Made by a program: the position numbers and the translations under genes
NCBI RefSeq assembly: GCF_011045215.1
Contig: NZ_CP049201.1
Source: Escherichia coli
GTDB taxonomy: Bacteria; Pseudomonadota; Gammaproteobacteria; Enterobacterales; Enterobacteriaceae
Reading direction: 5' to 3' (one strand)
DNA length: 64,000 nt
The notes under the pieces: model-generated
What the model was told of the DNA's origin: nothing
The model's input: the letters and a program-made list of their open reading frames with translations, nothing else
The model's database searches: none
In this document: positions 1 to 64,000 of the stretch, in pieces
Layout: each line of letters starts with the position of its first letter
Position numbering within the stretch: position 1 is the stretch's first letter

Positions 1-281
1 ATTGCGAGCGGGAAGAAATTCGGTAAGTCATCATCCCGTCATAGCCGCCAGAGATACTGGAAGACGGTAACTGGCCCGGCAGAGACTGGCCGACCTGCGC
101 CTGCGAGGTCATGCGCAGATATTTCTGATAGACCATCAAATCACTGGAACTGATTTTTACCGCTGGAGCACCACCAGCCAGGACTTCAAACGCCCCGGAA
201 GCCATGCTCTGTTGCACGATCATTTCCGGCAGCACCATTGACGGCGACACAATAGTAGTCGCAGGAGTAAATGCGCTCATT
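1..281 (-). CDS. phage structural protein, N-terminal part (possibly major capsid); truncated by window edge
   Basis: Minus-strand ORF starting at ATG (278-280 complement), translation begins MSAFTPATTIVSPSMVLPEMIVQQ and runs off the window; sits after the protease/scaffold and head protein genes in the late operon. Confidence 0.3.
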
Positions 282-294
282 AATTAATATCCCC

Positions 295-912
295 TTAAAT
301 TAAAAACAGGCCGCACGGTTTGCCGATTTCCCAGACAACGTTACCGCCATCCTCTTTTTTCACCGTCAGGTTTCCGTCAACTGAAACCATCAGCAGCTTA
401 ATATCCACTTTCGGATTAGCGCCGGGTGATCCCGAATAAACATCAACCATGTTTTTCGTCAGATCCCACACAAAACCACTGGCAGCAACGGTGTTATTGC
501 CATCAGCCAGCGCAACAACTTCTGCACTGACAGGGAGAGGAATGCGGGCACCTGAGCCAACGCGGTAATAGTGAACAAAGCCACCCGCAAGATATAACGG
601 CACCGGATTATCCGGCGTGGTAATGCCATGAAATGCCTGATTAAAGACCGTAAAGGCGTTACATGCGTTTTGTGTAGCCTGCTTAATTACCGCGCCGTTA
701 ACGCTGTCTTTCGCGGGAGCAATGCACTCCATAATGCCAACGCCACCCCATACCGGTTCAGTGATTTTGCTGTCCAGTCGACCGGAGCAAAGTTGCAGAC
801 GAATTGCCGGATCATCCTGCGCATCCCCCTGCATCAGCCCACGGGATTCGACGTTAAAAAGGCCAACAAATGCTCCACGGTTTTTAAACGGATGAAAATT
901 AATATCAGCCAT
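295..912 (-). CDS. phage head protein (decoration- or capsid-associated), 205 aa
   Basis: ORF in head module between the scaffold/protease gene and the next structural gene; function assigned by position only. Confidence 0.4.
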   Translation of the reverse strand: MADINFHPFKNRGAFVGLFNVESRGLMQGDAQDDPAIRLQLCSGRLDSKITEPVWGGVGIMECIAPAKDSVNGAVIKQATQNACNAFTVFNQAFHGITTPDNPVPLYLAGGFVHYYRVGSGARIPLPVSAEVVALADGNNTVAASGFVWDLTKNMVDVYSGSPGANPKVDIKLLMVSVDGNLTVKKEDGGNVVWEIGKPCGLFLI

Positions 913-2227
913 TGTTCAGGCTCCCTTGAGTGTTAATTTTTGCCAGACGACGCCCCGGAATTTTGAAAGCACTCAGCCAGACGTTCGGATCGCCCTGATA
1001 TTCAGTAATGCGACGCCCGGCTTCATCGTTGCGGATACGTTTATGCAGTTGCCCCTGCCTACTCATCATTTCTTTTTCGATGGACTGACGGGCGGCACTG
1101 AAAATTGCGTCCTCAAGCACAGCCAGCGTTGCAGAATCCGCAATCGCGCGAATATTGACGTCCTTATGTGCCGGAGAGTGTTTCTGCATAGCGATTAGCG
1201 CACGCTTGCGGTAGTCCAGCGCATTTTCACCAGAAAACGGTGCTGGCGCGTTTTTACCGCAGGCACTGAATGCGGAGTCGGCTTTTGCCTGCGCTTCTGC
1301 CAGGGCAGAGTCATTGCGTTCTTTTTCTGCCTCCTCGTCAGCCTTACGCTGTTCTTCCGCTTCGGAATCAGCCTTTGCTTTCTCCTCAGCGTCTTTGGCT
1401 GCCGCCTCGTCAGCTTTGGCTTTTTCTTCCGCCTCCTTTGCCGCAGCTTCATCAGCTTTACGCTGTTCCTCTGCTGCTTCATCGGCTTTGGCCTTTTCTT
1501 CGGCCTCTTTTTTCGCCAGCTCTTCAGCATCCGCCCGCGCTTTGTCCCGCTGTTCCAGTGAGTCCATGCGCGTGACGACTCCATCGATTTTCTGATTAAT
1601 GCCGCTCAGGGCATCATTCACCACCCCCTGTAACAGGGCCTGGAGTTCTTCTTTTTCCATCTCAATTTCACCTGTATTTGTCACTTCAACCCCTGCGGGG
1701 ATCCGGTCTTTATCCCACACGCCCAACGAGCCGTGGTCTTTCGTCACCAGGGCGATGTGATCAACAAGGAAAGGAACGCCTTCGATTAAAAAATTGGTGT
1801 CACCTTCCTGTACTTCCACATTTCCTGATGTGCTGTTGAACACCACCGACGGGCTTGTCGAAACATCCCCCTCAGTGATTTCTTCAACAATGCTCTGGAG
1901 GTAAACGCGGCACACCGCCCATACCTCATCACCCCGGATATACGGCAGCATGACGCTACCAACGATCCGCGATTTAAAATCCTCCTCCGTCAGAACTGCG
2001 TCGTCAGGATGGTTTGCGATAACCGGAAGGCCATTGCATCGCCTTAAAAACTCCTCGTTCAGATAGAGCTTTGGATCACGCCAGACGTGCTCTTTCAGCC
2101 CGGCGCGATAGGCAAGCCCGGTTCCGGTTATGCGCAAATTCACCAGCCACATGTTGGAGAATTTCACCGGAGACGGTACGGTTCCGTCCCTGATGCGTTC
2201 TGCCACTTCAAGCTCGGTTAAACTCAC
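905..2227 (-). CDS. prohead protease / scaffold-like protein with internal Ala/Glu/Lys-rich coiled-coil repeats, 440 aa
   Basis: Position directly after portal and head-morphogenesis genes; central low-complexity region of EEKAKADEAA-type repeats typical of scaffold domains. Confidence 0.4.
   Translation of the reverse strand: MSLTELEVAERIRDGTVPSPVKFSNMWLVNLRITGTGLAYRAGLKEHVWRDPKLYLNEEFLRRCNGLPVIANHPDDAVLTEEDFKSRIVGSVMLPYIRGDEVWAVCRVYLQSIVEEITEGDVSTSPSVVFNSTSGNVEVQEGDTNFLIEGVPFLVDHIALVTKDHGSLGVWDKDRIPAGVEVTNTGEIEMEKEELQALLQGVVNDALSGINQKIDGVVTRMDSLEQRDKARADAEELAKKEAEEKAKADEAAEEQRKADEAAAKEAEEKAKADEAAAKDAEEKAKADSEAEEQRKADEEAEKERNDSALAEAQAKADSAFSACGKNAPAPFSGENALDYRKRALIAMQKHSPAHKDVNIRAIADSATLAVLEDAIFSAARQSIEKEMMSRQGQLHKRIRNDEAGRRITEYQGDPNVWLSAFKIPGRRLAKINTQGSLNNG
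1314..1560. repeat. in-frame tandem degenerate repeat (about 27-30 nt units) encoding (A/E/K)-rich heptad-like repeats
   Basis: Direct reading: repeated gctttggc/ttcttccgcctc motifs; translated as AEEKAKADEAA repeats inside the 905-2227 ORF. Confidence 0.7.
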
Positions 2228-3041
2228 GTTTGCCCTTCTCCGTTAAAAATTCGTCGGGTAGTTTCTGAGGGGCGTAGATCGGCAGTGCATCGCAACTGCA
2301 ATAAACCTCCTCCCCGGCAGCAGTGATTTCGTCATAAAAACCATATACGGGCTTAATCAGCCCCTGCTCCAGCGCCCACGAATCGCGGAGGAGATAAATT
2401 TTCTCGTCGCGCTCTTTGTGGTCCTGTCGGTATTTGTAGCCCGGACGCCGCCAATTCGAATGCCAGCGCAGAGCAATCGCTCCACTCTGAACAGCCAGCA
2501 GATACTTAACGTTGCTTGCCAGCTTATGCCCCTGGTCAATTGCCACCCGACGACTGATAAAATCCATATCCTTCACGGATTTCTGAAACCCGGCCTTCAC
2601 TTCCCGGCGATCAATTTCGCTCACCCCGTCAGGCGGAATGGACGTAACCCAACCCTGAAAACGCTGTATGGTTTTCTCGATGGCCTGTTCTCGGTTGAGT
2701 TTTATCAGGTTGGCACTGGCGAAAATTCGCCTGTCGAGTTCCTTGCGAAACTCAGGTTTCAGTTTTTCAACAGTGATTTTTTTAGGGCCGTCAGGAGGCT
2801 GATCCCGTAATGCCCCGCCGTCGATGACAAGACGGCTGTAGATAGCGGTGAGGTGTTTTCTGGCTACGGTATCATCAGGGGTTTCTCGCTGAGCGGCTAC
2901 ACGGAGTTTCCGGCACCATTCGAGCAATGATTTTTCGCTATCCCACCCGTGATTTACGTAGTAGTTAACGGCATCCGTCAGAACCTCATACAGCGTCCTG
3001 ATCCGTTTCTTCTTCCTCACCGCCCGGCTGGAAATTGCCAT
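2208..3041 (-). CDS. phage head morphogenesis protein (Mu F / SPP1 gp7-like minor head protein); start uncertain
   Basis: ORF immediately downstream of portal in late operon; track ORF (2208-3179) overlaps portal so an internal start is assumed. Confidence 0.35.
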   Translation of the reverse strand: MAISSRAVRKKKRIRTLYEVLTDAVNYYVNHGWDSEKSLLEWCRKLRVAAQRETPDDTVARKHLTAIYSRLVIDGGALRDQPPDGPKKITVEKLKPEFRKELDRRIFASANLIKLNREQAIEKTIQRFQGWVTSIPPDGVSEIDRREVKAGFQKSVKDMDFISRRVAIDQGHKLASNVKYLLAVQSGAIALRWHSNWRRPGYKYRQDHKERDEKIYLLRDSWALEQGLIKPVYGFYDEITAAGEEVYCSCDALPIYAPQKLPDEFLTEKGKREFNRA

Positions 3042-4425
3042 CAGGCGTCTCCTGCTTCGGTGGTTCATAATTCGCCAGCGCGTCCACATCAATGATGAGT
3101 GGAGCTTCGCCATAGGTTTGCGTGGCATTAACAAGGCTTGCCAGCCATTCAGTGACGGCGGCACGGTTTTCAGGATCAACCTGTGGCGACACGGCAGAGA
3201 AAAGTGCTATCGCCTGTTGAATCACTTTACTGTCGCTTTCCCGGCGTTTGTCCGGCGACTCCTCCACCAGCTCCTGCCATGTCGCGGTAAATTCACGTCG
3301 CCACTGGTAAAACGTGGTTTTATAGTCATCAGTTATGATGTCCGGGTAATCATTTTTCAGCGACTGATAAAATTCCTCGTTCCAGGCGATGTACTGCACC
3401 AGGCGTTCGAAATAATCCATCACGGGTTCAATCTGCTGGCGTACACCATCGATATACTGGCTGATGGCTTTCGAATCTTCGGTCCCCTCACCGAAACCAT
3501 TCGAAAAGGCTTCCTCTTTGATGAGGATCGCCGGAACGTCACTCCCTGACGCAATATCGGAAATAATATTGTCGCGTGCAGCGTTTAGCGCACCATCGAT
3601 GTTTTGTAGATTTAGCGAGGTAACGTCCTCATCCTTCCCGATACTAAGCACACCTTTATTTTTTGCCTCTTTGACGTTTTCCCTTTTTCGTCCCGTGGCG
3701 GCAGCCATGATCCCGTCAAGTTTCGAACCGTACTGCACAACTTTAGCTACCAGTACGCCCGCCTTCTGGCTGACGAGATCATTCGCCTCCATCGTGTTGA
3801 TATAGGATTTCAGGGAATAAAGAACGCGCTGAAACACACTTCGTCCGGTGAATCCGAACGATGAACTCTGAAACTCCAGATAAATCGGTGTGCCGTTGAA
3901 GATTTTCAGTGTGCGTGACGGATGCCAGTCTTTCCCACCAATCTTCAGTTTTTTATTGGCTTCCTGGAAAAACGGGCTGTTGGGGTTCTGGTCAGTCACC
4001 ATCGAACCGGAAGCGTTCAACGGGTCCCACGCGTTGATATACACGTCATCTTCTGTCAGTCCGAACGTCGGAAGCGGTTCACGACATGGAACGCTGTCGG
4101 TGCCCACGCCGATCGCTGCAGCACCGTAGCAACGAGACAGAAAAAACAGATTTTTAATCTTCTCGTTGACCTTCATGCGTTCCCATACCTCCTGAAAACG
4201 CCTCACAACCCTCTCGTCAGGGTCTGTCTCCACGTTATACTGGCGCGGCTTACACATCGCCATCAGTATGGGTTTTTCGACAAGTTTTCCGCCCAGAGGA
4301 TGGAATTGCCACAGCTGCTTACACAATTCATAGCCAATGTCGGTTCCCGGCTGAATTTCTTCAGCCTCAAGAATACGCATCAGTGCCGAACCGAGGCCGC
4401 CAGTAATCTCGATCTCTGCCATCAA
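2986..4425 (-). CDS. phage portal protein, 479 aa
   Basis: Large ORF directly downstream of terminase large subunit with acidic C-terminus; canonical position of portal. Confidence 0.55.
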   Translation of the reverse strand: MMAEIEITGGLGSALMRILEAEEIQPGTDIGYELCKQLWQFHPLGGKLVEKPILMAMCKPRQYNVETDPDERVVRRFQEVWERMKVNEKIKNLFFLSRCYGAAAIGVGTDSVPCREPLPTFGLTEDDVYINAWDPLNASGSMVTDQNPNSPFFQEANKKLKIGGKDWHPSRTLKIFNGTPIYLEFQSSSFGFTGRSVFQRVLYSLKSYINTMEANDLVSQKAGVLVAKVVQYGSKLDGIMAAATGRKRENVKEAKNKGVLSIGKDEDVTSLNLQNIDGALNAARDNIISDIASGSDVPAILIKEEAFSNGFGEGTEDSKAISQYIDGVRQQIEPVMDYFERLVQYIAWNEEFYQSLKNDYPDIITDDYKTTFYQWRREFTATWQELVEESPDKRRESDSKVIQQAIALFSAVSPQVDPENRAAVTEWLASLVNATQTYGEAPLIIDVDALANYEPPKQETPDGNFQPGGEEEETDQDAV

Positions 4426-4439
4426 AAATATCCTGATTT

Positions 4440-5768
4440 TTACAACTCCGCGTAATTACCGTGCGCGATGATCAATCCATAGGTGTAACAATCGAAAAGG
4501 TCATCAGCACGTTTATGCGCGTCTTTGTCTGCCAGGTGGAACCCGGCGATTTGTTTGATGAGGTGGTTTGCGGTTGTGCGCTTGAATGAAACGGTTTTGT
4601 CGTAAGCCTCGCGGGTAATTTTGCATTTACCCTGGTAATGGTGGCTGGAAGCCAGCACCGCGCGCTCGTCTTTCCCTTTGCTGGTTAACGCTGATTTAAT
4701 CGGCGTCATATCCCAGCCTTCGGTTTCCGCTTTCTGGTTGAGGATTGCGCCCATTGCGGCATCCTCCATGAATACCCCCTGACTCCCCAGGCGCGGGCGG
4801 CAGAGTTGCGCCAGCCGCTCGAGGTTGTCATAAACACCGGGGATATACTCAGGAAGCAGCGACGCTTTAATTTGCGTCACATCCCAGTCGATAACGGTCA
4901 GTTTCGGCTCATCGGAATACGTGGACTCATACGCGAAGTAAACCACGCCTGTCCCGTCGTTCTCCGTCCCGCCTTTCAGCGCCGTATCCATTACCGCAAA
5001 AATCATGTCGCAGTGTCGCGGCATCTCAACCGGCTGGCCATCCACCAGCAGCTTATCGACATCGAGTAACGCGTCTTTGGACCAGTCTACGAACTCTGCA
5101 AGATATTCCTGCTGCCAGACGCGCGGATCGGATTTCTTCTCCGTTTCCTCCAGTTCTTCTTTCGGAATATACGGATTCGATGAAGTTGGCGCATGGTGCA
5201 TAACAAATCCCAGGGATTCATCGTGGCATATCGCGTAGAAAAAATTGCTCTCGTCGATACCGTTTGGTGTGGAAAATACCCACGCACAGCCGCGGTAATC
5301 GACAAGCGTCGGGCGTATCGCTCGGGGCCAGATTTCCTCGAGCATTTCCGGCGATTTAGTGAATGCGGCCTCATCAATCAGCACAGCGTGATATTTACGC
5401 CCACGCCCGGCCAGTTTGTTATTGTCCGTTACCCAAAAGTCGATGCGCCCCCCATTACGGAGAATGATGCGCTTTTCATTTTTTGACTGACTGAGGATCA
5501 GCGGTTGCAGAACGGCGCTAATTTCATCCCAGATTTCCTGGTACTGGCGGTATTGCGCGGTAAAAATCCCCACCCTACCCGCGATAAGTTGCCCGGTGGT
5601 AGGAACGGCAAATTTCCGCGTAGCGAAACTGGTAGCGATGTTCACCAGCATCACCGTTTTACCCCAGCGACGACCACAGCATACCGCGTGGAAGCGTTCC
5701 TCTATTGCCGCCGTCCATGCAGCTATTTGCCCCTCATGAGGTTTTGGGAGGTAGATTTCAATCGACAT
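4440..5768 (-). CDS. terminase large subunit, 442 aa
   Basis: Walker A-like motif CGRRWGKT near N-terminus, acidic nuclease-like C-terminal half; follows the small-subunit gene with a 4-codon overlap. Confidence 0.75.
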   Translation of the reverse strand: MSIEIYLPKPHEGQIAAWTAAIEERFHAVCCGRRWGKTVMLVNIATSFATRKFAVPTTGQLIAGRVGIFTAQYRQYQEIWDEISAVLQPLILSQSKNEKRIILRNGGRIDFWVTDNNKLAGRGRKYHAVLIDEAAFTKSPEMLEEIWPRAIRPTLVDYRGCAWVFSTPNGIDESNFFYAICHDESLGFVMHHAPTSSNPYIPKEELEETEKKSDPRVWQQEYLAEFVDWSKDALLDVDKLLVDGQPVEMPRHCDMIFAVMDTALKGGTENDGTGVVYFAYESTYSDEPKLTVIDWDVTQIKASLLPEYIPGVYDNLERLAQLCRPRLGSQGVFMEDAAMGAILNQKAETEGWDMTPIKSALTSKGKDERAVLASSHHYQGKCKITREAYDKTVSFKRTTANHLIKQIAGFHLADKDAHKRADDLFDCYTYGLIIAHGNYAEL

Positions 5769-6849
5769 TATCCACTCCCGGCATCGGCAGAGAGTTGTGG
5801 ATAATTATTTCGTTATTCTCACCACCCACGCCTTTTTTGAGGTTTTCAATCTCAGTGCGCAGCTTTTCGTTGCGAAGCCTCAGTCCTTCAAGCTCCAGAT
5901 CATTGCGACTGTCAGTTGCACCACCAGCAGAACTTCCTTTCGTCGCCATTATCAGCTTGATAAGTTCGCGCCGGGCGGCAGCCTTATCCTCCAGCAGGAT
6001 CTCAACACCAAATTTCCCGAGCTTTGCCCCTGCATATAATTGTCGCGCATCCCCATCAAGCAGAGTGGTATCAGCCATATAAAGCTGTCCCGTTCCCTCA
6101 CCGCAGCACTTCGGACAATCCGGATTGGGTATGGCGTTATCAACAAAGCCGAGGCCTCCATATTCCGGCTCGGGTTTGCCATCTCTGGAGGCCTGTGCCG
6201 CTGCCTTATCGAATTCTGCAATATCACGCCACTGGTAGAGGTGATTCTCGCCCCAGCAATAACGGCAGTTAACACGGCGAAATTGTGCCAACTGATTGGG
6301 GTCGGCCTGGACAATGGCCATCAACTGACTCACCAGTAAATCCAGGTCTGCGGTATAGCGTTTCTGATACTGATTGCGGAAGTAGCTGATAGCACGATAA
6401 ACCCTGGCATTTCTAAGCATACGGCTGGCGTTGCTGTTAGCTGTCGCACCTTGCCCCTCATAACCAGCCAGTCGGTATGCCTCTGTCGGCTTTTTCCCCT
6501 GAGCAACAAGCATCGCAAACTTAGCCTGCTGGTCAGAAATGCCGAATTCATCGGGGCAGAACGAAAATTCCTCCGCGTCGCCCTCATTCAGGCACGCATC
6601 GGATACTGGCTTTTTTTTCTGAGATTTTCCGTTCCGCTTTTGCGCAGTCTGCGCAGATTTTTTCTGCGCACTTTGTTGCGCAGTTTTGCGCATTTCTGTC
6701 TGCGCATTTTTCGGAGGTTTTTTGATGTAACGACGGGCTGTTGCGTAATTCAGTCCCCTTGCCTCACACCATGCCACCGGGGATACACCGGAGCGGGTGT
6801 ATTCAGCAATATATTCCTGCTGCAACGCCCCCCAGTCCGGTCTGCTCAT
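5758..6849 (-). CDS. terminase small subunit-like protein, 363 aa
   Basis: N-terminal HTH-like region, basic Lys/Gln-rich linker, position immediately upstream of terminase large subunit. Confidence 0.5.
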   Translation of the reverse strand: MSRPDWGALQQEYIAEYTRSGVSPVAWCEARGLNYATARRYIKKPPKNAQTEMRKTAQQSAQKKSAQTAQKRNGKSQKKKPVSDACLNEGDAEEFSFCPDEFGISDQQAKFAMLVAQGKKPTEAYRLAGYEGQGATANSNASRMLRNARVYRAISYFRNQYQKRYTADLDLLVSQLMAIVQADPNQLAQFRRVNCRYCWGENHLYQWRDIAEFDKAAAQASRDGKPEPEYGGLGFVDNAIPNPDCPKCCGEGTGQLYMADTTLLDGDARQLYAGAKLGKFGVEILLEDKAAARRELIKLIMATKGSSAGGATDSRNDLELEGLRLRNEKLRTEIENLKKGVGGENNEIIIHNSLPMPGVDNVD

Positions 6850-6852
6850 TAG

Positions 6853-7062
6853 TTAGTCCTGATTTTTATCCACCCTGAGTAGTTCACGCAGGGCAAAGGC
6901 ATCCCCTTTTCTGGCAAGCTTAAACAATGCCGCCCGTAGTTCGGCTTCACCTTTCGCTCTGCCCTTACGGATGGATGCGTAAAAATCTGTCATTGCTTCC
7001 CGATTTTCTTTCAGTCGGTTCAGATCAACATCCAGAACGTCAGCGATTTGTTGTGCAGTCAT
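6853..7062 (-). CDS. small HTH-like phage protein (about 69 aa from internal Met)
   Basis: Short ORF between GT-A-like gene and terS; alpha-helical basic sequence; start chosen to avoid overlap with upstream gene. Confidence 0.3.
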   Translation of the reverse strand: MTAQQIADVLDVDLNRLKENREAMTDFYASIRKGRAKGEAELRAALFKLARKGDAFALRELLRVDKNQD

Positions 7063-7990
7063 CCGGCACGCTGCCAGAGACTCGACTTTCGAATACGGAA
7101 TCATTTGTCACCCCCATTGATATGCAGGGTGTCTTCTTCCTGTATTTTTCGTGAAGGATTTTTACTGCAGCGTTGTTCCAGGTGACCTGATGGTGAATGC
7201 GTTTATGGCTGGCCCCCATCAGTGAGATTTTTACGCACGAGGGCGCATACATGACGGAGTAAAAACTTTTAACGTAGGTTCCGGAATCCAGATACAGCTC
7301 GGTCATTCCGCCGCTGTTTTTCTGCGTCTGTTTCTGCCCTAACTGGACAGCACCGATCGTCATAAACAATTCACCACAGCGACCGAGATTCGTGTACGTA
7401 TTCACATCCTCGTTAATGCGCCCCATGAATGAGAACGGTCGATCAACCGAACAGATAAAGCTGTTCATTGCCTTGCGTTTCACCCACGAAGCATGGCCGC
7501 CATTGTCACCAAGAAAATCCCCGCCCTGCGACATAGCGATGGAAAGCGCAGGTATTGATTCGTAGTACGCCAGCATTTCAGAAAGGATCGCATCCAGTTT
7601 TCTTATCGGGAAATAGGCCTGGTCATAGTTGCGATCCACCCGAAACTGAAACTCGTGATAATCATCATCGAGCTGAATGAAGTATTTACACCCGACCAGT
7701 TTTGCCAGGTCGAAACAGGCATTACGGGCGTAAAAAATTGAGCGGCGATCACCGAAATTATCGGCTTCGTCAAAACGACTGGCTATATCGGCTTTGGAAA
7801 ACACCAGCACCTGTTCACCAAATTCAGCTATGTACTGATGCCGTGTCTTATCTTCATCATCAACAACGATAAAAATTTTCCCGGTATAGCCAGCACGACG
7901 CAACGTCCGGTAAGTCAGAACTTTGTCCGGTCGCCCGTGAGTCAGAATAAAGGCGCAAAAATCATCACGCATATTCCTCCTCCCCGCCAT
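7040..7990 (-). CDS. hypothetical protein with GT-A-like (nucleotide-diphospho-sugar transferase-like) motifs, about 310 aa
   Basis: N-terminal FILTHGRPD...IFIVVDDED and a later LDDDY (DXD-like) motif resemble GT2-type glycosyltransferases; translationally coupled to the upstream ParB-like gene. Confidence 0.35.
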   Translation of the reverse strand: MAGRRNMRDDFCAFILTHGRPDKVLTYRTLRRAGYTGKIFIVVDDEDKTRHQYIAEFGEQVLVFSKADIASRFDEADNFGDRRSIFYARNACFDLAKLVGCKYFIQLDDDYHEFQFRVDRNYDQAYFPIRKLDAILSEMLAYYESIPALSIAMSQGGDFLGDNGGHASWVKRKAMNSFICSVDRPFSFMGRINEDVNTYTNLGRCGELFMTIGAVQLGQKQTQKNSGGMTELYLDSGTYVKSFYSVMYAPSCVKISLMGASHKRIHHQVTWNNAAVKILHEKYRKKTPCISMGVTNDSVFESRVSGSVPDDCTTNR

Positions 7991-8753
7991 GCATGATCTC
8001 CACCATACGCTGCGTCATCCGGACAAAACCATTTTCGATGGCTTGCTGATAATCAATGATCACCAGTGCCGACTCCTCAAAAAGGCCCTGAATTTCAGCG
8101 GGGGCGTGAGCGTAATAGTCTGCAATTCTGCTGAAATTAAACACCGTGTGGCGTTCTGCCGCGCACAGGAGGAATTTTTCGATATCAGGCTCAAGGGACG
8201 CCGTACGTATCCGGCTGACCAGCTCCTGAGTTTTCGTATCGTCGTACAGTTCACTGATATCCGGTTCATCCCCTGACGGCTCATAAACAGGCGTATCAAT
8301 TTTCGTCGTGTACGGCTCATCCTCATTCGCTGTACCTGGCAAAACATCCGTTAATAGTTCGTCAATTTCTGTCGGGCAGAATCCTGTCAGGGAGATATCA
8401 AAATCAGCATTGATTAGGTCCGACAGCTCCATCCGTAACAGATCTTCATCCCAGCCAGCACTCATCGGCAGGCGATTATCAGCCAGGCGGTACGCCTTTT
8501 TCTGATCATCCGTCAGACCAGACAGAACAATGACCGGAACCGAATCCATTTTGAGCGCCTCAGCCGCCATAACACGCCCGTGCCCCGCAATAATTTCACC
8601 CTTTTCATCAATCAGCACCGGATTTGTCCAGCCGAATTGCTTAATGCTTTCAACCAGCTGTGTCACCTGTTCAGGAGAGTGTGTCCTTGCATTGTGCACA
8701 TACGGAGACAACTCTTGTAACAGTCGATAGACAATATTCAATTTTTCGCTCAT
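7965..8753 (-). CDS. ParB-like nuclease domain protein, 262 aa
   Basis: ParB/Srx-type N-terminal domain (…VHNARTHS…IIAGHGR motif); start at the ATG preceded by a GAGG Shine-Dalgarno. Confidence 0.6.
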   Translation of the reverse strand: MSEKLNIVYRLLQELSPYVHNARTHSPEQVTQLVESIKQFGWTNPVLIDEKGEIIAGHGRVMAAEALKMDSVPVIVLSGLTDDQKKAYRLADNRLPMSAGWDEDLLRMELSDLINADFDISLTGFCPTEIDELLTDVLPGTANEDEPYTTKIDTPVYEPSGDEPDISELYDDTKTQELVSRIRTASLEPDIEKFLLCAAERHTVFNFSRIADYYAHAPAEIQGLFEESALVIIDYQQAIENGFVRMTQRMVEIMHGGEEEYA

Positions 8754-9226
8754 ACAACCTCGCTTTATGAATAAAAAACTAACAGCAGCCAGTGGAGAGC
8801 ATTTATCATTAACATTTACAGATAAGATGACGTACATCATTGAAACGCCATTAAGCTATATACCTGCAGCATTTGTAGTTGCACTCCGCAACTCTGCGAC
8901 TACGGTTATAAAAGCATTGGCAACTTTTGCCACCGGCAAATCTTCCATGGATTTCCTCTGCCGGTTTTTTATTTTCGTCGATGCATAACATTGCATTTAC
9001 ATCAATACCGTCTATTGTCATAAGTATGTTGTACCGATGCTCGGGTGATATTGGCGGTCTTCGCCAGCCGGTTCTGTGTAGTTGCTCCCTGTGACCGGTT
9101 TTTTATTTCTCACATTACAGCAGCCCCTCACCAAAGGGCTGCTGTAATGCCTGCTGTTACTCACAAATCAGACCATCATGATCACCGCTCATCCCTGGAC
9201 TGTTCCCGCAGTCGGAGTTTTGTTTT

Positions 9227-9508
9227 TCATTTACTGGTATGAGTTCTGCATCGGGCTATTTCATTCCGGGCCTTACTGTCACCGCGACAGATACAACGCA
9301 CCGTGTCTCCGGTCAGCGTGGTAATGTAAGCCTCATCCTCTTTTTCTACCGAAATACATGGAATATCCCAGCCCCGGCAATACTCAATTTTTGCTGCCAA
9401 GTGAGTGTCACGCGGATAGAACTCCAGACGATACATATCCCCCAGGACATGCACTTCCTCAACCTGACGGCCATCTTTAGTTACCGTTATTTTTTTCAGT
9501 GCGTACAT
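9227..9508 (-). CDS. Cys-rich hypothetical protein, 93 aa
   Basis: ORF with GGAGG Shine-Dalgarno 7 nt upstream of the internal ATG (MYALKK...), located just after a terminator-like hairpin downstream of the endolysin. Confidence 0.4.
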   Translation of the reverse strand: MYALKKITVTKDGRQVEEVHVLGDMYRLEFYPRDTHLAAKIEYCRGWDIPCISVEKEDEAYITTLTGDTVRCICRGDSKARNEIARCRTHTSK

Positions 9509-9575
9509 ACGTACCTCCGTTCTTTCGTTTTTTGAGTAATAAAAAAGGCCGCCACAGCGACCTTTGCCAGTACGT

Positions 9576-10121
9576 TTACAAACCAACGCGCGCTTTCATC
9601 CAGCCATAGACAAACGACTCATTGGCCTCGCGTTTCTCTGCCAGCTCCAGATAACGCTCGCCCTGCGTACAGTTCAGGGCTTTCACCAGTACCAGTTCAC
9701 CATCCCTGCTGCGATTTTTCAGATATGCCCGTAACGCATTAAGAGTACGCGGCCCGATGCGTCCATCTGCATCCATATCCGGATAGAGTTTCCCGCGCAG
9801 GTTGAAAACGTTCAGCCAGCGTTGAAGCATTCTGGACGCCACAGTTGGCCCCATGTTCACGCCCGTATCGCACAACTCTGAGGCAATATCCGGAGACAGG
9901 TTCGCAACCAGGTCGAATCGTGGTCCGTACCAGTAGTCCGCCTCGAGTATTTCCAGCGCCTGCTCACGCGTCAGGTCACGCATATCGCCATGATAACCGT
10001 GTGCGCGGGCAACTTTTTCAGTAATGCCCCATCTGGTCGGTCCACCTTTATCATCCGGATGATTGATGTAACCGCCCTCTTTTCCCAGAATTTCGTCAAA
10101 AATTTCATCTTTCGACTTCAT
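9576..10121 (-). CDS. endolysin, GH108-like lysozyme with peptidoglycan-binding domain
   Basis: Motifs EGGYINHPDDKGGPTRWGIT (GH108-like) and a C-terminal PG-binding-like region; downstream of two membrane-protein genes. Confidence 0.65.
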   Translation of the reverse strand: MKSKDEIFDEILGKEGGYINHPDDKGGPTRWGITEKVARAHGYHGDMRDLTREQALEILEADYWYGPRFDLVANLSPDIASELCDTGVNMGPTVASRMLQRWLNVFNLRGKLYPDMDADGRIGPRTLNALRAYLKNRSRDGELVLVKALNCTQGERYLELAEKREANESFVYGWMKARVGL

Positions 10122-10122
10122 A

Positions 10123-10413
10123 TCAGCGCCTTCGTAATACAAGGATTTTTGATACGTTCCCGCGTGCTCGTATCACCAGCACGCAGAACACCAGGTTAAT
10201 CAGGACGACCAGCCAGTTACCGGGTGGAAAGCGACCACACAGATAACAAAGCGGCGCAAAGGCATAAAGCAGCATCAGCAGCCAGGCCAGCCACGACATC
10301 AGCGGTTTATGTCTCGACTCACCACGACGATAAAAAAAGAGCGTCAGCACGATAACCGTGCTTAACACCACATTCAGTAATCCGGGAAGGTTACTTAACA
10401 TTACCGCCTCCAC
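10123..10413 (-). CDS. holin-like small membrane protein, 96 aa
   Basis: Two to three predicted hydrophobic helices and a basic C-terminus; immediately upstream of the endolysin. Confidence 0.45.
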   Translation of the reverse strand: MEAVMLSNLPGLLNVVLSTVIVLTLFFYRRGESRHKPLMSWLAWLLMLLYAFAPLCYLCGRFPPGNWLVVLINLVFCVLVIRARGNVSKILVLRRR

Positions 10414-10780
10414 CCCGCAGACGGGAGAACAGCCCGGATACCAGCGATGCGATATCCTGCTGGTGGATGAATGAGAGAATCTTCACTGACACCACCGATA
10501 CCAGTACCGCACAAAGCGCGTCGAGAGATGTGCTGTGGAGATTCAGTTTTTCAACCAGGTAAGACGCCATCACATCCGCCCCCAGCACGCCAACAATGAA
10601 CGACACCAGAAAATGCGCTGCCACACGCCAGACAGAAATCTTCTGTGGTATCGTGGCCACAAACAGCGCCCCTGCGAATGCACCAAACACAATCCCGAAA
10701 TCCGTTCCGGTAAACAGCCCGAATACCGTCGCCCCGCCGAGCGCCGCAGCCGTGCCGGAACCGGATAAGGGTTCAGACAT
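10391..10780 (-). CDS. holin (three predicted TM helices), 129 aa from MSEPLSG
   Basis: Internal ATG preceded by a GGAG Shine-Dalgarno; three hydrophobic segments; first gene of the lysis cassette. Confidence 0.5.
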   Translation of the reverse strand: MSEPLSGSGTAAALGGATVFGLFTGTDFGIVFGAFAGALFVATIPQKISVWRVAAHFLVSFIVGVLGADVMASYLVEKLNLHSTSLDALCAVLVSVVSVKILSFIHQQDIASLVSGLFSRLRGGGGNVK

Positions 10781-10796
10781 ACTTTTTCTCCTGTCA

Positions 10797-10822
10797 ATAA
10801 AAAAGGGCCTCTGTCGGCCCGT
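10797..10822 (-). terminator. terminator-like hairpin immediately upstream of the holin RBS
   Basis: gggcc-tctgtc-ggccc stem-loop followed on the minus strand by a T-run. Confidence 0.4.
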
Positions 10823-10856
10823 AAAAAAACACCCCGTCAAAGGCACCCGCAGATAC

Positions 10857-10900
10857 CTTTTGTGTGGTGTTATCTGGTGTTTTCTGGTGTGGTGTGTGCA
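10857..10900. repeat. GT-rich (TGGTGT)n-like degenerate repeat, CA-rich and G-poor on the transcribed minus strand
   Basis: Direct reading: ttttgtgtggtgttatctggtgttttctggtgtggtgtgtg. Confidence 0.6.
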
Positions 10901-10946
10901 GGACACAGATGTGAAAAAGGTCCGCTGGTACGAACCCTGTATATGG

Positions 10947-10975
10947 ATAAAAAAATGCCCGTCAGGAGACGGGCC
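10947..10975 (-). terminator. rho-independent terminator-like hairpin
   Basis: gcccgtc-agga-gacgggc stem-loop followed on the minus strand by a run of 7 T. Confidence 0.5.
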
Positions 10976-11277
10976 AGAGCATTCATCGTGTAGTAATAGA
11001 ATTATATTTATATATGGTCGCCACCAGAATGAGTCGTCAACCTACAAAGCCATCCTGGCTTACTGTACGTGTGCGCATGGAACAGGTAACGACTCATTCT
11101 GCTAACGACGTTTACAAGTAATAATCACATACCATTATGTAATACAAAAAAAAGCAGCACTGAAACTGTAACCGTTCAGATATTACAGCATGAAGAAAAA
11201 CAATAGTACCTACAAAGCTGTTCTCCGCGAAAATTCGCCAGTGCTGATAAAGCTATGCCTCGTTTGTTTTACAGGAG

Positions 11278-11349
<72 letters not shown>

Positions 11350-11352
11350 ATA

Positions 11353-11428
<76 letters not shown>

Positions 11429-12036
11429 GTTGGTTCCTCGGGAGTGAGATGAGATGCCCCGATACATAATGTATCATTCCCTCGGAACCACAAAAATAAT
11501 ACTAATAAATAATCAGGATGCAATATTTACCAACTATGTAATTGTAAATTTGTTTGAATAAAAAAATTACTAAACACGCCATACCCCCCTAAAAAGGGGG
11601 TCGTAATAATATAAGTGATACTAAACATCACATTACTAAATACATTGTATTAAGCTGGCGACCCGATGCGTAATCCCTTGATATTAAAAACTCCAAACAA
11701 AATCAGAATGCCATCTAAATACACAAAAAGCTGGCTTCACACCACCCTGTATGTGAACGCAGAACTCATCACCCCACGCGCTTTCGCAGCCAGTACACAA
11801 CCTGTGTCAAACGCTGGCAGATGAACAATGAAACTGCCAGCACGGTCACCTATCTTAGTTCGCGTCTCGCATTCTGCTTGATAATAAGTTTCCCGTTCTT
11901 CTCTTATTGTGCATTTCTCAGTTTATCTGTCAGTAGCATTTTGACATACCAATAATTCCTGTCGAGAAAATCAGTGAGCTAAAAAACCGTATTCACAGCC
12001 TCGGGCACGTTTAACGTACCGCACCACTTTTCGGGC

Positions 12037-12062
12037 GTAAAAAAACCCGCATTAAGCGGGTT
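12037..12062 (-). terminator. rho-independent terminator just downstream of the Q-like gene (tR'-like)
   Basis: acccgc-ttaat-gcgggt stem-loop followed on the minus strand by 7 T; lies about 80 bp after the Q-like stop. Confidence 0.55.
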
Positions 12063-12144
12063 TTCAGGTGTCCATGTCTGCTATACGCCTCGTGATACAG
12101 CTTTACGAAGCGTACCAAAATTGAAGCAGTTTGTACGTAAAAAA

Positions 12145-12687
12145 TCAAGCCATTTTTTGAGCAAATGATTCTCGCATGGGAATGTATAGCGCATACTCAG
12201 CAACAGCCAACCAATTAGCAATTCGCTTTTCGCATGTGCTAAAACACCACTCTGGGTGTGCATCATTTAGCAATTCAGCCATTTTTCGCTTAGTCATCCC
12301 CCGCCCCTCATAGCGTTGCCGGAGAATACAAATCAATCCCGGATGATCCGCCATAACTTCGCCAATAACTCTGTCGATTATTAATGCCTCTGAATCGGCA
12401 CAATGTGCCAGCCAGCTCTTTTGCTTGCCGTTAATCATATCCCGCAAAAAAGCCTCAAGTTCAGGCTTGTCCAGACCTGCTTTTTTCATCCTCCGGAGCG
12501 CCTCGTTAATTGCCGTTTTTGTCAGCTTTTTAGAGGTCAACATCTGGTTAAACATATTCCCTGTCTTACCGCCACCAATATACGACCAGCGCCCCCACAT
12601 ACGCAGTTTTCCCTGAATCCAGACACTTTCCAGCGTAGTGAGACGAAGGTGTTCTCCGCTTTTTCCTGTATTCGTTGGGTAAATCAC
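12145..12687 (-). CDS. putative late-gene antiterminator (Q-like), about 180 aa, GTG start
   Basis: Last gene before a promoter-terminator region, the tRNAs and the lysis cassette; GTG start with AAGGAGG Shine-Dalgarno 7 nt upstream; assignment is positional. Confidence 0.4.
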   Translation of the reverse strand: MIYPTNTGKSGEHLRLTTLESVWIQGKLRMWGRWSYIGGGKTGNMFNQMLTSKKLTKTAINEALRRMKKAGLDKPELEAFLRDMINGKQKSWLAHCADSEALIIDRVIGEVMADHPGLICILRQRYEGRGMTKRKMAELLNDAHPEWCFSTCEKRIANWLAVAEYALYIPMRESFAQKMA

Positions 12688-12974
12688 AAATATCCCTCCT
12701 TTCTCCAGATTTCTTGTGTGCGAAAAACACCTTCTGCATGCATCAGGCGCAATTCTTCTTTGGTGTAATCGATGGTTTTTACTCTCCCGTCGATTAAATC
12801 GTGGCACGAGCTACAGGCAATCGCCGCCTGCATATCGTGTGGTTTTGTCGCTGTTCCACACGTCCCCGCCAGCCTGTAATGTGCCAGCACAGACGTTCCG
12901 GGATTGTGATTGCAGTAGCCAGGAATTCTGACCTGGCACATCTGGCCCCGCGCCGCTTTACGCAAATTCACCAT
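12684..12974 (-). CDS. DUF1364-family protein (YbcO-like putative nuclease), 96 aa
   Basis: Cys-rich motifs CQVRIPGYCN...HYRLAGTCGT...IACSSCHD as in lambdoid YbcO/NinG-region proteins. Confidence 0.55.
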   Translation of the reverse strand: MVNLRKAARGQMCQVRIPGYCNHNPGTSVLAHYRLAGTCGTATKPHDMQAAIACSSCHDLIDGRVKTIDYTKEELRLMHAEGVFRTQEIWRKEGYL

Positions 12975-13585
12975 TACGCAAACTCCAGCAGCTGCGCGGC
13001 CACATTTTCGACTTGTTCCGGAGAGGAAAATTTACGGAACAGGATCCAGTTCCACAGCACATTCAGTACAGATTTATAAACCTGCTGAAACTCGGTTTCG
13101 TCCATATTCGCAAACGCGATTGATTTCGCCCTGCGCCCACGGCTACCATCCGGATAAAAATGCTCGGTGTAAAATCCGGCCTGAATGATTACCCACTCGC
13201 GGAAAGCGTCAAATGACTTAAGCAATGCCGTATCCCGGGTTCTGCGTGTCGCAACTGTATTCAGATATTGCTCTGCGGCTTCGCTCAGAGCTGGCGTATG
13301 TTCCCGGCCTACTGATTCACACAGGTAATCAACGAATCCTGATACCATTTCTCGTTCTCGAGGTGTGATCGCCCCACCGATCGGAGTCCAGTAATCGAAT
13401 CCCAGTTGCAGGAGTTTGAAAAAACGCTTGTGGAATGCGTAGTTACGCACACGCTTAAAGTCTGCGTGTATCCACTCACCTATTTTGATTTGATACAGAA
13501 AATCGCAACTCTCCGGCGTCGCCGGGAGAAGTAATCCGGAAGAGGTTTGTTTGACCAGTTGTATATGCGCCATTGCTTTCTCCAA
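12974..13585 (-). CDS. nin-region hypothetical protein (DUF1367-like), 203 aa
   Basis: ORF in the nin-like block upstream of the Q-like gene; family assignment is a recollection, not verified. Confidence 0.35.
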   Translation of the reverse strand: MEKAMAHIQLVKQTSSGLLLPATPESCDFLYQIKIGEWIHADFKRVRNYAFHKRFFKLLQLGFDYWTPIGGAITPREREMVSGFVDYLCESVGREHTPALSEAAEQYLNTVATRRTRDTALLKSFDAFREWVIIQAGFYTEHFYPDGSRGRRAKSIAFANMDETEFQQVYKSVLNVLWNWILFRKFSSPEQVENVAAQLLEFA

Positions 13586-13632
13586 TAGCGCTGTAGGTTG
13601 CCAGGTGTTCAGGCTGGCTTACGAATTATAAC

Positions 13633-13806
13633 TCATTCCCAAACTACCTTGAAACCGAGCCTTTCCAGGTATTCAATGAATGCCTCGATAGATAAAATTA
13701 CATGATCATCAGGAATTAACGTTGCGTAGATAACTTCCCCATTCTCAACGCGCACAGCATAGAGGCCATTTTCACTAAAAATTTCACGCAATTCTTCGAT
13801 TTTCAT
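13633..13806 (-). CDS. small hypothetical protein, 57 aa
   Basis: Internal ATG (MKIEELREIF...) preceded by an AGGA Shine-Dalgarno. Confidence 0.3.
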   Translation of the reverse strand: MKIEELREIFSENGLYAVRVENGEVIYATLIPDDHVILSIEAFIEYLERLGFKVVWE

Positions 13807-13970
13807 CAGCAGAATCCTTCTGGATAAATAACTTTCCCCTGTTTGGGGGCCATCCCTCTTCTCCCTGCGCGCCAATCAAGTAATGAGATTCTATTTCCCC
13901 CGTAATTAGCCTCAAGAACAACAAATCACAAAAACACAAAAAGCCTGTTTGATTAAAAATAATCGTAACA

Positions 13971-13992
13971 AAAAACCCGTCGAAGCGGGTTA
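13971..13992 (-). terminator. rho-independent terminator downstream of the hok-like gene
   Basis: aacccgc-ttcg-acgggtt hairpin followed on the minus strand by a T-run. Confidence 0.5.
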
Positions 13993-14059
13993 AGTACGGG
14001 GGCGTTGAAGATGCCTGACACATCAGAGGTGGCGGGAGATTTCTCTCCCGCCAGGTCTC

Positions 14060-14197
14060 TTACTCCTCAGGTTCGTAAGCTGTAAAGACAGCGACCTCCG
14101 TCTGACCGATTCGGATTTGTACCTCACAGAGGTCTTTCCTCGTTACCAGTGTCGTCACTATGACGGTTAAACAGATGACGATCAGGACGATTAACAT
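14060..14197 (-). CDS. hok: Hok/Gef-family type I toxin (RelF/HokD-like), 45 aa; not in the supplied ORF track
   Basis: Translation MLIVLIVICLTVIVTTLVTRKDLCEVQIRIGQTEVAVFTAYEPEE has the Hok signature: hydrophobic helix, then LCE...EVAVF...YE. Confidence 0.8.
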   Translation of the reverse strand: MLIVLIVICLTVIVTTLVTRKDLCEVQIRIGQTEVAVFTAYEPEE

Positions 14198-14654
14198 CAC
14201 CTTTTGCTACTTTATAGCCTGCTATGCCTTTCATGCATTCTTGGCTATACTAACCTTATACCTACAACACGAGAGACGCAGAAATGACCGTTCATGGCAT
14301 ATCAACAGGCAGTATCGTTCACTTACGTGAAAAAGATGGAGAATGGCTCGTAGTGCACATTCTTAATGACGACATTGTATATGTCCTCAAAAATGCAGAT
14401 TCAGGTGAAGAAATAAAAGTCACTCTTCAAGACATCAATACACCCAATAAATAATCCCTCCACAATCCCACGGGGGGTATTGTTCTTCTTATCATCACAA
14501 CCGCATCACACCACCAATTGCTCATTGCAGACAACACCCCAGCCATGCTACTCCTAAACGGTTTTATAGTGCTATAGCCCCGGATGTCTGTTGTCGTCAA
14601 CAGACATAACAAGCTAAAATAACAACACTCCCCAACAACGAAGGACTTAATACC

Positions 14655-14942
14655 ATGGCTCAGGTCTATTTTGATACTCTGAAATTCGTTGAAACCCTAG
14701 AAGCCGCCGGAATGCCTGCAGCACAAGCTCGCGCCATATCTGCTGCAGTAAAGGATTCTCACGAAGCGGCAGAAGTCGCTACAAAGCGCGACCTGAACGA
14801 TGTTAAAACTGAACTAAAAAATGACATTGCTGCCATTGATGCAAAAATTGATAAACTCACCCTGCAACTGACTGTCAGATTTGGCGGGATGCTCGTCGTT
14901 GCTGTTGGCGCACTGGCAGCCATCATGAAGCTACCTCTTTAA
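14655..14942 (+). CDS. DUF1640-like coiled-coil protein with C-terminal hydrophobic segment, 95 aa
   Basis: Plus-strand gene inside a minus-strand operon; AAGGA Shine-Dalgarno; followed by its own terminator. Confidence 0.5.
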   Translation: MAQVYFDTLKFVETLEAAGMPAAQARAISAAVKDSHEAAEVATKRDLNDVKTELKNDIAAIDAKIDKLTLQLTVRFGGMLVVAVGALAAIMKLPL

Positions 14943-14973
14943 AAAACCAGCCCTAATGGGCTGGCTTTTGTTA
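14941..14973. terminator. bidirectional rho-independent terminator
   Basis: ccagccc-taat-gggctgg hairpin flanked by an A-run upstream and a T-run downstream on the plus strand. Confidence 0.55.
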
Positions 14974-15050
14974 TCCCCAGCAGAAAATCGAATACACCAC
15001 CAGCGCCACCGCCATCGCAATTCCTGCCGTTGTGAATGCTTCAGGCCAGG

Positions 15051-15413
15051 TCATCGTAAAACATCCTCCACGCTTGTCAGTCCGTTTCGCTCCAGGTAGT
15101 CCATCGCCTTATCCGGCAATTTGCAGTCCGGCTTCGCTTTCCTCAGTTGCCAGGCTAACTGCTTTACCTGCATAGTTAACTCGTCGACCAGACGCTGATA
15201 CCCCACTGGTTTGTATTCATAAAATTTACCAACTGGCGCTGCTGCCAGCGATTGCAGTGCAATTTCCAGAACAGCAATATCCATCTTATATGCGCGAATG
15301 AGGTCATGGTCGATTGTGCCTGGTATGCACAGTCTCTGTGATTCAATAGCCTCCTCTGCGTGGGCTATTAACTGCTCTTTGGTAAACCGTTCTTCTTTGG
15401 TCAAAGTCGCCAT
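15051..15413 (-). CDS. hypothetical phage protein, 120 aa
   Basis: ORF in the nin-like block; no recognisable motif. Confidence 0.4.
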
Positions 15414-15587
15414 TTACTCTTCCACTTCGTCTTTTATTTCGTAAATTGAGTAATTGCAGTGATTAAAGAAAACATCAATTGCCTCGTTTTCTATTTCCTC
15501 AGGAGTCGCATCATCATCCACTTCAAATACATCTTCACGCACGTTACCAACAATCCTCGTTTCGATAACTATTTTGAATTTTCGCAT
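15414..15587 (-). CDS. small acidic hypothetical protein, about 57 aa
   Basis: Internal ATG (MRKFKIVIETR...); start uncertain. Confidence 0.3.
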   Translation of the reverse strand: MRKFKIVIETRIVGNVREDVFEVDDDATPEEIENEAIDVFFNHCNYSIYEIKDEVEE

Positions 15588-15713
15588 TGTCTTACCGCCC
15601 TTTCGGGCGGCCTCCTGATGTTTTGAGGGTGCAGAAATCCCTCCGGTTAAGGATTTAATAAAAATCACTTCTGATTTAAATTTCAGTGTCTTATTGTCAG
15701 TTTGTTTATCGCT

Positions 15714-16025
15714 TTATGCCTGAACCTTATTTCTCATCCATACACAAACCGGGCCGTCTTCCGTGTCATGAATGGAGCCAATAAACCACCCATCACCCTC
15801 TGGTCGTTCCGGCTCCCATGCGGAAATATCAGGACCATCCGCATCCGGATTAAAATCATCTTCATCCATTGCGCGAATGGTCCACTGAAGATTATTCGCC
15901 TTCATCCAGGCATTAAATTCTTCCGTCGAAATATACTCCCGGCCATCACAAAATTTTTCATATTCAGGATGTATCCAGCAGCCATATGCATCACGTTCTA
16001 CCGGCATTTCTTTGATTTCGTTCAT
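15714..16025 (-). CDS. hypothetical acidic phage protein, about 103 aa
   Basis: ORF in the nin-like block; internal start MNEIKEMPVERD assumed. Confidence 0.35.
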   Translation of the reverse strand: MNEIKEMPVERDAYGCWIHPEYEKFCDGREYISTEEFNAWMKANNLQWTIRAMDEDDFNPDADGPDISAWEPERPEGDGWFIGSIHDTEDGPVCVWMRNKVQA

Positions 16026-16038
16026 AACATTAACTCCA

Positions 16039-16221
16039 TTAAAATAATGCAAAACAAATTAACCACACCACTACAACCGATGCTATTAACACCCTGATTG
16101 CAAACAGTGGACTGATATGTCGAAAAGGATTTTCCCAGATAATAAAAGCCGCTGCCAGAAATGCACTGATCAGGAAAACAATAACAAACAGCTCAATTTT
16201 GATTATCCAGAACATATTCAC
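16039..16221 (-). CDS. small membrane protein, 60 aa
   Basis: Two hydrophobic helices; stop codon overlaps the upstream gene. Confidence 0.3.
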   Translation of the reverse strand: MNMFWIIKIELFVIVFLISAFLAAAFIIWENPFRHISPLFAIRVLIASVVVVWLICFALF

Positions 16222-16508
16222 TGCATCGCCTTCTGTAAAATAACCGCATGCCCCAGCTTCTCCGCCAGTGCCAGTTCTGCCCTAGCACCTGCCGACCGCT
16301 GCCAGTCTTTCAGCATGTAAATCGCATCCACGCAGCGAATCATTGCCATGCAAATATCCATGTAGTGCGGCTGCGTCAGTCCGTCCGGAAGTACTGCCGG
16401 ATTTAAGACTGTGTGCCCATCCCGTTTCAGTTCCTCTTCCGCCTTGTGGAACGCCTCACGGTTGAAATTTTCATAGCCCGTCATTGGACCGGCGATATAA
16501 ACCCTCAC
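16218..16508 (-). CDS. DUF4406-like protein (nucleoside 2-deoxyribosyltransferase-like fold), 96 aa
   Basis: MRVYIAGPMTG...N...AF motif typical of the DUF4406 / deoxyribosyltransferase-like family. Confidence 0.5.
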   Translation of the reverse strand: MRVYIAGPMTGYENFNREAFHKAEEELKRDGHTVLNPAVLPDGLTQPHYMDICMAMIRCVDAIYMLKDWQRSAGARAELALAEKLGHAVILQKAMQ

Positions 16509-16786
16509 TCCAGAACCCTCCTGTTGAAATAAACGTAGTTATTCACTGTGCGCAACGGCATTCCGAATTTTCTGGCAATTTCTCTCCTGGACACGCCACG
16601 CTGATGCAACTGTCGCACCAGCTCAATATCGCTCTGCGGATATTTTGTTGACTGGTGATAATCACCACGCAACATCATGCCGATACCCAGTTCCCGTGCT
16701 TTCGCCCTGACCGCCGGCTCACTACGACCAATCAGACTGCCGATGCTGTCGACTGTCATCGTTCCCGCACACTGCCGGAGCACCAT
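16505..16786 (-). CDS. HTH DNA-binding phage protein, about 93 aa; start uncertain
   Basis: Two HTH-like segments (SIGSLIGRSEPAVRAKARELGIG and VSRREIARKFGMPLRTV). Confidence 0.35.
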   Translation of the reverse strand: MVLRQCAGTMTVDSIGSLIGRSEPAVRAKARELGIGMMLRGDYHQSTKYPQSDIELVRQLHQRGVSRREIARKFGMPLRTVNNYVYFNRRVLE

Positions 16787-16824
16787 GATTTCAGCCCTGC
16801 ACCACTTCTTCCAGCCACTCACCG

Positions 16825-17604
16825 CTACCGTTCTCCGGTGGCGATAATCTGTCTGACAATATCCTTGTGCCTGTACAGTTCCCGCAGCGCCGCGCAGACT
16901 CGCTCCCACTTCCGGACATGATTTTTCGCCCGACGCAGTTCGCGGTTTGCCATATGCAGTGATGGTAAAACCAGGTCATCAGCTCGCGTTTCAGTAAACG
17001 ATGGCAGCGAATGCACAATGTCCGCCACAGTTTCTGTTTTAATATCTTCCTGTGTTGCAGCCTCCTGTACTGGTAACGCAACACATGCAGGTTGAGGAAA
17101 GGCTTTACCATCAGTTTCCGCTACCGATGCAGCTTTCGGCTCTGCTGGTAAATTATCGCCCGGCATGCAGTAACGAAATTTACCGTTCTGATTAACGCGA
17201 ATCAGACGACCTTTACTGATTGCCATTGCCAGCGTTGAAGCCACTTTGCGTGATGTGGTGCCGAAAAACGTAGCCAGTTCATCCGCCGTTTGTGGGCCAC
17301 GTTGTTCAATCGTCGCAGTTAAATCGCACTCCGAAATTTTCGCGACTGTTGCCGTGGCGGTTTCTTCCGGCAGTTCTGCCTGCTCTGGCTGTTCCTGCTG
17401 AACGTTGTTATCAGCCACACGCCAGGTGTATACGCTTTTATCAACGAAACCAGCCTTTTTCAGTTCCCACAGCTCGTTCAGTACCTCTTCACGACTGATA
17501 TCAAGTCGCGCAGCCAGTTCTACCGACGTGGCTTTTCCCATTGCTTTCAGTGCGTCAAAAACAGTCTCCATTAAAATTTCCTCCCGGTAAAAATCACTTC
17601 GCAA
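16825..17604 (-). CDS. hypothetical phage protein (YdaW / DUF1627-like position), 259 aa
   Basis: N-terminal winged-helix-like region; directly downstream of the DnaC-like gene as ydaW is in Rac. Confidence 0.4.
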
Positions 17605-18340
17605 TTCCTAGCTGGACGACATTCGGACGCCAGCTCTCCCAGTTAAAATTCACCCATCGCCCGCCGTTCATGGTCATGCGATCCATAATCCTCTCGCCGA
17701 GCAATGTTTTCATGGCCTCATAGTTCAGGTTTGTCAGCATCCCCACGCTGCGCATCGACGCTGTCCGGCGATCAACAATCTGGTGCAGCACCACCAGCTC
17801 GTTTTTTGTCTCGCGCTGAATGCCAATTTCATCAAGAACCAGCAGATCCACTTCGCACAGTTCCCGCAAAAATTTTTCGCCTGATTTCCCGTCGTCATAG
17901 CTGGCGTGTAGAGCACTCATGACATCAGCCACGGTAACCACAATCACTGTCTGGCCATCTTTCAGCAGGCGATTCCCGATTGCCGCCGCCAGATGGTTTT
18001 TTCCGGTACCAGGTTTTCCGCTGAACGCAAAATTTGTACACCCGGTCATCAGTTCATCAGCGATAGATTTCGCCTGGCTCAACGCGTATCGCTGGCCGTC
18101 GTTCTGCACCAGGTAATTCGCAAACGAGCATTTGCGGTGCAACAGCTGGATGCCGGAGCGATTCAGGATTTTTTCCACCCGCAACTGACGATTCTGACGG
18201 TTGATCTCCTCACAACGTTTCTGGCCTTCTACAAGTTGCCACTCGCGCCACTCCGCCACCGTCCTGAATGGCGCGGTTACATGTGACGGGGCCAGTCTGC
18301 GGATACGTTCCAGAACGCCGCCTGTCGCAATATTTTTCAT
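17594..18340 (-). CDS. ydaV: DnaC-like replication helicase loader (IstB-type AAA ATPase), 248 aa
   Basis: Walker [16 protein letters not shown] and Walker B LLVLDEIG; downstream of the O-like gene; length matches Rac YdaV. Confidence 0.7.
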
Positions 18341-18346
18341 GGTCAG

Positions 18347-19153
18347 TTACCCCCTGAAGCCTGGCGGGATCGCACTGTCCGGCAACGAGACGGTGTTAAC
18401 CTGTCGAGGCAGCATCTCCGGTCGAACGCCTTTCGGTGCGAACAAACCCTGGTATTCATTGGCGATGCTGTGTCGAATCACCTGCTCAGGGGTAAAACCC
18501 TGCTGGCGGAATTTTTCCAGTTCCCGTATCGCCCCGTTAGCGCCCTGCTCTGTTCGAATCGGTTTTCGCAATGCCTGGCGAAATTCAACCCACTCACGCC
18601 AAAGCGAGACAGAAATCCAGTTCGGCAAAGCAATATCCAGAGGGTCAAACTTTTTGACACCTCGATTCCCCCGGGGGGGATTTAGGGGGGGATCTGTTTT
18701 TAGATCTTTATCTGTATCTTTATTAGTTGCCTTTGTGTTGGCATCATGTTCAAACACTGCTCCAACTTCTGTTTGAACACCTGTTAAATTTCTCTCTTGT
18801 TTTGTTTGAACATCTGCTTCCTTTCTGCTTCTTCTGGCCTGAACAGATGCTTTTCCGGCGGCTGATTTTTTGGTTAATTTTTCCCTGACTGAAGCCAGAT
18901 CTTCCTCAATCCGAAGATGCACCCATTCGTCGCCGTTATCGCAAAAAAACTCCCGCAAGGATGGTTCAACATCAGCCCATCGCTCGTTAGTCAGACGAGC
19001 AATTTTTGCCAGCCTGTTTTTGGGTATTGGCTTTCCTGTTTGCCAGTAATTGAACATCAGCAACAAATACGCACCGTGCTCCTCTGCTGACAAATGCATG
19101 GTGTCAGCCAAGTAATCAGCTATGTACAGTTGCATATATGGTAATGCGGCCAT
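18347..19153 (-). CDS. ydaU: replication initiation (O-like / DUF1376) protein
   Basis: N-terminal YMQLYIADYLADTMHLSAEEHGAYLLLM motif; position upstream of the DnaC-like loader; start taken at internal MAALPYMQ. Confidence 0.55.
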   Translation of the reverse strand: MAALPYMQLYIADYLADTMHLSAEEHGAYLLLMFNYWQTGKPIPKNRLAKIARLTNERWADVEPSLREFFCDNGDEWVHLRIEEDLASVREKLTKKSAAGKASVQARRSRKEADVQTKQERNLTGVQTEVGAVFEHDANTKATNKDTDKDLKTDPPLNPPRGNRGVKKFDPLDIALPNWISVSLWREWVEFRQALRKPIRTEQGANGAIRELEKFRQQGFTPEQVIRHSIANEYQGLFAPKGVRPEMLPRQVNTVSLPDSAIPPGFRG

Positions 19154-19232
19154 AACTGCCTCATCTGGTGCCGAACCTTCCTCCGGATATAATCTGTGAT
19201 TCCCCAATCAACAGAACCAAAGGAGGTTCGAC

Positions 19233-19484
19233 ATGTCTTTTACATTTGATAAGTCTGCTCCATTCCCCCAAAAATTTTGGGTGGACAGTATTACTGGAAC
19301 CGAGTCAAAAATTTTTAGCACCTCAGGAATGCTCAATCGCGGAGGAGTAAAAATACTTGCCCAGGAATTCCATACACAGGAACTAAATTACGGGGCTTAT
19401 CACAAACTGGAGTTGATAATGGATGCAACCCAAATTGATGAACTGATCGTTGCCCTACAAAAGCTAAAAGAAAAGATGTCATAA
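19233..19484 (+). CDS. hypothetical protein, 83 aa, opposite strand to the surrounding operon
   Basis: Strong Shine-Dalgarno AAAGGAGG 6 nt upstream of ATG; stop abuts the stop of the convergent minus-strand gene. Confidence 0.45.
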   Translation: MSFTFDKSAPFPQKFWVDSITGTESKIFSTSGMLNRGGVKILAQEFHTQELNYGAYHKLELIMDATQIDELIVALQKLKEKMS

Positions 19485-19787
19485 TCACCCCCTAAAAATT
19501 ACGTGGCGCAGCGGTTGAGCTTTGCTGTAGTCGATCTCATCGCCATACTCAATATCAAGAGCTTGTCCCTGCGCCAGTTCCATCCACCGAATGTGATCTG
19601 CGGCTTTTTCTTTATCTTTGATATTGATGAACAACAGCGTTGACGAGGGATACCCGTTAACAAGATGGCGATGCAGAGAGAGTCGTATCGCATACCAGGC
19701 AACATTTCGGGCTATACGCTGAAGCAATGTTTCGGCTTCCAGTGTTTTAAGTCGGTATTTTTTCAGTTCATATTTTTCCATCACCAC
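19485..19787 (-). CDS. hypothetical protein, 100 aa
   Basis: ORF with AAGGTGA Shine-Dalgarno; lies between the ydaT-like and O-like genes where Rac has none. Confidence 0.4.
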   Translation of the reverse strand: MVMEKYELKKYRLKTLEAETLLQRIARNVAWYAIRLSLHRHLVNGYPSSTLLFINIKDKEKAADHIRWMELAQGQALDIEYGDEIDYSKAQPLRHVIFRG

Positions 19788-19793
19788 ATCACC

Positions 19794-20216
19794 TTAATGA
19801 ACAACAACAGAATCGCCGGACGAACCGCCGCCGCTGAAATGCGCTTTACGGTAAACGGCCTGGACTGCGTCATCATGCGCATCAATTGCCGTACTCAGTG
19901 CGTCCTGTGCCGCAAGTAATGCCCGTCGTTCCAGGGTATCGAAGATGCTGAGTCGGTGGCGCAGCTCGCGCGGAAGGATTGCCAGAATTGCTGGGATCAG
20001 CTTCTGAATTTTTTCTCTTTGCGTTTTCGTTTCACCTTTCAACCAACGGTGATAGATATTCTGCTGATTGTTCCAGTCCTTGCCTGGTACCAGGGGCAAT
20101 TCGCCGCCCCCCTGGCGCAGATATTCTTCAGTAATTGCATTGGCTACCCATGCCTGCCCTTTTTCGGCTGCCAGGGCTAACAGCACTGATTCGATGTGCT
20201 CATGCCTGATTTTCAT
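19794..20216 (-). CDS. ydaT: YdaT-like protein, 140 aa
   Basis: Second gene of the cro-side operon divergent from the repressor; length and position match Rac YdaT. Confidence 0.55.
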   Translation of the reverse strand: MKIRHEHIESVLLALAAEKGQAWVANAITEEYLRQGGGELPLVPGKDWNNQQNIYHRWLKGETKTQREKIQKLIPAILAILPRELRHRLSIFDTLERRALLAAQDALSTAIDAHDDAVQAVYRKAHFSGGGSSGDSVVVH

Positions 20217-20502
20217 GAATCAACTCCTGTGCATTTTGTGTGTTAGTCTTACATCCAACAGGTAAACCATCGGTCGGATTCGGGTAGATATCAGGCCGAA
20301 GTTCATGAGGTGTAACCTCGAAATTCGTAGCCTCAGCGATACGCAATACCTTTTCGGGGCTTAACTGACTACGGCCAGTAGCTACGAGGCTAATCATTGA
20401 TTGCGAACAACCAGCGAGCGCGGCCAAACAAGACTGTCGTACACGATTTTTTTTCAAATATTCATCTAATGTCATAAGGGTCACCTTAGTAATGCCTGTC
20501 AA
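20200..20502 (-). CDS. ydaS: Cro-like HTH regulator (YdaS-like), about 100 aa
   Basis: HTH motif SCLAALAGCSQSMISLVATGRSQLS; divergent from the repressor gene across a 77-bp AT-rich region. Confidence 0.55.
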   Translation of the reverse strand: MTGITKVTLMTLDEYLKKNRVRQSCLAALAGCSQSMISLVATGRSQLSPEKVLRIAEATNFEVTPHELRPDIYPNPTDGLPVGCKTNTQNAQELIHENQA

Positions 20503-20579
20503 AATATTAACTATATTAATTTATATGATCAATACCCATATCAGTTTGAGATTATGAGTTGTGTTCATAAAATGGTGGT
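20503..20579. promoter_or_regulatory. divergent promoter/operator region between the repressor and cro-like genes
   Basis: 77-bp AT-rich intergenic with repeated ttaactatattaa-like half-sites between divergent HTH regulators. Confidence 0.4.
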
Positions 20580-21044
20580 ATGAGAAGAAAACGCGAAGAA
20601 ATCGCATCGCCAGAAGCTACGCAGCGTCTGCGCGCAGTCTGGGATGCAAAAAAAAGAGAGCTCAAACTGACTCAGGAGCTTGCTGCTGAGCTGATGGGCT
20701 TTGAGACTCAATCCACAGTTAGCCACTATCTCAACGGAAAGGCTCCACTAAACACTGATGCAGCATTAAAATTCGCTGTATTACTAAGAGTTAAGCCTGA
20801 AGAGTTGAGGCCTGATTTAGCTGATCTGATGAATTACGTCCGTTCTTCAGGAACTTATGACGAAAGTTTCGAAGGCGAAGGTTGGCGGATGGTTAACAAG
20901 CAACAAGCTGATTTACTGGATCTTTTTGAAATCCTACCCGAATCAGAAAAAGCAAAACTAATCGAAAGGCTTAAAGGTCAGAATGAACTCTACAAAGAAG
21001 CGTTTGAAAAGATGCTGGCAGCTCAGAAACGCATGAAGAAATAG
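20580..21044 (+). CDS. racR: prophage repressor with cI-like N-terminal HTH and no LexA-type peptidase domain (RacR-like), 154 aa
   Basis: HTH segment LKLTQELAAELMGFETQSTVSHYLNG resembles lambda cI N-domain; C-terminus is a short helical domain; followed by a terminator. Confidence 0.6.
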   Translation: MRRKREEIASPEATQRLRAVWDAKKRELKLTQELAAELMGFETQSTVSHYLNGKAPLNTDAALKFAVLLRVKPEELRPDLADLMNYVRSSGTYDESFEGEGWRMVNKQQADLLDLFEILPESEKAKLIERLKGQNELYKEAFEKMLAAQKRMKK

Positions 21045-21063
21045 CTCCCGCAACCTCGTAACT

Positions 21064-21090
21064 AAACCGCCATTTTTGGCGGTTTTTTTG
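21064..21090 (+). terminator. rho-independent terminator after the repressor gene
   Basis: aaaccgcc-atttt-tggcggttt hairpin followed by a run of 7 T. Confidence 0.6.
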
Positions 21091-21162
21091 TCCCCTCTGC
21101 CCCCTCACCTTACTTTTTTATCAAAAAAAACACTAAAAATTTCATTACGATAGTGCATTTTT

Positions 21163-21189
21163 ATCAACAAAATGCATATTTATGTTGAT
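21163..21189. promoter_or_regulatory. operator-like palindrome in the putative early-left promoter region
   Basis: ATCAACA-n13-TGTTGAT inverted repeat in AT-rich DNA upstream of the first early-left gene. Confidence 0.3.
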
Positions 21190-21279
21190 CACTCATATGA
21201 ATATAACTAATATTATTGCAGAAGTAGCACGGCGCTGTAGGTTTTAGTTCCGCCACCCGGCGTTAAGGGGAGAGATAAG

Positions 21280-21585
21280 ATGACATTTACTCAGGGTATT
21301 GACCCGCTAGAAACGAATAATGCTGTATTTTGTCTGGCGTATGAATTGTCTGTACAGGCATCAACAATGGCAAAGGAAAGAGAGCTAACTCCAGGGCAGG
21401 CACGTCTCGCACTGGAACTCGCCAGCCGGGTATCAGTAGCAAAAAAAATCGCACCAGCCGTAATGGCACGAAACCTGGCTGATGCAATTACAGATCTCAG
21501 GTCACTACAACCATACAATTATCATGTCGAAGAGGTATTAGAAAAATTAATCGCTGCTGCCGACGCCATCATTGATGAACTGTAA
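21280..21585 (+). CDS. hypothetical protein, 101 aa, first gene of the early-left operon
   Basis: AAGGGGAGAG Shine-Dalgarno; occupies the position of N in lambda but is not Arg-rich. Confidence 0.4.
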   Translation: MTFTQGIDPLETNNAVFCLAYELSVQASTMAKERELTPGQARLALELASRVSVAKKIAPAVMARNLADAITDLRSLQPYNYHVEEVLEKLIAAADAIIDEL

Positions 21586-22195
21586 TAATTGATATGCGGG
21601 AATTTCTATTCCTGAGAGATGCATTTTTCACGCCCGGACAACGCCCGGCAATTGCCAGATTCAGTTTTTCACGCTGCTCTGGCGTAAGAAGTTTAACAAG
21701 TTCTTCAAGAACAAGCGCGGTAGCCTCTAATCTGGCGGAAAGATAATCAATATTTTTGTGTTGAGATTGAATAGGCATAAGCAATTCCTTACTGGTTGTG
21801 TGAGAGCGCCAGTATACCACCGAGCCTGAAGTGGTAAAAAAAGACAAGCACACAACACGAAAGCGTACGGAGGAGGTGTTTTTCCCTTAGAAGGCTTGTC
21901 GTTAAATTTCTTCGACCGTGCGCTTCCGGTTGTGAATAACAACATTGCTGTGTGTAGTCTTGGCGGCATCAGTTTTTTCTTGAAGTTCGGCTGATGTCCG
22001 CCCTTTTTAAAGTGAATTTTGTGATGCGGTGAATGCGGCTCAGCGCACGCGGAACAGTTAAAAGGCCAGTTGACCTCCGTATTGGTTCTTATGGGTGGGT
22101 TCTCTGTATCCGGCGTTAATTGTTAACTGGTTAACGTCACCTGGAGGCACCAGGCACCGCATCGACAAAATTCATTTGTGAAAATGGAGATAATT

Positions 22196-22417
22196 ATGAT
22201 TGCTCATCACTTCGGAACTGATGAAATACCACGTCAGTGTGTGACTCCTGGCGATTATGTTCTTCATGAAGGTCGGACATATATCGCCTCAGCAAACAAT
22301 ATTAAAAAGCGAAAACTTTATATTCGTAGCCTGACTACAAAAACATGCATTTCTGACTGCATGATTAAAGTCTTCCTCGGTCGTGATGGTTTACCTGTAA
22401 AGGCGGAGTCATGGTGA
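22196..22417 (+). CDS. kilR: KilR-like cell-division inhibitor, 73 aa
   Basis: [35 protein letters not shown]...; length and position match Rac KilR. Confidence 0.7.
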
Positions 22418-22587
22418 TGACTAAGAAAATAAAATGTGCTTACCACCTTTGCAATAAAGGAATTGAAGAAAGCAAAAGCATTAAAAGACCACTTCATTTC
22501 ATGCGTGGAGTTATCCCAACGACGGAAATGAAAAAATATTGTAGTGAAAATTGTGCCGAAAAAGACCAGATGGCACACGAACTCTAA
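22417..22587 (+). CDS. ydaE: YdaE-like small Cys-rich protein, 56 aa; not in the ORF track
   Basis: ATG overlaps the kilR stop (TGATG); translation [56 protein letters not shown]. Confidence 0.7.
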   Translation: MTKKIKCAYHLCNKGIEESKSIKRPLHFMRGVIPTTEMKKYCSENCAEKDQMAHEL

Positions 22588-22661
22588 TTAACTGACTATT
22601 CGAAACTGAATTTATGCCAGCAATGGCAGGGATTCTTTCAACCTTAAAAAAGGAAACAGCA

Positions 22662-22961
22662 ATGCACAAGCATATTAAATGTGAAATTGAACTTGATGTT
22701 ATTAACGATTCTCTCGCCGAATTTAAATGCGGGAATACATTACATGGTTTTATTCAGATTTCCCAAAAAGAAAACATTACGGTAATTATTGATGGTGGTT
22801 ACGTTCTGGGAACATTTGATTGTGATGCATGTGCCCTTAAAGAAGTCGCATTACTCGCAGCTCGTATTGAAGAGGCTGACAAGAAATACGGTATCAGTTA
22901 TCAACGACTGAAAGAACTCTCTTATATCGCATCATCAGTTCATTTCTTTTATGCAATCTGA
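22662..22961 (+). CDS. racC: RacC-like protein, about 99 aa
   Basis: Position between ydaE and the recE-like gene as in Rac; start taken at MHKHIKCEIE. Confidence 0.5.
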   Translation: MHKHIKCEIELDVINDSLAEFKCGNTLHGFIQISQKENITVIIDGGYVLGTFDCDACALKEVALLAARIEEADKKYGISYQRLKELSYIASSVHFFYAI

Positions 22962-22985
22962 ATCTGAGTTGAGGTTAAAAAAATA

Positions 22986-24887
22986 ATGAGCATAAAACAA
23001 CACTTCCTGTTACGGAAAGCGAAAAAATCATCCGGTGAACCTGACGCAGTTCTGTGGGCAAGCGACGATCTCGAATCGACCAGTGCCACTCTGGACTACC
23101 TGATTGTTAAGTCAGGTAAAAAACTGAGCAACTATTTTAAAGCTGTTGCTACGAATTTTCCTGTCGTTAACGACCTGCCCCCAGAAGGGGAGATCGATTT
23201 TACGTGGTGTGAACGCTATCAACTCGGCAAGGACTCCATCACCTGGGAACTAAAACCAGGTGCAGCACCAGACGACGTTCACCATCAGGAGAATATCCCG
23301 GAAACTGAAGAACTGGCTGGAGACCAGGAAGAAAACGCGCAGGCGGACGCTCACGGGGATTGCCAGGATTGCGAAGTTCCTGTAGCCACACTCAGTCTTA
23401 CTCATCGTTTCCTTCATCTCTTCTTTTTCGGTCAGATGGAAGGTGGAAAATACAGTAGTCACGCCACGCCGGAACAGCGCAATACCGTCATCCGGATGGA
23501 GCTGGATACGGAGGACAGCTACCTCCAGAGTCTGCTTACAGCAGTACGCTCTCATCCTGAACTGGATAAGCTGACAAACCACCATCTTGGCAGACTGGCG
23601 GAGTCTGTATCCAGAGTGTTTACCCACACAGAAACCCGTTGCATCAGCCCCGCTGAATTCGACAAATTCATTTCCACCTGGATGAAAACTGATTATCTGG
23701 ATCAGGGATTACTGACAAAAGAATGGGCGAAGGGAAACTGCGTATCTGAAATCAATCGCACCCCGTCGGGCGCTAATGCCGGTGGCGGTATCCTTACCGA
23801 CCGTGGAGAAGGTTTTGTCCATGATGATGCATCAGTAGCGCGTGACGTAGCCGCTGGCGTACTGGCACGTTCAATGGATATCGATATTTACAATCCACAT
23901 CCAGCACACGCTAAACGTATTGGGGAAATTGTCGCTGAAAATAAACCGCCATTTTCTGTTTTTTTCAGCAAATTCATCACCATGCCTGGCCACAAGGATT
24001 TCTCCCGCGCCATCGTGGTTGCGTCCGTGAAAGAAGCGCCAGTCGGTATAGAGGCTACCCCACACCATGTCACTGAATATCTGAACAGGGTGCTGACTGA
24101 AACCGATCATGCCAACCCTGATCCGGAAATCGTGGATATTGCCTGCGGTCGCTCCTCTGCCCCGATGCCACAGCGTGTAACAGAAGAAGAAAAACCGCAA
24201 CCATCTTGCGCAATGGCAGATGAACAGGCAACGGCTGAAACAGTGGAACCGGATACAAGTGAACATCATCAGGACACGCAGCCGCTGGATGCCAAGTCAC
24301 AGGCCGATGCGAAATATCAGAAACTGCGGGAAGAACTCCATGAAGCCCGGAAAAACATTCCGCCCAAAAATCCTGTCGATACAGACAAAATGCTGGCAGT
24401 CCATCGCGGTGAGTTCGTTGAAGGAATTAGCGACCCGAATGATCCGAAATGGGTGAAGGGAATTGAAACCCGCGATTCTGTGAACCAGAACCTGCCAGAA
24501 ACGGAAAAAACCAGTCAGGATGTGAAACAACCTGAGCCAGTAGTGCAACGGGAACCGGAAATAGTCTGCACCGCCTGCGGTCAGAGCGGTGGCGGCAACT
24601 GCCCTGATTGTGGCGCGGTGATGGGCGACGCAACATATCAGGAAACATTCGATGAAGAGAATCAGGCTGAAACTCAGGAAAATGATCCGGAGGAAATGGA
24701 AGGCACTGAACCATCATTAGAAAAACTCGACTGGAAAAGACAAGTGGTGATTGCGGCTGTTTATGGTTTGTGTGCGAATCCTGCAGGTATAGCCTCAGCG
24801 CCATTAATTCCGGGTATTGCAATGATGATTGCCAACAAGCTTGAAAATTTTGGGGTGACGGATGATGAGCACATACCCGATTTTTGA
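22986..24887 (+). CDS. recE: RecE N-terminal region homolog lacking the C-terminal exonuclease domain, 633 aa
   Basis: N-terminus [26 protein letters not shown] and internal blocks ([50 protein letters not shown]) match my recollection of Rac RecE residues 1 to about 600; ORF ends where the gam-like gene begins. Confidence 0.55.
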
Positions 24888-25161
24888 TCGCATTGAAGAG
24901 CTGGCATGGTCACGCCACTACCAGCAGATCGTTCGCGAAGAAAAAGAAACGGAGCTGGCAGACGACCTGGAAAAAGGTCTACCCCAGCACCTGTTTGAAT
25001 CGCTCTGCATCGACCATTTGCAACGCCACGGTGCCAGCAAACAGGCAATCAGTCGCGCATTTGATGACGATGTTGAATTTCAGGAACGCGTGGCGGAACA
25101 CATCCGGTACATGGTTGAAACCATTGCTCGTCACCAGGTTGATATTGATTTGAAGGTATAA
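24862..25161 (+). CDS. gam: Gam-like RecBCD inhibitor (short form), 99 aa
   Basis: [45 protein letters not shown]...HQVDID closely matches lambda Gam. Confidence 0.8.
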
Positions 25162-25166
25162 AACAA

Positions 25167-25952
25167 ATGAGTACAGCACTTGCAACACTGGCCGGGAAGC
25201 TGGCTGAACGTGTCGGCATGGATTCTGTCGACCCACAGGAACTGATCACCACTCTTCGCCAGACAGCATTTAAAGGCGATGCCAGCGATGCGCAGTTCAT
25301 CGCATTGCTGATCGTCGCCAACCAATACGGCCTTAATCCGTGGACGAAAGAAATTTACGCCTTCCCTGATAAGCAGAACGGCATCGTTCCGGTGGTGGGC
25401 GTTGATGGCTGGTCCCGCATCATCAATGAAAACCAGCAGTTTGATGGCATGGACTTTGAGCAGGACAATGAATCCTGTACATGCCGGATTTACCGCAAGG
25501 ACCGTAATCATCCGATCTGCGTTACCGAATGGATGGATGAATGCCGCCGCGAACCATTCAAAACCCGCGAAGGCAGAGAAATCACCGGACCGTGGCAGTC
25601 GCATCCCAAACGAATGTTGCGGCATAAAGCCATGATTCAGTGTGCCCGTCTGGCCTTCGGATTTGCTGGTATCTATGACAAGGATGAAGCCGAGCGCATT
25701 GTCGAAAATACCGCATACACTGCAGAACGTCAGCCAGAACGCGACATCACTCCGGTTAACGATGAAACCATGCAGGAGATTAACACTCTGCTGATCGCCC
25801 TGGATAAAACATGGGATGACGACTTATTGCCGCTCTGTTCCCAGATATTTCGCCGCGACATTCGCGCATCGTCAGAACTGACACAGGCCGAAGCAGTGAA
25901 AGCTCTTGGATTCCTGAAACAGAAAGCCACTGAGCAGAAGGTGGCAGCATGA
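25167..25952 (+). CDS. bet: Bet (Red-beta) single-strand annealing protein, 261 aa
   Basis: Near-identical to lambda Bet over its length ([37 protein letters not shown]...). Confidence 0.9.
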
Positions 25953-26629
25953 CACCGGACATTATCCTGCAGCGTACAGGGATCGACGTGAGAGCTGTCG
26001 AACAGGGGGATGATGCATGGCACAAATTACGGCTCGGCGTCATCACCGCTTCAGAAGTTCACAACGTGATAGCAAAGCCCCGCTCAGGAAAGAAGTGGCC
26101 TGACATGAAAATGTCCTACTTCCACACCCTGCTGGCTGAGGTTTGCACCGGTGTGGCTCCGGAAGTTAATGCTAAGGCGCTGGCCTGGGGAAAACAGTAC
26201 GAGAACGACGCCAGAACCCTGTTTGAATTCACTTCCGGCGTGAATGTTACTGAATCCCCGATCATCTATCGCGACGAAAGTATGCGCACCGCCTGCTCTC
26301 CCGATGGTTTATGCAGTGACGGCAACGGCCTTGAACTGAAATGCCCGTTTACCTCCCGGGATTTCATGAAATTCCGGCTCGGTGGTTTCGAGGCAATAAA
26401 ATCGGCTTACATGGCCCAGGTGCAGTACAGCATGTGGGTGACGCGAAAAGATGCCTGGTACTTTGCCAACTATGACCCGCGTATGAAGCGTGAAGGCCTG
26501 CATTATGTCGTGGTTGAGCGGGATGAAAAGTACATGGCGAGTTTTGACGAGATGGTGCCGGAGTTCATCGAAAAAATGGACGAGGCACTGGCTGAAATTG
26601 GTTTTGTATTTGGGGAGCAATGGAAATGA
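25949..26629 (+). CDS. exo: lambda-type Exo (Red-alpha) 5'-3' exonuclease, 226 aa
   Basis: Near-identical to lambda Exo ([40 protein letters not shown]...). Confidence 0.9.
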
Positions 26630-26856
26630 GCGCAGCCACAAAGCTCACAGGAGAAAAACCAGTGCGATACACAAAAATTAAACCATGTCCATTTTGTGGT
26701 TGTCCATCAGTAACGGTGAAAGCCATTTCAGGATATTACCGAGCGAAGTGTAACGGATGCGAATCCCGAACCGGTTATGGTGGAAGTGAAAAGGAAGCAC
26801 TCGAAAGATGGAATAAACGAACCACTGGAAATAATAATGGAGGTGTTCATGTATAA
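26620..26856 (+). CDS. ralR: RalR-like restriction-alleviation protein / type I toxin
   Basis: [48 protein letters not shown] matches Rac RalR. Confidence 0.7.
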
Positions 26857-27037
26857 AATTACCGCCACTATTGAAAAGGAAGGTGGCACTCCTACTAACT
26901 GGACAAGATATTCAAAATCTAAACTAACGAAATCAGAATGCGAAAAAATGCTCTCAGGTAAAAAAGAAGCGGGCGTTTCCAGAGAGCAGAAAGTAAAACT
27001 GATAAATTTTAATTGCGAGAAACTTCAGTCCTGGTGA
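26837..27037 (+). CDS. ydaC: YdaC-like small protein; start uncertain
   Basis: [23 protein letters not shown]...; position between ralR and xis as in Rac. Confidence 0.5.
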   Translation: MEVFMYKITATIEKEGGTPTNWTRYSKSKLTKSECEKMLSGKKEAGVSREQKVKLINFNCEKLQSW

Positions 27038-27136
27038 ATTGCATTGTATTCAAATTAAAACTTCATAGCTGATTATTAATAATCAACATCGGGCGTCAAT
27101 TTCAGTCTAACATTGGCGCCTGCCAGAGGTGATGCG

Positions 27137-27352
27137 ATGGCACAAGTAATCTTTAATGAAGAGTGGATGGTTGAATACGGCCTGATGCTTCGCACTGGTC
27201 TGGGGGCCAGACAAATTGAAGCATACCGCCAGAACTGTTGGGTGGAAGGCTTCCACTTCAAACGAGTATCTCCTTTAGGGAAGCCAGACAGTAAGCGAGG
27301 GATTATCTGGTACAACTATCCAAAGATAAATCAGTTTATCAAAGACTCATGA
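27137..27352 (+). CDS. ydaQ: excisionase-like protein (YdaQ/XisR-like), 71 aa
   Basis: [32 protein letters not shown]...; immediately upstream of integrase. Confidence 0.65.
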
Positions 27353-27353
27353 T

Positions 27354-28589
27354 ATGTCTAAATTACCAACAGGTGTCGAGATTCGAGGTAAATACATTCG
27401 CATCTGGTTCATGTTTCGAGGAAAACGATGCCGGGAAACATTGAAAGGCTGGGAGGTTACTAACAGTAACATTAAAAAAGCCGGGAATTTAAGAGCGTTG
27501 ATAGTTCATGAAATCAATTCCGGTGAATTTGAGTATTTAAGACGTTTCCCCCAGTCCGGCACTGGGGCAAAAATGGTGACAACTAGGGTCATAAAAACGT
27601 TCGGGGAGCTTTGTGATATCTGGACAAAAATTAAAGAGACAGAGTTAACAACAAACACAATGAAGAAAACGAAATCACAATTAAAAACACTCAAGATAAT
27701 AATTTGTGAGAGTACCCCGATATCGCATATTCGTTATAGCGATATCTTAAACTACCGGAATGAACTGCTGCATGGAGAAACGCTTTACCTGGATAATCCA
27801 AGATCCAACAAAAAAGGAAGAACCGTGCGCACAGTTGATAACTATATCGCCCTACTCTGTTCGCTGTTACGTTTTGCGTATCAGTCGGGATTTATATCAA
27901 CCAAACCATTTGAAGGAGTAAAAAAATTACAGCGAAACAGAATAAAGCCTGACCCGTTATCTAAAACAGAATTCAATGCATTAATGGAAAGTGAAAAAGG
28001 ACAGAGCCAGAACTTATGGAAATTTGCCGTTTACTCAGGACTTCGTCACGGGGAACTGGCAGCTCTGGCGTGGGAGGATGTGGATCTCGAGAAGGGAATT
28101 GTGAATGTCAGAAGAAACCTGACGATACTTGATATGTTCGGTCCCCCAAAAACAAATGCCGGGATCCGGACAGTAACACTACTGCAGCCTGCTCTTGAAG
28201 CACTGAAGGAGCAATACAAACTGACCGGACATCATCGCAAAAGCGAAATCACCTTTTATCATAGGGAGTACGGCAGAACCGAAAAGCAAAAACTGCATTT
28301 TGTTTTCATGCCCAGGATGTGTAACGGAAAACAGAAACCTTATTACTCGGTAAGCAGTTTGGGTGCGAGATGGAATGCAGCAGTAAAACGTGCTGGTATT
28401 CGCCGCCGTAATCCGTACCATACGCGGCATACTTTTGCCTGCTGGCTGTTGACGGCAGGAGCGAACCCGGCGTTTATAGCCAGCCAGATGGGGCATGAAA
28501 CTGCGCAGATGGTGTATGAAATTTACGGTATGTGGATTGATGACATGAACGACGAACAGGTAGCCATGTTGAATGCGCGGTTATCGTAA
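27354..28589 (+). CDS. intR: tyrosine-type site-specific integrase (IntR-like), 411 aa
   Basis: C-terminal catalytic region with R...HTRHT...Y residues; last phage gene before ttcA. Confidence 0.85.
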   Translation: MSKLPTGVEIRGKYIRIWFMFRGKRCRETLKGWEVTNSNIKKAGNLRALIVHEINSGEFEYLRRFPQSGTGAKMVTTRVIKTFGELCDIWTKIKETELTTNTMKKTKSQLKTLKIIICESTPISHIRYSDILNYRNELLHGETLYLDNPRSNKKGRTVRTVDNYIALLCSLLRFAYQSGFISTKPFEGVKKLQRNRIKPDPLSKTEFNALMESEKGQSQNLWKFAVYSGLRHGELAALAWEDVDLEKGIVNVRRNLTILDMFGPPKTNAGIRTVTLLQPALEALKEQYKLTGHHRKSEITFYHREYGRTEKQKLHFVFMPRMCNGKQKPYYSVSSLGARWNAAVKRAGIRRRNPYHTRHTFACWLLTAGANPAFIASQMGHETAQMVYEIYGMWIDDMNDEQVAMLNARLS

Positions 28590-28640
28590 TTGCAAAGTTT
28601 GCCCCCAATTTGCCCCATTTAGTACCAGAGAACTGAAATA

Positions 28641-29576
28641 ATGCAAGAAAATCAAAAGAATACGAAGAAAGAGATATACAATCTGAACAAATTACAAAAA
28701 CGCCTGCGTCGTAACGTGGGCGAAGCCATTGCTGACTTCAATATGATTGAAGAAGGCGATCGCATCATGGTTTGCCTCTCCGGGGGTAAAGACAGCTATA
28801 CCATGCTGGAGATTCTGCGCAATTTGCAGCAAAGCGCGCCAATCAATTTTTCGCTGGTGGCTGTTAACCTCGATCAAAAGCAACCGGGCTTCCCGGAACA
28901 CGTTCTGCCCGAGTATCTTGAAAAGCTGGGCGTTGAGTACAAGATTGTTGAAGAGAACACTTACGGTATCGTGAAAGAGAAGATTCCAGAGGGCAAAACC
29001 ACTTGCTCACTGTGTTCTCGGCTACGTCGCGGTATCCTTTATCGCACCGCAACGGAACTGGGGGCGACGAAGATCGCGTTGGGCCACCATCGTGACGATA
29101 TCCTGCAAACGTTGTTCTTAAATATGTTCTACGGCGGTAAGATGAAAGGTATGCCTCCGAAACTGATGAGCGATGATGGCAAACATATCGTTATTCGTCC
29201 GCTGGCCTACTGCCGCGAGAAAGATATTCAGCGATTTGCCGATGCAAAAGCGTTCCCGATTATTCCGTGCAACCTGTGCGGTTCACAGCCTAACCTGCAA
29301 CGTCAGGTGATTGCTGACATGTTGCGTGACTGGGATAAACGTTATCCAGGGCGTATCGAGACGATGTTCAGCGCGATGCAGAATGTGGTGCCGTCGCATC
29401 TGTGCGATACCAACCTGTTCGATTTCAAAGGCATCACCCACGGTTCTGAAGTGGTTAACGGGGGTGATCTTGCGTTTGATCGCGAAGAGATCCCACTACA
29501 ACCGGCGGGCTGGCAGCCAGAAGAAGATGAAAATCAGTTGGATGAGTTACGGCTGAATGTGGTTGAAGTGAAATAA
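28641..29576 (+). CDS. ttcA: tRNA 2-thiocytidine(32) synthetase TtcA
   Basis: PP-loop SGGKDS and CxxC motifs; 311 aa. Confidence 0.9.
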
Positions 29577-29584
29577 CCCGGATA

Positions 29585-29695
29585 GCGCCCGATGCGCAAG
29601 CGTATCGGGCTACTCTAATGGAGGCCGGATAAGACGCGGCCAGCGTCGCATCCGGCAATCCCGAATAAGATGTTTACTCTTGCACCCGGCAATTC
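29585..29695. repeat. REP-like palindromic units in the ttcA-dbpA intergenic
   Basis: gccggataagacgcg...cgcatccggc imperfect palindromes. Confidence 0.5.
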
Positions 29696-29704
29696 AACAT
29701 TTCA

Positions 29705-31078
29705 TTATTTTAATAACCGCACCCGGCACGTTTTTCCTTTAATCTTCCCGCCCTGTAACTGTTTCCATGCTTTATGAGCAACAGCCTGACGGACCGCGAC
29801 ATAGACATGCGCCGGATGCACGGCGATTTTGCCAATATCTGCGCCATCAAGCCCGATATCTCCTGTCAGTGCACCTAATACATCACCCGGGCGCATTTTG
29901 GCTTTTTTCCCGCCATCGATACACAACGTTGCCATTTCTGCTTCCAGCGTCGCAATGGAACTATTAGCTGGCGGCGTTTGCCAGTTAAGTTTTATCTGCA
30001 ACATGTCAGAAATGATATTGGCCCGCTGTGCTTCTTCCGGAGCACAGAAACTGATCGCCAGACCGCTATTTCCTGCACGAGCTGTACGACCGATGCGATG
30101 TACATGAACTTCAGGGTCCCACGCCAGCTCAAAGTTCACCACCAGCTCAAGCGATTTAATATCCAGACCACGCGCAGCAACATCAGTCGCGACCAGTACA
30201 CGGGCGCTACCGTTAGCAAAACGTACCAGGGTCTGATCGCGATCGCGTTGCTCCAAATCGCCGTGTAATGACAATGCACTTTGCCCTACTTCATTCAGCG
30301 CGTCGCAGACAGCCTGGCAATCTTTTTTGGTATTGCAAAACACCACGCAAGAGGATGGCTGATGCAAGCTTAATAACCGTTGCAACAGAGGAATTTTGCC
30401 TTTGCTGGATGTCTCATAAAATTGTTGTTCAATGGGTGGCAAAGCATCTGTTGAGTCAATTTCAATCGCCAAAGGATCGCGTTGCACTCGTCCGCTGATT
30501 GCAGCGATGGCTTCCGGCCAGGTTGCCGAAAACAGAAGCGTCTGTCGAGATGCTGGCGCAAAACGGATGACATCATCAATGGCATCGCTAAATCCCATAT
30601 CCAGCATGCGGTCGGCCTCATCCATCACCAGCGTATTCAACGCATCCAGTGATACCGTGCCTTTTTGCAGGTGATCCAGCAAACGCCCCGGCGTTGCCAC
30701 GATAATATGCGGCGCATGTTGCAACGAATCACGCTGCATACCGAACGGTTGACCACCGCACAACGTCAAAATTTTGGTATTTGGCAGAAAACGCGCCAGC
30801 CGACGCAATTCACCTGCCACCTGATCCGCCAGTTCACGCGTAGGACACAGCACTAAAGCCTGGGTTTGAAATAGCGACGCATCAATTTGCTGTAACAAGC
30901 CGAGGCCAAAAGCCGCCGTTTTGCCGCTGCCGGTTTTCGCCTGCACGCGAACATCTTTTCCGGCAAGGATCGCCGGAAGCGCGGCGGCCTGCACCGGCGT
31001 CATGGTTAAATAACCCAACTCATTAAGGTTCGTGAGTTGGGCGGGAGGCAAAACATTCAGGGTAGAAAAAGCGGTCAC
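29705..31078 (-). CDS. dbpA: ATP-dependent RNA helicase DbpA
   Basis: DEAD-box motifs (AKTGSGKT, DEAD, SAT). Confidence 0.9.
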   Translation of the reverse strand: MTAFSTLNVLPPAQLTNLNELGYLTMTPVQAAALPAILAGKDVRVQAKTGSGKTAAFGLGLLQQIDASLFQTQALVLCPTRELADQVAGELRRLARFLPNTKILTLCGGQPFGMQRDSLQHAPHIIVATPGRLLDHLQKGTVSLDALNTLVMDEADRMLDMGFSDAIDDVIRFAPASRQTLLFSATWPEAIAAISGRVQRDPLAIEIDSTDALPPIEQQFYETSSKGKIPLLQRLLSLHQPSSCVVFCNTKKDCQAVCDALNEVGQSALSLHGDLEQRDRDQTLVRFANGSARVLVATDVAARGLDIKSLELVVNFELAWDPEVHVHRIGRTARAGNSGLAISFCAPEEAQRANIISDMLQIKLNWQTPPANSSIATLEAEMATLCIDGGKKAKMRPGDVLGALTGDIGLDGADIGKIAVHPAHVYVAVRQAVAHKAWKQLQGGKIKGKTCRVRLLK

Positions 31079-31338
31079 AATCTATTCTCGTGGTCATCGA
31101 CGCAAAGTTAGCAGGCGCGTATCCTCGCAGATCTACGCTCACGATGCGACAATTTAATCGGTTCTTCATCGGGTGGTGGGTCAGGCATGGGTTGCGGGCG
31201 AGGGATCGGATCGGGCACTGGAACAGGATCGCCAGGAATCGGTTCAGGGACAGGAATTTGCAAATAAATAAGTGTCGTCATATTTCCCTCTGGTCATTGG
31301 GTGGACTCTTAAAGGGTAGACGCTGATAAATAACAGGC

Positions 31339-31459
31339 AAAAAAAAGCCGACTCATCAAAGTCGGCGTCGTACGAATCAATTGTGCTATGCAGTAATTCA
31401 AAAAAGGAAGTAAGACAATATGGAGCGCAACGCCCATCGCTTGACGTTGCATTCACCTG
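31339..31459 (-). ncRNA. fnrS: FnrS small RNA
   Basis: Reverse complement reads GCAGGTGAATGCAACGTCAAGCGATGGGCGTTGCGCTCC...GACGCCGACTTTGATGAGTCGGCTTTTTTTT with terminal hairpin; lies between zntB and dbpA as expected. Confidence 0.75.
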
Positions 31460-31555
31460 CAAGAGAGATATTGCCCTGAATGGGTAGAGAGTTTATTGAC
31501 TTCGCTCAAACTTTGCGGCGTTTTTGTATACAGACAGCCGGAAAAATTGCTTTTG

Positions 31556-32560
<1,005 letters not shown>

Positions 32561-32793
32561 TTATTTTGTAGTCTAGCCTTCTGGCCCTGTTACGCAACAT
32601 CTCATCACCCCATTACCCTGAAATGATTAATAAAATTCTGTCTAAATTGAATACAAAAAGCAAAATGCTTTTCCGTATACAAACCGTGTGAAGTGTTAAA
32701 TAGCGTCTATCATTATCAGAATTATCTGATCATATGACGTGGCTTTTTTGCGATCGGATAGCAACAAAAATTGATAAAAATAATGGGATCTCA

Positions 32794-34026
32794 ATGATTA
32801 CGCACAACTTCAATACCCTGGACTTACTCACCAGTCCTGTCTGGATCGTTTCGCCCTTTGAGGAACAGTTAATTTATGCCAATAGCGCGGCGCGACTGTT
32901 GATGCAAGACCTCACGTTTAGTCAGCTACGAACCGGTCCCTATTCCGTCTCCTCACAAAAAGAACTGCCGAAATACCTCTCCGATCTGCAAAACCAACAC
33001 GATATTATCGAAATCCTCACTGTTCAGCGTAAAGAAGAGGAAACAGCATTAAGCTGTCGGCTTGTTTTGCGAGAGCTGACAGAAACAGAACCGGTGATTA
33101 TTTTCGAAGGTATCGAAGCGCCGGCAACGCTGGGGTTAAAAGCCAGTCGCTCGGCAAATTATCAGCGCAAAAAACAAGGTTTTTATGCGCGCTTTTTTCT
33201 GACTAACTCTGCACCAATGTTGTTGATTGACCCGTCACGAGATGGACAAATCGTCGATGCTAACCTCGCCGCGCTCAATTTCTATGGTTATAACCATGAA
33301 ACGATGTGCCAGAAACATACCTGGGAAATAAATATGCTCGGGCGTCGCGTCATGCCTATCATGCATGAAATTTCGCATTTACCCGGCGGTCATAAACCTT
33401 TGAATTTTGTTCATAAACTGGCGGATGGATCTACTCGTCATGTGCAGACCTATGCCGGACCGATTGAAATTTATGGCGACAAGCTCATGTTATGTATTGT
33501 GCATGATATTACTGAGCAAAAACGGCTGGAGGAGCAGCTGGAACATGCTGCTCACCATGACGCGATGACCGGATTACTGAATCGGCGACAGTTTTATCAC
33601 ATTACGGAACCAGGCCAAATGCAGCATCTCGCCATCGCTCAGGATTACAGCTTGTTGCTCATCGACACCGATCGTTTTAAACACATTAACGATCTCTATG
33701 GGCATTCTAAAGGTGATGAGGTGTTATGTGCCCTCGCCCGCACCCTCGAAAGTTGCGCTCGCAAAGGCGATTTGGTGTTTCGTTGGGGAGGCGAAGAGTT
33801 TGTCTTATTGCTACCAAGAACCCCACTGGATACCGCGCTTTCGCTGGCTGAAACTATCCGCGTAAGCGTGGCAAAAGTGAGTATTTCGGGCTTACCACGC
33901 TTTACCGTCAGCATTGGTGTGGCGCATCACGAAGGAAATGAAAGCATCGATGAACTGTTTAAACGCGTTGATGATGCTTTGTATCGGGCGAAAAATGATG
34001 GACGCAACCGCGTGCTGGCGGCATAA
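32794..34026 (+). CDS. dgcM: diguanylate cyclase DgcM (PAS-GGDEF)
   Basis: GGEEF motif (RWGGEEFVLLL) and PAS domains; start at internal MITHNF. Confidence 0.85.
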   Translation: MITHNFNTLDLLTSPVWIVSPFEEQLIYANSAARLLMQDLTFSQLRTGPYSVSSQKELPKYLSDLQNQHDIIEILTVQRKEEETALSCRLVLRELTETEPVIIFEGIEAPATLGLKASRSANYQRKKQGFYARFFLTNSAPMLLIDPSRDGQIVDANLAALNFYGYNHETMCQKHTWEINMLGRRVMPIMHEISHLPGGHKPLNFVHKLADGSTRHVQTYAGPIEIYGDKLMLCIVHDITEQKRLEEQLEHAAHHDAMTGLLNRRQFYHITEPGQMQHLAIAQDYSLLLIDTDRFKHINDLYGHSKGDEVLCALARTLESCARKGDLVFRWGGEEFVLLLPRTPLDTALSLAETIRVSVAKVSISGLPRFTVSIGVAHHEGNESIDELFKRVDDALYRAKNDGRNRVLAA

Positions 34027-34046
34027 GCCGCGGATGCGTCTCGAGA

Positions 34047-34610
34047 TCAACGACTGCGCTTAGCGTGGCGCTCCCAGTTTTCTTGCTTCGCCTGCGCCGT
34101 TTTACGTAGTGCGACGTAACACGCCCCGCTGCCGCCATGATGCGGTAGCGCGGTGCAATATGCCTGAACATCATCAAATTCGGTCAACCAGCGCGCCACA
34201 TAGCTGCGGACAATATTGGCATGCGATTTATCTTCCCGCCCTTTACCATGAATAATCAGCACATTACGCAAACCATCCGCCAGGGCTTGTTGAATAAAAC
34301 TGAACACCATTTTGCGGCACTCTTCCACCGGCTGGCGCAAAAGATTCAGGCTCGCCTGTTGCGGATATTTACCACTGCGCAGCTTATCCAGCACCCCATG
34401 TTGCAACCCTTCCCGCCGAAACTCCAGCGGCTGACTTAGCGGGATGATGTCGAGAAATCCGGTGGTGAGGAAATTATCAAGCTGCAGCGTGTCGATACGC
34501 TGCGGCGCACGTTGGTTACGCGTTGGATGCCAGTGGACATCGGTAGCACGTTTCAGCGGCTGGACATCTTCCATGGCGTCAAGAAACAACGATTTGTCGT
34601 CAAGGTTCAT
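34047..34610 (-). CDS. smrA: Smr-domain DNA endonuclease SmrA (YdaL)
   Basis: 187 aa; C-terminal Smr domain (LIIHGKG). Confidence 0.8.
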   Translation of the reverse strand: MNLDDKSLFLDAMEDVQPLKRATDVHWHPTRNQRAPQRIDTLQLDNFLTTGFLDIIPLSQPLEFRREGLQHGVLDKLRSGKYPQQASLNLLRQPVEECRKMVFSFIQQALADGLRNVLIIHGKGREDKSHANIVRSYVARWLTEFDDVQAYCTALPHHGGSGACYVALRKTAQAKQENWERHAKRSR

Positions 34611-34837
34611 GTTACATCCTCCCGCAATTAAGAGCGCGATATGATAACCAGACCGGGTCGGTCCAACAACGTATTACCCAAAATTCCAGTAATAAGTTCC
34701 AAATATTGCCGATATTTTAAGCAAAATGCTTATGCATGATTATTCATTCACGATATTAATAATGTAACTTATATTTTCGTGAAATCTGTCACTGAAGAAA
34801 ATTGGCAACTAAAGGTTAAAACCGTTATAACACAGTC

Positions 34838-34933
34838 ACCGGCGCAGAGGAGACAATGCCGGATTTAAGACGCGGATGCACTGCTGTGTGTACTGTAGAG
34901 TCTGGCGGATGTCGACAGACTCTATTTTTTTAT
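34838..34933 (+). ncRNA. mcaS: McaS (IsrA) small RNA
   Basis: ACCGGCGCAGAGGAGACAATGCCGGATTTAAGACGCGGATGCACTGCTGTGTGTACTGTAGAGTCTGGCGGATGTCGACAGACTCTATTTTTTTAT between smrA and abgR. Confidence 0.7.
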
Positions 34934-34939
34934 GCAGTT

Positions 34940-35848
34940 TTAACTTTGCAGATAGCCGCATTCTCGCCGGAATTGCGTGATTAATGACGCGGTCAGTGGT
35001 GTCTGGCGACTATCACGCCGCTGAATCAAATAATAGGCCGCTTTCGGTAAAATTTCGCTAACCGGCAACATCACCAGCCCCTGTCCGTGCAAGGGATCGC
35101 AGCCCATTTCTTCAGGCAGTATGCTGAGAAAATCGCTTTTTGCCACCAGACTGATACAGGCTGAGAACGTCTCGCAGACTACACCGACCTGTGGCGTTTG
35201 CGCCTGATCGTCAAGCAATTCACTCAACTGTTTGTAGTAGCTGCCGTGTGGCGTCGGCATTGTCCAGCTGTAATCCAGTAACTGTTTGATCGAACGGGCA
35301 CCAATGGCGGGGTGTCCCGGGCGGCAAAAGATCGCGAATTGCTTTTCCAGTAATTTCTCAAAAGTAAATTCGTGGTCGTACGGTCCCTGATAATAGGTAT
35401 TGATGGTGAAATCCAATTCTCCCTGACGCAATTCATTAATCATCGACACCAGTTGCCCTTCCATAATGCGTACTTTTACCTGCGGATGCTGCTGATGAAA
35501 ACGAGATATGACAGCTGGCATCAGACTGCGGGAAATACTGGCCCCCATGCCGATATTAATCTGCCCTGCCAGTTGCCCTTGTCGTTGGCGAATATCCTCT
35601 TGGGCTGCGCGCAGCTCTTCAAGAATAAGACTGGCGTGCTGATAAAAACTTTCACCGGCATCAGTTAACGTCACGCCTTTACTACGGCGAAAAAAGAGTT
35701 GCGCCGCTAACCCTTCTTCCAGCTCCTGAATAGATTTACTCAGTGCCGGTTGCGACATATTCAACATTCGGCTCGCTCCGCGAATGCTGCCCTGACGAGC
35801 CACTTCAACAAAAGCCCGAATTTGATGAATTTTTACCTGAAAAGCCAT
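34940..35848 (-). CDS. abgR: LysR-type regulator AbgR
   Basis: LysR HTH N-terminus; divergent from abgABT. Confidence 0.85.
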   Translation of the reverse strand: MAFQVKIHQIRAFVEVARQGSIRGASRMLNMSQPALSKSIQELEEGLAAQLFFRRSKGVTLTDAGESFYQHASLILEELRAAQEDIRQRQGQLAGQINIGMGASISRSLMPAVISRFHQQHPQVKVRIMEGQLVSMINELRQGELDFTINTYYQGPYDHEFTFEKLLEKQFAIFCRPGHPAIGARSIKQLLDYSWTMPTPHGSYYKQLSELLDDQAQTPQVGVVCETFSACISLVAKSDFLSILPEEMGCDPLHGQGLVMLPVSEILPKAAYYLIQRRDSRQTPLTASLITQFRRECGYLQS

Positions 35849-36023
35849 GACGCCACCGATAACCGTTATTTATCAGACCAAAGAAACTGGCATCTACTTT
35901 AATGCAGATGATTGTGTCAGGGTGATTTATGAACGGTTAAAACTGTGAAAAATCAGTTAGTGATAAGTAAAAACTATCGCTACGTGAACCGGGTCACACT
36001 TTTCACTGATGACGGGAAAGGTT

Positions 36024-37334
36024 ATGGAGTCTTTGAATCAATTTGTTAATTCGCTTGCCCCAAAATTATCGCACTGGCGACGTGATTTTCATCACTATGC
36101 AGAGTCTGGCTGGGTGGAATTCCGCACTGCCACCCTTGTTGCGGAAGAATTGCACCAGCTCGGCTATTCACTGGCGCTGGGTCGCGAAGTAGTTAATGAA
36201 AGTAGCCGGATGGGATTACCTGATGAATTCACTCTACAACGCGAATTCGAGCGCGCTCGTCAACAGGGTGCGCTAGCACAATGGATTGCGGCTTTTGAAG
36301 GTGGTTTCACTGGTATCGTCGCCACCCTGGATACCGGTCGCCCCGGTCCGGTGATGGCTTTCCGTGTCGATATGGACGCGCTGGATCTCAGTGAAGAGCA
36401 GGATGTCAGCCATCGCCCCTACCGCGACGGTTTTGCGTCATGTAACGCCGGAATGATGCATGCCTGTGGTCATGATGGACATACCGCCATTGGGCTTGGG
36501 CTGGCGCATACCCTTAAACAGTTCGAGTCCGGGCTACATGGCGTCATCAAACTGATTTTTCAGCCTGCAGAGGAAGGTACGCGTGGCGCGCGGGCGATGG
36601 TCGATGCAGGTGTAGTGGATGATGTTGATTATTTTACTGCCGTGCACATTGGCACTGGCGTACCTGCGGGCACCGTGGTGTGCGGCAGTGATAATTTTAT
36701 GGCAACCACCAAATTTGACGCGCACTTCACCGGGACCGCCGCTCACGCAGGCGCAAAACCAGAAGACGGTCACAATGCCTTGTTGGCGGCAGCACAAGCA
36801 ACTCTTGCACTACATGCAATCGCCCCGCACAGCGAAGGAGCTTCCAGAGTAAACGTGGGCGTTATGCAGGCAGGAAGCGGTCGTAATGTTGTTCCTGCCT
36901 CGGCGTTGCTGAAAGTGGAAACACGCGGGGCCAGCGAGGTCATTAATCAATATGTTTTTGACCGTGCACAACAAGCGATTCAGGGCGCAGCAACCATGTA
37001 TGGTGTCGGCGTTGAAATTCGTCTGATGGGTGCAGCTACCGCCAGTTCTCCTTCGCCGCAATGGGTCGCATGGTTGCAAAGTCAGGCGGCTCAGGTCGCG
37101 GGGGTCAATCAGGCCATTGAACGTGTCGAAGCGCCTGCGGGTTCCGAAGATGCCACATTAATGATGGCCCGCGTGCAGCAACATCAAGGGCAAGCCTCCT
37201 ACATGGTGTTTGGCACACAGCTGGCGGCAGGTCATCACAACGAAAAATTCGATTTTGACGAGCAGGTTCTCGCTATTGCCGTCGAAACGCTGGCGCGCAC
37301 CGCGCTCAATTTTCCCTGGACGCGAGGTATCTGA
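36024..37334 (+). CDS. abgA: p-aminobenzoyl-glutamate hydrolase subunit A (M20 peptidase)
   Basis: M20 family motifs (HACGHDGH); operon with abgB and abgT. Confidence 0.85.
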   Translation: MESLNQFVNSLAPKLSHWRRDFHHYAESGWVEFRTATLVAEELHQLGYSLALGREVVNESSRMGLPDEFTLQREFERARQQGALAQWIAAFEGGFTGIVATLDTGRPGPVMAFRVDMDALDLSEEQDVSHRPYRDGFASCNAGMMHACGHDGHTAIGLGLAHTLKQFESGLHGVIKLIFQPAEEGTRGARAMVDAGVVDDVDYFTAVHIGTGVPAGTVVCGSDNFMATTKFDAHFTGTAAHAGAKPEDGHNALLAAAQATLALHAIAPHSEGASRVNVGVMQAGSGRNVVPASALLKVETRGASEVINQYVFDRAQQAIQGAATMYGVGVEIRLMGAATASSPSPQWVAWLQSQAAQVAGVNQAIERVEAPAGSEDATLMMARVQQHQGQASYMVFGTQLAAGHHNEKFDFDEQVLAIAVETLARTALNFPWTRGI

Positions 37335-38779
37335 TGCAGGAAATCTATCGTTTTATCGACGATGCGATTGAAGCCGATCGCCAACGTTATACCGATATTG
37401 CCGATCAAATCTGGGATCATCCAGAAACACGTTTTGAAGAGTTCTGGTCAGCGGAACATCTGGCTTCGGCGCTGGAATCTGCAGGCTTCACCGTTACCCG
37501 CAACGTAGGCAATATCCCAAATGCCTTTATTGCTTCGTTTGGTCAAGGCAAACCGGTCATCGCCCTGCTGGGAGAATATGACGCCCTGGCAGGTTTAAGT
37601 CAGCAAGCTGGTTGCGCGCAACCTACATCCGCGACGCCCGGTGAAAATGGTCACGGTTGCGGACACAATTTGCTGGGAACCGCCGCCTTTGCCGCTGCAA
37701 TAGCCGTCAAGAAATGGCTGGAACAATATGGGCAAGGCGGCACGGTGCGCTTTTATGGTTGTCCTGGCGAAGAAGGCGGCTCGGGTAAAACGTTCATGGT
37801 TCGCGAGGGGGTATTTGATGATGTGGATGCGGCACTTACCTGGCACCCGGAAGCCTTTGCCGGTATGTTCAATACCCGCACGCTGGCAAACATTCAGGCA
37901 TCATGGCGCTTTAAAGGGATCGCAGCACATGCCGCGAATTCCCCTCATTTGGGACGCAGCGCCCTTGATGCCGTAACGTTGATGACCACTGGCACCAACT
38001 TCCTCAACGAACATATTATTGAAAAAGCGCGCGTACACTATGCCATCACAAATAGCGGCGGGATCTCGCCCAACGTGGTCCAGGCGCAGGCAGAAGTGCT
38101 TTATCTTATCCGCGCCCCCGAAATGACCGACGTGCAGCATATTTATGATCGGGTCGCCAAAATCGCCGAAGGTGCGGCATTGATGACCGAAACCACGGTT
38201 GAATGCCGCTTCGACAAAGCCTGTTCCAGTTATCTCCCGAATCGCACCTTAGAAAATGCCATGTACCAGGCCCTATCCCATTTTGGTACCCCGGAATGGA
38301 ACTCCGAAGAACTGGCTTTTGCGAAACAAATTCAGGCTACGCTCACCTCCAACGATCGGCAAAACAGTCTGAATAATATCGCCGCAACCGGTGGCGAAAA
38401 CGGCAAGGTTTTTGCACTACGTCATCGTGAAACGGTACTGGCGAATGAAGTCGCTCCATATGCCGCCACCGATAACGTGCTTGCGGCATCGACTGATGTC
38501 GGCGACGTCAGTTGGAAACTGCCTGTTGCCCAGTGTTTCAGCCCCTGTTTTGCCGTCGGTACACCGCTACATACGTGGCAACTGGTTAGCCAGGGGCGAA
38601 CATCTATTGCTCATAAAGGAATGCTGCTGGCGGCGAAAACTATGGCAGCAACCACAGTCAATCTCTTCCTTGATTCAGGGCTATTGCAAGAATGCCAACA
38701 AGAGCATCAGCAAGTAACGGACACGCAACCGTATCACTGCCCTATCCCGAAAAACGTGACACCGTCACCTTTAAAATAA
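37334..38779 (+). CDS. abgB: p-aminobenzoyl-glutamate hydrolase subunit B (M20 peptidase)
   Basis: M20 family motifs (GCGHNLLG); start overlaps abgA stop. Confidence 0.85.
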   Translation: MQEIYRFIDDAIEADRQRYTDIADQIWDHPETRFEEFWSAEHLASALESAGFTVTRNVGNIPNAFIASFGQGKPVIALLGEYDALAGLSQQAGCAQPTSATPGENGHGCGHNLLGTAAFAAAIAVKKWLEQYGQGGTVRFYGCPGEEGGSGKTFMVREGVFDDVDAALTWHPEAFAGMFNTRTLANIQASWRFKGIAAHAANSPHLGRSALDAVTLMTTGTNFLNEHIIEKARVHYAITNSGGISPNVVQAQAEVLYLIRAPEMTDVQHIYDRVAKIAEGAALMTETTVECRFDKACSSYLPNRTLENAMYQALSHFGTPEWNSEELAFAKQIQATLTSNDRQNSLNNIAATGGENGKVFALRHRETVLANEVAPYAATDNVLAASTDVGDVSWKLPVAQCFSPCFAVGTPLHTWQLVSQGRTSIAHKGMLLAAKTMAATTVNLFLDSGLLQECQQEHQQVTDTQPYHCPIPKNVTPSPLK

Positions 38780-38809
38780 CAACAACAACGCAAACACAAC
38801 AACCGAGGA

Positions 38810-40342
38810 ATGCCCATGAGTATGTCATCCATACCGTCGTCCTCCCAATCCGGGAAGCTCTATGGCTGGGTCGAAAGAATTGGTAACAAGGTTCCCCATC
38901 CTTTTCTGCTCTTTATCTATTTGATTATCGTACTCATGGTGACGACGGCAATTTTGTCGGCCTTTGGCGTCAGTGCGAAAAACCCGACCGATGGTACGCC
39001 GGTGGTGGTGAAAAACCTGCTCAGTGTGGAAGGATTACACTGGTTTTTACCCAATGTTATTAAAAACTTTAGCGGTTTTGCTCCACTTGGTGCGATCCTG
39101 GCGCTGGTTTTAGGTGCCGGTCTGGCGGAGCGCGTCGGCTTACTGCCAGCACTAATGGTTAAAATGGCATCGCATGTTAATGCCCGCTACGCCAGTTATA
39201 TGGTGCTGTTTATTGCTTTTTTCAGCCACATTTCTTCCGATGCGGCGTTAGTGATCATGCCACCGATGGGTGCGCTGATTTTTCTGGCGGTGGGCAGGCA
39301 TCCAGTTGCAGGTTTACTGGCTGCCATTGCAGGCGTAGGTTGCGGCTTTACGGCTAATTTACTGATTGTCACAACCGACGTGTTGCTGTCGGGGATCAGC
39401 ACGGAAGCGGCGGCTGCGTTCAATCCGCAAATGCACGTCAGTGTAATTGATAACTGGTATTTTATGGCCAGCTCCGTAGTCGTACTGACGATTGTTGGCG
39501 GCCTGATAACCGACAAAATCATCGAGCCACGGTTAGGTCAATGGCAGGGAAACAGCGATGAGAAACTGCAGACATTGACCGAAAGTCAGCGTTTTGGTTT
39601 ACGCATAGCAGGTGTCGTATCGCTACTTTTTATTGCTGCGATTGCGCTGATGGTGATCCCGGAAAACGGGATATTGCGCGATCCGATTAATCACACCGTG
39701 ATGCCATCACCCTTTATTAAAGGTATCGTGCCACTGATCATTCTTTTTTTCTTTGTTGTCTCGCTGGCTTATGGCATCGCTACCCGCACAATTCGACGTC
39801 AGGCGGATTTACCGCATTTAATGATTGAACCGATGAAAGAGATGGCGGGATTTATCGTGATGGTTTTTCCCCTCGCCCAGTTTGTCGCCATGTTTAACTT
39901 GAGCAACATGGGGAAATTCATCGCCGTGGGGCTGACCGATATACTGGAAAGTTCAGGGCTTAGCGGCATCCCGGCGTTTGTCGGTCTGGCGTTGCTTTCC
40001 TCTTTCTTATGCATGTTTATTGCCAGCGGTTCCGCAATCTGGTCGATTCTGGCCCCCATTTTCGTACCAATGTTTATGCTACTTGGCTTTCACCCGGCAT
40101 TTGCGCAAATCCTCTTTCGTATTGCCGACTCATCCGTATTGCCTTTAGCGCCGGTATCTCCTTTTGTTCCACTGTTTCTTGGATTCCTGCAACGCTACAA
40201 ACCAGACGCGAAACTGGGTACTTACTATTCGTTAGTCTTGCCCTATCCGCTTATCTTTTTGGTGGTATGGCTGCTAATGTTGCTGGCGTGGTATCTTGTT
40301 GGTCTGCCGATAGGTCCGGGGATTTACCCACGTTTGTCTTAA
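38810..40342 (+). CDS. abgT: p-aminobenzoyl-glutamate transporter AbgT
   Basis: Polytopic membrane protein, about 510 aa. Confidence 0.85.
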
Positions 40343-40352
40343 GAGAGAACGG

Positions 40353-40868
40353 ATGCTGAGATTACTTGAAGAAAAAATTGCCACGCCACTGGGTCCACTG
40401 TGGGTGATTTGCGATGAGCAATTTCGTCTGCGGGCGGTTGAATGGGAAGAGTACAGCGAACGCATGGTGCAGCTGCTGGACATCCATTATCGCAAAGAAG
40501 GCTATGAGCGCATTTCTGCCACCAACCCAGGCGGTTTAAGCGACAAGCTTCGTGATTATTTTGCCGGTAATCTTAGCATTATTGATACGCTTCCCACTGC
40601 CACAGGGGGGACGCCATTTCAGCGCGAAGTCTGGAAAACACTACGCACTATCCCCTGCGGGCAGGTAATGCATTACGGCCAACTGGCTGAACAATTGGGC
40701 CGCCCTGGCGCGGCGCGTGCCGTTGGTGCGGCAAACGGATCGAATCCCATCAGCATCGTCGTACCTTGCCATCGGGTTATTGGCCGAAACGGCACCATGA
40801 CCGGATATGCAGGCGGAGTTCAGCGAAAAGAGTGGTTATTGCGCCATGAAGGTTATCTTTTGCTGTAA
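40353..40868 (+). CDS. ogt: methylated-DNA--protein-cysteine methyltransferase Ogt
   Basis: Active-site PCHRV motif. Confidence 0.9.
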
Positions 40869-41062
40869 ACATTAAACAATTTGTGCCAGCTTGTTCACAC
40901 TTTTATGTAAAGTTACCCTTAACAACTTAAGGGTTTTCAAATAGATAGACATATATTTACATCTAATATCGGAATTCTCTGCTGTTAAGGTTTGCTTAGA
41001 CTTACTTGCTCCCTAAAAAGATGTTAAAATTGACAAATATCAATTACGGCTTGAGCAGACCT

Positions 41063-41815
41063 ATGATCCCGGAAAAGCGAATTATACGGCGCATTCAGTC
41101 TGGCGGTTGTGCTATCCATTGCCAGGATTGCAGCATCAGCCAGCTTTGCATCCCGTTCACACTCAACGAACATGAGCTTGATCAGCTTGATAATATCATT
41201 GAGCGGAAGAAGCCTATTCAGAAAGGCCAGACGCTGTTTAAGGCTGGTGATGAACTTAAATCGCTTTATGCCATCCGCTCCGGTACGATTAAAAGTTATA
41301 CCATCACTGAGCAAGGCGACGAGCAAATCACTGGTTTCCATTTAGCAGGCGACCTGGTGGGATTTGACGCCATCGGCAGCGGCCATCACCCGAGCTTCGC
41401 GCAGGCGCTGGAAACCTCGATGGTATGTGAAATCCCGTTCGAAACGCTGGACGATTTGTCCGGTAAAATGCCGAATCTGCGTCAGCAGATGATGCGTCTG
41501 ATGAGCGGTGAAATCAAAGGCGATCAGGACATGATCCTGCTGTTGTCAAAGAAAAATGCCGAGGAACGTCTGGCTGCATTCATCTACAACCTGTCCCGTC
41601 GTTTTGCCCAACGCGGCTTCTCCCCTCGTGAATTCCGCCTGACGATGACTCGTGGCGATATCGGTAACTATCTGGGCCTGACGGTAGAAACCATCAGCCG
41701 TCTGCTGGGTCGCTTCCAGAAAAGCGGCATGCTGGCAGTCAAAGGTAAATACATCACCATCGAAAATAACGATGCGCTGGCCCAGCTTGCTGGTCATACG
41801 CGTAACGTTGCCTGA
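41063..41815 (+). CDS. fnr: fumarate/nitrate reduction regulator FNR
   Basis: N-terminal Cys cluster (CAIHCQDC), CRP-family HTH; start at internal MIPEKR rather than the track's upstream ATG. Confidence 0.95.
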
Positions 41816-41966
41816 TTTTTCCGCATAACTCACTATCCTTCTGTCATATCATTAAATTTTTCTGATTTATTGATCTGGCAGAAGGTTCATCACTGTTTCA
41901 TTCACCAGATATGGGTTAATCTTTTAATTACAAACTGCGTTGACAGTTGTTGTAAGGAGACCCTGT

Positions 41967-42917
41967 ATGGCTATGTATCAGAACATGCTCGTTGTTATCG
42001 ATCCTAACCAGGACGACCAACCAGCATTGCGGCGAGCTGTTTATTTACATCAACGGATTGGTGGCAAAATTAAAGCCTTTTTGCCGATCTATGACTTCTC
42101 ATACGAAATGACCACCCTGCTCTCCCCGGACGAACGTACCGCTATGCGTCAGGGCGTCATCAGCCAGCGTACAGCCTGGATCCACGAGCAGGCAAAATAT
42201 TATCTCAATGCTGGCGTTCCCATTGAAATTAAAGTGGTCTGGCATAACCGTCCTTTCGAAGCCATCATTCAGGAAGTGATCAGCGGCGGGCACGATTTGG
42301 TGCTAAAAATGGCGCACCAACATGACCGTCTGGAAGCGGTGATTTTTACGCCAACGGACTGGCATCTGTTACGCAAATGCCCAAGCCCGGTGTGGATGGT
42401 GAAAGACCAGCCGTGGCCGGAAGGAGGTAAGGCGCTGGTGGCGGTGAATCTCGCCAGTGAAGAGCCGTATCATAATGCGCTCAATGAAAAACTGGTCAAA
42501 GAGACGATCGAACTGGCAGAACAAGTCAACCATACCGAAGTTCATCTGGTTGGCGCTTACCCAGTAACGCCAATTAATATCGCGATTGAACTGCCGGAAT
42601 TTGATCCGAGCGTTTATAACGATGCCATTCGTGGGCAACATTTGCTGGCAATGAAAGCCCTGCGGCAGAAATTCGGCATTAATGAAAACATGACGCACGT
42701 AGAAAAAGGTCTGCCAGAAGAGGTGATTCCTGATTTGGCGGAGCACTTACAGGCGGGGATTGTGGTTCTGGGCACGGTAGGACGCACCGGTATTTCAGCA
42801 GCATTCCTCGGCAACACGGCGGAACAGGTGATTGATCATCTTCGCTGCGATCTGTTAGTCATTAAACCTGACCAGTATCAGACACCCGTTGAACTGGATG
42901 ACGAAGAAGACGATTAA
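41967..42917 (+). CDS. uspE: universal stress protein E
   Basis: Tandem Usp domains; start at [10 protein letters not shown]. Confidence 0.9.
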
Positions 42918-42966
42918 CGACTCTTCAATAACTGACAAGGCCCGAGTTATCGGGCCTATTTTTTAC

Positions 42967-43224
42967 TTACTGCTGTTCGCCGCCAAGGAAATAAATTCCC
43001 AACGGGATTGCCAGCAACACAGTAAAGACCAGGCTATAAACAAAAATCATCGATGACTGAATCACATACATTGATGTCGTCCACTCAGACAGCGGAATAT
43101 TGTACTGTTCTATAACGCCGCCGATAGTCGCGCGAGTCACAACCGACGCCGCAATAATGAAAACCGCCAACAAACCAAAGAGAAATTTCTTCCCTTTCGC
43201 TGACTTCAGTTTCGCCATAATCAT
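42967..43224 (-). CDS. ynaJ: small inner membrane protein YnaJ
   Basis: 85 aa, two TM helices. Confidence 0.7.
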   Translation of the reverse strand: MIMAKLKSAKGKKFLFGLLAVFIIAASVVTRATIGGVIEQYNIPLSEWTTSMYVIQSSMIFVYSLVFTVLLAIPLGIYFLGGEQQ

Positions 43225-43467
43225 GATGTAATCCTTGTGCAGACAAATTTCTTGTTACCTAAACGTAACAATACCATGACATTTCACCGTTGTCTGCTCT
43301 GAAAACCTCACCTCTTAGCTGGATTTACAATCAACGCATTGATTAGTTAGCTAATGTTGCTACTTCCTTCCCTGACTATTGATGATCTGAATGAATTGTC
43401 GCGGTAAAATAGCCCCGCCAGGGGTTTCCGGCATGACGACAATTATCTGGAGGAGCCTGATAAAACA

Positions 43468-44499
43468 ATGATCGCTGAACTGTTTACAAATAATGCGCTT
43501 AATCTGGTCATTATTTTCGGTAGCTGCGCAGCATTGATTCTGATGAGCTTTTGGTTTCGCCGCGGAAATCGTAAAAGAAAAGGTTTTTTATTCCATGCGG
43601 TGCAATTTTTAATCTACACCATAATTATCAGTGCTGTTGGTAGCATTATTAATTATGTTATAGAAAACTATAAACTCAAATTTATCACCCCAGGCGTTAT
43701 CGATTTTATCTGTACGTCCCTGATTGCGGTTATTCTGACGATTAAGCTATTTTTGCTGATTAATCAGTTTGAAAAACAGCAGATTAAAAAAGGTCGCGAT
43801 ATCACCAGTGCGCGGATTATGTCGCGCATTATCAAAATCACCATTATTGTGGTGCTTGTTCTGCTTTATGGCGAACATTTCGGCATGAGCCTTTCTGGCT
43901 TGCTGACCTTTGGTGGTATTGGTGGTCTGGCTGTCGGTATGGCCGGCAAAGATATTCTGAGTAATTTCTTTTCCGGGATCATGCTCTATTTCGACCGTCC
44001 TTTCAGTATTGGCGACTGGATCCGTTCACCGGACAGAAATATCGAAGGTACAGTAGCGGAAATTGGCTGGCGAATTACCAAAATTACGACCTTTGATAAT
44101 CGTCCATTGTACGTACCGAACTCGCTGTTTTCGTCGATCAGCGTAGAAAACCCAGGACGAATGACCAACCGCCGCATTACCACGACCATTGGTTTACGTT
44201 ATGAGGATGCGGCAAAAGTGGGCGTTATTGTCGAAGCCGTACGTGAGATGCTGAAAAATCACCCGGCCATCGACCAGCGACAAACCTTACTGGTTTATTT
44301 CAACCAGTTTGCTGACTCGTCATTGAATATTATGGTTTATTGCTTTACCAAAACCACGGTATGGGCTGAGTGGCTTGCTGCACAGCAAGACGTTTATTTG
44401 AAGATTATCGATATTGTGCAGTCACACGGCGCGGACTTTGCCTTCCCCAGCCAGACACTGTATATGGATAACATTACACCGCCGGAACAGGGTCGCTAA
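43468..44499 (+). CDS. ynaI: MscS-family mechanosensitive channel YnaI
   Basis: Multi-TM N-terminus and MscS beta-domain region. Confidence 0.85.
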
Positions 44500-44549
44500 A
44501 TCAGACATCACTGGCGTTATCCACAAGGGTAACGCCAGTTCCCATCACA

Positions 44550-46163
44550 TCAATGCTTCACAATATACATAGTCCGACTGTACGCCACATCTTCAGGGTT
44601 ATTAATGGGATAACCTTTCAGCCACGGTTTGATTAATCGTCCATTGGTATATTGATAAATTGGTGCAATCGGTGCTTGCTCCATGAGGATTTTTTCTGCC
44701 GCGTTGTAATCGGCATTACGCGCTTTAACGGTATTTTCCGTCGATGCCTGGGCCAGAACTTTGTCGTATGCCGGATTGTTAAAGCGTGAAATATTTCCTG
44801 AATGCGTTGACGTTAATAATGTCAGGAAAGTGGATGGTTCATTATAATCCCCCACCCATGAGGCGCGGATAACATCAAAATTGCCGGTGTTACGGCTATC
44901 GATATAGGTTTTCCATTCCTGATTTTGCAATTTAACATCTACGCCAAGGTTCTTTTTCCACATCGATGCTACAGCAATCGCAATTTTTTGATGGTTTTCT
45001 GAAGTGTTATACAAAAGCGTCAGCTTCAAGGGTTTTTGCGGACCATAACCAGCTGCGCTCAACAAAGTTTTTGCCTGCGCATTCAGTTCTTCCTGACTCA
45101 TTTGTTCAAACGGCGAAGGTTCCGGCGTAAATCCGGCGGTAACATCTGGTGTAAAATGCCACGCTGGCTTTTCGCCCGTCCCTAATACTTTTTCGGTCAT
45201 CAGGCGGCGATCTATCGTCATACTTAATGCCAGACGAACGCGCTGATCTGCCGTCGGCCCTTTTTGCGTGTTAAACGCATAATAATAGGTCCCGAGCTGC
45301 GGCGGCGTATAAACCTGCCCCGGAATATCCTTCAACAGCTTCTGATACATATTTTTCGGGAAGGATTCGGTGATATCAATATCCCCCGCGAGGTAACGCT
45401 TAGTGGCTGCGGATTCCTGATTAATTGGCAGGAAGGTCACTTTTTGCAGTACCGTTTTGGCGTTATCCCAATAATGGGTATTCGGTACCACGACCAGTTT
45501 TTCATTGACTACGCGCTCTTTAAGAACATAAGCGCCATTGCCGATCAGATTTCCGGGTTTCGTCCACTCTTTACCGCTTTCTACGTTGGCTTTTTGCACC
45601 GGGAAGAAGGCAAAGTTAGCGGTTAAATTCACAAACCACGGCAACGGTTTATCAAGCTGAATTTTCAAAGTATGGGCATCAACTGCGGTGACGCCAAGCT
45701 GGTCAGGCGTAGCTTTACCATCAATAATCGCCTGTGCGTTGTTGATTCCCGCCAGCGCGGCAAACCATGCAAATGGCGATAGAGTTTTCGGGTCCACCAG
45801 ACGCTGCCAGCTGTAGACAAAATCTTGCGCCGTTACCGGTGTGCCATCCGCCCATTTTGCGTTATCGCGCAGGGTAAAAGTCCAGATACGGTTGTCATTA
45901 CTTTTCCACTGAGTCGCAACGCCGGGGACAATTTCCCCTTTCTCGTTCTGATTCACCAGTCCTTCAAACAGATCGCGAATGACCTGAATCTCTGGCAGGC
46001 CCACGGCTTTAGCGGGATCCAGCGACGCAGGCTCATCTTTAATGTGGCGCACCAGCTCCTGCTTCTCTGCCAGTACTGTGCCGCTCGGAACTTCTGCAGC
46101 ATACGAAAGAGAAATGCTGCTGACCAACAGCGCACAACACGTGACTGAAACAGAGTGCTTCAT
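44550..46163 (-). CDS. mppA: periplasmic murein tripeptide-binding protein MppA
   Basis: Signal peptide and OppA-like SBP family; start at MKHSVSV. Confidence 0.9.
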   Translation of the reverse strand: MKHSVSVTCCALLVSSISLSYAAEVPSGTVLAEKQELVRHIKDEPASLDPAKAVGLPEIQVIRDLFEGLVNQNEKGEIVPGVATQWKSNDNRIWTFTLRDNAKWADGTPVTAQDFVYSWQRLVDPKTLSPFAWFAALAGINNAQAIIDGKATPDQLGVTAVDAHTLKIQLDKPLPWFVNLTANFAFFPVQKANVESGKEWTKPGNLIGNGAYVLKERVVNEKLVVVPNTHYWDNAKTVLQKVTFLPINQESAATKRYLAGDIDITESFPKNMYQKLLKDIPGQVYTPPQLGTYYYAFNTQKGPTADQRVRLALSMTIDRRLMTEKVLGTGEKPAWHFTPDVTAGFTPEPSPFEQMSQEELNAQAKTLLSAAGYGPQKPLKLTLLYNTSENHQKIAIAVASMWKKNLGVDVKLQNQEWKTYIDSRNTGNFDVIRASWVGDYNEPSTFLTLLTSTHSGNISRFNNPAYDKVLAQASTENTVKARNADYNAAEKILMEQAPIAPIYQYTNGRLIKPWLKGYPINNPEDVAYSRTMYIVKH

Positions 46164-46498
46164 AAGTTTCCCTCTAACCGACATTAAAATTGATGCGTAA
46201 TTATTTGTTTCGCCTTAAAGAAATGCAAACAACTTCCATCAAAAAAGTGACACAGGAAGCATAAAATGTTTTATGTATCAATATATTAAATCAGATTTAG
46301 TGTAAATAATAGACGCCAAAATGCGGCAAAGCACATAGAACACCGAACACTACGTTCGGGCTTCGCACGTTCAAACCAGTTTTCGGTATCATAATCAGCA
46401 TCTGTCGCCATTGTACGAAGAATAAAAATAACCAAAACGTTGAAAGGAACTGAGAATACGTTAAGAGAAGAATTAAATTAATGTATCAGCAAGTAGTG

Positions 46499-47398
46499 CT
46501 AAACAGCACCTTTATACTTCAGCCTATCTATAAATAATGAGAATGCCGAGCCAGCATGTCGACGGTGTGGATAGTACAGGTGATAACCGGGTAAATCTGG
46601 TGTGAATTTATCCAAAACACGTATCAGTTTTTTTTCTTTAATAGCCCGCTCAACCTGATCATAAGGTAGATACGCCAATCCATGCCCATCAATTGCAGCA
46701 TCAATGATCAGGTCTATCGTATTCAGTAAAAGCTGACCTTCCATGCGAACACGAACTTCACGTCCACCGCGTATTAATCTCCAGCGATTTGCTGTACCCG
46801 ATGTGGGAAGATACAAATTAATTGCCTGATGATCTATTAATTGTGACACTGACGTTGGAACACTTCGGCGAGAAAAATAATCCGGTGAGCCAACAATAGC
46901 CATTGGTATATCTGGCCCGATTCGAATGGCGATCATATCTTTATCCATCTCCCCACCCAGACGGACGCCTGCATCAAAACGTTCAGAAACGACATCGGTC
47001 AAACCATAATCAATGGTGAGCTGAATATCAATTTCGGGATGCGATTTCAGGAATGTGCGCATTGCTGGTAACAATATCGTTTTTGCTGCATGTTCTACAG
47101 TAGTAATACGTATTGTCCCGGATGGGCGGTTCTGCAGATCGCTCAGGGATGCCAGGGCTGAATCTATGTCATGCAACATAGGGCCAAGAACAGACAAAAG
47201 ATGCTCGCCCGCTTCAGTTGGTGCAACGCTGCGCGTGGTTCGGGTCAGAAGCCGCAATCCCAATCGTTCTTCTATACGGCGCACTATCTGGCTTAAAGCT
47301 GACTGCGCCATGCTCAGGCGGGCTGCTGCGCGAGTGAAGCTACGCTCCTCTGCAACGACGACAAACGCCATCAGATCAGCGATTTCTTCACGCTTCAT
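46499..47398 (-). CDS. pgrR: LysR-type regulator PgrR (YcjZ)
   Basis: LysR HTH N-terminus; position between mppA and ycjY. Confidence 0.75.
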   Translation of the reverse strand: MKREEIADLMAFVVVAEERSFTRAAARLSMAQSALSQIVRRIEERLGLRLLTRTTRSVAPTEAGEHLLSVLGPMLHDIDSALASLSDLQNRPSGTIRITTVEHAAKTILLPAMRTFLKSHPEIDIQLTIDYGLTDVVSERFDAGVRLGGEMDKDMIAIRIGPDIPMAIVGSPDYFSRRSVPTSVSQLIDHQAINLYLPTSGTANRWRLIRGGREVRVRMEGQLLLNTIDLIIDAAIDGHGLAYLPYDQVERAIKEKKLIRVLDKFTPDLPGYHLYYPHRRHAGSAFSLFIDRLKYKGAV

Positions 47399-47535
47399 TC
47401 AGTATCTCCATACAATCTATTAATCATTTAAATGATAGGTCTAATCATGATTTTGGGTCTAATCAACTTAATGATCAATATCTATAGTGATATCACCAAC
47501 CGTTAAAACGAACCGACAACTCCATGAGGAACGGA

Positions 47536-48456
47536 ATGATGAATAATAAAGTCAGCTTCACTAACAGCAATAATCCAACCATCTCTTTGTCTGCAGTGAT
47601 CTATTTCCCTCCAAAATTTGATGAAACCCGTCAGCATCCGGCAATTGTGGTATCTCACCCAGGTGGGGGCATTAAAGAACAAACGGCCGGAACTTATGCC
47701 GAAAAACTGGCGGAAAAGGGATTTGTCACTATTGCTTATGACGCATCTTATCAAGGTGAAAGTGGCGGCGAGCCGCGTCAGTTAGAAAACCCATACATTC
47801 GTACTGAAGACATCAGTGCCGTGATTGATTACCTGACAACGCTTTCTTATGTCGACAATACCCGAATTGGTGCGATGGGAATTTGTGCCGGTGCAGGATA
47901 TACAGCCAATGCTGCAATTCAGGATCGCCGCATCAAGGCCATCGGTACCGTTAGTGCGGTCAATATTGGTTCGATGTTCCGTAATGGTTGGGAAAACAAT
48001 GTGAAATCTATTGATGCCCTGCCATACGTTGAAGCTGGTTCAAACGCCAGAACCAGCGATATTAGCAGCGGAGAATACGCCATTATGCCACTGGCACCAA
48101 TGAAGGAGTCCGATGCGCCGAACGAAGAACTGCGTCAGGCCTGGGAGTATTACCACACCCCTCGCGCGCAGTATCCAACAGCACCGGGTTACGCTACTTT
48201 GCGCAGCCTTAACCAGATTATTACCTTTGATGCTTACCATATGGCGGAAGTGTACCTGACTCAGCCGATGCAGATTGTGGCGGGCAGCCAGGCAGGGAGC
48301 AAATGGATGAGTGACGACCTGTACGATCGAGCATCAAGCCAGGATAAACGCTATCACATTGTTGAAGGCGCAAACCATATGGATCTTTATGACGGCAAAG
48401 CCTATGTGGCTGAAGCAATTTCAGTATTAGCTCCGTTCTTTGAGGAAACTCTGTAA
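47536..48456 (+). CDS. ycjY: alpha/beta hydrolase YcjY
   Basis: Dienelactone hydrolase-like fold motifs; start at MMNNKV. Confidence 0.8.
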   Translation: MMNNKVSFTNSNNPTISLSAVIYFPPKFDETRQHPAIVVSHPGGGIKEQTAGTYAEKLAEKGFVTIAYDASYQGESGGEPRQLENPYIRTEDISAVIDYLTTLSYVDNTRIGAMGICAGAGYTANAAIQDRRIKAIGTVSAVNIGSMFRNGWENNVKSIDALPYVEAGSNARTSDISSGEYAIMPLAPMKESDAPNEELRQAWEYYHTPRAQYPTAPGYATLRSLNQIITFDAYHMAEVYLTQPMQIVAGSQAGSKWMSDDLYDRASSQDKRYHIVEGANHMDLYDGKAYVAEAISVLAPFFEETL

Positions 48457-48526
48457 TGAAACATATTCAAATCCGCAATAGTGATATGGCCTGGCATATT
48501 GCTGCCAATAATCTGGGATAAGTTTC

Positions 48527-48709
48527 ATGAAAAATGTACTGATTCTTGGTGCTGGCGGTCAGATAGCCCGCCATGTGATTAATCAACTGGCAGATAAGCA
48601 AACCATTAAACAAACTTTATTTGCCCGTCAGCCAGCAAAAATCCACAAACCCTATCCAACTAATAAAATACAAACAACTTCCGGCAAAAAGGTGATACAA
48701 GATCGATGA
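48527..48709 (+). pseudogene. ymjC: truncated NAD(P)-binding (NmrA/epimerase-like) gene remnant, ymjC-like
   Basis: Only the Rossmann N-terminus (MKNVLILGAGGQIARHV) is encoded before a stop. Confidence 0.4.
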
Positions 48710-48790
48710 CATAGCGTTGAAGAAAAGGATTTGATAATCCGCAAAATTTGCACAACACTGCCTGTAATACTTCCTGAACCAGAGACGATC

Positions 48791-49519
48791 ATGACCGTAA
48801 CCCGCCCACGCGCCGAACGCGGCGCATTTCCGCCCGGAACAGAACATTACGGACGTTCATTATTGGGCGCGCCGTTAATCTGGTTTCCGGCCCCTGCAGC
48901 CAGTCGCGAAAGTGGTTTGATTCTGGCTGGCACTCACGGTGATGAAAACTCTTCGGTCGTCACGCTCTCCTGTGCTCTGCGGACTTTGACACCTTCTTTG
49001 CGCCGCCATCATGTGGTGCTGTGTGTGAATCCTGACGGCTGCCAGCTGGGGTTACGGGCCAATGCTAATGGTGTGGATTTAAACAGAAACTTTCCGGCGG
49101 CGAACTGGAAGGAAGGTGAAACGGTTTATCGCTGGAACAGCGCCGCTGAAGAACGTGATGTCGTATTACTGACTGGTGACAAACCTGGCTCCGAACCTGA
49201 AACCCAGGCGCTGTGCCAGCTTATACACCGCATTCAACCTGCCTGGGTGGTCTCATTCCACGATCCACTGGCCTGTATTGAAGATCCCAGACACAGCGAA
49301 TTAGGCGAATGGCTGGCTCAGGCGTTTGAATTGCCTCTGGTAACCAGCGTCGGTTATGAAACGCCTGGCTCTTTCGGCAGTTGGTGTGCAGATCTCAACT
49401 TGCATTGCATCACCGCAGAGTTTCCGCCCATCTCCTCCGACGAAGCCAGCGAAAAATATCTCTTTGCGATGGCAAACTTGCTGCGCTGGCATCCTAAAGA
49501 TGCAATTCGCCCGTCGTGA
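48791..49519 (+). CDS. mpaA: murein peptide amidase A (gamma-D-Glu-Dap amidase)
   Basis: M14-like HxxE zinc motif (GTHGDENSS); start at MTVTRP. Confidence 0.85.
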   Translation: MTVTRPRAERGAFPPGTEHYGRSLLGAPLIWFPAPAASRESGLILAGTHGDENSSVVTLSCALRTLTPSLRRHHVVLCVNPDGCQLGLRANANGVDLNRNFPAANWKEGETVYRWNSAAEERDVVLLTGDKPGSEPETQALCQLIHRIQPAWVVSFHDPLACIEDPRHSELGEWLAQAFELPLVTSVGYETPGSFGSWCADLNLHCITAEFPPISSDEASEKYLFAMANLLRWHPKDAIRPS

Positions 49520-50459
49520 ACTGAAGCGCCGGTTCCACATCTACCGCCAGCCAGGTCGGTCCGTCAAGATCGGCGAAACTGACCTGCGGCACCAGCGGTA
49601 AAGCGGCGCTAATGGCACGAGAGGTACACAACATGCAGCCCAGCATCAGACTGAAACCTTGTGCACGCGCTTCAGTCGCCAGCGCCAGCGCTTCCGTCAG
49701 ACCCCCGGTTTTATCGAGCTTAATATTAACCATCTCATAGCGCCCTTTCAGCGCCTTCAAATTGCTACGAGTATGACAACTTTCATCAGCACAAATCGGC
49801 AACGGATGAATAAAATTCTCCAGCGCCGCATCGTCCTGCGCAGGAAGCGGTTGTTCAAGCATCGCAACGCCTAAATCCGCCAATAGCTGGCAACGTGCCG
49901 CCAACCCTTCTGCACGCCAGGATTCATTTGCATCAACGATCAGCGTGGTATCGGGCACAGCTGTGCGAATTGCCACCATCCGCTCACTGATAAGATGGTT
50001 ATCCAGCTTCACTTTCAGTAATTTCGCGCCGGCCTGCCAGAGTGTTGATGCACTATTGGCCATCTGATCAGGCGTACCGATGACTACCGTCTGTGCAGTG
50101 ATAACTGTCTCGGGAAGCGTTATGCCGATCAAATCAGCCAGCGATTGCTGCTGTTTTCGCGCGGCCAGATCCCACAATGCACAATCCAGCGCATTACGTG
50201 CTGCGCCGGCAGGGAGAATTTTTTGCAACTCCTCCCGTGTCAGCCCTTTCTCTAATTGCGGCACGACGCTCATAATTTGCGCCATTACCGAGGCATCACT
50301 TTCTCCATAACGCGGATACGGCGTGCATTCGCCGGTGCCTTTAATACCCTCTTCTTCCAGTTCAACCACCACCACGCGCGCTTCACTGCGACTTCCCCGG
50401 GCAATCACAAACGGGGTATGTAAGGGCCAGGCTTCCTCAAATACCTTAACGGTTCTCAT
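49494..50459 (-). CDS. ycjG: L-Ala-D/L-Glu epimerase YcjG (enolase superfamily)
   Basis: Enolase-superfamily KxK and metal ligands; start at MRTVKV. Confidence 0.85.
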   Translation of the reverse strand: MRTVKVFEEAWPLHTPFVIARGSRSEARVVVVELEEEGIKGTGECTPYPRYGESDASVMAQIMSVVPQLEKGLTREELQKILPAGAARNALDCALWDLAARKQQQSLADLIGITLPETVITAQTVVIGTPDQMANSASTLWQAGAKLLKVKLDNHLISERMVAIRTAVPDTTLIVDANESWRAEGLAARCQLLADLGVAMLEQPLPAQDDAALENFIHPLPICADESCHTRSNLKALKGRYEMVNIKLDKTGGLTEALALATEARAQGFSLMLGCMLCTSRAISAALPLVPQVSFADLDGPTWLAVDVEPALQFTTGELHL

Positions 50460-50577
50460 CTTTACTCCTTGGTGTCGCGGTGGTCTGCGGATTAAGCGCA
50501 AATAGCGTTTGCTGTGTTATTGACAGTTAGCATAAACTAGGTGTGACGTTAACTATATGTAAACAGGAAAGATAATC

Positions 50578-51084
50578 ATGTCACAAACCGTTCATTTCCA
50601 GGGCAACCCGGTTACAGTCGCCAATTCCATCCCGCAGGCGGGTAGCAAAGCGCAGACTTTTACTCTCGTGGCAAAAGATCTGTCTGACGTCACCCTCGGT
50701 CAGTTTGCGGGTAAACGCAAAGTGCTGAACATTTTCCCGAGTATTGATACCGGTGTTTGCGCCGCATCAGTACGTAAGTTTAACCAACTGGCAACCGAGA
50801 TCGACAACACCGTTGTGCTGTGTATCTCTGCCGATCTGCCGTTCGCCCAGTCTCGTTTCTGCGGCGCAGAAGGTCTGAACAACGTTATCACCCTCTCCAC
50901 TTTCCGTAACGCTGAATTTCTGCAAGCCTACGGTGTGGCAATTGCTGATGGCCCACTGAAAGGTCTGGCAGCGCGTGCCGTTGTGGTTATTGACGAAAAT
51001 GACAATGTGATTTTCAGCCAGCTGGTGGATGAAATCACCACCGAGCCGGATTACGAAGCAGCTCTGGCTGTACTGAAAGCATAA
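50578..51084 (+). CDS. tpx: thiol peroxidase Tpx
   Basis: 168 aa with peroxidatic Cys motif (TGVCAASV). Confidence 0.95.
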
Positions 51085-51088
51085 GTTA

Positions 51089-51122
51089 ATATGCCTGATG
51101 GTGTTGCACCATCAGGCATATT
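51089..51122. terminator. palindromic hairpin between convergent tpx and tyrR
   Basis: atatgcctgatggtg-ttgc-accatcaggcatat perfect stem-loop. Confidence 0.4.
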
Positions 51123-51127
51123 CGCGC

Positions 51128-52669
51128 TTACTCTTCGTTCTTCTTCTGGCTTAAGCCATATTCCCGCAACTTATTGGCAATCGCGGTATGTGAAACGCCG
51201 AGACGTTTTGCCAGTTTGCGCGTGCTGGGATAATTGCGATAAAGCTGGGTTAATACCGAGCGTTCAAAACGGCTGGTGATTTCGTCCAGCGAACCTTCCA
51301 TCGCATCTTCGCCCACGGCTACCGTTGCAGCGTCATAATCCGGCAACAAAATATCCTGTGGACGCAGCTCATAACCGTCCAGTTGTGTCAGTGCGCGATA
51401 GATAGCGTTCTTTAACTGCCGCACATTTCCCGGCCACGCATAACGCGTAAGTACAGTATTCAGGTCAGCGGCCAGTTTCGGACGCGGCACGCCCTGCTCG
51501 TCGGCAAAGCGGGCGACGAACAGCTCAGTTAACGGCATGATGTCCTGCGGACAGTCACGTAGCGGCGGCAGATTGAGCGTCAACACGTTCAGACGATAAT
51601 AGAGATCTTCACGGAACATGCCTTTTTGCACCAGTTCGACCAGATTCTTCTGCGTAGCGCAAATCACCCGCACATCGACATGCACCTCATGGTCTTCGCC
51701 AACCCGACGGAAAGTGCCATCATTAAGAAAACGCAGTAATTTCGCCTGCATCCGTGGTGACATCTCACCTATTTCATCCAACAGCACCGAACCACCGTTC
51801 GCCTGCTCAAAGAATCCTTTCTTCCCTTCCGGAGCATGACCAAACAGCTCACTCTCGACCGCATCTTCCGGTATAGACGCACAGTTCAGCGCCAGGTAAG
51901 GTTTGCTCGCTCTTGGGCTTGCCTGATGGCAGGCGTAGGCAAAAAGATCTTTACCTGTACCTGTGTCACCCGTAATCAGCAGCGGCGCGCTTAGCATCGC
52001 CAGTTTCTGCGCCTGTTCGACAACATGCTTCATTTTCGGGCTGACAGCGACAATTTGACTGAAGGCGCTGACGTCCTGGGCGGCGACATTTTGCAACTGA
52101 CGGCCCATACGAATCGTTGATCGCAACATCACCACCGCACCTGTCAGGACGTGTTGATCATTTTCATCCTGAAGATAAACAGGCGTAATCTCCATCAGGA
52201 AGTTCTGTCCATTAATAACAACATGCTCGTTATGGGAATCTTGCGGTTCGCTTTCCAGCCAACGTAAAAAATTAAAGCCGTTAATCAATTGTGCGGCGGT
52301 ATGGTTGCGCAGGCGATCCAATTTTTGCCCAAAAAGCTGACAGCTCGCCGGGTTCGCCATATCCACTTTGCTTTTCATATCGACAGAGAGCACAGGTTCA
52401 GGCAACGCCTCCAGTAACGCGCTCAACGCCAGATGCTCACGTTCGGAAGGCATCCACGGGACAGTACGCACATCGGTAACACCTGCAATACGGCGTATTT
52501 CGGCCATCAGACTGCTGAAACTCTCAAACTCCAGTTCAGCAAAATTGAGGTAGATTCGCCCAATGGGGTCAATTTCAATACCGCGTAAATCAATGCCTCT
52601 TAGCACGAGTAGATCGAGTAATTCGCGGGTCAGACCGAGTCGGTCTTCACAAAAGACTTCCAGACGCAT
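51128..52669 (-). CDS. tyrR: transcriptional regulator TyrR
   Basis: ACT-PAS N-terminus, sigma-54-type AAA+ central domain (GDTGTGKD), C-terminal HTH; start at MRLEVF. Confidence 0.95.
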   Translation of the reverse strand: MRLEVFCEDRLGLTRELLDLLVLRGIDLRGIEIDPIGRIYLNFAELEFESFSSLMAEIRRIAGVTDVRTVPWMPSEREHLALSALLEALPEPVLSVDMKSKVDMANPASCQLFGQKLDRLRNHTAAQLINGFNFLRWLESEPQDSHNEHVVINGQNFLMEITPVYLQDENDQHVLTGAVVMLRSTIRMGRQLQNVAAQDVSAFSQIVAVSPKMKHVVEQAQKLAMLSAPLLITGDTGTGKDLFAYACHQASPRASKPYLALNCASIPEDAVESELFGHAPEGKKGFFEQANGGSVLLDEIGEMSPRMQAKLLRFLNDGTFRRVGEDHEVHVDVRVICATQKNLVELVQKGMFREDLYYRLNVLTLNLPPLRDCPQDIMPLTELFVARFADEQGVPRPKLAADLNTVLTRYAWPGNVRQLKNAIYRALTQLDGYELRPQDILLPDYDAATVAVGEDAMEGSLDEITSRFERSVLTQLYRNYPSTRKLAKRLGVSHTAIANKLREYGLSQKKNEE

Positions 52670-52816
52670 GGGAACCTTCACCTGAAAAAAGAACAATTAA
52701 TATGATGATATGACACTATTTGAATAGCAGGAAGGTTTCTGTCAACAATCATTGACACAAAGACGGAAAAACGGGCACTTCGGCGTAAAGATATCCGGTC
52801 AGCACCCGATATTGCA

Positions 52817-53878
52817 TTATTTTTCGCTGGGCGTTTTGCCTTTTTGCAGCGTTTCTTTCACCTGACCGATAAGCTGACGACGGAAATCCCCGAGGCGAGG
52901 TTTGTCATCGTCAATCCACGGCAGCGGGCGGCAAAGCTCCATAGCTTTAATCCCCAGTCGTGCCGTCAGAAGTCCTGCACCAATCCCCTGAGCTGCGCGG
53001 GTAGACAAACGAGCAGCGAGATCTTGCGACATCCAGTCCATTCCCACTTCGCGCACCAATTCGCTGGCTCCGGCGAAAGCGATATTCAGCAATACCAGCT
53101 TGAACAGGCGCAAACGGCTGTAATATCCCAGTTCAATGCCATACAGCGTGGCGATGCGATTAATCAAACGCAGATTGCGCCAGGCGATAAATGCCATATC
53201 CACCAGCGCCAGCGGGCTGACCGCAATCATCAACGTTGATTCAGCTGCTGAGCGGCTGATTTCGCGCCGCGCCTGGGCATCTAAAACCGGCTGGACCAGA
53301 TGAGCATACAGGCTGACCACTTCACGATCGTTCTGCGTTTCATGGATTGAGGCATACCAGCGTTGCAGCGCTGGATGAGACTGATCAATACCCGCCTGCT
53401 GCGCCAGTTTTTCGCAAAATGCGCGGCCTTTGCCCGTGCCGTGGCTGTGCAACAAATCGCGCGCTTCGTCGCGTTCATGGGCGCGCTGTCGCAAGCGCCA
53501 TAAGCGCCGCCACTCTGTTACCACAGAACCTACGCCAGCGCCGATAATCAATGCCCCAGCGGCACATCCACCCAGCGCCACCCAGTCCTGAGTTTGCCAG
53601 GCATTCATTGTCCACTGTACACCCTGCCCGACAACGCTTGCGCCAAACAGAGCCAGCCCGCCCATCACCATTTTGCGCCACAGGCTGCGTTTCGGACGTA
53701 ACGCTGCGTCCATTACCGCTTCGACTTGCCCCTCTTCTTCCTGCGCTTCGTCGAGCGTGGCCGGGGCAAAATTTTGCGCCTGATTTTCGTCAAAGGTCTG
53801 CTGCGCCCTGAATTTTGGATTCTGTTCGACCTCCAGCGGACCGTCGAAATCAATACGTGGTTTTAACGGTTCGGTCAT
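52817..53878 (-). CDS. ycjF: UPF0283 membrane protein YcjF
   Basis: 353 aa; stop/start overlap with ycjX. Confidence 0.8.
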
Positions 53879-55269
53879 CGCAATTTATCTCCTATTAAAA
53901 ATTCCAGCGCGGCATCAAGACGAATATGCGGCAGCGGTTTGTCGACATCCATCACCTGCGGGCGAAACGCTTCAAACTGGAACCCTTGCTTGTCCCAGAA
54001 CGCCTGACCGGGCAAACGCGCAGGAACTTCACCGGGGTAAACGGTGAGAGGCGCACCATCGCTGAGCCGGTTACCGCGCAATGCCGGAATTTTCTCGCCG
54101 TTGACGTCAATAATGCCGCTGGTGGTCGCCTGCACCGAGGCCAGCCCCAGGCAATCCATACTAATCCCTTCAAACGCCGCATTTTGCCAGGCATCCTGAA
54201 TCAGTTGTTGCAGTAATGAAACCATATTGGCGTGCTGATCGACCGTTACATGGTCCGCTTTCGTCGCGGCAAACAGCAGTTTGTCGATAACCGGCGAGAA
54301 TAAGCGGCGAAACAGCGTGCGCTGCCCGTAGTGGAAACTTTGCATTAGCTGCGTCAGTGCCAGACGCATATCATTAAATGCCTGTGGCCCACTGTTGAGA
54401 GGTTGCAGGCAATCCACCAGCACAATCTGGCGGTCAAAGCGCAGAAAATGATTCTTATAGAACCCCTTCACCACTTTCTCGCAGTAATAATTAAACCGCT
54501 CGCGCAGCATTCCGGCATTGGTATGCTTATCGGCCTGCGCCAGTTTGGACTCACCCCAGGCATCGACATCCGGCCACGGGAAGAATTGCAGCGCGGGCGC
54601 ACCTGCCATATCTCCCGGCAAGACAAAGCGCCCAGGCTGAATAAAGTGCAGCCCCTGCTGTTTACAGTGGTGGAGATAATCGGTCCACGCGGCGGCAATG
54701 TCTGCCAGCCGGTTTTCGTCGGCAGGCGCTAGCGGGTCAAGTCCTTCGCACATCATTCGCCATTTCGCCGACCATTCGCCGCGCTGACCATTGAGTAAGC
54801 CCGTCATCTGGCGCGACCAGCTTAAGTAATCCTGCGCCAGCATCGGCAGGTCGAGCAACCATTCGCCGGGATAATCCACAATTTCCAGATACAGCGTGGA
54901 GGTATCCTTAAAGTGGCGCAGCAGCGAATCGTTCGATTTAAAACGTAACGCCAGGCGAATTTCACTGACGCCGCGCGTAGGCGTCGGCCAGGCGGGAGGA
55001 TCACCATATAACTGCGCCAGTCCTTCATCATAGGTGAAGCGCGGAATGCCAAAGTCACGCTGGGGAATGCGTTTTACGCCCAGCAGGCGCTCTTCACGCA
55101 CCGCACTTAACAGCGGCAAGCGTGCTCCGGCATGAATATTAAGCATCTGATTAACCATCGCGGTGATAAATGCTGTTTTGCCGCTGCGGCTAAGTCCGGT
55201 TACAGCGAGGCGCAGATGTCTGTCGACACCCCGATTCACCAGCGCATTAAGTTCATTTTTAAGTCGCTT
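53875..55269 (-). CDS. ycjX: P-loop NTPase YcjX
   Basis: Walker A GLSRSGKT; start at MKRLKN. Confidence 0.8.
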
Positions 55270-55426
55270 CATTGCTGTCCTGTGCTGCTCTGAAGACCAG
55301 AAAAAAATCATTCATAAGGATATGAATGTGGGGGCCAGGCCATTGATTATCAACTACCCGTGTTGTCATCGACGGGCGAACTCCATAAGATGTGCAGCAT
55401 TCACGTTCGGACGGAGTTCCTGACCT

Positions 55427-56425
55427 ATGTCCCCTACTATTTATGATATTGCCAGGGTTGCAGGCGTATCAAAATCCACCGTATCACGCGTGCTGAATAA
55501 GCAAACCAATATCTCCCCGGAAGCGCGCGAAAAAGTGTTACGGGCCATTGAAGAATTACAGTATCAACCAAACAAGCTGGCCCGCGCGCTGACCTCTTCG
55601 GGTTTTGATGCCATTATGGTGATTTCTACCCGTTCGACCAAAACTACGGCGGGTAATCCGTTTTTCTCTGAAGTTTTGCATGCCATCACCGCCAAAGCTG
55701 AAGAAGAAGGTTTCGACGTGATATTGCAGACGTCGCACACCCCGGCAGAAGACTTACAAAAATGTGAAAGCAAAATTAAGCAGAAAATGATTAAAGGCAT
55801 TATTATGCTAAGTTCGCCAGCGGATGAGTCATTTTTTGCCCAACTTGATAAATACGATATTCCTGTGGTGGTGATTGGCAAAGTTGAAGGTCAATATGCC
55901 CATGTTTATTCTGTCGATACCGATAATTTTGGTGACAGCATTGCGTTGACCGATGCGTTAATTGAAAGTGGACATCAAAATATTGCCTGTCTGCATGCAC
56001 CGCTTGATGTCCATGTTTCAGTGGATCGGGTAAATGGTTATAAGCAGAGTCTGGAAGATCATAATATTGCAGTGCGTGATGAATGGATTGTTGATGGCGG
56101 TTATACCCATGAAACAGCACTGCAAGCAGCACGGCAATTATTAAGTCAGTCACCGTTGCCTGAGGCAGTGTTTGCCACTGACAGCCTGAAATTAATGAGC
56201 ATTTATCGTGCGGCGGCAGAGAAAAACATTGCTATTCCGCAGCAGTTAGCGGTGGTGGGTTATAGCAATGAAACGCTGTCATTTATTTTAACGCCTGCAC
56301 CGGGCGGCATCGATGTTCCGACGCAGGAGTTAGGTCAACAAAGCTGTGAGTTATTATTCCGCTTAATTGCCGGAAAACCGTCACCACAAAATATTACCGT
56401 TGCCACGCATATGACGCTGAAATAA
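55427..56425 (+). CDS. ycjW: LacI-family transcriptional regulator YcjW
   Basis: N-terminal HTH ([18 protein letters not shown]) and periplasmic-binding-like fold. Confidence 0.8.
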
Positions 56426-56439
56426 ATACCAGCGACCTT

Positions 56440-56525
56440 GCCTGAATGCCGGATGCGATGCTGGCGCATCTTATCCGGCCTACATTTATAGATCGGATAA
56501 AGTACTCGCGCCGCATCCGGCAATT
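56440..56525. repeat. REP-like palindromic units
   Basis: gccggatgcg...cgcatccggc motifs between ycjW and ompG. Confidence 0.45.
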
Positions 56526-56535
56526 TAGCCCATTA

Positions 56536-57441
56536 TCAGAACGAGTAATTTACGCCGACACCTGCATAATGGAATTTATCGCTGCCGCCTTCGTCGTGAT
56601 CCTGCCACTCAAACGCGTATTCCAGCGAAATGGAAAGACCATTCTGGAAATCATAACCGTAAAATAAACCAACACGGTTAAAATCATGGCCTTCACGTTC
56701 AATATCATCCTGCCAGTCCCAGTTACTCCAGCGATCCAGCCCAATGCGCGTATACGGCGTCACCGAGTGGTTGCCGAGCGTCAGCGGCAAATAGGCGCGA
56801 ATTTCTTGCGTGGAAAACTCACCGTTATTGCGGCTGTCGTCCATATTGAAGCCGCGCTCGAGATAATAGTTCACTCGCAAAGCAACCGTTTCGTTGAAGG
56901 TATATTGCAGACCTGTTTCCGTTTCGACACGGGTATCAGCGTAACCGGTCGTGTTCAAATCGTTGGCAAATTTATACATCGACAACCAACCGTTGAAACG
57001 TAGATCGTCAGTCAGTTTCACATCCCAGTCTGGCGCGATTTTCCAGCGCTGCATATTCGCCGTGTCTTTACCCGGTTCATCAACGTAGTGATAACCATAA
57101 TTACGGAAACCGCCGGTCAGACCGAAACTGAAATCATCGCTTTCGAGGAACTGATAATGCACCTCCAGCTCCGGGCGATCAAACCACGTTCCACGTTTAC
57201 CCGCGCTATAATCTACCGGCCCTTCCTGATAATAGGCCAGAGAAATTCTCCACGGCCCGTTGGCGGCATTAAAATAGACAGAAGGCTCCGCCAGCCCATC
57301 CATATCTTCGCCATAACCCTCGACGTTTTCTATTTCGTACATCGCGCCGATATTAAAGTGCCAGTCGTTCTTTTCCTCGGCCTGTGCGCAGGCCATTCCC
57401 GCACACATCACCAGTGCGGTACAGGGTAATAACTTTTTCAT
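56536..57441 (-). CDS. ompG: outer membrane porin OmpG
   Basis: Signal peptide, beta-barrel pattern, C-terminal F; 301 aa. Confidence 0.9.
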   Translation of the reverse strand: MKKLLPCTALVMCAGMACAQAEEKNDWHFNIGAMYEIENVEGYGEDMDGLAEPSVYFNAANGPWRISLAYYQEGPVDYSAGKRGTWFDRPELEVHYQFLESDDFSFGLTGGFRNYGYHYVDEPGKDTANMQRWKIAPDWDVKLTDDLRFNGWLSMYKFANDLNTTGYADTRVETETGLQYTFNETVALRVNYYLERGFNMDDSRNNGEFSTQEIRAYLPLTLGNHSVTPYTRIGLDRWSNWDWQDDIEREGHDFNRVGLFYGYDFQNGLSISLEYAFEWQDHDEGGSDKFHYAGVGVNYSF

Positions 57442-57485
57442 TATTGTTCCTTGTATTATCCTGAGGGAATGCCTTCCCCCTGTAT

Positions 57486-58568
57486 TTAGCGAATTGCTAT
57501 TTCCGTTTCTGCATCAAAGAAATGACATTTCGTCATATCAAAATGAATAGTGATATTTTCTCCTGCATGATAATCATTTAACGCACCAGCACGGACCACT
57601 AACTCGTGCCCCCCAACCGTGGTGTAGAGCATAAATTCCGCACCGGTTAATTCTGCCACGCTAATTTTGGCGGAAATGTTATTTTCCTCTTGCGCGTCCG
57701 GATGAATATCTTCCGGGCGTATTCCCATCACGATGGGCTTATGCAAACTTTCCTGTGTTTTCAGAACCGCTAATTTCTCTTCGGGAATGGTTAATTTAAG
57801 CGTTTCCGTAACGAATTTATCGCCATCGATCGTGCCGCGAATAAAATTCATCGCTGGTGATCCAATAAATCCGGCAACAAACATATTCGCGGGTTGGTTA
57901 TAAACGGTTTTCGGCGCACCTACTTGCTGAACAATCCCGTCTTTCATAATCACAATCCGCGTCGCCATGGTCATCGCTTCGGTCTGATCGTGGGTCACGT
58001 AGATCATGGTGGTGTTCAGTTTCTGATGCAGCTTGCTGATCTCTGCGCGCATTTGTACGCGCAGCTTGGCATCAAGGTTAGAGAGCGGTTCATCCATTAA
58101 AAACACGCCCGCATCGCGCACAATCGCCCGCCCGAGCGCCACACGCTGGCGTTGCCCGCCGGAAAGCGCGCCCGGCTTGCGTTTCAGGTACTCACGCAGG
58201 CCGAGAATTTGCGCCGCCCAGTTCACCCGCTCATCAATCACCTCTTTGGCGATTTTTTGCATCTTCAGGCCAAACGCCATGTTGTCGTAAACCGTCATAT
58301 GCGGATACAACGCGTAGTTCTGGAACACCATTGCGATATTGCGTGCTTTGGCTGGAACGTCATTCATTCGTTTGCCGTCGATCAACAGATCGCCGCCGCT
58401 GATCTCCTCAAGCCCGGCAATCATGCGCAGGGTGGTCGATTTACCGCAGCCCGACGGGCCGACAAATACGATGAACTCTTTATCGGCAATTTCCAGGTTG
58501 AAGTCCTTCACCACATGCACCTGGTTATCGTAGATTTTTTGAATATGTTGTAACGAAAGCTGAGCCAT
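57486..58568 (-). CDS. ycjV: ABC transporter ATP-binding protein YcjV (intact 360 aa reading frame)
   Basis: Walker [10 protein letters not shown], signature LSGGQRQR, Walker B LMDEPLS, MalK-like C-terminal domain. Confidence 0.8.
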
Positions 58569-58581
58569 GTTGATTCCTTTG

Positions 58582-59241
58582 CTATACGTTTTGCCAGAAG
58601 GCCGATAACCGCGACCAGGTCAGGGAGTCCGTTGAAGGCAACAGTAATTGCGCCCCGGTTAAGCCCGCGCCGATCCCCACCGAGCGCATACCGCTGGCGT
58701 TAATGGCGTCAATGCCCGCCTGCGCATCTTCAATGCCGATACATGCCTGCGGCGGCACGCCCAGCCCGGCACAGGCAGCGAGAAAGATTTCCGGATCCGG
58801 TTTCGAGTTTTTAAGTTGGGAAGCATCCGCGCAGAAGGTGAAAAACTCGCGTAGCTCCAGCGCCGCTAAAATCGTCGGCGCATTCAGGGAGACAGAAGCC
58901 AGCCCTACCGGGATCTGCTGTGCGCGGAGATCTGCCAGCAAAGGCCGGATCCCCGGCAGAACGGCATTAACCGTCAGTTCGCGCAGTGAGTGGACGTAGA
59001 GCAGATTTTTGCGATACGCCAGTTGCGCCCGCTCCTGCGAGTTAAAGTCGCCCTCTTTGCCCCCGTATTGCAGAATGCGCCGCAGAGACTCATCGCGGCT
59101 AATCCCTTTTAGGGATTCGTTAAACTGCGCATCAATGCTGATGCCAATTTCAGCGGCAATCTGCTGCCACGCCTGGAAATGCAGATGCGCGGTATCGGTG
59201 ATTACACCATCCAGATCGAAAATTACCCCTTGCAGTTTCAT
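58582..59241 (-). CDS. ycjU: beta-phosphoglucomutase YcjU
   Basis: HAD motif DLDGVITDT near N-terminus. Confidence 0.85.
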
Positions 59242-61505
59242 TCATCCTCCTGATGTGTGGTAGCGGTCCCATTGAAGGGCAAAATAAAATCACCCAAACA
59301 GAAAACAGATTCTTCAGCCACGGATATAAGCTGCCCGTTCAAACGCAGTGAAACGGGCGCAGAAGTTCGAATCGCAATACGCTGCGCGTCGAGCGTGACC
59401 TGTAATTCGCAGCCCTGCCAGAACAGAGGGAAAGACAACTGTTGCCACTGCTCAGGTAACGCCGGATTGAGATGCAATTCACCGTCACGCACGCTCACCC
59501 CGGCAAAACCCTGAATCGCCCCCAGCCAGATAGCGCCAGTTGCGGCAGCATGGATACCATCATCACAACTATGCGGATCAGCACCAAGATCGATTTCAGT
59601 CCCCTCGCGCCAGAACTGATAACTTTGGGTCAGCAGGCCACAGCGTGCGGCAACAATGCCGTGGATTGCTTTACTCAGTGAAGAGTCGTGAATGGTGCGC
59701 GGTTCATAAAATTGCAGATTGGCAAGACACGATGCCGCTGAGAACTGCTCCGGCAGCATGTAATTGAGCATCACCACATCAGCTTGTTTGAGGATTTGCA
59801 TCTCGTTCACTTCTGCGCGTGAATAATCCAGCAGAATGGTTTGCTTCCCCGCCGCCGCTTTGTATTTCGCCAGATTAATCGCCGGCTTAGCCATAAGCGA
59901 ATCATCCTGCGGCAAAACGCCGTCGGGCTGAATTTCTGGCAGCCGCAGTTCTTTAAGGAACATTTCGGCGCGATGGATAAACGCATCGTCGCTACAGCCA
60001 AACTGGCGGGCAATACTCAGCGCCTGCTGGACGTTGTAATACGCCATATAGCTGGTGAAGGCGTTATTATTGACATGTTCGGTATATTCGTCAGGCCCAA
60101 TAACATCATGAATTTCCAGACGGTCGTTAACCCTCACCGCGCGGCTAATCCAGAACTTTGCAGTTTCCAGAAGTAGCGCCATGCCTTCATGCGCAATGAA
60201 ACTTTCATCCCCCGTGGTCTGCCAGTATTGAATAACCGCCCAGGCGATATCGGCCACCAGATGATGTTCCGCCTGCGCCGAGGCCACTTTTTGCCGCAGC
60301 CCGGTGCGAATGTTAATGGCGGCAAATTCCGGCGTCTCTTCTTCGCCGCTGCGCGCGCTTTCCCACGGAAATAGCGCGCCCTGCCAGCCGTTGCGTCGCG
60401 CTTTCTCCTGCGCGCCTGGCAAGTTGTGCCAGCGATAACGCAGTAAACTTCGGGCAACCGTCGGATCGCTAAACAGATGAAACGGTAACAAAAATACTTC
60501 TGTATCCCAGAAAACGTGGCCTTTGTAGCCTTCGCCGGTTAAGCCTTTTGCCGCAATGCTGCTGCGCTCGTCGTGGGCAGGCGTCATGATGCGCAGATGA
60601 TAAAGCGCATAATCTAACGCTTGCTGATCGTGCGCTTCGCCGCCATTTACCGTGATACGACGTTTCTGCCACCATTGACGCCAGTTTTCTGTTGATACTG
60701 CAAGAAGTTGGTCGTAACTCTGCTGCGCGCACATTTCAAGCTGGCGAAGCGACGCGCTGCCCCACTCGTCTAAAACGGCTTGCCTGTCATCCCGCCAGTC
60801 GATCCACACCAGTTTTTGCAACGTCACTGTCTCGCCTGCATGAAGCTGCGCACTGGTATGTTGCTGCAAACGGCGCTCTTTGGCGGTATAGCATTGCTGC
60901 ACATCACCGCTCACCATACAGCAACAGCTGATGGCCACATCACTGCGTCCATCCTGGGTGGTGTAGATCCCCTGCATCAGATGCTGACCAAACACCCGCA
61001 CCTGGGTTTCGTCGAGATGTTGGCGACCGTGGTTGGTTTGCGTGGCGTCGATACCTGTTGAAATCAGCACTGACGCGTCGGCGTCCAGTGGCGTAATAGT
61101 GATTTCCAGCGCAATGAGCGGCAGTTGGTCTGCCGACACAAAGCGACGGCTGGCGATGGTGTAACCTGCGCCGTTGCTGGTACGCCAGACAACGTTGCGG
61201 CGTAATTCGCCACTGGCAAAGTCAAGCTCACGCTGCCAGGCTTCGTGGGATAACGAGAAAACCTCACCATTTATGGCAATCTCCATCCCCAAGATATCAG
61301 GCAGGTTCACCAGTTCGTTGATTTCACCTTTTCCCGCCCGATGATACAGCCCCGCCAGATACATCCCTCGCGTCTGGCGCGTGTAATCTTCTTCATGGCT
61401 GGCGCGAAGCCCAAGATAGCCGTTCCCCTGCGCCATCAGCGATGCATACTTGTTCAGGGTATGCTGGCTGAAATGGGGTTCTGATAACGTTACTGGCCTG
61501 GTCAT
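59238..61505 (-). CDS. ycjT: GH65 disaccharide (kojibiose) phosphorylase YcjT
   Basis: 755 aa; GH65 family size and operon context. Confidence 0.8.
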
Positions 61506-62557
61506 AATTCCACACGCGTCCCTGTTTCTGCGGATTGATAAAACGCCGCCACCAGTTGCTGGATGATGTACCCCTGCTCGGCGTCGGCTATCATCACGGG
61601 CTTGCCCTGTACGTGATTGATAAAGGCTTCCATGCTGCGCAAATGGCGGTTGTCGTCTGCCATTTCCCGTTGCATCAGCGTCATTAATTCACCGTTGTTA
61701 TCGGTGTAGATATGTGCTGGAAACAGCGTCGCACCGGCTTTATCACCACAAAAGCTGACGTTCATAATCGACTGTTCGCGGATGTTGAGCGCAAATGACG
61801 TTTCCAGCCACAGAATGCCGCCGTTATGAAATTCAATGGTGCCAAACAGCGAATCTTCGACGCTGTAAGTTGCCGGATCCCACTCGCCAAACTGACCGCA
61901 GCTCTTTTGCGGGCCGATCTTTTGAAAGCTATGCGCATTCACGCTTTTCACCGCCGGAAAGCCCAGCACATACATCGCCGCATCCAGCATATGAATACCG
62001 ATGTCGATCAGCGGGCCACCGCCCTGCAGTTCTTTATTGGTAAAGACACCCCAGCCGGGAACGCCGCAGCGACGCAGGGCGCGGGCGGTGGTAACGTAAA
62101 TCTCTCCCAAAACGCCGTTGGTCACCTGTTCACGCAGCTGTTGCGTATCGAGCGCAAAACGATGGTGAAAGTCGTAGGCCAGCACCTTGCCCTGTTTGCG
62201 CGCGGTATCGCACATTTCCCGCGCCTGTTCTGGCGTCATGGCGGGCGGTTTTTCGCACATCACATGGCAGCCCGCTTCCAGCGCCATCAGGGTATGTTCG
62301 TAATGAAAACGGTTAGGTGAGCAGACGCTAACCACATCAGGTTTCACCGCCAGCAGCATGGCCTGCGGATCGTCCCACACGGATGCATTCCCGTATTTTT
62401 CTGCCAGCGCCTGCGCCTGGGAAAGGCGGCTGTCACAGACAGCCACCAGTTCCAGATCGTTGCGGGTGCAGTAGTACGAAGCATGAACCTTATCCGCCAC
62501 CTGGCCTGCGCCTATTATCGCGACCCGCAGTGGAGAGCTTGTCATTGCACTTTTCAC
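61502..62557 (-). CDS. ycjS: Gfo/Idh/MocA-family oxidoreductase YcjS
   Basis: N-terminal Rossmann (VAIIGAGQVA). Confidence 0.8.
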   Translation of the reverse strand: MKSAMTSSPLRVAIIGAGQVADKVHASYYCTRNDLELVAVCDSRLSQAQALAEKYGNASVWDDPQAMLLAVKPDVVSVCSPNRFHYEHTLMALEAGCHVMCEKPPAMTPEQAREMCDTARKQGKVLAYDFHHRFALDTQQLREQVTNGVLGEIYVTTARALRRCGVPGWGVFTNKELQGGGPLIDIGIHMLDAAMYVLGFPAVKSVNAHSFQKIGPQKSCGQFGEWDPATYSVEDSLFGTIEFHNGGILWLETSFALNIREQSIMNVSFCGDKAGATLFPAHIYTDNNGELMTLMQREMADDNRHLRSMEAFINHVQGKPVMIADAEQGYIIQQLVAAFYQSAETGTRVEL

Positions 62558-62566
62558 AAAGACCTC

Positions 62567-63355
62567 TTAGCAGGTACGCAACCAGGTCAACGAATCACGG
62601 TACGCCTGGGCAGGATCTTCTGCCCGGATACGCCCTTCATACACCACATAACCCTGATAGTTATCGGCGCGCAGCTGTTCAAACAGCGCGTGGAAATCGA
62701 GGGTGCCGCTGCCCGGCTGGTAACGATGGTTATCGGCAATATGCACATGACCGAGCAAGTCGCGGTTGTCATGCAGCGCCTGCGCCAGGTTATCTTCTTC
62801 GATGTTCATGTGATAGAAATCGCCGATAATCTGCACATGTTTAAGATTGTTTTCGACGATGTAACGACGAGCATCGGCGAGGGTGTTGATCATATGATCC
62901 TGATAGCGGTTTAACGGTTCGAGATACACCACGGTTCCGGTACGCGCGGCGACCTGTTCCAGTACGCGCAGGGAATCACTCACCATTTTGCGGTCGCCGT
63001 CCAGGCTACGCGGCGAGGTCATCGGCGGTAAGCGGAAGGTAAACATGCCCCATGCTGCCGGAACGACGATACCTTTACCCCCCACTTCTGCCAGCGCTTC
63101 GAGAATGCGTTCGATCTGCTTTAAGCCATTAAGACGACGCTCTTCGATAAAGTCACCAATCCAGCCGTCATAGCCGCCGCAGGCGGTGGTCACCGGTAAA
63201 CCGGTTTCTTTGATCGCCGCTTTGACTTCTTCGATGTTGTTGACCAGCAGTTTGCCGTCAATCTCAAAACCATCGAAGCCCATCTCTTTGATATAACGAA
63301 ATTTCTCCAGAATATTTTCCGGAAAGAATGCCTGATTCTGTGTGCCTATTTTCAT
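62567..63355 (-). CDS. ycjR: sugar phosphate isomerase/epimerase (TIM barrel) YcjR
   Basis: 262 aa from MKIGTQNQAF; track ORF is N-terminally over-extended. Confidence 0.8.
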   Translation of the reverse strand: MKIGTQNQAFFPENILEKFRYIKEMGFDGFEIDGKLLVNNIEEVKAAIKETGLPVTTACGGYDGWIGDFIEERRLNGLKQIERILEALAEVGGKGIVVPAAWGMFTFRLPPMTSPRSLDGDRKMVSDSLRVLEQVAARTGTVVYLEPLNRYQDHMINTLADARRYIVENNLKHVQIIGDFYHMNIEEDNLAQALHDNRDLLGHVHIADNHRYQPGSGTLDFHALFEQLRADNYQGYVVYEGRIRAEDPAQAYRDSLTWLRTC

Positions 63356-63372
63356 TTTTTCATTCCTTTGAA

Positions 63373-64000
63373 TTAAAACGTAACGCCCATTTTGATGCTC
63401 TGTTCCGGATGCTGATCGACATACTGCATGTAGCTTTCCGGGCTGTTGGCAAAGGTCACTACCGGGTCGATTAAATCTTCGCAATTGAGATAACCGTTCA
63501 TCAGCAGTTTCCAGCAGGTTTCTTCAATACGCTTACGGCTCCAGCGCGGATAATCCGGGTTCGGTTCGCTGCACGCGCGGGAGAAAACAATTTTGGCGTT
63601 ATTGAAATGCGCTTCGCGTCCGAGGTTAAAACCTTCAGCAAATGGTTTGGCAAACGCGACATAGGAGATGGTGCCGCCGTAGGCCAGACCGCGCAGTGCC
63701 GACTGCAGCGCGTCGGCGTAACCGCTGGTTTCGATAATCACATCGGCACCCTGCTTGCCGGTCAGCGTTTTGATCTCTTTGCCTACGTCAGTGCCAATGG
63801 GATTAAGGCAGAAATCCGCACCGTGACGACGAGCAATATCACAACGATGGGCAATAGGATCGACGCCAATTACCACCGACGCGCCAGCGCGTTTAGCCAG
63901 TTGGATGGCAATTTGACCGATCGCGCCAAGCCCTACCACCACTACAAAATCCCCTACGCGTACGTTGGCATCGCGAACGCCACTCATGGCGAACTGCGCC
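63373..64000 (-). CDS. ycjQ: zinc-type alcohol dehydrogenase-like YcjQ, C-terminal part (5' end beyond window)
   Basis: Rossmann GxGxxG (VVGLGAIG) of an MDR dehydrogenase; reading frame runs off the window end. Confidence 0.75.
   Translation of the reverse strand, partial: AQFAMSGVRDANVRVGDFVVVVGLGAIGQIAIQLAKRAGASVVIGVDPIAHRCDIARRHGADFCLNPIGTDVGKEIKTLTGKQGADVIIETSGYADALQSALRGLAYGGTISYVAFAKPFAEGFNLGREAHFNNAKIVFSRACSEPNPDYPRWSRKRIEETCWKLLMNGYLNCEDLIDPVVTFANSPESYMQYVDQHPEQSIKMGVTF

Follow-up and report, generated by a model that had tools for sequence, protein, structure and literature searches.

Integrase-proximal part of a probably full-size Rac-family prophage in ttcA of Escherichia coli

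Bases 1-28690 of the 64,000-nucleotide stretch of Escherichia coli DNA analysed here (NZ_CP049201.1; hereafter the window) belong to a lambdoid prophage that integrated into the 5′ end of ttcA. We read the element as a full-size Rac-family lambdoid prophage, probably of about 50 kb, with a probability of roughly 0.6. The window shows its integrase-proximal 28.7 kb only; the tail module and attL positions lie to the left of base 1. The prophage is real and, since all visible genes are intact, probably a functional temperate phage, of a type already known.

Integration site and late region

The right end of the element consists of xisR (27137-27352) and intR (27354-28589), followed by ttcA (28641-29576). 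In keeping with the original prediction of a Rac-site prophage, IntR and XisR orthologues adjoin ttcA, and the att core lies inside the 5′ end of that gene, within codons 9-17. The prophage had been taken to end at 28640; the att core at 28665-28690 places its end ~50 bp further on. This core shows 4 mismatches to the 26-bp repeat bounding K-12 Rac. In OkiPb01716, a prophage of the same kind lies between uspF and ttcA, with a tail module and, next to uspF/ttcC, an attL core (locus L026, 8795-8820).

Table 1 Features of the prophage in the window
Feature	Position	Strand	Evidence
Major capsid gene, first 93 codons, cut by window start	2-280	-	342 aa in relatives
205-aa head-module protein	295-912	-	96.6% full-length match; phrog_6268 at 1e-100
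DUF2213 protein, head maturation protease/scaffold-like, 440 aa	905-2227	-	Pfam DUF2213; phrog_6216 and head maturation protease phrogs
Head morphogenesis (minor head) protein, 277 aa	2208-3041	-	phrog_324 at 4e-37; 98.6% full-length
Portal, 478 aa	2986-4422	-	Pfam Phage_portal_3; phrog_146 portal at 6e-75
Terminase large subunit (TerL), 442 aa	4440-5768	-	Pfam Terminase_6N; phrog_2; 99.8% full-length
Terminase small subunit, 363 aa	5758-6849	-	Pfam Terminase_2; 100% match
TAGT-family (GREB1-like) glycosyltransferase, 310 aa	7040-7972	-	Pfam TAGT at 1e-34; phrog_842
ParB_N/Srx-domain protein, 262 aa	7965-8753	-	Pfam ParB_N; phrog_620
Exchangeable lysis cassette (93-aa ORF, endolysin, two holins)	8795-10880		98.9% to loci L043/L044 over exactly that span
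Endolysin, 181 aa	9576-10121	-	Pfam GH108 and PG_binding_3, 3e-25 and 3e-26; gene calls in locus L004
Holin, Phage_holin_3_7	10123-10401	-	Pfam at 8e-21
Holin, Phage_holin_8, 129 aa	10391-10780	-	Pfam at 4e-22
Two intrinsic-terminator-like hairpins, just upstream of holin gene	10805-10974	-	Consensus scan
tRNA-Thr(UGU) and tRNA-Gly(UCC), Q-to-holin leader	11277-11428	-	ARAGORN; Rfam tRNA
Q-like late antiterminator (DUF1133), 180 aa	12145-12687	-	Pfam DUF1133 at 6e-106
nin-region genes, DUF1364/YbcO and DUF1367 (NinB-like)	12684-13573	-	100% matches; phrog_319
hok/gef-family type I toxin	14060-14197	-	100% to annotated Hok/Gef protein; PF01848 in relatives
Replication block: DUF1627 protein, YdaV (DnaC/IstB-type helicase loader), YdaU (DUF1376)	16825-19207	-	Pfam
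YdaT (cII-position) and YdaS-family Cro-like HTH protein	19794-20475	-	Pfam YdaT_toxin, YdaS_toxin/HTH_3
Prophage repressor, 154 aa	20580-21044	+	Pfam HTH_3/HTH_31 only
kilR and ydaE	22196-22587	+	94.5% and 73% to K-12
recE′, 633-aa ORF, equivalent to RecE residues 1-608	22986-24887	+	Pfam Exonuc_VIII only; aligned to K-12 RecE
Lambda Red-type gam (99 aa), bet (261 aa), exo (226 aa)	24862-26629	+	Pfam
ralR toxin (+), RalA antitoxin sRNA (26855-27033, -), rcbA/ydaC (+)	26662-27037		94-97% to K-12
xisR excisionase and intR tyrosine integrase	27137-28589	+	100% and 98.5% to K-12
attR core AAGAAAGAGATATACAATCTGAACAA inside ttcA	28665-28690	+	1 mismatch to annotated Rac-SA53 attP

The late region had been described as free of obvious frameshifts, and this proved correct. 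All visible late genes are full-length and in a single frame, with 94-100% amino-acid identity to the annotated coding sequences of OkiPb01716, and no frameshift or IS element was found in the visible genes when the window was aligned to annotated homologues. Within 1-10000, the sole indel relative to the 99.9% relatives lies at position 4436, in the 20-nt spacer between portal and TerL. The regulation, replication, Q, lysis, packaging and head genes of the visible part are thus intact, and the window edge truncates the major capsid gene. The capsid fragment is 98.9% identical to residues 1-93 of the 342-aa OkiPb01716 protein and matches phrog_6671 at 1e-39, and a full-length relative also matches phrog_264, major head protein. 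Identical copies of the DUF2213 protein occur on at least 23 public contigs. Relatives of the portal protein are named ‘anti-CBASS Acb1 family’ by PGAP. The K-12 gene ynaK is an N-terminal remnant of the ParB_N/Srx gene, with YnaK 91% identical over 86 aa.

The Q-like protein also reaches the Pfam threshold for Phage_antitermQ, and its Rac-SA53 homologue is annotated as Q. By inference, the two hairpins ahead of the holin gene are candidate targets of its antitermination. No toxin operon (LT-II or pertussis-like Epl) is present, either in the Q-holin interval or in that separating the lysis from the terminase genes. In Rac-SA53 these positions hold eplBA and eltIIaAB, respectively; here they are filled by the two tRNAs and the 93-aa ORF.

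The lysis cassette (~2.1 kb) also occurs in lambda-like prophages. This repeat could in principle have led to an assembly artefact, in which early and late halves were misjoined via copies of the cassette in prophages of the same genome. The 98.9% identity of the cassette to those of unrelated lambda-like prophages is in keeping with such a misjoin, as is the fact that, in the closest relatives, draft contigs stop precisely at both cassette edges. However, several independent assemblies, and complete genomes too, show the order Q, tRNAs, holins, endolysin, ParB, TAGT and terminase without a break, and long reads easily span a 2-kb repeat, so we regard an artefact as highly improbable.

Relatives carry a contractile-tail module with sheath, SLT-domain tape-measure-like protein, baseplate J, fibres and chaperones, which is complete in loci L012 and L022. 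In OkiPb01716, the canonical relative, one tail-fibre gene set is degraded: 102 nt remain of a fibre gene, and an assembly gene has a frameshift. It is therefore conceivable, though unlikely, that the unseen tail, fibres or attL of the present element are deleted or degraded and that it is defective or helper-dependent only. Many Rac-site elements are in this state, defective prophages include K-12 Rac and most of the lambdoid ones in O157 (PMC2669165), and no spanin (Rz/Rz1 or lipobox protein) was recognised in the lysis region. Against this stand the complete tail modules of the closest late-region relatives, and two observations speak for very recent activity, namely that every visible gene is intact and that copies in diverged hosts differ by no SNPs or almost none.

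Early region, immunity and inducibility

A Rac backbone had been proposed for the early, immunity and integration genes. It is borne out for Int, Xis, RalR/RalA, KilR and YdaT/U/V, which are 94-100% identical to K-12, but not for the immunity genes or for RecT and the RecE nuclease. The Rac-type early genes ralR/RalA, rcbA, kilR, ydaE, recE and ydaT-U-V-W lie in the same order as in K-12 with 73-97% amino-acid identity, and K-12 Rac DNA aligns to patches of the window only. The replication-block proteins are 94-96% identical to K-12 YdaW, YdaV and YdaU, and the RalA sRNA scores 217 bits in Rfam. By Pfam, the recE′ ORF lacks the RecE nuclease domain, and full-length RecE in relatives also has PF12684. 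No RecE-RecT pair is present: recT is absent from the window and a lambda-type module stands in its place, with gam, bet and exo adjacent and of lambda length and family (Gam 5e-56, 98/98 profile positions; bet RecT family 3e-33; exo YqaJ 4e-30).

The repressor shows no detectable similarity to K-12 RacR by tblastn or blastp and is 70% identical to the KingRac/Rac-SA53 repressor. YdaT is 96% identical to K-12, and the Cro-like protein only 42% identical to YdaS over 50 aa. The immunity is thus not that of Rac, and judging from these sequences the module is heteroimmune to K-12 RacR.

Pfam detects no S24 peptidase domain in the 154-aa repressor. Mitomycin C should for this reason induce the element poorly, and a weak or negative test is expected even if the phage is functional. 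Likewise, since the repressor has no autocleavage domain, release should be spontaneous or triggered by DNA damage only weakly, and failure of mitomycin C to induce it would be no proof of a defective prophage. Poor mitomycin C induction has been reported for Sp10 and KingRac (PMC2669165; PMC6731689). Neither an antirepressor domain nor an N-like antiterminator was identified in the window. The LexA-box motif CTGT-N8-ACAG is matched once, at 14588-14603, a count compatible with chance (0.59 expected per window), and the cargo genes in the tail regions of relatives L014 and L022 gave none.

We propose a mode of operation from homology. The repressor would keep the divergent early promoters shut. 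Upon derepression, the rightward operon would express kilR, recE′, gam-bet-exo, ralR, xis and int, and the products of the leftward operon would be a Cro-like and a cII-like protein, YdaU and YdaV for replication, and Q. This last would then antiterminate ahead of the holin, endolysin, terminase and head genes, and IntR and XisR would excise the element at the ttcA core.

Mosaic origin and the left end

The element is probably a recent mosaic of an early and a late half, joined via the portable lysis cassette. The early half (~10.9-28.7 kb) is of KingRac layout with many Rac orthologues, and the late half (1 to ~10.2 kb) is a Rac-SA53-type packaging and head module, accompanied in relatives by the contractile tail. 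In GCA_043872845.1, there are 0 differences over window 10942-28844 (17.9 kb), whereas the adjoining 6.0 kb of chromosome has 23 (0.38%), which argues for recent spread. Similarly, GCA_969165035.1 shows 2 differences over 14.3 kb of prophage versus ~1.2% in the flank, and such near-identical copies in diverged chromosomal backgrounds point to recent spread. Among complete chromosomes, PapM-32-1 is the closest (99.6% in the flank), and it has a different Rac-type prophage at the same site.

The closest relatives of the late region reside elsewhere, at the yebY-pphA (sdsR/ryeA) hot spot. Their late region is 99.87% identical to window 1-10000 (for example GCA_012996225.1, AATORZ010000001.1), with 13 differences in the first 10 kb, and L012 differs by 1 in 2470 bp. 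These sister prophages share the early-gene family of the window (kilR, ydaE, recE, ralR, DUF1187, YdaS/T and Q), but their early region is only 85-94% identical, and they have a lambda-type 358-aa integrase, another excisionase and another chromosomal site. Each of the 24 contigs read that encode their B-type fibre protein adjoins pphA, and scans of loci L022 and L023 revealed no ttcA-type core (AAGAAAGA..CTGAACAA) at the pphA junction. Because the ~99.9% relatives sit at this different site, the left end of the present element could be non-canonical, and the left junction is uncertain.

One reading of this pattern, which we consider unlikely, is that a ttcA-site prophage recombined in situ with an inversely oriented, co-resident yebY-pphA sister. 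A crossover in or near the shared lysis cassette would have inverted the DNA across the terminus, so that the tail end abuts pphA with the other phage’s att and excision by IntR/XisR is impossible. This would make the window one end of a ~0.5-Mb terminus-spanning inversion in a locked-in hybrid days to decades old, a scenario that we hold to be equally doubtful. In line with it, window 1-10206 is ~99.9% identical to yebY-pphA-site prophages and 10942-28844 is 100% identical to a ttcA-site prophage; the ttcA-site prophages that share the early region, contiguous in drafts, have a late region only ~96% identical and an M15 endolysin. The fibre contigs that abut pphA and lack the ttcA-type core agree with it too, and F2_407_2_2 has both prophage types in inverted orientation, ~0.6 Mb apart. 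However, two-crossover recombination between phages yields the same visible structure together with a canonical attL, and OkiPb01716 has such a module type canonically integrated at uspF-ttcA. Moreover, the holin stretch 10207-10887 matches neither parent and thus indicates repeated cassette exchange, not one clean crossover. The contents of the window do not bear on the left junction.

Known ttcA prophages and implications

We return to the favoured reading, a full-size Rac-family prophage. K-12 Rac (NC_000913.3 1411899-1434958) has the same integration site and att core family, and its IntR (98.5%), XisR (100%), RcbA (97%), RalR (94%, with RalA sRNA), KilR (94.5%) and YdaT/U/V (about 96%) match those of the window. 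It lacks the Q, holin, endolysin, terminase and head genes found here, whereas the window lacks its recT, sieB, ydaF/G and trkG. Unlike K-12 Rac, the window has a RecE that stops at residue ~608, with gam-bet-exo after it; the repressor differs as well.

KingRac (E. coli IGC_RcoliRes_1.1, NZ_CP054662; Frazao et al. 2019, PMC6731689) also occupies ttcA. It shares with the window the arrangement recE′-gam-bet-exo-ralR-DUF1187-xisR-intR, YdaS/T/U, a DnaC-type loader, DUF1367/1364/1133 and the tRNA-Thr/Gly after Q, but its head and non-contractile tail genes are lambda-like and its lysis cassette includes Rz; its DNA is 82-97% identical, in patches. KingRac forms particles, lysogenises in vivo and replaced Rac in the mouse gut, with weak mitomycin C induction (PMC6731689). 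Escherichia phage Rac-SA53 (KU052037), an LT-IIa-converting phage (Jobling 2016), shares the terminase, portal and head module (95% over window 1-6697) and the two-holin arrangement, and has an annotated attP one base off the window core and a tail module of sheath/baseplate type. In contrast to the window, it has full recE and recT and an IS1, and lacks the ParB-TAGT pair (‘gpO-terS fusion’ note). Sp10/CP-933R of E. coli O157:H7 (Asadulghani et al. 2009) is, by published description, a full-size Rac-like prophage at ttcA with a repressor lacking a peptidase domain and a DnaC-type helicase loader, as here, but its morphogenesis region is lambda-like and its recombination system is of ExoVIII type and intact. 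Mitomycin C does not induce it, yet it excises spontaneously, is packaged and can be transferred to K-12 (PMC2669165).

The literature thus already contains active Rac-like prophages of full size at ttcA, namely Sp10/CP-933R, KingRac and the LT-II phage Rac-SA53, and with complete, active relatives so well documented the finding is an ordinary one. The element does differ from cryptic K-12 Rac, as the original prediction stressed, in having late genes that K-12 lacks, but this contrast is not new. K-12 Rac is a poor guide to the ttcA occupants of wild strains, where at least three different virion modules are found on one integration and early backbone. Identical copies in diverged hosts indicate a lineage that is spreading now. 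Its late module also occurs in a sister prophage elsewhere on the chromosome, and this gives scope for prophage-mediated inversions. If the in situ hybrid were real, the element would be an otherwise intact phage with mismatched att sites, freshly ‘grounded’ and caught at domestication.

Gene content, boundaries and integrity of the prophage

Prophage DNA occupies the leftmost 28.7 kb of the window and continues into ttcA; we assign it, with a probability of about 95%, to the Rac-family ttcA prophages. Its right end is marked by a 26-bp att core, which differs at one position from the annotated attP of Rac-SA53, a published Rac-like phage (GenBank KU052037), and at four from the repeat bounding Rac, the cryptic prophage of E. 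coli K-12. The ttcA-type core pattern was defined as AAGAAAGA(N)CTGAACAA.

Features of the prophage, listed rightward and then leftward from the repressor gene, with protein identity to K-12
Feature	Coordinates	Strand	Identity to K-12
HTH repressor, 154 aa	20580-21044	+	
kilR, ydaE, then ORF at racC position		+	KilR 94.5%
recE-like ORF, 633 aa	22986-24887	+	
gam, bet, exo	24862-26629	+	
ralR		+	RalR 94%
RalA antitoxin sRNA	26855-27033	opposite to ralR	
rcbA/ydaC, after ralR		+	RcbA 97%
xisR	27137-27352	+	XisR 100%
intR	27354-28589	+	IntR 98.5%
ttcA	28641-29576	+	
att core, 26 bp, AAGAAAGAGATATACAATCTGAACAA, inside ttcA (true right end)	28665-28690		
YdaS-family Cro-like protein, then YdaT		-	YdaT ~96%
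YdaU (DUF1376), then DnaC/IstB-type loader (YdaV)		-	YdaU/V ~96%
DUF1627 protein, then nin-like region including hok		-	
DUF1367, then DUF1364		-	
DUF1133/Q-like antiterminator	12145-12687	-	
tRNA-Thr(UGU), tRNA-Gly(UCC), in Q-to-holin leader	11277-11428	-	
Two holins, then GH108 endolysin		-	
93-aa ORF	9227-9508	-	
ParB_N protein, then TAGT-family glycosyltransferase	7040-8753	-	
TerS, TerL		-	
Portal	2986-4422	-	
Head-morphogenesis protein, DUF2213 protease/scaffold-like protein, 205-aa protein		-	
Major capsid gene, first 93 codons only, cut by window edge		-	

All late genes align over their full length and in a single frame with the coding sequences of the ttcA-site prophage of E. coli OkiPb01716 (94-100% amino-acid identity), which bears out the intact late region of the original prediction; the end proposed there was ~50 bp short. 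Relative to the 99.9%-identical drafts, 1-10000 has a single indel, which falls in the spacer between portal and TerL at 4436, and no IS element was found in the element. Four small early ORFs (21280-21585, 21569-21853, 21727-21969 and 19485-19787) have neither a Pfam nor a PHROG match, and no N-like antiterminator was identified in the window. In relatives, PGAP calls the portal an "anti-CBASS protein Acb1 family protein", a misleading name for a product that matches Pfam Phage_portal_3 and the PHROG portal (6e-75).

The proposed Rac backbone stands for integration and many early genes, but not for the repressor, which has no detectable similarity to RacR, nor for recT, sieB, ydaF/G and trkG, all present in K-12 Rac and missing here. 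K-12 Rac DNA matches the window only in patches: 98.7% identity over int-xis-rcbA-ralR and the chromosomal flank, 95% in ydaT, 94.6% in ydaU-V-W, 88% in kilR/ydaE, 86% in ynaK and 82-90% in the N-terminal part of recE. The K-12 ynaK gene is an 86-aa remnant of the ParB-like gene that the element carries. The Cro-like protein and YdaS share only 42% identity, and with such a repressor the element is heteroimmune to K-12 Rac.

The recE-like ORF covers RecE residues 1-608 only; the N-terminal Exonuc_VIII Pfam domain is kept, and the C-terminal nuclease domain of full-length RecE (PF12684 in relatives) is missing. Directly downstream lie Gam, Bet and Exo of lambda length. The catalytically sufficient RecE fragment begins near residue 588-606, so the swap for gam-bet-exo would fall at a domain boundary. 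The same arrangement of nuclease-less recE frame and gam-bet-exo (22986-26629 in the window) is found in 18 complete E. coli genomes, both at ttcA (as in the Rac-like prophage KingRac) and at the yebY site, and PGAP occasionally marks the recE ORF as a pseudogene. The conservation of the nuclease-less RecE N-terminal region suggests an independent function for it.

Lysis cassette, tail module and recombinant origin

Window 10942-28844 is 100% identical to the ttcA-site prophage of GCA_043872845.1. The draft-contiguous ttcA-site prophages with the window's early region have a late region only ~96% identical to that of the window, with an M15 endolysin. The early and late parts join within a 2.1-kb lysis cassette (8795-10880), a discrete exchangeable module of a 93-aa ORF, a GH108 endolysin and two holins; unrelated lambda-like prophages that have Nu1/GpA terminases carry it at 98.9% identity. 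Its holin stretch (10207-10887) in the window matches neither of the flanking "parents", and in both closest relatives the draft contigs stop exactly at the cassette edges. The split in identity, joined at the cassette, thus marks the element as a very recent recombinant. The 93-aa ORF belongs to phrog_33497, of no known function.

K-12 Rac (rzpR/rzoR) and KingRac have spanin genes, whereas none was recognised beside the endolysin of the window: a lipobox scan of 8700-10950 gave one spurious hit only, with neither Rz/Rz1 nor a unimolecular spanin. Given how widespread the cassette is (the collection indexes the endolysin alone in 432 blocks), an unrecognised function is more likely than a defect.

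The window's own left end lies beyond base 1, and the tail region was inferred by walking outward along the contigs of relatives. OkiPb01716 carries the same kind of prophage (late region 98% identical) in canonical position between uspF and ttcA; its attL core adjoins uspF, and its tail module has one degraded fibre set. In the drafts with 99.6% identity to window 1-12215 (99.87% over the first 10 kb), the module is complete: the capsid gene and five small head-tail genes are followed by a 445-aa tail sheath (phrog_205, 2e-53), an SLT-domain protein of 657 aa, a set of baseplate genes (among them one for a Baseplate_J family protein), an HSDR_N or AntA cargo gene and two sets of fibre and chaperone genes. 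The prophage family thus has a complete contractile tail, and such a tail is expected of the window's element. One of these drafts, GCA_048143845.1, differs from the window's late region by one mismatch in 2470 bp.

In the 99.9% late-region relatives, the tail end adjoins pphA-yebW-yebV-rsmF, not uspF, with no ttcA-type core at the pphA junction, and the opposite contig end encodes a different, 358-aa lambda-type integrase and an excisionase beside yebY. These two ends place the relatives as sister prophages in the pphA-yebY intergenic region, which is home to sdsR/ryeA and has been cited as an insertion hot spot (PMC3333887). The 474-aa fibre protein stood in pphA context in all 24 contigs read. 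The sister lineage (GCA_012996225.1; NZ_CP074756.1 2550663-2593203) has its own lambda-type Int/Exc and has late and early modules in common with ttcA-site prophages; a single chromosome can hold both types, inverted relative to each other around the terminus.

Two origins are conceivable for the recombinant: a hybrid phage, in which case attL would be canonical, or in situ recombination between two co-resident, inversely oriented prophages, which would leave mismatched att sites. The in situ route is feasible, as strain F2_407_2_2 has one prophage of each type, ~0.6 Mb apart. We lean towards the window's own copy being complete and excisable.

Probable recent spread, and regulation

Compared with GCA_043872845.1, the window shows 0 differences in 17,903 positions across the prophage (10942-28844) and 23 in the next 6,043 chromosomal positions (0.38%). 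A second genome, GCA_969165035.1, has 2 differences in 14.3 kb of prophage, a replaced bet/exo patch aside, and a flank that differs by ~1.2%. The prophage identity ends ~150 bp beyond the att core. The simplest reading of these comparisons is recent lysogenisation of diverged hosts by a phage that is infectious now or was so very recently; alternatively, the near-identical copies were imported by homologous recombination.

In the repressor, HTH_3/HTH_31 are the only domains, and its length leaves no room for an S24 domain; it is 70% identical to one common to KingRac and Rac-SA53. Neither an antirepressor nor a convincing LexA box for an SOS route was found in the window, where the single LexA-like match (CTGT-N8-ACAG) is within chance expectation; in the tail regions of relatives, the surroundings of the AntA and HSDR_N cargo genes likewise yielded no antirepressor or convincing LexA box. 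Sp10 of O157 Sakai, scored intact in every functional category bar the repressor, which is without a peptidase domain, is not induced by mitomycin C, yet excises spontaneously and is packaged, and has been transferred to K-12, integrating at Rac's attR (PMC2669165). KingRac, a 46.8-kb prophage that took the place of K-12's Rac in the mouse gut, shows weak mitomycin C induction and produces particles (PMC6731689). By analogy with both, release would be expected to occur spontaneously or in stationary phase, with mitomycin C causing weak induction at most. Given these precedents and a repressor without S24, the mitomycin C test of the original prediction could be negative for a fully functional phage. 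In K-12 Rac, RpoS induces excision through raised xisR expression (PMC4632033). Two terminator-like hairpins between the tRNAs and the holin gene would fit Q-dependent late transcription.

The ParB_N/Srx-domain protein and the TAGT-family (TET-associated/GREB1-like) glycosyltransferase are encoded just upstream of terS, with no TET/JBP or hydroxymethylase gene in view alongside; the pair could serve DNA or protein glycosylation or be a packaging accessory. Within the minus-strand nin region, the locus 14585-14964 holds a stand-alone plus-strand cargo gene that has a promoter-like site and a terminator to itself; its product is a coiled-coil protein of 95 aa, anchored in the membrane at its C terminus, with a weak CCDC90-like/DUF1640 match. 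Just upstream of this gene is a perfect 10+4+10 palindrome, ATGTCTGTTGTCGTCAACAGACAT (14585-14608), whose core is the window's CTGT-N8-ACAG match.

Rac-like prophages at ttcA

The original observation is real and largely accurate, and its interpretation is in part supported; full-size Rac-like prophages at ttcA are already established. Sp10 and CP-933R both lie in ttcA and are rac-like (PMC4632033), and Jobling described LT-II toxins as borne by "full-sized Rac-like prophages" (PMC5917428). No toxin cargo is present in the window at the positions used by LT-II/Epl phages: the Q-to-holin slot, which is occupied by the eplBA toxin genes in Rac-SA53, holds two tRNAs here and four in KingRac. Among 5,426 complete E. 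coli genomes, the best covers 83% of window 1-25000, at 97%, and the 205-aa head protein has no record in an index of 153 billion genes.

The chromosomal flank is E. coli sensu stricto. Over 39001-64000 (abgT ... tyrR, ycjT/X, mppA), the nearest of the same complete genomes is the baboon isolate PapM-32-1 at 99.6%, followed by O157:H7 strains at 98.8%; finished genomes thus represent the host lineage poorly.

Among phage-database entries, the one that best matches the head region of the window is Rac-SA53 (95% over 1-6697). KingRac shares the early layout, including recE'-gam-bet-exo-ralR-DUF1187-xisR-intR, and tRNA-Thr/Gly after Q, but has lambda-like head and tail genes. The ttcA-site prophage of PapM-32-1 (NZ_CP049204.1 2481000-2530900) is a third type, with recET, sieB, trkG, a ynaK remnant, ydaY, a full P22-like capsid and a lambda-like tail set. 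Thus, at least three virion modules occur with a single backbone of integration and early genes, and the module in the window is of the Rac-SA53 type. The PapM-32-1 prophage looks like an undeleted K-12 Rac, and can be used as a reference for what K-12 Rac has lost.

Follow-up and report, generated by a model that had tools for sequence, protein, structure and literature searches.

Head Module and Annotation of the Repeat-Bearing Gene

The window, i.e., the whole stretch of 64,000 nucleotides of Escherichia coli DNA analysed in the present study (contig NZ_CP049201.1), includes a head module of a Rac-like prophage. The genes of the module follow in the order TerL, portal, Mu-F/gp7-like head morphogenesis protein, protease-scaffold gene, a 205-aa protein and major capsid (Table 1), and an identical order of head genes was found in distant phages of Shewanella, Yersinia, Pantoea and Klebsiella. 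The protease-scaffold gene contains a repeat array, which was detected by TRF, by a repeat search and by reading the codon frame at essentially the coordinates proposed in the first-pass annotation (about 1314-1560). The same annotation had called the host gene a scaffold/protease, and the position in the head module, the fold of the N-terminal domain, the long helix and the conserved C-terminal domain all agree with this. The repeat makes up the central spacer of the encoded protein, a putative fusion of prohead protease and scaffold.

Table 1. Features of the repeat-bearing gene and of its surroundings; positions are those of the window.
Feature	Position	Strand	Remarks
Large terminase (TerL)	4440-5768	minus	
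Portal	2986-4425	minus	
Mu-F/SPP1-gp7-like head morphogenesis protein	2208-3179	minus	
Full-length protease-scaffold gene	905-2227	minus	GTG start, 440 aa plus stop
N-terminal protease domain	1673-2227	minus	aa 1-185, DUF2213
Candidate catalytic H73	2009-2011	minus	invariant in 80 sequences
Candidate catalytic S125	1853-1855	minus	invariant in 80 sequences
Candidate third catalytic residue, E149	1781-1783	minus	invariant
Candidate third catalytic residue, H157 (alternative to E149)			near-invariant
Shine-Dalgarno-like AGGTGA	1668-1673	minus	separated from the internal ATG by 7 nt
Internal ATG (M190)	1658-1660	minus	boundary of the protease domain and the start of the long helix
Proposed nested scaffold ORF	905-1660	minus	251 aa from M190 onwards, sharing its C-terminus with the full-length protein
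Upstream anchor R-M-D-S	1559-1570	minus	aa 220-223, family-conserved
Repeat array, six in-frame imperfect units	1307-1522	minus	aa 236-307 of ORF 905-2227
Unit L', ELAKKEAEEKAKAD	1481-1522	minus	ends K-A-D
Unit S1, EAAEEQRKAD	1451-1480	minus	ends K-A-D
Unit L1, EAAAKEAEEKAKAD	1409-1450	minus	ends K-A-D
Unit L2, EAAAKDAEEKAKAD	1367-1408	minus	ends K-A-D
Unit S2, SEAEEQRKAD	1337-1366	minus	ends K-A-D
Unit S', EEAEKERNDS	1307-1336	minus	ends R-N-D-S
Conserved C-terminal domain	908-1306	minus	aa 308-440, pLDDT 84-98, conserved columns
Downstream anchor K-A-D-S	1274-1285	minus	aa 315-318, start of the C-terminal domain, fits the motif logo
205-aa protein	295-912	minus	between the protease-scaffold and major capsid genes
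Major capsid gene	runs off the window start	minus	next after the 205-aa protein
Spurious antisense ORF	1270-1575	plus	101 aa, P/L-rich, low-complexity by-product of repeat codons
Spurious antisense ORF	1314-1595	plus	93 aa, S/A/F-rich
Spurious same-strand ORF, another frame	1195-1584	minus	129 aa, K/R-rich
30-nt deletion allele, Rac-SA53 type	1460-1489	minus	one S unit lost; 5-nt microhomology AAAGC
72-nt deletion, E. coli P13-6	1361-1432	minus	9-nt microhomology GCGGAAGAA
72-nt deletion, IMG/VR L028/L070, different junction	1343-1414	minus	10-nt microhomology GCTGACGAGG
75-nt deletion, E. coli ETEC1738	1334-1408	minus	5-nt microhomology GAGGC

The product matches Pfam DUF2213 (PF09979) over aa 46-163 with 27.4 bits, above the gathering threshold (cut-off 22), and phrog_6216 with an E-value of 3e-206, while the PHROGs of "head maturation protease" were matched weakly. 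Homologs carry the RefSeq name "DUF2213 domain-containing protein", and the same CDS is annotated in homologous prophages. A search among 1.84 billion representatives yielded 1849 relatives at E ≤ 0.001. Among GenBank phage records, only 14 carry a relative at E < 1e-8, and none of these 14 belongs to a studied model phage. The gain for annotation is a predicted function for a widespread DUF, with matches in about 1850 representative clusters at E ≤ 0.001. No description of the function of DUF2213 was found in the literature, where the domain appears in annotation tables and in one Tn-seq paper; likewise, nothing was found there on the head proteins of Rac-SA53. The Tn-seq paper names DUF2213 an essential domain of unknown function.

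Two database labels attached to this family are artefacts for the copy in the window. The label "TolA protein" (GenBank KU052037 and PP818812) arises because the spacer resembles domain II of TolA; the match to TIGR02794 reaches 29.2 bits against a cut-off of 59.45 and is confined to the low-complexity part, aa 229-326. The label "NUDIX hydrolase", used in some RefSeq and UniRef entries, is not applicable either, since no NUDIX match was found in the window protein. A NUDIX domain is located N-terminally in many, longer relatives. Both misleading labels, which stem from the repeat or from relatives, are corrected here.

Composition and Periodicity of the Repeat Array

The array is built of units of two kinds. 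The L units comprise 14 codons with the pattern E-A-A-A-K-E/D-A-E-E-K-A-K-A-D, and the S units comprise 10 codons with the pattern E-A-A-E-E-Q-R-K-A-D. The interval 1314-1560 encodes 83 aa, 84% of which are A, E, K or D, and the six units conform to the (A/E/K)-rich in-frame repeats expected from the first reading of the sequence. TRF reported an array at 1367-1459 with a period of 42, 2.2 copies, 74% matches and no indels, and between 1327 and 1528 the repeat search revealed families whose members lie 30, 42 and 72 nt apart. The autocorrelation of the nucleotide sequence of the array was 0.60, 0.57, 0.51 and 0.51 at lags of 114, 72, 42 and 30, respectively. Codon shuffling, repeated 1000 times, gave a mean maximum autocorrelation of 0.487 ± 0.019, with a top value of at most 0.574. 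The value at lag 114 thus exceeds those of all the shuffles, which indicates a periodicity beyond what composition gives.

As had been suggested, the repeat generates spurious ORFs: three low-complexity ORFs overlap the true gene, because four of the six frames are open across the array. Their translations are S/A/L/F-rich or K/R-rich and low in complexity because GAA, GCN, AAA and GAT codons get read in other frames. The frame of the same-strand ORF is read only in a frameshifted prophage copy (L042). The start of the 93-aa antisense ORF coincides with the start formerly given for the repeat itself. All three ORFs should be flagged as artefacts in annotation.

Predicted Fold and Candidate Catalytic Residues

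The conservation analysis was based on an alignment of 80 diverse homologs having an identity to the query of only 35-52%. In addition to the candidate catalytic residues, the whole T124-S125-P126 triplet is invariant, and D156 is near-invariant together with H157. The AlphaFold2 model obtained with 80 diverse homologs had a mean pLDDT of 85.5 and comprised a beta-rich N-terminal domain (aa 1-165), two long helices (aa 192-241 and 260-322) separated by a region of low confidence (aa 243-258), and a mixed C-terminal domain (aa 336-420). The beta-rich fold of the N-terminal domain is of the T4 gp21/herpesvirus assemblin type. A Foldseek search against viral models gave matches to DUF2213 proteins and to numerous entries annotated as prohead protease. 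The comparison of the window sequence with solved structures gave only a weak match to the coiled coil of V-ATPase subunit G (E 0.58); when the profile of relatives was compared with solved structures, the NUDIX domain of the relatives dominated and the protease was not aligned.

Judging by the predicted fold, we conclude that the N-terminal domain is a putative capsid-maturation serine protease of the assemblin/gp21 fold, with H73 and S125 as candidate catalytic residues. The C-terminal domain is presumably the scaffold core or a capsid-binding part, as its position in the architecture suggests.

Length Alleles in Related Prophages

The segment was found in 81 of 5426 complete E. coli genomes, and 79 of the 81 fall into the following length classes: the full-length array as in the window (at least 60 genomes), the 30-nt deletion (17 genomes), the 72-nt deletion (P13-6 only) and the 75-nt deletion (ETEC1738 only). 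The exact 440-aa product was encountered again in two independent IMG/VR assemblies (L047 and L065). Among the 17 genomes carrying the 30-nt deletion, the copies are 99.8-100% identical to each other, so this deletion is most simply explained by one inherited event; two more copies carrying it were found among IMG/VR prophage contigs. Apart from the 30 missing nt, the Rac-SA53 allele is identical to that of the window over the 311-nt stretch compared, and the AAAGC microhomology of this deletion sits within an imperfect repeat matching at 15 of 17 positions. In two other IMG/VR prophages (L067 and L068), with an N-terminal domain 98-99% identical to that of the window, four S units in tandem take the place of the internal L units, and the spacer is 95-96 aa long as against 102 aa.

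The first-pass annotation had predicted that the copy number could vary between related phages and change the length of the scaffold. Both parts of the prediction hold: the array length is not invariant across homologs, with deletions of 30, 72, 72 and 75 nt and rebuilt arrays found, and the protein has natural variants shortened by 10, 24 and 25 residues. The differences between related prophages amount to whole units or hybrids of units. All length changes among close relatives are in frame and lie within the array, and an exact microhomology of 5-10 nt flanks every deletion. No expansion allele exceeding 440 aa was found among copies with 98-100% identity, a gain of units being present only in the rebuilt four-S arrays. 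Some of the prophage copies are decaying, having an IS insertion (L087) or the frameshift (L042). A separate scaffold gene considered for L087 turned out to be an IS110-family insertion splitting the gene; L090 and P0122 gave the same truncated match. Length variants in otherwise near-identical genes offer a possible test of how spacer length relates to capsid geometry.

How Prone the Array Is to Recombination

The repeat had also been called recombination-prone. This is right insofar as close relatives differ in length nowhere but in the array. The units, however, have diverged considerably: the DNA identity of unit pairs is 67-74%, and exact direct repeats reach no more than 11 nt. When synonymous codons were reshuffled among positions with the same amino acid, the longest exact repeat was 13 ± 3 nt, and the observed identities at the repeat lags stayed within this null (z from -1.4 to +2.2). 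The units are thus no more similar at the DNA level than the protein repeat requires. Of their 14 residues, units L1 and L2 have 13 in common, yet 11 of these 13 are encoded by different codons. Together with the result of the synonymous shuffle, this indicates an old repeat maintained at the protein level, with the peptide under selection and the synonymous sites randomised. Slippage between units is possible but rare, and the term "recombination-prone" is overstated.

The array might also be regarded as a hypermutable VNTR or contingency locus, in which frequent changes of copy number would adaptively tune capsid size or a phage phenotype. The confinement of all the length differences of close relatives to 216 nt, with at least five independent events, speaks for such a locus, but the low similarity of the units, which equals that in the synonymous shuffle, and the 74% of matches in TRF do not fit it. 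Besides, at least 60 of the 81 E. coli copies are equal in length, the 17 deletion copies most simply go back to one event, and no on/off switching can take place because all changes are in frame. A hypermutable locus was therefore rejected and is considered very improbable.

The Spacer as a Probable Charged Helix, and Its Length

Among 149 representatives of the family, the spacer between the conserved N- and C-terminal domains varied from 50 to 278 aa with a median of 106 aa. The family spacers are charged and made of lineage-specific repeats. In relatives with an N-terminal domain 67-100% identical, the spacer remains within 87-106 aa despite the full turnover of its sequence, and the sole exception is a deletion allele of 78 aa (L070). 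Such near-constancy of length hints at stabilising selection on the length of the spacer.

In the window spacer, 62% of the residues are charged and only one of 81 residues is a large hydrophobic one. Pairs of opposite charges at i/i+3 and i/i+4 number 47 against 28 ± 4 expected (z +4.8), and pairs of like charges are depleted (z -4.1). This pattern is a signature of a charged single alpha-helix, ER/K-like, and points to such a helix rather than to a hydrophobic coiled coil. AlphaFold2 also predicted the array to be helical, with a pLDDT in the repeat that was low to moderate (41-81), which makes the continuity of the helix uncertain.

It might be supposed that the array is a compositionally biased neutral linker, in which the units and their K-A-D ends are by-products of the slippage of one ancestral unit and the noise in length is neutral or mildly harmful. 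Neither the sequence nor the length of the spacer is conserved across the family, many amino acid substitutions are present within the array among close alleles, and several copies of the prophage are decaying; these observations speak for neutrality. However, the codon usage of L1 and L2 marks them as old duplicates under selection on the peptide, and the narrow range of lengths among closer relatives, broken by one deletion allele, also argues against neutrality. The same applies to the [KR]xD[SA] motif described below, which occurs about seven times as often as in shuffles in otherwise unrelated spacers and is accompanied by two conserved anchors. A neutral linker is, in our opinion, unlikely.

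A Probable Internal Start and Nested Scaffold

The column of the homolog alignment corresponding to M190 contains 69 M and 6 V in 80 sequences, and the ten neighbouring columns are variable. At the DNA level, 74 of 78 distinct relatives for which DNA was available have an ATG at the aligned position. Of the 78 relatives, 74 carry a Shine-Dalgarno-like core, counted as AGGTG, GAGGTG, GGAG or GAGG, at a distance of 7-9 nt before the aligned start, versus 19% of in-frame positions of the same genes, a count that overstates the support for the internal start since the relatives are not phylogenetically independent. The core is kept while the residues it encodes differ, e.g., TGEIE, KGDID, PEVSD and NEAEI. 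The gene thus possesses a candidate internal start codon with a putative ribosome-binding site at the boundary between protease and scaffold, as a nested pair of genes should. Alternatively, structural constraints rather than initiation might account for the conservation of M190. From these features of the sequence, it seems that a second, shorter scaffold of 251 aa is probably made from the internal start M190.

The [KR]xD[SA] Motif and Possible Cleavage of the Spacer

The motif [KR]xD[SA] occurs 1056 times in 148 spacers, whereas 156 ± 12 occurrences were expected from shuffles (z 77). The median number of copies per protein is seven, and the density of the motif is 4.5 per 100 aa in spacers versus 0.21 in folded domains. 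Its logo can be written as K-A-[RK]-x-D-[AS]-E-E. Copies of the motif are found at both ends of the spacer: in the upstream anchor region R220, D222 and E225 are each conserved in 69 of 80 sequences, and in the region of the downstream anchor Q313, A316 and D317 are conserved in at least 90%. The window protein has nine relaxed copies between aa 220 and 318, one or two of which are lost in the deletion alleles. The residue after Asp is E, instead of S or A, in five of the nine, and it is in this protein that a cleavage reading of the motif is weakest. As to other head proteins of the module, the motif was not found in the major capsid protein; the portal has one copy (KEDS, aa 314), and the 205-aa neighbour has one, whose conservation was not found across 60 homologs. 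A role of [KR]xD[SA] in the maturation of the other head proteins was rejected on account of its absence from the capsid protein and the lack of conservation in the 205-aa protein.

Proteases of the T4 type recognise short x-x-E motifs and cleave behind the acidic residue, and herpesvirus assemblin cuts between A and S. With its acidic P1 and small P1' residues, the motif resembles the sites of both. The preferred reading, which is put forward tentatively from the sequence pattern and with somewhat less than even confidence, is that [KR]xD[SA]-type motifs may be cleavage sites for the protease encoded in cis and serve to fragment the scaffold.

Alternatively, the K-A-D-type motif may be a low-affinity contact with the inner capsid surface or the portal, a DNA-mimicking charge or a helix cap, with the number of units setting avidity or length. 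D-[AS]-E-E is well suited to cap the N-terminus of a helix and to form its first turn, a pronounced pattern of i/i+4 salt bridges runs through the segment, and both the frequent E after Asp in the window protein and the absence of the motif from the capsid protein are in accord with a contact or a cap. On the other hand, cleavage of K-x-D↓[AS] would fit both the acidic cuts of the T4 type and the A-S cut of assemblin, and the motif is situated at both ends of the spacer, where cuts releasing it would be expected. We regard a contact or a cap as the chief competitor of cleavage, possible but less likely than not.

The preferred reading, cleavage by the cis-encoded protease, can be extended further. 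The units would then be modular self-destruct cassettes with one K-x-D↓(A/S/E) site each, the spacer would first be a rigid ruler and then a shredded strip, [KR]xD[SA] would represent the specificity of the DUF2213 protease, and the NUDIX and ribonucleotide-reductase domains of the relatives would be releasable capsid cargo. This extended scheme is speculative, and we have considerable reservations about it.

Proposed Mode of Action

Taken as a whole, the model combines a prohead protease, a repeat-built spacer, a nested scaffold, cleavage at the motif and tolerated slippage, and we consider it likely as a whole. According to the model, two products would be formed, namely the protease fusion in its full length and, in greater amounts, a 251-aa scaffold initiated at M190 from its own ribosome-binding site. 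The spacer would be a charged single alpha-helix, about 12 nm long for 80 aa, separating the capsid-binding C-terminal domain from the protease or from the interior of the scaffold. After assembly of the shell, the protease would cut the scaffold, and the short peptides would exit the capsid, in the way that T4 gp21 acts on gp22. The scaffold gp22 of T4 is degraded to small peptides by gp21 (PMC9958956). The function of the spacer would depend on its approximate length and on its motif-bearing units, so that rare slippage between diverged repeats would be tolerated and, over longer times, the spacer might turn over completely. For phage biology, the analysis yields a concrete motif as a candidate cleavage site and the prediction of a nested scaffold gene.

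Comparison with Known Systems

Among the closest counterparts are other Pfam DUF2213 proteins, which belong to the same family and occupy the same position in the head module, for example, the Pbunavirus gene located between the Mu-F-like and major capsid genes. The NUDIX-DUF2213 fusions differ from the window copy, which has no N-terminal NUDIX domain. The domain II of TolA and ER/K helices are similar to the window spacer in composition only, being long, repeat-built spacer helices rich in A, E, K and D; TolA is not homologous, and the window protein lacks both a membrane anchor and the domain III of TolA.

In phage T4, the protease gp21 and the scaffold gp22 are encoded by separate genes, and the sequence identity is about 9%. 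The T4 cleavage motif is (L/I)-x-E and not [KR]-x-D-[SA].

In the pairs C/Nu3 of phage λ, I/Z of phage Mu and UL26/UL26.5 of herpesviruses, a protease fusion is accompanied by a co-terminal scaffold made from an in-frame internal start. λ C belongs to a different, ClpP/SppA-like protease family. No sequence similarity to these pairs could be detected, the window spacer is distinguished by being a long, repeat-built charged helix, and the two products of the window gene are only a prediction. The general plan is nevertheless the same, with an N-terminal protease, a linker and a scaffold, and with the gene lying between the portal and major capsid genes; as with UL26, the window protease has the predicted assemblin/T4 gp21 fold. 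Fusions of protease and scaffold are well established, as are nested scaffolds and charged linkers that evolve fast, and the repeat feature is ordinary in this respect. Specialists in phage assembly will find nothing surprising in it, and the internal start and the motif are additions of moderate interest to what is known of these systems.

Prophage region and database records

A Rac-like prophage contributes its early, lysis and head part to the window, where this part takes up the first 24.7 kb; the remaining head and tail genes lie past the window start. Matches to phage Rac-SA53 cover 55% of this part, with 91.5% identity. The genes of the glycosyltransferase and the ParB_N-domain protein have the lysis genes on one side and the small terminase gene on the other.

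Features of the prophage region (window coordinates)
Feature	Position	Strand	Content or match
Early, lysis and head part	1-24715		recE, kilR, dicA/dicC, ydaU/V/W, Q, holin, endolysin, terminase, head genes
Portal gene	2986-4425		Phage_portal_3, E 1.6e-12; portal phrog_146, E 6e-75
TET-associated glycosyltransferase	7040-7990	minus	PF20691, E 1e-34
ParB_N-domain protein	7965-8840	minus	
Glycosyltransferase and ParB_N genes together	7040-8840		

PGAP names the portal gene and its RefSeq homologs (loci L003-L006) 'anti-CBASS protein Acb1 family protein', which looks misleading; the product matches portal families. The record PP818812.1 (L002), 'Actinobacillus phage vB_Apl-pPE4', carries a protease-scaffold gene 97.7% identical to the E. 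coli prophage gene in the window, and matches the window at about 92% identity over half of its first 25 kb; the record's attribution to an Actinobacillus host is doubtful. The head module seen here is also intact in two 4.83 Mb genomes labelled 'DH5alpha' (NZ_CP026085.1 and NZ_CM135829.1), where it is as similar to the window as in the records of E. coli W, LY180 and KO11FL. Since the Rac prophage of K-12 is not known to carry head genes, these strain labels look doubtful.

Decay and domain fusions of the protease-scaffold gene

Some prophage copies of the protease-scaffold gene are decaying. In locus L087 (1042-2271), the gene is interrupted at about residue 201 by an IS110-family transposase gene, the matches in L090 and protein P0122 are truncated in the same way, and in L042 a frameshift directly follows the repeat. 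Therefore, the natural length alleles, i.e., the in-frame deletions and rebuilt unit arrays of related prophages, are not necessarily all functional.

In many distant homologs (P0139, P0146, P0129 and P0180; loci L043-L046 and L096-L126), a NUDIX domain precedes the protease-scaffold as an N-terminal fusion. One distant homolog combines DUF6321 with NUDIX, and a 1567-aa relative carries ribonucleotide-reductase domains and NUDIX. The window copy contains no NUDIX, DUF6321 or ribonucleotide-reductase domain. These architectures suggest that enzymes are brought into capsids as fusions.

A Tn-seq study of Burkholderia cenocepacia terms the DUF2213 of BCAM1066 an 'essential domain of unknown function' (PMC8770471). 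The fold found here suggests that it is the prohead protease domain of a prophage, in which case its apparent essentiality may have another cause.

Possible cargo between the lysis and terminase genes

The region of the glycosyltransferase and ParB_N genes has the appearance of a slot for alternative cargo ('morons'), here possibly with a role in DNA modification. In Rac-SA53, the LT-IIa enterotoxin genes are found at this position.

Follow-up and report, generated by a model that had tools for sequence, protein, structure and literature searches.

A TET-associated glycosyltransferase and its conserved partner protein encoded upstream of the terminase genes of an Escherichia coli prophage

Gene order and coupling of the two genes

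The locus lies in a prophage carried on a 64,000-nucleotide stretch of E. coli DNA, which is referred to as the window. Its features are listed in Table 1. Two minus-strand genes, encoding a ParB-like protein and a glycosyltransferase (GT), make up the two-gene unit that had been proposed at 7040–8753, and both ORFs were recovered there with the predicted products of 262 and 310 aa. The pair is located between the lysis genes and the terminase genes, as the original prediction held, but it is not next to terS: an HTH/terS-like gene intervenes, and one small gene therefore separates the pair from terS. The HTH protein is related to the DNA-binding part of small terminases. The first scan covered 80 loci, and in 63 of these, each with a GT identity of at least 73%, tblastn detected this gene 3' of the GT gene. 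The other 17 comprised 7 close relatives truncated there and 10 loci below approximately 63% GT identity with no HTH match. The small HTH gene after the GT gene belongs to the enterobacterial versions only. Approximately 470 nt between the small ORF and the ParB-like gene are free of genes, and no σ70-like site was detected upstream of the pair by a promoter scan. The Rfam matches near the pair were two tRNAs and nothing else. RefSeq already labels the two products as "GREB1-related protein" and "ParB/Srx family N-terminal domain-containing protein".

Table 1. Features of the locus in window coordinates.
Feature	Position	Strand	Size or residues	Basis or remark
Holins	10123–10780	−		
Endolysin	9576–10142	−		
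Small ORF without known function	9227–9508	−		
ParB-like/C-domain protein gene	7965–8753	−	262 aa	ORF and sequence; phrog_620; Pfam ParB_N
ParB/Srx-type N-domain	8454–8753	−	residues 1–100	GERR-box alignment to ParB/Spo0J structures
Short helical segment and acidic linker	8313–8453	−	residues 101–147	net charge −13; gap-rich variable columns
C-terminal partner domain (C-domain)	7968–8312	−	residues 148–262 (~115)	extended motif, then six-helix bundle
Coupling junction	7965–7983	−		read from sequence; RefSeq start agrees
TAGT-family GT-A glycosyltransferase gene	7040–7972	−	310 aa	PF20691; phrog_842
HTH/terS-like gene	6853–7104	−	83 aa (RefSeq 69 aa)	phrog_309, E 1.7e-22
terS (small terminase)	5758–6849	−		phrog_51, E 2e-71
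terL (large terminase)	4440–5768	−		phrog_2, E 7e-35
Portal	2986–4425	−		

The ParB-like protein begins with MSEKLN, and GAGG is located 5 nt 5' of its ATG. A longer ORF reaching 8840 is possible and is used by neither RefSeq nor the homologues. The transferase ORF spans 7040–7990 (316 aa); its true start is the ATG at 7972 (MRDD..., 310 aa). A strong Shine-Dalgarno sequence, GGAGGAGG (7976–7983), is located 3 nt upstream of this codon, within the ParB-like gene, and for a prophage of 99% identity RefSeq gives the same start. The GT start codon (ATG, 7970–7972) and the TGA stop codon of the ParB-like gene (7965–7967) share one octamer, ATGCGTGA (7965–7972), which results in an 8-nt gene overlap. 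The translational coupling suggested for the pair is therefore plausible. Overlapping or abutting genes are also the rule in related loci, being seen in 175 of 191 distinct modules.

Features of the transferase and its partner

The 310-aa protein matched Pfam TAGT (TET-associated glycosyltransferase, PF20691; E 2.6e-34), with residues 14–228 covering positions 4–205 of the 205-position model, and PHROG family phrog_842 (E 4.7e-103). Its homologues form more than 8000 clusters at 90% identity, and PF20691 was found on all of the homologues listed. The TAGT family was reportedly defined by Iyer et al. in 2013. The GT-like motifs named in the original prediction, FILTHGRPD (residues 8–16), IFIVVDDED (33–41), and LDDDY (101–105), are present and are invariant or nearly so throughout the family. 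In two alignments, the same applied to R14, D38-D39-E40-D41, and D102-D103-D104-Y105, and the R...DDxD...DDDY motif reported for JGT and for GT-A enzymes that act on DNA (bioRxiv 10.1101/2023.12.21.572611) is intact. The catalytic DxD-type residues are unchanged from E. coli to Haloarcula viruses.

In an AlphaFold model, the N-terminal half of the GT showed block pLDDT values of mostly 80–95, and its top Foldseek matches were SpsA, SunS, ThuS, and ColGalT1 (probability 1.0), with glycogenin also among the matches; these matches to GT-A enzymes were generic (E about 1e-4). The model was built on a shallow alignment of 14 close sequences, and the pLDDT of its C-terminal half was below 50. The GT-A fold had been set beforehand as a point to be checked, and the full-length PF20691 match, the GT-A structural matches, and the invariant motif all agree with it. 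Judged from its sequence and model, the 310-aa protein is a GT-A enzyme and a full-length TAGT member. The pair probably adds sugar to phage DNA. The protein is basic (pI 8.0–8.6; family median 8.8), and its last 25 or so residues were found in the E. coli lineage alone.

The ParB-like partner is very acidic (net charge −28, pI 4.4; family median 4.7), and the charges of the two proteins are thus complementary. The partner matched phrog_620 (E 2.9e-86) and Pfam ParB_N (ParB/Srx, PF02195; E 4.7e-6). The term "nuclease" that had been applied to it is a legacy annotation name, and nothing in this analysis shows nuclease activity. In alignments to 4umk, 1vz0, 6sdk, and 7bnk, the canonical GERR box corresponds to G57-H58-G59-R60, in which other residues stand in place of the first Arg and of the Glu linked to CTP hydrolysis. 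The family profile of the N-domain matched Noc/ParB structures with E values of 1e-12 to 1e-9. The domain is weakly conserved, with just G57, N21, G41, and R60 kept in more than 80% of the members; at position 58, H is found in 65% and N in 26% of them, and position 59 varies. The residues aligned to the phosphate-binding sites of ParB are partly kept (R60 84%, N93 78%, and R23 59%). The nearest relatives of the N-domain are ParB domains that form part of DNA methyltransferases (phrog_498, E 5.6e-49; PADLOC MTase_II, E 5.7e-37), and the match to chromosomal ParB (TIGR00180, E 8.7e-9) was far weaker. This result is consistent with the earlier statement that a ParB-methyltransferase pair usually occupies this position in phages. 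The partner has no Pfam match to an HTH or ParB C-terminal domain and no recognisable DNA-binding domain. ParA is annotated neither in a 99%-identical relative of the prophage nor among the prophage ORFs annotated here.

The weak profile matches of the N-domain to the ParB/Srx-fold enzymes sulfiredoxin, serine kinase, and SbnI, the partial retention of the phosphate-binding residues, and an acidity too high for the appearance of a DNA binder would fit a small-molecule acceptor, such as a nucleotide, a cofactor, or an immune signal, with the ParB/Srx domain acting as a nucleotide-binding or phosphotransfer module and not as a DNA clamp. We regard this as highly improbable, since the domain is poorly conserved and dispensable, its closest kin are the ParB domains of DNA methyltransferases, such an acceptor is without precedent in the TAGT family, and the location adjacent to the terminase genes would be left unexplained.

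The constant partner of the transferase is the C-domain, the last ~115 residues of the upstream protein, and not the ParB N-domain; the C-domain stands alone, without the ParB part, in 13 distinct modules. It carries an extended motif, Y-[TS]-x-K-I-x-x-P-[IV]-Y-E-P-x-G-x-x-P, in which Y9 (99%), Y18 (100%), and P16 and P25 (99% each) are conserved, followed by a six-helix bundle bearing conserved AAxRH, YYAHA, and SALVIID sequences. The C-domain is very acidic, and its model is confident and all-helical; the motif was modelled as extended, with pLDDT values of 57–72. No relatives outside its own family were detected in Pfam, PDB, or AFDB, and no resemblance to solved structures, including ParB dimerisation domains, was observed. 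An assignment of the C-domain as a small dioxygenase or cupin, considered on the basis of a conserved His, His, and Asp, was rejected because the model is all-helical and has no structural relative.

The predicted extended conformation of the invariant motif is what would be expected of an enzyme-docking peptide, and it raises the alternative that the GT glycosylates a protein and not DNA, either the invariant Tyr or Thr of the partner's motif, in a glycogenin-like manner, or another phage or host protein, for example one involved in packaging or defence. This alternative would accord with the absence of an identifiable DNA acceptor, with the peptide- and protein-modifying enzymes SunS, ThuS, ColGalT1, and glycogenin among the structural matches, and with the eukaryotic TAGT relative GREB1, which O-GlcNAcylates a protein (PMC7968844); tandem GTs and sugar-nucleotide genes in variant modules (described below) equally fit glycan building on a protein. 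However, the GT-A matches were generic, the characterised viral TAGT members work on DNA, the methyltransferase-type ParB fusion and the fixed position before the terminase genes point to DNA, and the conserved peptide may equally be a binding or activating element. A protein acceptor is therefore considered unlikely.

Linkage across viruses and search for an acceptor-making enzyme

Linkage was analysed in 191 distinct GT-domain sequences from 245 loci. The gene for the C-domain was directly upstream of the GT gene in 175 and separated from it by one gene in 13, giving 188 of 191; a contig end cut two of the remaining three, and the third had a GT on both sides. Among 80 loci chosen by the C-domain alone, 66 passed an automatic test for a TAGT immediately downstream. 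Of the 14 that did not, eight were inspected manually, each of which had a TAGT, and a pooled re-analysis found no locus lacking it. The co-occurrence is thus nearly complete in both directions, and the pair, which had been predicted as a unit in this prophage, is found together far outside it, in hundreds of bacterial and archaeal viruses that include Lactobacillus phages, 191-kb Vibrio phages, Nocardia phage NTR1, and Haloarcula virus HHTV-2. In P0269, a natural fusion of TAGT, ParB domain, and C-domain is followed by a second TAGT, terL, and portal. In pairwise comparisons, the identity of the C-domain tracked that of the GT (rho 0.42), whereas that of the N-domain did not (rho 0.11). The region of the pair is present in 1247 of 5426 complete E. 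coli genomes; this prevalence and the conservation in viruses of Enterobacteria, Lactobacillus, Vibrio, and Haloarcula indicate that the pair is not a product of chance.

Variant modules additionally contain GalE, UDP-galactopyranose mutase, GDP-mannose dehydratase, a histidine-phosphatase/nucleotidyltransferase fusion, or tandem TAGTs. The nucleotide-sugar enzymes lend a sugar-transfer activity indirect support. The terminases encoded downstream of the module are of several unrelated kinds, with three or more Pfam types represented, and the portals belong to five types; in phage c5, a cos phage, the pair comes first among the genes that follow the cos site. This constant place directly upstream of small or large terminase genes of several families, together with the DNA-organising role of ParB-family proteins, could suggest that the pair is a packaging accessory which helps the terminase to find or handle DNA, the GT fold being a non-catalytic scaffold. 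Such a role without chemistry is extremely improbable in view of the invariance of the DxD-type catalytic residues from E. coli to Haloarcula viruses and the recruitment of nucleotide-sugar enzymes and extra GTs by variant modules. Furthermore, in the 191-kb Vibrio phages the pair is located among replication genes, with no adjoining terminase.

TAGT relatives with a known acceptor use a hydroxyl on 5hmC, 5hmU, or an attached sugar, the protein-modifying GREB1 being the exception (PMC7968844). The genomic association of PF20691 with TET/JBP or another source of hydroxymethyl-pyrimidine was not found here. PHROG and Pfam searches of the remaining ORFs revealed no TET/JBP, hydroxymethylase, or DNA methyltransferase in the part of this prophage within the window, and none was present in the annotated 99%-identical 42-kb relative or in the complete 31.8-kb genome of phage c5, whose unannotated proteins gave no oxygenase, thymidylate-synthase, or methylase match. 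Two large neighbour scans were read as their 20 commonest families, in which single occurrences could be hidden; no hydroxymethyl-making enzyme was among the 20 commonest families for 237 neighbour proteins from 65 diverse loci. Of 121 clusters of upstream neighbours, two were C5-cytosine methylases, and one locus had ThyX. In these searches, nucleotide-sugar enzymes were present in variant modules, and no recognisable hydroxymethyl-generating enzyme was seen. No report of a modified base in any phage carrying the pair was found in the literature searched.

Two readings of a DNA acceptor bear on these results. First, the acceptor could be made elsewhere, either by a co-infecting or superinfecting phage, as its 5hmC, 5hmU, or glucosyl-hmC, or by a highly divergent, undetected oxidase at another place in the genome; the module would then either complete a longer pathway or serve the prophage as a weapon against phages with modified DNA. 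All known TAGT DNA acceptors are hydroxymethyl-pyrimidines or their sugars, thousands of 5mYOX-like contigs escape the TET/JBP Pfam model (PMC13229309), the left end of the prophage lies beyond the window, and the few methylase and ThyX neighbours would also be compatible with this reading. However, the complete genome of phage c5 includes the pair but lacks any candidate partner enzyme, and the 42-kb relative is likewise without a candidate. In addition, the module resides in a late, packaging-proximal operon of lytic and temperate viruses and not in a lysogenic-conversion slot, and it has kept its own dedicated partner at every locus. We judge this reading decidedly unlikely. Second, the two genes alone might glycosylate unmodified DNA, attaching the sugar to a canonical base, to the backbone, or to a DNA end, the orphan C-domain supplying the acceptor recognition or activation for which known pathways use a dioxygenase. 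This is doubtful, although conceivable.

Relation to known systems and proposed role

The founding characterised member of PF20691 is the T2/T6 beta-glucosyl-HMC-alpha-glucosyltransferase, with which the GT of the window shares the Pfam family, the GT-A fold, and a phage origin, and whose name is borne by the matching PHROG family. In T-even phages, alpha-glucosyl-5hmC receives a second glucose from this enzyme; 5hmC is produced there ahead of replication, and an alpha- or beta-glucosyltransferase is also encoded, whereas the window prophage has none of these. The two enzymes are too distant for tblastn at E 1e-5. In the clade of the window GT, which the linkage analysis covered, the C-domain is found upstream of every assessable member. 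Because of these differences, the name beta-glucosyl-HMC-alpha-glucosyltransferase is not justified for the GT of the window.

The GT-As of phage methyltransferase/TET (5mYOX) clusters, the kinetoplastid JGT, and GREB1 have the same R...DDD...(E/D)DY signature and post-replicative logic. Sugar epimerases, second GTs, terminases, and ParB are frequent neighbours of the 5mYOX-cluster GTs (PMC8256090; bioRxiv 10.1101/2023.12.21.572611). These GTs act on 5hmC or 5hmU produced by an adjacent dioxygenase, but neither a dioxygenase nor a methyltransferase lies beside the window pair. In approximately 65% of viral GT contigs, the GT has no base-modifying enzyme beside it, and such GTs were described as "solitary" and left unexplained (Pyle et al., bioRxiv 10.1101/2023.12.21.572611); a "solitary" TAGT, its function left open, was likewise reported in 288 of 753 phage genomes (PMC13216743).

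ParB-like proteins activate phage thymine dioxygenases on dsDNA and are required by some of them (O'Toole et al., PNAS 2026, PMC13229309). The C-terminal domain of these ParBs is essential, and cognate pairs are specific. Likened by description, the partner of the window has the same layout, consisting of a nucleotide-binding domain, short helices, an unstructured linker, and a C-terminal domain, with no DNA-binding domain, and its gene likewise adjoins that of a DNA-modifying enzyme and co-occurs with terminases. On the other hand, the client in that study is an Fe/2OG (5mYOX) dioxygenase and GTs go with the ParB-independent clade, whereas here the client is a glycosyltransferase and no 5mYOX is present; moreover, those ParBs largely retain the CTP-site residues, and the window partner has GHGR in place of GERR. 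Aravind and coworkers, as cited by Burke et al. 2021 (PMC8256090), proposed that ParB directs modification apparatuses during packaging.

The similarity to the ParB-domain DNA methyltransferases of phages and plasmids (phrog_498; MTase_II) extends over residues 4–146 and ends at approximately residue 145. Those proteins have a fused AdoMet domain; here the family-specific C-domain takes its place and the GT-A protein is separate. In line with the earlier view that the companion of the ParB-like protein is not a methyltransferase, neither window protein had a Pfam match to a methyltransferase domain. The chromosomal and plasmid ParB/Spo0J/Noc clamps share the N-domain fold, and their box I Arg, last GERR Arg, and box III Asn are mostly kept here. 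Unlike these clamps, the partner lacks the central HTH, the canonical C-terminal dimerisation domain, and ParA, has an altered GERR box, and is strongly acidic.

Seroconversion transferases are membrane-associated and are encoded near the integrase. A role of the GT in O-antigen modification/seroconversion or virion glycosylation was rejected on the basis of its late operon beside the terminase and its dedicated ParB-linked partner.

We consider it somewhat probable that the pair is a two-component, late-expressed, ParB-assisted DNA glycosyltransferase module of a temperate (Rac-like lambdoid) phage. In this view, the basic TAGT GT-A enzyme would draw sugar from the host nucleotide-sugar pool and put it on phage DNA after replication, before or during packaging. 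The acidic upstream protein would be the obligatory partner of the transferase: its C-domain and the preceding linear motif may bind and activate the enzyme or confer specificity, and the ParB-type N-domain, usual but dispensable, would link the complex to DNA. The expected gain would be that, once in the next host, progeny DNA is shielded against restriction or other defences that target nucleic acids. This explanation parallels both the ParB-like activators of thymine dioxygenases and the ParB domains fused to phage DNA methyltransferases. DNA as the acceptor is favoured by the activity on DNA of TAGT members and relatives with known acceptors (the T2/T6 enzyme, JGT, and 5hmC glycosyltransferases). 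The proposed module is further supported by the catalytic motif and fold of the GT, the linkage and complementary charges of the two proteins, the kinship of the N-domain with the ParB domains of DNA methyltransferases, the nucleotide-sugar enzymes in variant modules, and the position before the packaging genes. Counting against it are the lack of an evident acceptor, the acidity of the partner and its lack of a recognisable DNA-binding domain, the degenerate GERR box, the absence of the N-domain from 13 modules, the absence of a reported modified base from the literature searched, and the low-confidence C-terminal half of the GT model.

The TAGT or "GREB1-related" family had already been named, and what is new is which part of the upstream protein serves as the constant partner of the GT. 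The original prediction had missed this family name, the C-domain as the conserved partner, and the ParB-like activators already demonstrated (PMC13229309). The real make-up of the module is now defined as a TAGT and an orphan, highly conserved partner domain, with ParB being optional, and the locus places a module of the solitary-TAGT type in a lambdoid prophage whose host, E. coli, is more tractable than any other available. If DNA is modified without a precursor-making enzyme, the pair would represent novel chemistry and give temperate phages a new way of countering restriction. If unmodified DNA is glycosylated, an undescribed DNA modification would exist in approximately one-fifth of sequenced E. 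coli and in bacterial and archaeal viruses. If, in contrast, the pair does not modify DNA, the "DNA glycosyltransferase" annotation across thousands of phage genomes would need correcting. Either way, the role of ParB-like activators would extend from dioxygenases to glycosyltransferases.

Position of the pair in a Rac-like prophage

The pair under study consists of the gene of a 262-aa ParB/Srx-type protein (the partner) followed by that of a 310-aa glycosyltransferase (GT), and the element carrying it is a Rac-like lambdoid prophage. The surrounding features are listed in the table. A promoter scan found no sigma-70-like promoter in the interval between the hairpin and the partner gene. The original prediction had located the pair between the lysis cassette and the terminase, and this position was confirmed; its placement just upstream of terS was not exact, as an 83-aa HTH/terS-like gene intervenes. 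Of 5426 complete E. coli genomes, 1247 matched the 2.2-kb region with the pair, and in 862 the match spanned 80% or more of the region. The RefSeq product names are "ParB/Srx family N-terminal domain-containing protein" (ynaK in some strains) and "GREB1-related protein".

Features of the pair and its surroundings in the window
Feature	Position	Strand	Remark
Integrase	27354-28589		
Recombination region	22986-26629	+	
YdaS/YdaT toxin-like genes	19794-20502	-	in the immunity region
Q-like antiterminator	12145-12690	-	first in order toward the pair
tRNA-Thr (anticodon UGU) and tRNA-Gly (anticodon UCC)	11277-11428	-	phage-borne; between the Q-like antiterminator and the holins
Two holins	10123-10780	-	
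Endolysin	9576-10142	-	
Terminator-like hairpin	9544-9565	-	strong; 9 pairs then a T run; directly 3' of the endolysin stop
Small ORF (phrog_33497)	9227-9508	-	after the hairpin; then about 470 nt gene-free before the partner gene
Partner gene	7965-8753	-	262 aa; N-terminus MSEKLN
GT ORF	7040-7990	-	ORF extent; start used, ATG at 7972 (MRDD...), 310 aa
83-aa HTH/terS-like gene	6853-7104	-	directly after the pair
terS	5758-6849	-	
terL	4440-5768	-	
Portal	2986-4425	-	phrog_146, E 5.6e-75

A close relative of the prophage carries intR, xisR, recE/recT, kilR, and ydaT. The recombination region of the window appears mosaic. Its 633-aa RecE-like protein aligns with the exonuclease VIII family profile only over the first ~530 of 883 positions, and Bet-like annealing and exonuclease genes come next, whereas the close relative has full-length recE and recT instead. 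The same tRNA-Gly/tRNA-Thr pair is annotated in L001, a related prophage in RefSeq (NZ_AP042701.1). In L001, a gene annotated as "type I restriction endonuclease" lies among baseplate genes (1011-2171), and the gene at the portal position (16186-17622) bears the name "anti-CBASS protein Acb1 family protein". The latter is probably a naming error, because its counterpart in the window matches the portal family phrog_146.

The two genes and their products

The ATG at 7972 was taken as the start of GT; GGAGGAGG is found at 7976-7983, 3 nt ahead of it, and RefSeq uses the same start in a 99%-identical E. coli prophage. This ATG and the TGA of the partner gene both lie inside the octamer ATGCGTGA, giving an 8-nt overlap, an arrangement typical of coupled translation. 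The tight two-gene unit at 7040-8753 and the protein lengths of 262 and about 310 aa that had been predicted were borne out, and the predicted translational coupling is plausible. Many database entries (P0004-P0045, 390-470 aa, and P0121) resemble partner-GT or GT-neighbor fusions and are 93-99% identical to the E. coli genes; because the partner and GT genes overlap by 8 nt, the likeliest cause is a single-base assembly error or a frameshift, not a true fusion. The E. coli GT has a tail of about 25 residues (…ISMGVTNDSVFESRVSGSVPDDCTTNR; 7040-7115, minus strand) that is lacking in almost all homologues of 280-290 aa; its coding sequence runs 23-65 nt into the next gene, according to the start chosen.

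GT matched the whole model of Pfam TAGT (TET-associated glycosyltransferase, PF20691; E 2.6e-34) as well as phrog_842 (E 4.7e-103), and had no match in NCBIfam or PADLOC. GT homologues form more than 8000 clusters at 90% identity, and all of those listed contained PF20691. Residues R14, D38/D41, and D102-D103-D104-Y105 were invariant in alignments down to 41% identity and correspond to the R...DDD...EDY/F signature of DNA-acting GT-A enzymes and the base-J glucosyltransferase (bioRxiv 10.1101/2023.12.21.572611). In the AlphaFold model, most of residues 1-150 were confident and the remainder was poor because the alignment was shallow. The best PDB matches of the model were GT-A enzymes, namely SpsA, SunS/ThuS, GalS1, ColGalT1, and glycogenin. 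The glycosyltransferase-like nature originally ascribed to the 310-aa protein is therefore well founded. GT is basic (pI 8.0-8.6; family median 8.8).

The name "beta-glucosyl-HMC-alpha-glucosyltransferase" has spread to temperate and archaeal viruses (for example, NC_019449.1 ORF2, NC_024206.1 jlb1_025, and NC_021340.1 gene 22). No hydroxymethylcytosine pathway was found in the whole genome of Lactobacillus phage c5, one of the viruses with this name, and the name over-states knowledge for this TAGT clade.

The N-terminal domain of the partner (N-domain, ~100 residues) is of the ParB/Srx type, in agreement with the original prediction (Pfam E 4.7e-6; family profile against Noc/ParB structures E 1e-12). 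It resembles ParB domains linked to DNA methyltransferases (phrog_498, E 5.6e-49; PADLOC MTase_II, E 5.7e-37) much more closely than it does the ParB of partition systems (TIGR00180, E 8.7e-9). The partner residues aligned with the GERR box of the ParB CTP clamps are G57-H58-G59-R60, and only G57, N21, G41, and R60 of the N-domain exceeded 80% conservation in the family alignment. A short helical piece, an acidic linker, and a C-terminal domain of ~115 residues (C-domain) follow. Conservation of the C-domain was far above that of the ParB part: among 149 sequences ~50% identical to the query, 5 positions were invariant and 24 more were conserved in at least 90%. Among its conserved parts are the stretches AAxRH, YYAHA, and SALVIID as well as an extended motif, Y-[TS]-x-K-I-x-x-P-[IV]-Y-E-P-x-G-x-x-P. 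The confident AlphaFold model (mean pLDDT 83, ~92-98 in the core) consists of the extended motif and then a six-helix domain. Among 1.84 billion representative proteins searched, 1189 were family members; in the best 150 of these, the C-domain was at or near the C-terminus, and most were 240-310 aa (ParB-fused) and some 130-200 aa. The whole partner is very acidic (net charge -28, pI 4.4; family median 4.7).

Linkage of the C-domain to TAGT genes

Co-occurrence was surveyed by three IMG/VR scans, two seeded with GT (headed by the E. coli sequence or by a distant one) and one with stand-alone C-domains, each covering the 80 loci closest to the query out of at most 600 candidate stretches. Phage-database and contig look-ups were added, and gene calls in the surveyed loci were simple ORF calls. 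The pooled sample, which is large, though not exhaustive, and includes related contigs, comprised 245 loci with 191 distinct GT-domain sequences. The C-domain gene lay directly upstream of GT, overlapping or abutting it, in 175 of the 191 distinct modules, and one gene intervened in 13; two were unassessable because GT stood at the extreme contig start, and TAGT genes lay on either side of the partner gene in one. The intervening gene encoded a second TAGT or a histidine phosphatase-cytidylyl/adenylyl-transferase fusion. The pair thus recurs beyond this prophage, as the survey suggested with the original prediction was to establish, with 188 of 191 distinct modules adjacent or one gene apart. 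In the reverse direction, an automatic test detected TAGT directly downstream in 66 of the 80 C-domain-seeded loci; of the remaining 14, eight were inspected by eye and all eight had TAGT. Pooled re-analysis revealed no C-domain locus without TAGT, and four more look-ups from diverse C-domain proteins led to TAGT, or to an overlapping GT-profile ORF where the contig cuts the downstream gene.

The pair was found in Lactobacillus phages phi jlb1, c5, LL-Ku, and Ld17, Haloarcula virus HHTV-2, Nocardia phage NTR1, Porphyromonas phages, and 191-kb Vibrio phages. The C-domain comes by itself, with no ParB domain, as a protein of 109-194 aa in these Vibrio phages and in 12 further distinct modules. 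P0269 (L085, L086) is a natural single 534-aa fusion of TAGT, ParB domain, and C-domain, with a second TAGT, terL, and portal encoded behind it. Pairwise identities tracked those of GT better for the C-domain (Spearman 0.42) than for the N-domain (0.11), a rough comparison uncorrected for phylogeny; mean pairwise identities were 54% (GT), 50% (C-domain), and 39% (N-domain). The near-complete linkage, the ParB-less C-domains, and the identity tracking indicate a core module of C-domain and TAGT, with ParB as a common but replaceable front end.

Downstream neighbors at 65 diverse loci included small terminases, portals of five types, and large terminases belonging to three or more Pfam types, and in c5, a cos phage, the pair forms ORF1 and ORF2 right behind the cos site. 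A non-catalytic packaging role of the pair, an unlikely rival reading, would be compatible with this setting; in Vibrio phages, the pair lies among replication genes instead. Nucleotide-sugar enzymes occur in or beside variant modules: GalE (434 bits; cut-off, 262), UDP-galactopyranose mutase (367 bits; cut-off, 304), GDP-mannose dehydratase, and the phosphatase/nucleotidyltransferase fusion named above. The locus with TAGT genes on each side of the partner gene (L222, 3721-7375) also has the mutase. The company of these enzymes argues for GT being an active Leloir-type transferase that may sometimes build more than one sugar. At one locus (L213, 6222-7175), a radical-SAM protein is encoded directly 3' of GT.

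Predicted acceptor and role of the pair

In characterized TAGT relatives, the acceptor is a hydroxyl on 5hmC or 5hmU or on a sugar already attached to them, with the exception of the protein-modifying eukaryotic GREB1. Searches for a TET/JBP, a thymidylate-synthase-type hydroxymethylase, or a DNA methyltransferase were negative in the prophage ORFs within the window (which does not include the left prophage end), in the annotated 42-kb relative prophage, or in the complete 31.8-kb phage c5, unannotated proteins included. These enzymes were also absent from the top 20 Pfam families listed for 237 neighbor proteins, lists in which rare cases may be hidden. Therefore, the module belongs to the "solitary TAGT" class, which has been flagged as unexplained (PMC13216743; bioRxiv 10.1101/2023.12.21.572611).

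The lack of a visible acceptor is the main weakness of a DNA-glycosyltransferase reading. Among the rivals are readings in which GT would depend on a precursor made elsewhere or the acceptor would be a small molecule. The chief rival is protein glycosylation, for which GREB1 is an example among the relatives, possibly on the invariant Tyr/Thr motif of the partner itself. The best-supported reading is a late-expressed DNA glycosyltransferase working with an obligatory acidic partner. In its favor are the record of the family on DNA, a ParB domain of methyltransferase type, the position close to the packaging genes, the natural fusion, and the complementary charges of the two proteins. ParB-like proteins are required, in a cognate-specific manner, by a subclass of phage thymine dioxygenases acting on double-stranded DNA; they have a nucleotide-binding domain, short helices, an unstructured linker, and an essential C-terminal domain, and no DNA-binding domain (PMC13229309). 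The layout of the partner is the same, and these ParB-like proteins provide a direct experimental precedent for this reading. Aravind and coworkers, as cited in Burke et al. (PMC8256090), had earlier proposed that ParB directs modification apparatuses during packaging. We infer that DNA would be the acceptor, that the two proteins would form a complex, that expression would be late, and that the benefit may be anti-restriction.

The system is not new in kind, since its component families have been described before and RefSeq already has names for the E. coli genes. The near-complete two-way coupling of a TAGT clade to an orphan C-domain, the dispensability of the ParB part, and the whole-genome evidence of the module standing alone are new relative to the accessible literature, which yielded no experiment on a ParB/TAGT pair lacking a dioxygenase. 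The role of the pair is directly testable in E. coli, which raises its interest.

Follow-up and report, generated by a model that had tools for sequence, protein, structure and literature searches.

A mosaic junction in an Escherichia coli lambdoid prophage combines a late accessory gene, a boundary hairpin and a lambda-type right-end spacer parted from its cos site

What lies between the lysis genes and the packaging genes at positions 8754-9508 of the window, the 64,000-nucleotide stretch of Escherichia coli DNA analysed here? A first-pass annotation had described a palindrome-rich gap with little coding potential that might hold a cos or pac site, a terminator set or a regulatory RNA, next to a Cys-rich 93-aa gene in the position where lambda carries bor. 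Every gene around the interval is transcribed from the minus strand, in the late region of a lambdoid prophage (Table 1) whose TerL is 97% identical to its counterpart in phage Rac-SA53. The best overall explanation, and in our judgement a probable one, is that the interval is a late-operon segment of a mosaic lambdoid E. coli prophage. It is an ordinary mosaic junction made up of a late accessory gene, a deletion scar, a boundary hairpin and a stranded lambda-type right-end spacer. The gap had been put at about 390 bp. If the ParB-like gene starts at ATG 8753, which has a GAGG ribosome-binding site and yields the 262 aa annotated in relatives, its actual length is 473 bp (8754-9226); the shorter figure matches an upstream ATG at 8840, located past a homology break at 8795.

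Table 1. Features of the late region in and around the interval, in window coordinates.
Feature	Position	Strand	Description
TerL	4440-5768	-	Terminase_6N
TerS	5758-6849	-	Terminase_2
83-aa ORF	between TAGT and TerS genes	-	
TET-associated glycosyltransferase (TAGT)	7040-7990	-	
ParB-like gene	7965-8753	-	ParB_N
ParB leader	8754-8794	-	with GAGG ribosome-binding site; recombination junction with spacer at ~8795
Unit A, 5' part	8795-8931		conserved, non-coding; its homolog in lambda-like prophages lies just inside cosQ
Terminator 1	8932-8975	+ (antisense)	ACCGGCAAATC...GATTT....TGCCGGT, then T6-A-T4
Unit B, 5' part	8976-9066	+	weak promoter-like pair TTGCAT (8991-8996), 16 nt, TATTGT (9013-9018)
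Terminator-like element 2	9067-9108	+ (antisense)	CCGGTT...GACCGG stem, long loop, then T6-A-T3; weak
Module-boundary hairpin	9113-9149	-	14-bp perfect stem 9113-9126 / 9136-9149, 9-nt loop
Deletion scar	9150-9192	-	~400-860 bp of relatives missing between 9162 and 9193
Conserved 3' flank, 34 bp	9193-9226	-	BLAST to C5, Stx2k, H10407
93-aa late accessory gene	9227-9508	-	ribosome-binding site GGAGG at 9514-9518
Intrinsic terminator	9544-9565	-	between GH108 endolysin and 93-aa gene; AAAGGTCGC-TGTG-GCGGCCTTT, then TTTATT
Endolysin	9576-10121	-	GH108/PG_binding_3
Holin	10123-10413	-	Phage_holin_3_7
Holin	10391-10780	-	Phage_holin_8
tRNA-Thr + tRNA-Gly	11277-11428	-	
Q-like antiterminator	12145-12807	-	DUF1133/Phage_antitermQ

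Most relevant to the origin of the gap are the prophages that share it. Over 8795-9600, prophages in eight E. coli genomes match the window at 99.6% identity, for instance that of BCE049, which (99.2% identical over 8795-8931) carries a lambda-type Nu1/gpA/gpW/portal module where the window has ParB. More broadly, 8795-9170 is found at 84-99% identity in ~285 of 5426 complete E. coli genomes (~5%) and in phages cdtI and phiSTEC1575-Stx2k; for 8795-8931 the identity to these ~285 genomes is 84-90%. Homology breaks at 8795 in every lambda-type relative, and C5 has the same junction as the window. A further 120 IMG/VR loci were retrieved with a 29-nt pattern from terminator 1 (8928-8956), the invariance of which among these relatives is by construction. 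Across the 118 loci with enough flank, from IMG/VR and from the earlier searches, the sequence to the left of the 8795 equivalent reads ...CCCGCGAGGTCGCCGCCCCGT.GC...CACCGGAA(A)GGACCCGCA..., the reverse complement of lambda cosN plus cosQ, with cosN ~50 bp from the break; cosQ-cosN-cosB-Nu1 immediately adjoin the spacer in the relatives. BLAST against the joined lambda ends matched the Stx2k phage at 95% identity over 283 bp, a stretch that starts 50 bp short of the right end, crosses cosN and cosB and reaches into nu1, and matched H10407 and BCE049 at 72-76% identity, while the window gave no match. Further, the 12-nt cosN sequence GGGCGGCGACCT has no match with two or fewer mismatches in 5984-15605, and the cosQ motif GGACCCG, found in every aligned relative, is not in the window. 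Downstream, the window has ParB_N, TAGT, Terminase_2 and Terminase_6N in place of the Nu1/gpA terminase, and the same ParB swap occurs in three C5-type genomes.

These comparisons identify 8795-9170 as homologous to the final ~370 bp of the mature chromosome in lambda-like phages, and ~320 bp of it (8795-9112) are homologous to the non-coding stretch before cosQ-cosN of lambda-like prophages. A recombination close to cosQ, within a few bases of it, swapped cos and the lambda terminase for ParB-TAGT-TerS-TerL. Because cosQ, cosN and cosB have been replaced by these genes, no cos site is present. The junction at ~8795 reads as a clean module exchange that left a lambda-type right arm joined to a probably headful packaging module.

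This exchange bears directly on the suggestion that the palindrome-rich region is the packaging recognition site of the phage, whether cos or pac. Its location just upstream of the packaging genes speaks for such a role, as do the cosQ and cosN sites that adjoin homologous DNA in relatives. However, cosQ, cosN and cosB are exactly the part that was replaced, with ParB in their position and no cosN-like 12-mer nearby, and the spacer and hairpin adjoin at least four unrelated packaging modules (Nu1/gpA; HNH plus Terminase_4; ParB plus Terminase_2/6N; and others). Further, nothing of 8795-9112 is found in DH5alpha-type prophages that have the same ParB module, and the TerL belongs to Terminase_6N. 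The replacement of cos, taken with the DH5alpha-type prophages, speaks strongly against a packaging role for the window's spacer, and that the region as a whole is the recognition site is very improbable. In headful phages the pac site usually lies inside or beside terS, with a series of headful cuts. Given a TerL of Terminase_6N type, packaging would start elsewhere, probably from a pac site in or near terS, the headful (pac) assignment being drawn from the terminase family alone. For annotation the gain is that a packaging site should not be assigned to 8754-9226.

The gap was said to lack a convincing ORF, and this description holds, as we found no conserved ORF and the corresponding DNA of close relatives carries no NCBI pipeline annotation. 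A conserved start is seen for one ORF only, from ATG 8827 on the + strand, and its best pN/pS is 0.5-0.64. We rejected it as a small protein since its C-terminal half falls in three frames among the variants, one of which stops after 25 codons, and its match to phrog_17793 (E = 0.002) was judged to be an ORF call on homologous DNA. Minus-strand ORFs of 46-56 aa were also set aside, being neither conserved nor matched to any family.

What the gap does hold on the + strand is a pair of terminator-like elements. An intrinsic (Rho-independent) terminator consists of a GC-rich stem-loop with a U-tract directly behind it on the strand that is transcribed. Terminator 1 closes unit A (8795-8975), and here the 7-bp stem around an 8-bp palindrome and the T-run of the first-pass annotation can be read directly: ACCGGCA (8932-8938) pairs with TGCCGGT (8959-8965), TCCATGGA lies inside at 8944-8951, and T6-A-T4 occupies 8965-8975. 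As + strand RNA this element forms an interrupted 12-pair stem (-13.5 kcal/mol, z = -2.4). The palindrome itself is not conserved, most relatives having TCAATGGA. At 8930 the sequence CCACCGGC is one base off Chi and was discarded as a Chi site. Unit B (8976-9108) is an optional unit of 134 bp flanked by a 14-bp direct repeat, CCGGTTTTTTATTT, at 8961 and 9095; phage cdtI and many of the loci lack it, and 125 of 5426 E. coli genomes carry it, always unannotated. We rejected the idea that unit B is a mobile MITE, as it occurs in 1-3 copies per genome and always in the same context. The terminator-like element 2 at its end has a fold z of only -0.37. A terminator set, the second of the roles first proposed, is thus found at 8932-8975 (+) and 9544-9565 (-), with weak evidence for 9067-9108 (+). 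The two + strand elements may block antisense transcription into the lysis genes or may mark the ends of short leftward RNAs; nothing that lies upstream on the + strand is known to require a terminator.

Short leftward RNAs would make the spacer a locus of one or two regulatory RNAs on the + strand with weak sigma-70 promoters and U-tract terminators, the candidates being of ~60 nt (~8913-8972) and ~80 nt (~9025-9105) and sharing the position and orientation of lambda bor. Many E. coli prophage sRNAs have been found only recently (PMC8550237; bioRxiv 10.64898/2026.05.13.724894), and the spacer has been retained in the window and three C5-type genomes despite the loss of cos. Terminator 1 is convincing on the + strand only, and its single variable stem position, with one A-to-G change, retains a G-U pair on that strand alone. 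A PWM scan of six haplotypes also found two weak promoter-like pairs that are conserved in position, TTGCAC-16-TA(C/A)GGT with its -10 at 8901-8906 and TTGCAT-16-TATTGT with its -10 at 9013-9018, the latter below the threshold of a standard scan, and the PWM scores are at a level that chance can give in a 500-bp region. However, a sigma-70 scan of 8500-9800 gave no site at a 9-of-12 threshold on either strand, and Rfam searches of 7500-13000 and 8740-9240 at permissive E-values returned only chance-level matches in the interval. RNAalifold on unit A found no covariation outside the terminator, the DNA beside the putative start of the first RNA is the most variable and indel-rich part, and the second candidate would end in the weak terminator of an optional unit. 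The probes for PasA-D (PMC8550237, table S6) have no match in the window, and the Pas sRNAs were excluded; a literature search returned nothing relevant on prophage sRNAs near cos and no full-text match to the sequence of the element. With weak promoters, no Rfam family and no probe or literature match, an sRNA locus is a possible reading that we hold to be unlikely.

Conservation of the spacer has to be weighed for this reading as well as for a second one. Pairwise divergence within the spacer is 0.05-0.11, against a synonymous divergence of 0.45-0.55 in the neighbouring gene, and this ~5-fold difference, which favours an sRNA, is partly a sampling artefact of fetching loci by an exact 29-nt pattern within the spacer. 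Among the 5426 complete genomes no E. coli match to 8795-9170 falls under 80% identity. The low divergence could reflect recent spread by recombination instead of selection. The spacer could then be functionless hitch-hiking DNA, derived from a leftward gene with terminators that is now in decay, kept by its position between selected modules and by recent spread through recombination. Such a history would suit the indels of 1, 2, 3, 8 and 134 bp among spacer variants, a best-frame pN/pS in the range noted above, as for decayed coding sequence, the uncoupled histories of spacer and neighbouring gene (L063 versus L076) and the lambda-type phages that join the hairpin almost directly to cosQ, with neither unit A nor unit B. 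We nevertheless think it unlikely, as divergence stays at or below ~20% in the ~285 genomes against ~50% at adjacent synonymous sites, long blocks such as ATCATTGAAACGCC are invariant, and the terminator structure is preserved. That the spacer diverges so much less than neighbouring synonymous sites is mildly unusual.

The second hairpin of the first-pass annotation, placed near 9113-9140 with a 10-bp stem, does exist, but its perfect stem is of 14 bp and the structure spans 9113-9149. As minus-strand RNA it forms 18 pairs, with folding energies of -25.1 (+) and -30.6 (-) kcal/mol (z ~ -6.3; 0 of 200 shuffles as stable). It does not qualify as an intrinsic terminator, since neither strand continues into a U-tract (minus strand, UGAGAAAUAAAAAAC; + strand, CCUGCUGUUACUC). 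The stem is kept in 16 sequence variants: under the 18-pair model 89% of cells pair, compared with at most 63% in slid controls, and three pairs have changed on both sides (e.g. C-G to A-U and C-G to U-A), these compensatory changes stemming from two related lineages only. Pair counts are similar for both strands (89.2% vs 90.3%), and folding energy is the only discriminator between them, with the minus-strand RNA more stable in 16 of 16 variants.

After an independent IMG/VR scan with a hairpin-only pattern, 177 phage loci were found to carry this hairpin. Across them it starts, on the late strand, 2-12 nt past the stop codons of at least ten unrelated genes, the C-termini that precede it including ...LIRE, ...GRY, ...VMQ, ...VVTE, ...AKLG, ...CTQN and ...TVK. 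Immediately downstream lie cosQ (almost directly), the unit A/B spacer, the P27 HNH gene, ParB or other genes, the ribosome-binding sites of the last beginning ~20 nt away. Since the hairpin sits so close to the stops of unrelated last genes of the lysis module, we regard it as most probably an RNA element within the late transcript. It would fold in late mRNA and, rather than terminate transcription, might serve the lysis-gene message as an intercistronic 3' stabiliser or as a site of processing, and its constant sequence may serve as a recombination linker between modules. Its recurrence at lysis-module ends across many mosaic phages is mildly unusual. A bolder account, in which the spacer is a leftward sRNA gene pair in the bor slot and the hairpin a widespread lysis-module boundary RNA selected for its structure, strikes us as doubtful.

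Between the hairpin and the 93-aa gene the window has lost DNA that its relatives keep. In relatives the 34-bp flank at 9193-9226 comes after the 93-aa gene or straight after the endolysin, and at the equivalent of 9162/9193 these relatives carry an insert of 859 bp in C5, ~400 bp in the Stx2k phage and a similar length in H10407. Encoded in the inserts are a membrane peptide of 37 aa whose C-terminus is hydrophobic, a lipoprotein of 51-60 aa (lipobox LVGC) and a phiP27 L33 homolog of 98-130 aa; these three match phrog_4493, phrog_7528 and phrog_1935 (families without an assigned function). At 9157-9171 the window retains just the last codons of the L33-like gene, L-I-C-E-stop. The three small genes for the membrane peptide, the lipoprotein and the P27 L33-like protein have been deleted from the window. 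We found no membrane-anchored or lipoprotein ORF in 8754-10121 that could be a spanin (Rz/Rz1 or unimolecular), and a putative spanin pair of the relatives (the 37-aa membrane peptide and a 51-aa lipoprotein) falls exactly at the deletion site of the window. The prophage of the window and its BCE049-type relatives are without the small membrane-peptide and lipoprotein genes of related lysis cassettes.

Beyond the scar, the 93-aa ORF was correctly called as a gene. The protein matches phrog_33497 with E = 7.9e-53 (residues 1-93 on profile positions 1-95 of 95), with no sequence match in Pfam, NCBIfam or PDB. That the ORF is a real gene on which purifying selection acts follows from an in-frame pN/pS of 0.19 in eight E. 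coli haplotypes, where the out-of-frame values are 1.07 and 1.72. Among 5.8 billion proteins searched, 51 homologs were recovered, which come from Escherichia, Salmonella, Edwardsiella, Hafnia, Proteus, Providencia and Xenorhabdus. Their alignment has a conserved core of ~78 aa, MYALK..GR.VEE...LG.MYRLEF...AYITTLTGDTVR.ICRG, and many homologs stop earlier and lack the C-terminal helix. AlphaFold2 with the family alignment (pLDDT 88.5) predicts seven beta strands and this C-terminal helix, and the predicted all-beta fold gave no informative fold match. In every context examined the family lies on the late strand in late-region slots, namely the endolysin-terminase interval in E. coli and Edwardsiella and the Q-holin interval in Proteus and Xenorhabdus.

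A third structure, absent from the first-pass annotation, stands ahead of this gene: a terminator scan found an intrinsic terminator at 9544-9565 (-12.5 kcal/mol, z = -2.8). C5 and the Stx2k phage keep a hairpin and T-run at the equivalent position with a different stem sequence, and the 35-nt stretch before the 93-aa gene is invariant in relatives whose stem differs. With only 35 nt from the T-run to the start codon, we infer that the 93-aa gene has no promoter of its own. Q-modified RNA polymerase would pass this terminator, and the 93-aa protein would be produced late in infection.

The gene had been read as a moron in the position of bor, with six Cys that hinted at metal binding. A Cys-dependent metal binder or a bor-like lysogenic-conversion factor could draw on the five Cys that the 93 residues in fact contain (positions 44, 51, 72, 74 and 87) and on a location past the lysis genes. 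None of the Cys columns of the family is conserved, however, and the invariant columns contain no Cys: the sole frequent Cys column, C74, alternates with Ser, and the homologs of Proteus, Xenorhabdus and Providencia lack the other four and have termini that precede C87. A Bor-like lipoprotein moron has a signal peptide with a lipobox, its own promoter and an orientation against that of the late genes. In the 93-aa sequence there is no signal peptide, lipobox or hydrophobic N-terminus, and the gene, unlike lambda bor, shares the late-gene strand downstream of the endolysin, directly behind a terminator that leaves no space for a promoter of its own. Together with the Q-holin location in Proteus and Xenorhabdus, these findings make a metal-binding or bor-like role scarcely credible. 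The 93-aa ORF is a real late gene, not a Cys-cluster protein and not an analogue of bor.

Finally, these elements can be set beside known systems. The 93-aa protein is a full-length member of phrog_33497, a family without an assigned function, with no difference noted. Among the Hfq-dependent prophage sRNAs, PasA-D, AgvB, AsxR, Esr41 and StxS share with the spacer candidates a lambdoid intergenic setting and a 3' stem-loop with poly-U. Unlike the spacer, however, the sRNAs named are encoded near Q, the holin or stx, or inside structural operons, and the spacer candidates, known from sequence alone, match neither Rfam nor the probes. Such an sRNA gene would have a promoter of its own, a discrete transcript, a terminator hairpin with its U-tract and a conserved seed; of these the spacer offers a terminator and weak promoter-like sequences. 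The phiP27-type lysis cassette consists of two holins, the endolysin and L31-L33, followed by HNH and cos. The window shares its Phage_holin_8 and Phage_holin_3_7 pair and the same hairpin after the L33-like gene, of which it keeps the last five codons; unlike phiP27, which has an M15 peptidase, it has a GH108 endolysin, its L31-L33-type genes are deleted, the 93-aa gene is inserted and another packaging module comes next.

Intercistronic stem-loops that stabilise or process mRNA, such as REP-type hairpins and lambda sib-type RNase III sites, offer a parallel to the hairpin of the window, which is stable and GC-rich, has no U-tract and lies a few nt past a stop codon within a polycistronic operon, its pairing upheld by compensatory changes. 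In sequence it is unrelated to REP and sib, and the resemblance would be one of possible mode of action, not of membership. The lambda right end runs Rz - bor - non-coding DNA - cosQ - cosN. Unlike lambda, the window has no cosQ, cosN, cosB or Nu1/A and no bor-like lipoprotein gene, its leftward elements being terminators only, and no similarity to its spacer could be detected in lambda 46.4-48.44 kb. As in lambda, however, the spacer lies between the last lysis-module gene and the position of cos and, like bor, includes a leftward-facing element, and ~25 bp at 8795-8820 still resemble the lambda sequence ...GATGATAATCATTATCAC just inside cosQ.

Three further genomes of E. coli (C5, F2_407_2_2 and OkiPb01716) share the junction between the lambda-type right-end spacer and the ParB gene of the packaging module, and the ParB gene of C5 is annotated as a truncated pseudogene. 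In our prophage, the gene for a ParB_N-domain protein is followed directly by one for a TET-associated glycosyltransferase, and this minus-strand pair (7040-8753) immediately precedes the terminase genes TerS and TerL. Between these genes we saw no gene for a TET/JBP dioxygenase. Together, the ParB_N protein and the glycosyltransferase may form a DNA-modification cassette tied to packaging. A further small ORF of 83 aa adjoins TerS and matches the TerS family phrog_309 in the middle of the profile only (positions 145-218 of 319), so that a TerS fragment produced by splitting or duplication is one possibility.

Features of the packaging, lysis and Q-to-holin regions (window positions unless a relative is named)
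Feature	Position	Strand	Remark
83-aa ORF	6853-7104	minus	just upstream of the 363-aa TerS
TET-associated glycosyltransferase	7040-7990	minus	PF20691, E 1e-34
ParB_N-domain protein	7965-8753	minus	
Lambda-spacer/ParB junction	8795		
Same junction, E. coli C5 prophage (L002)	2797-3054		
Deletion scar	9150-9192		
Small lysis-cassette genes in relatives	L002 3459-4317; L004 2860-3724		
Sub-threshold Rfam matches	12037-12123 and 10950-10999	minus	
tRNA-Gly(TCC) and tRNA-Thr(TGT)	11277-11428	minus	

The TerL of Actinobacillus phage vB_Apl-pPE4 (PP818812.1) is 97% identical to that of our prophage, and the hairpin that follows the last lysis-module gene is present there as well. Its recorded host is Actinobacillus pleuropneumoniae. 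The entry has the look of a phage of the E. coli type.

The lysis cassette of the window holds no spanin-like genes. A scar of ~30 bp occupies the exact site at which relatives carry three small genes, encoding a 37-aa membrane peptide, a 51-60-aa lipoprotein with an LVGC lipobox and a protein like L33 of phage P27, and the same deletion is common to BCE049-type prophages.

Just downstream of the Q-like gene we observed sub-threshold Rfam matches to Trp_leader (25 bits), P9 (20 bits) and isrK (19 bits), with another to AgvB (22 bits) upstream of the holins. A known prophage sRNA, or a short transcript of the pR'/tR' kind, might be located at these sites. Two tRNA genes separate the Q-like gene from the holins, in the slot that in Stx phages holds tRNAs and the toxin.
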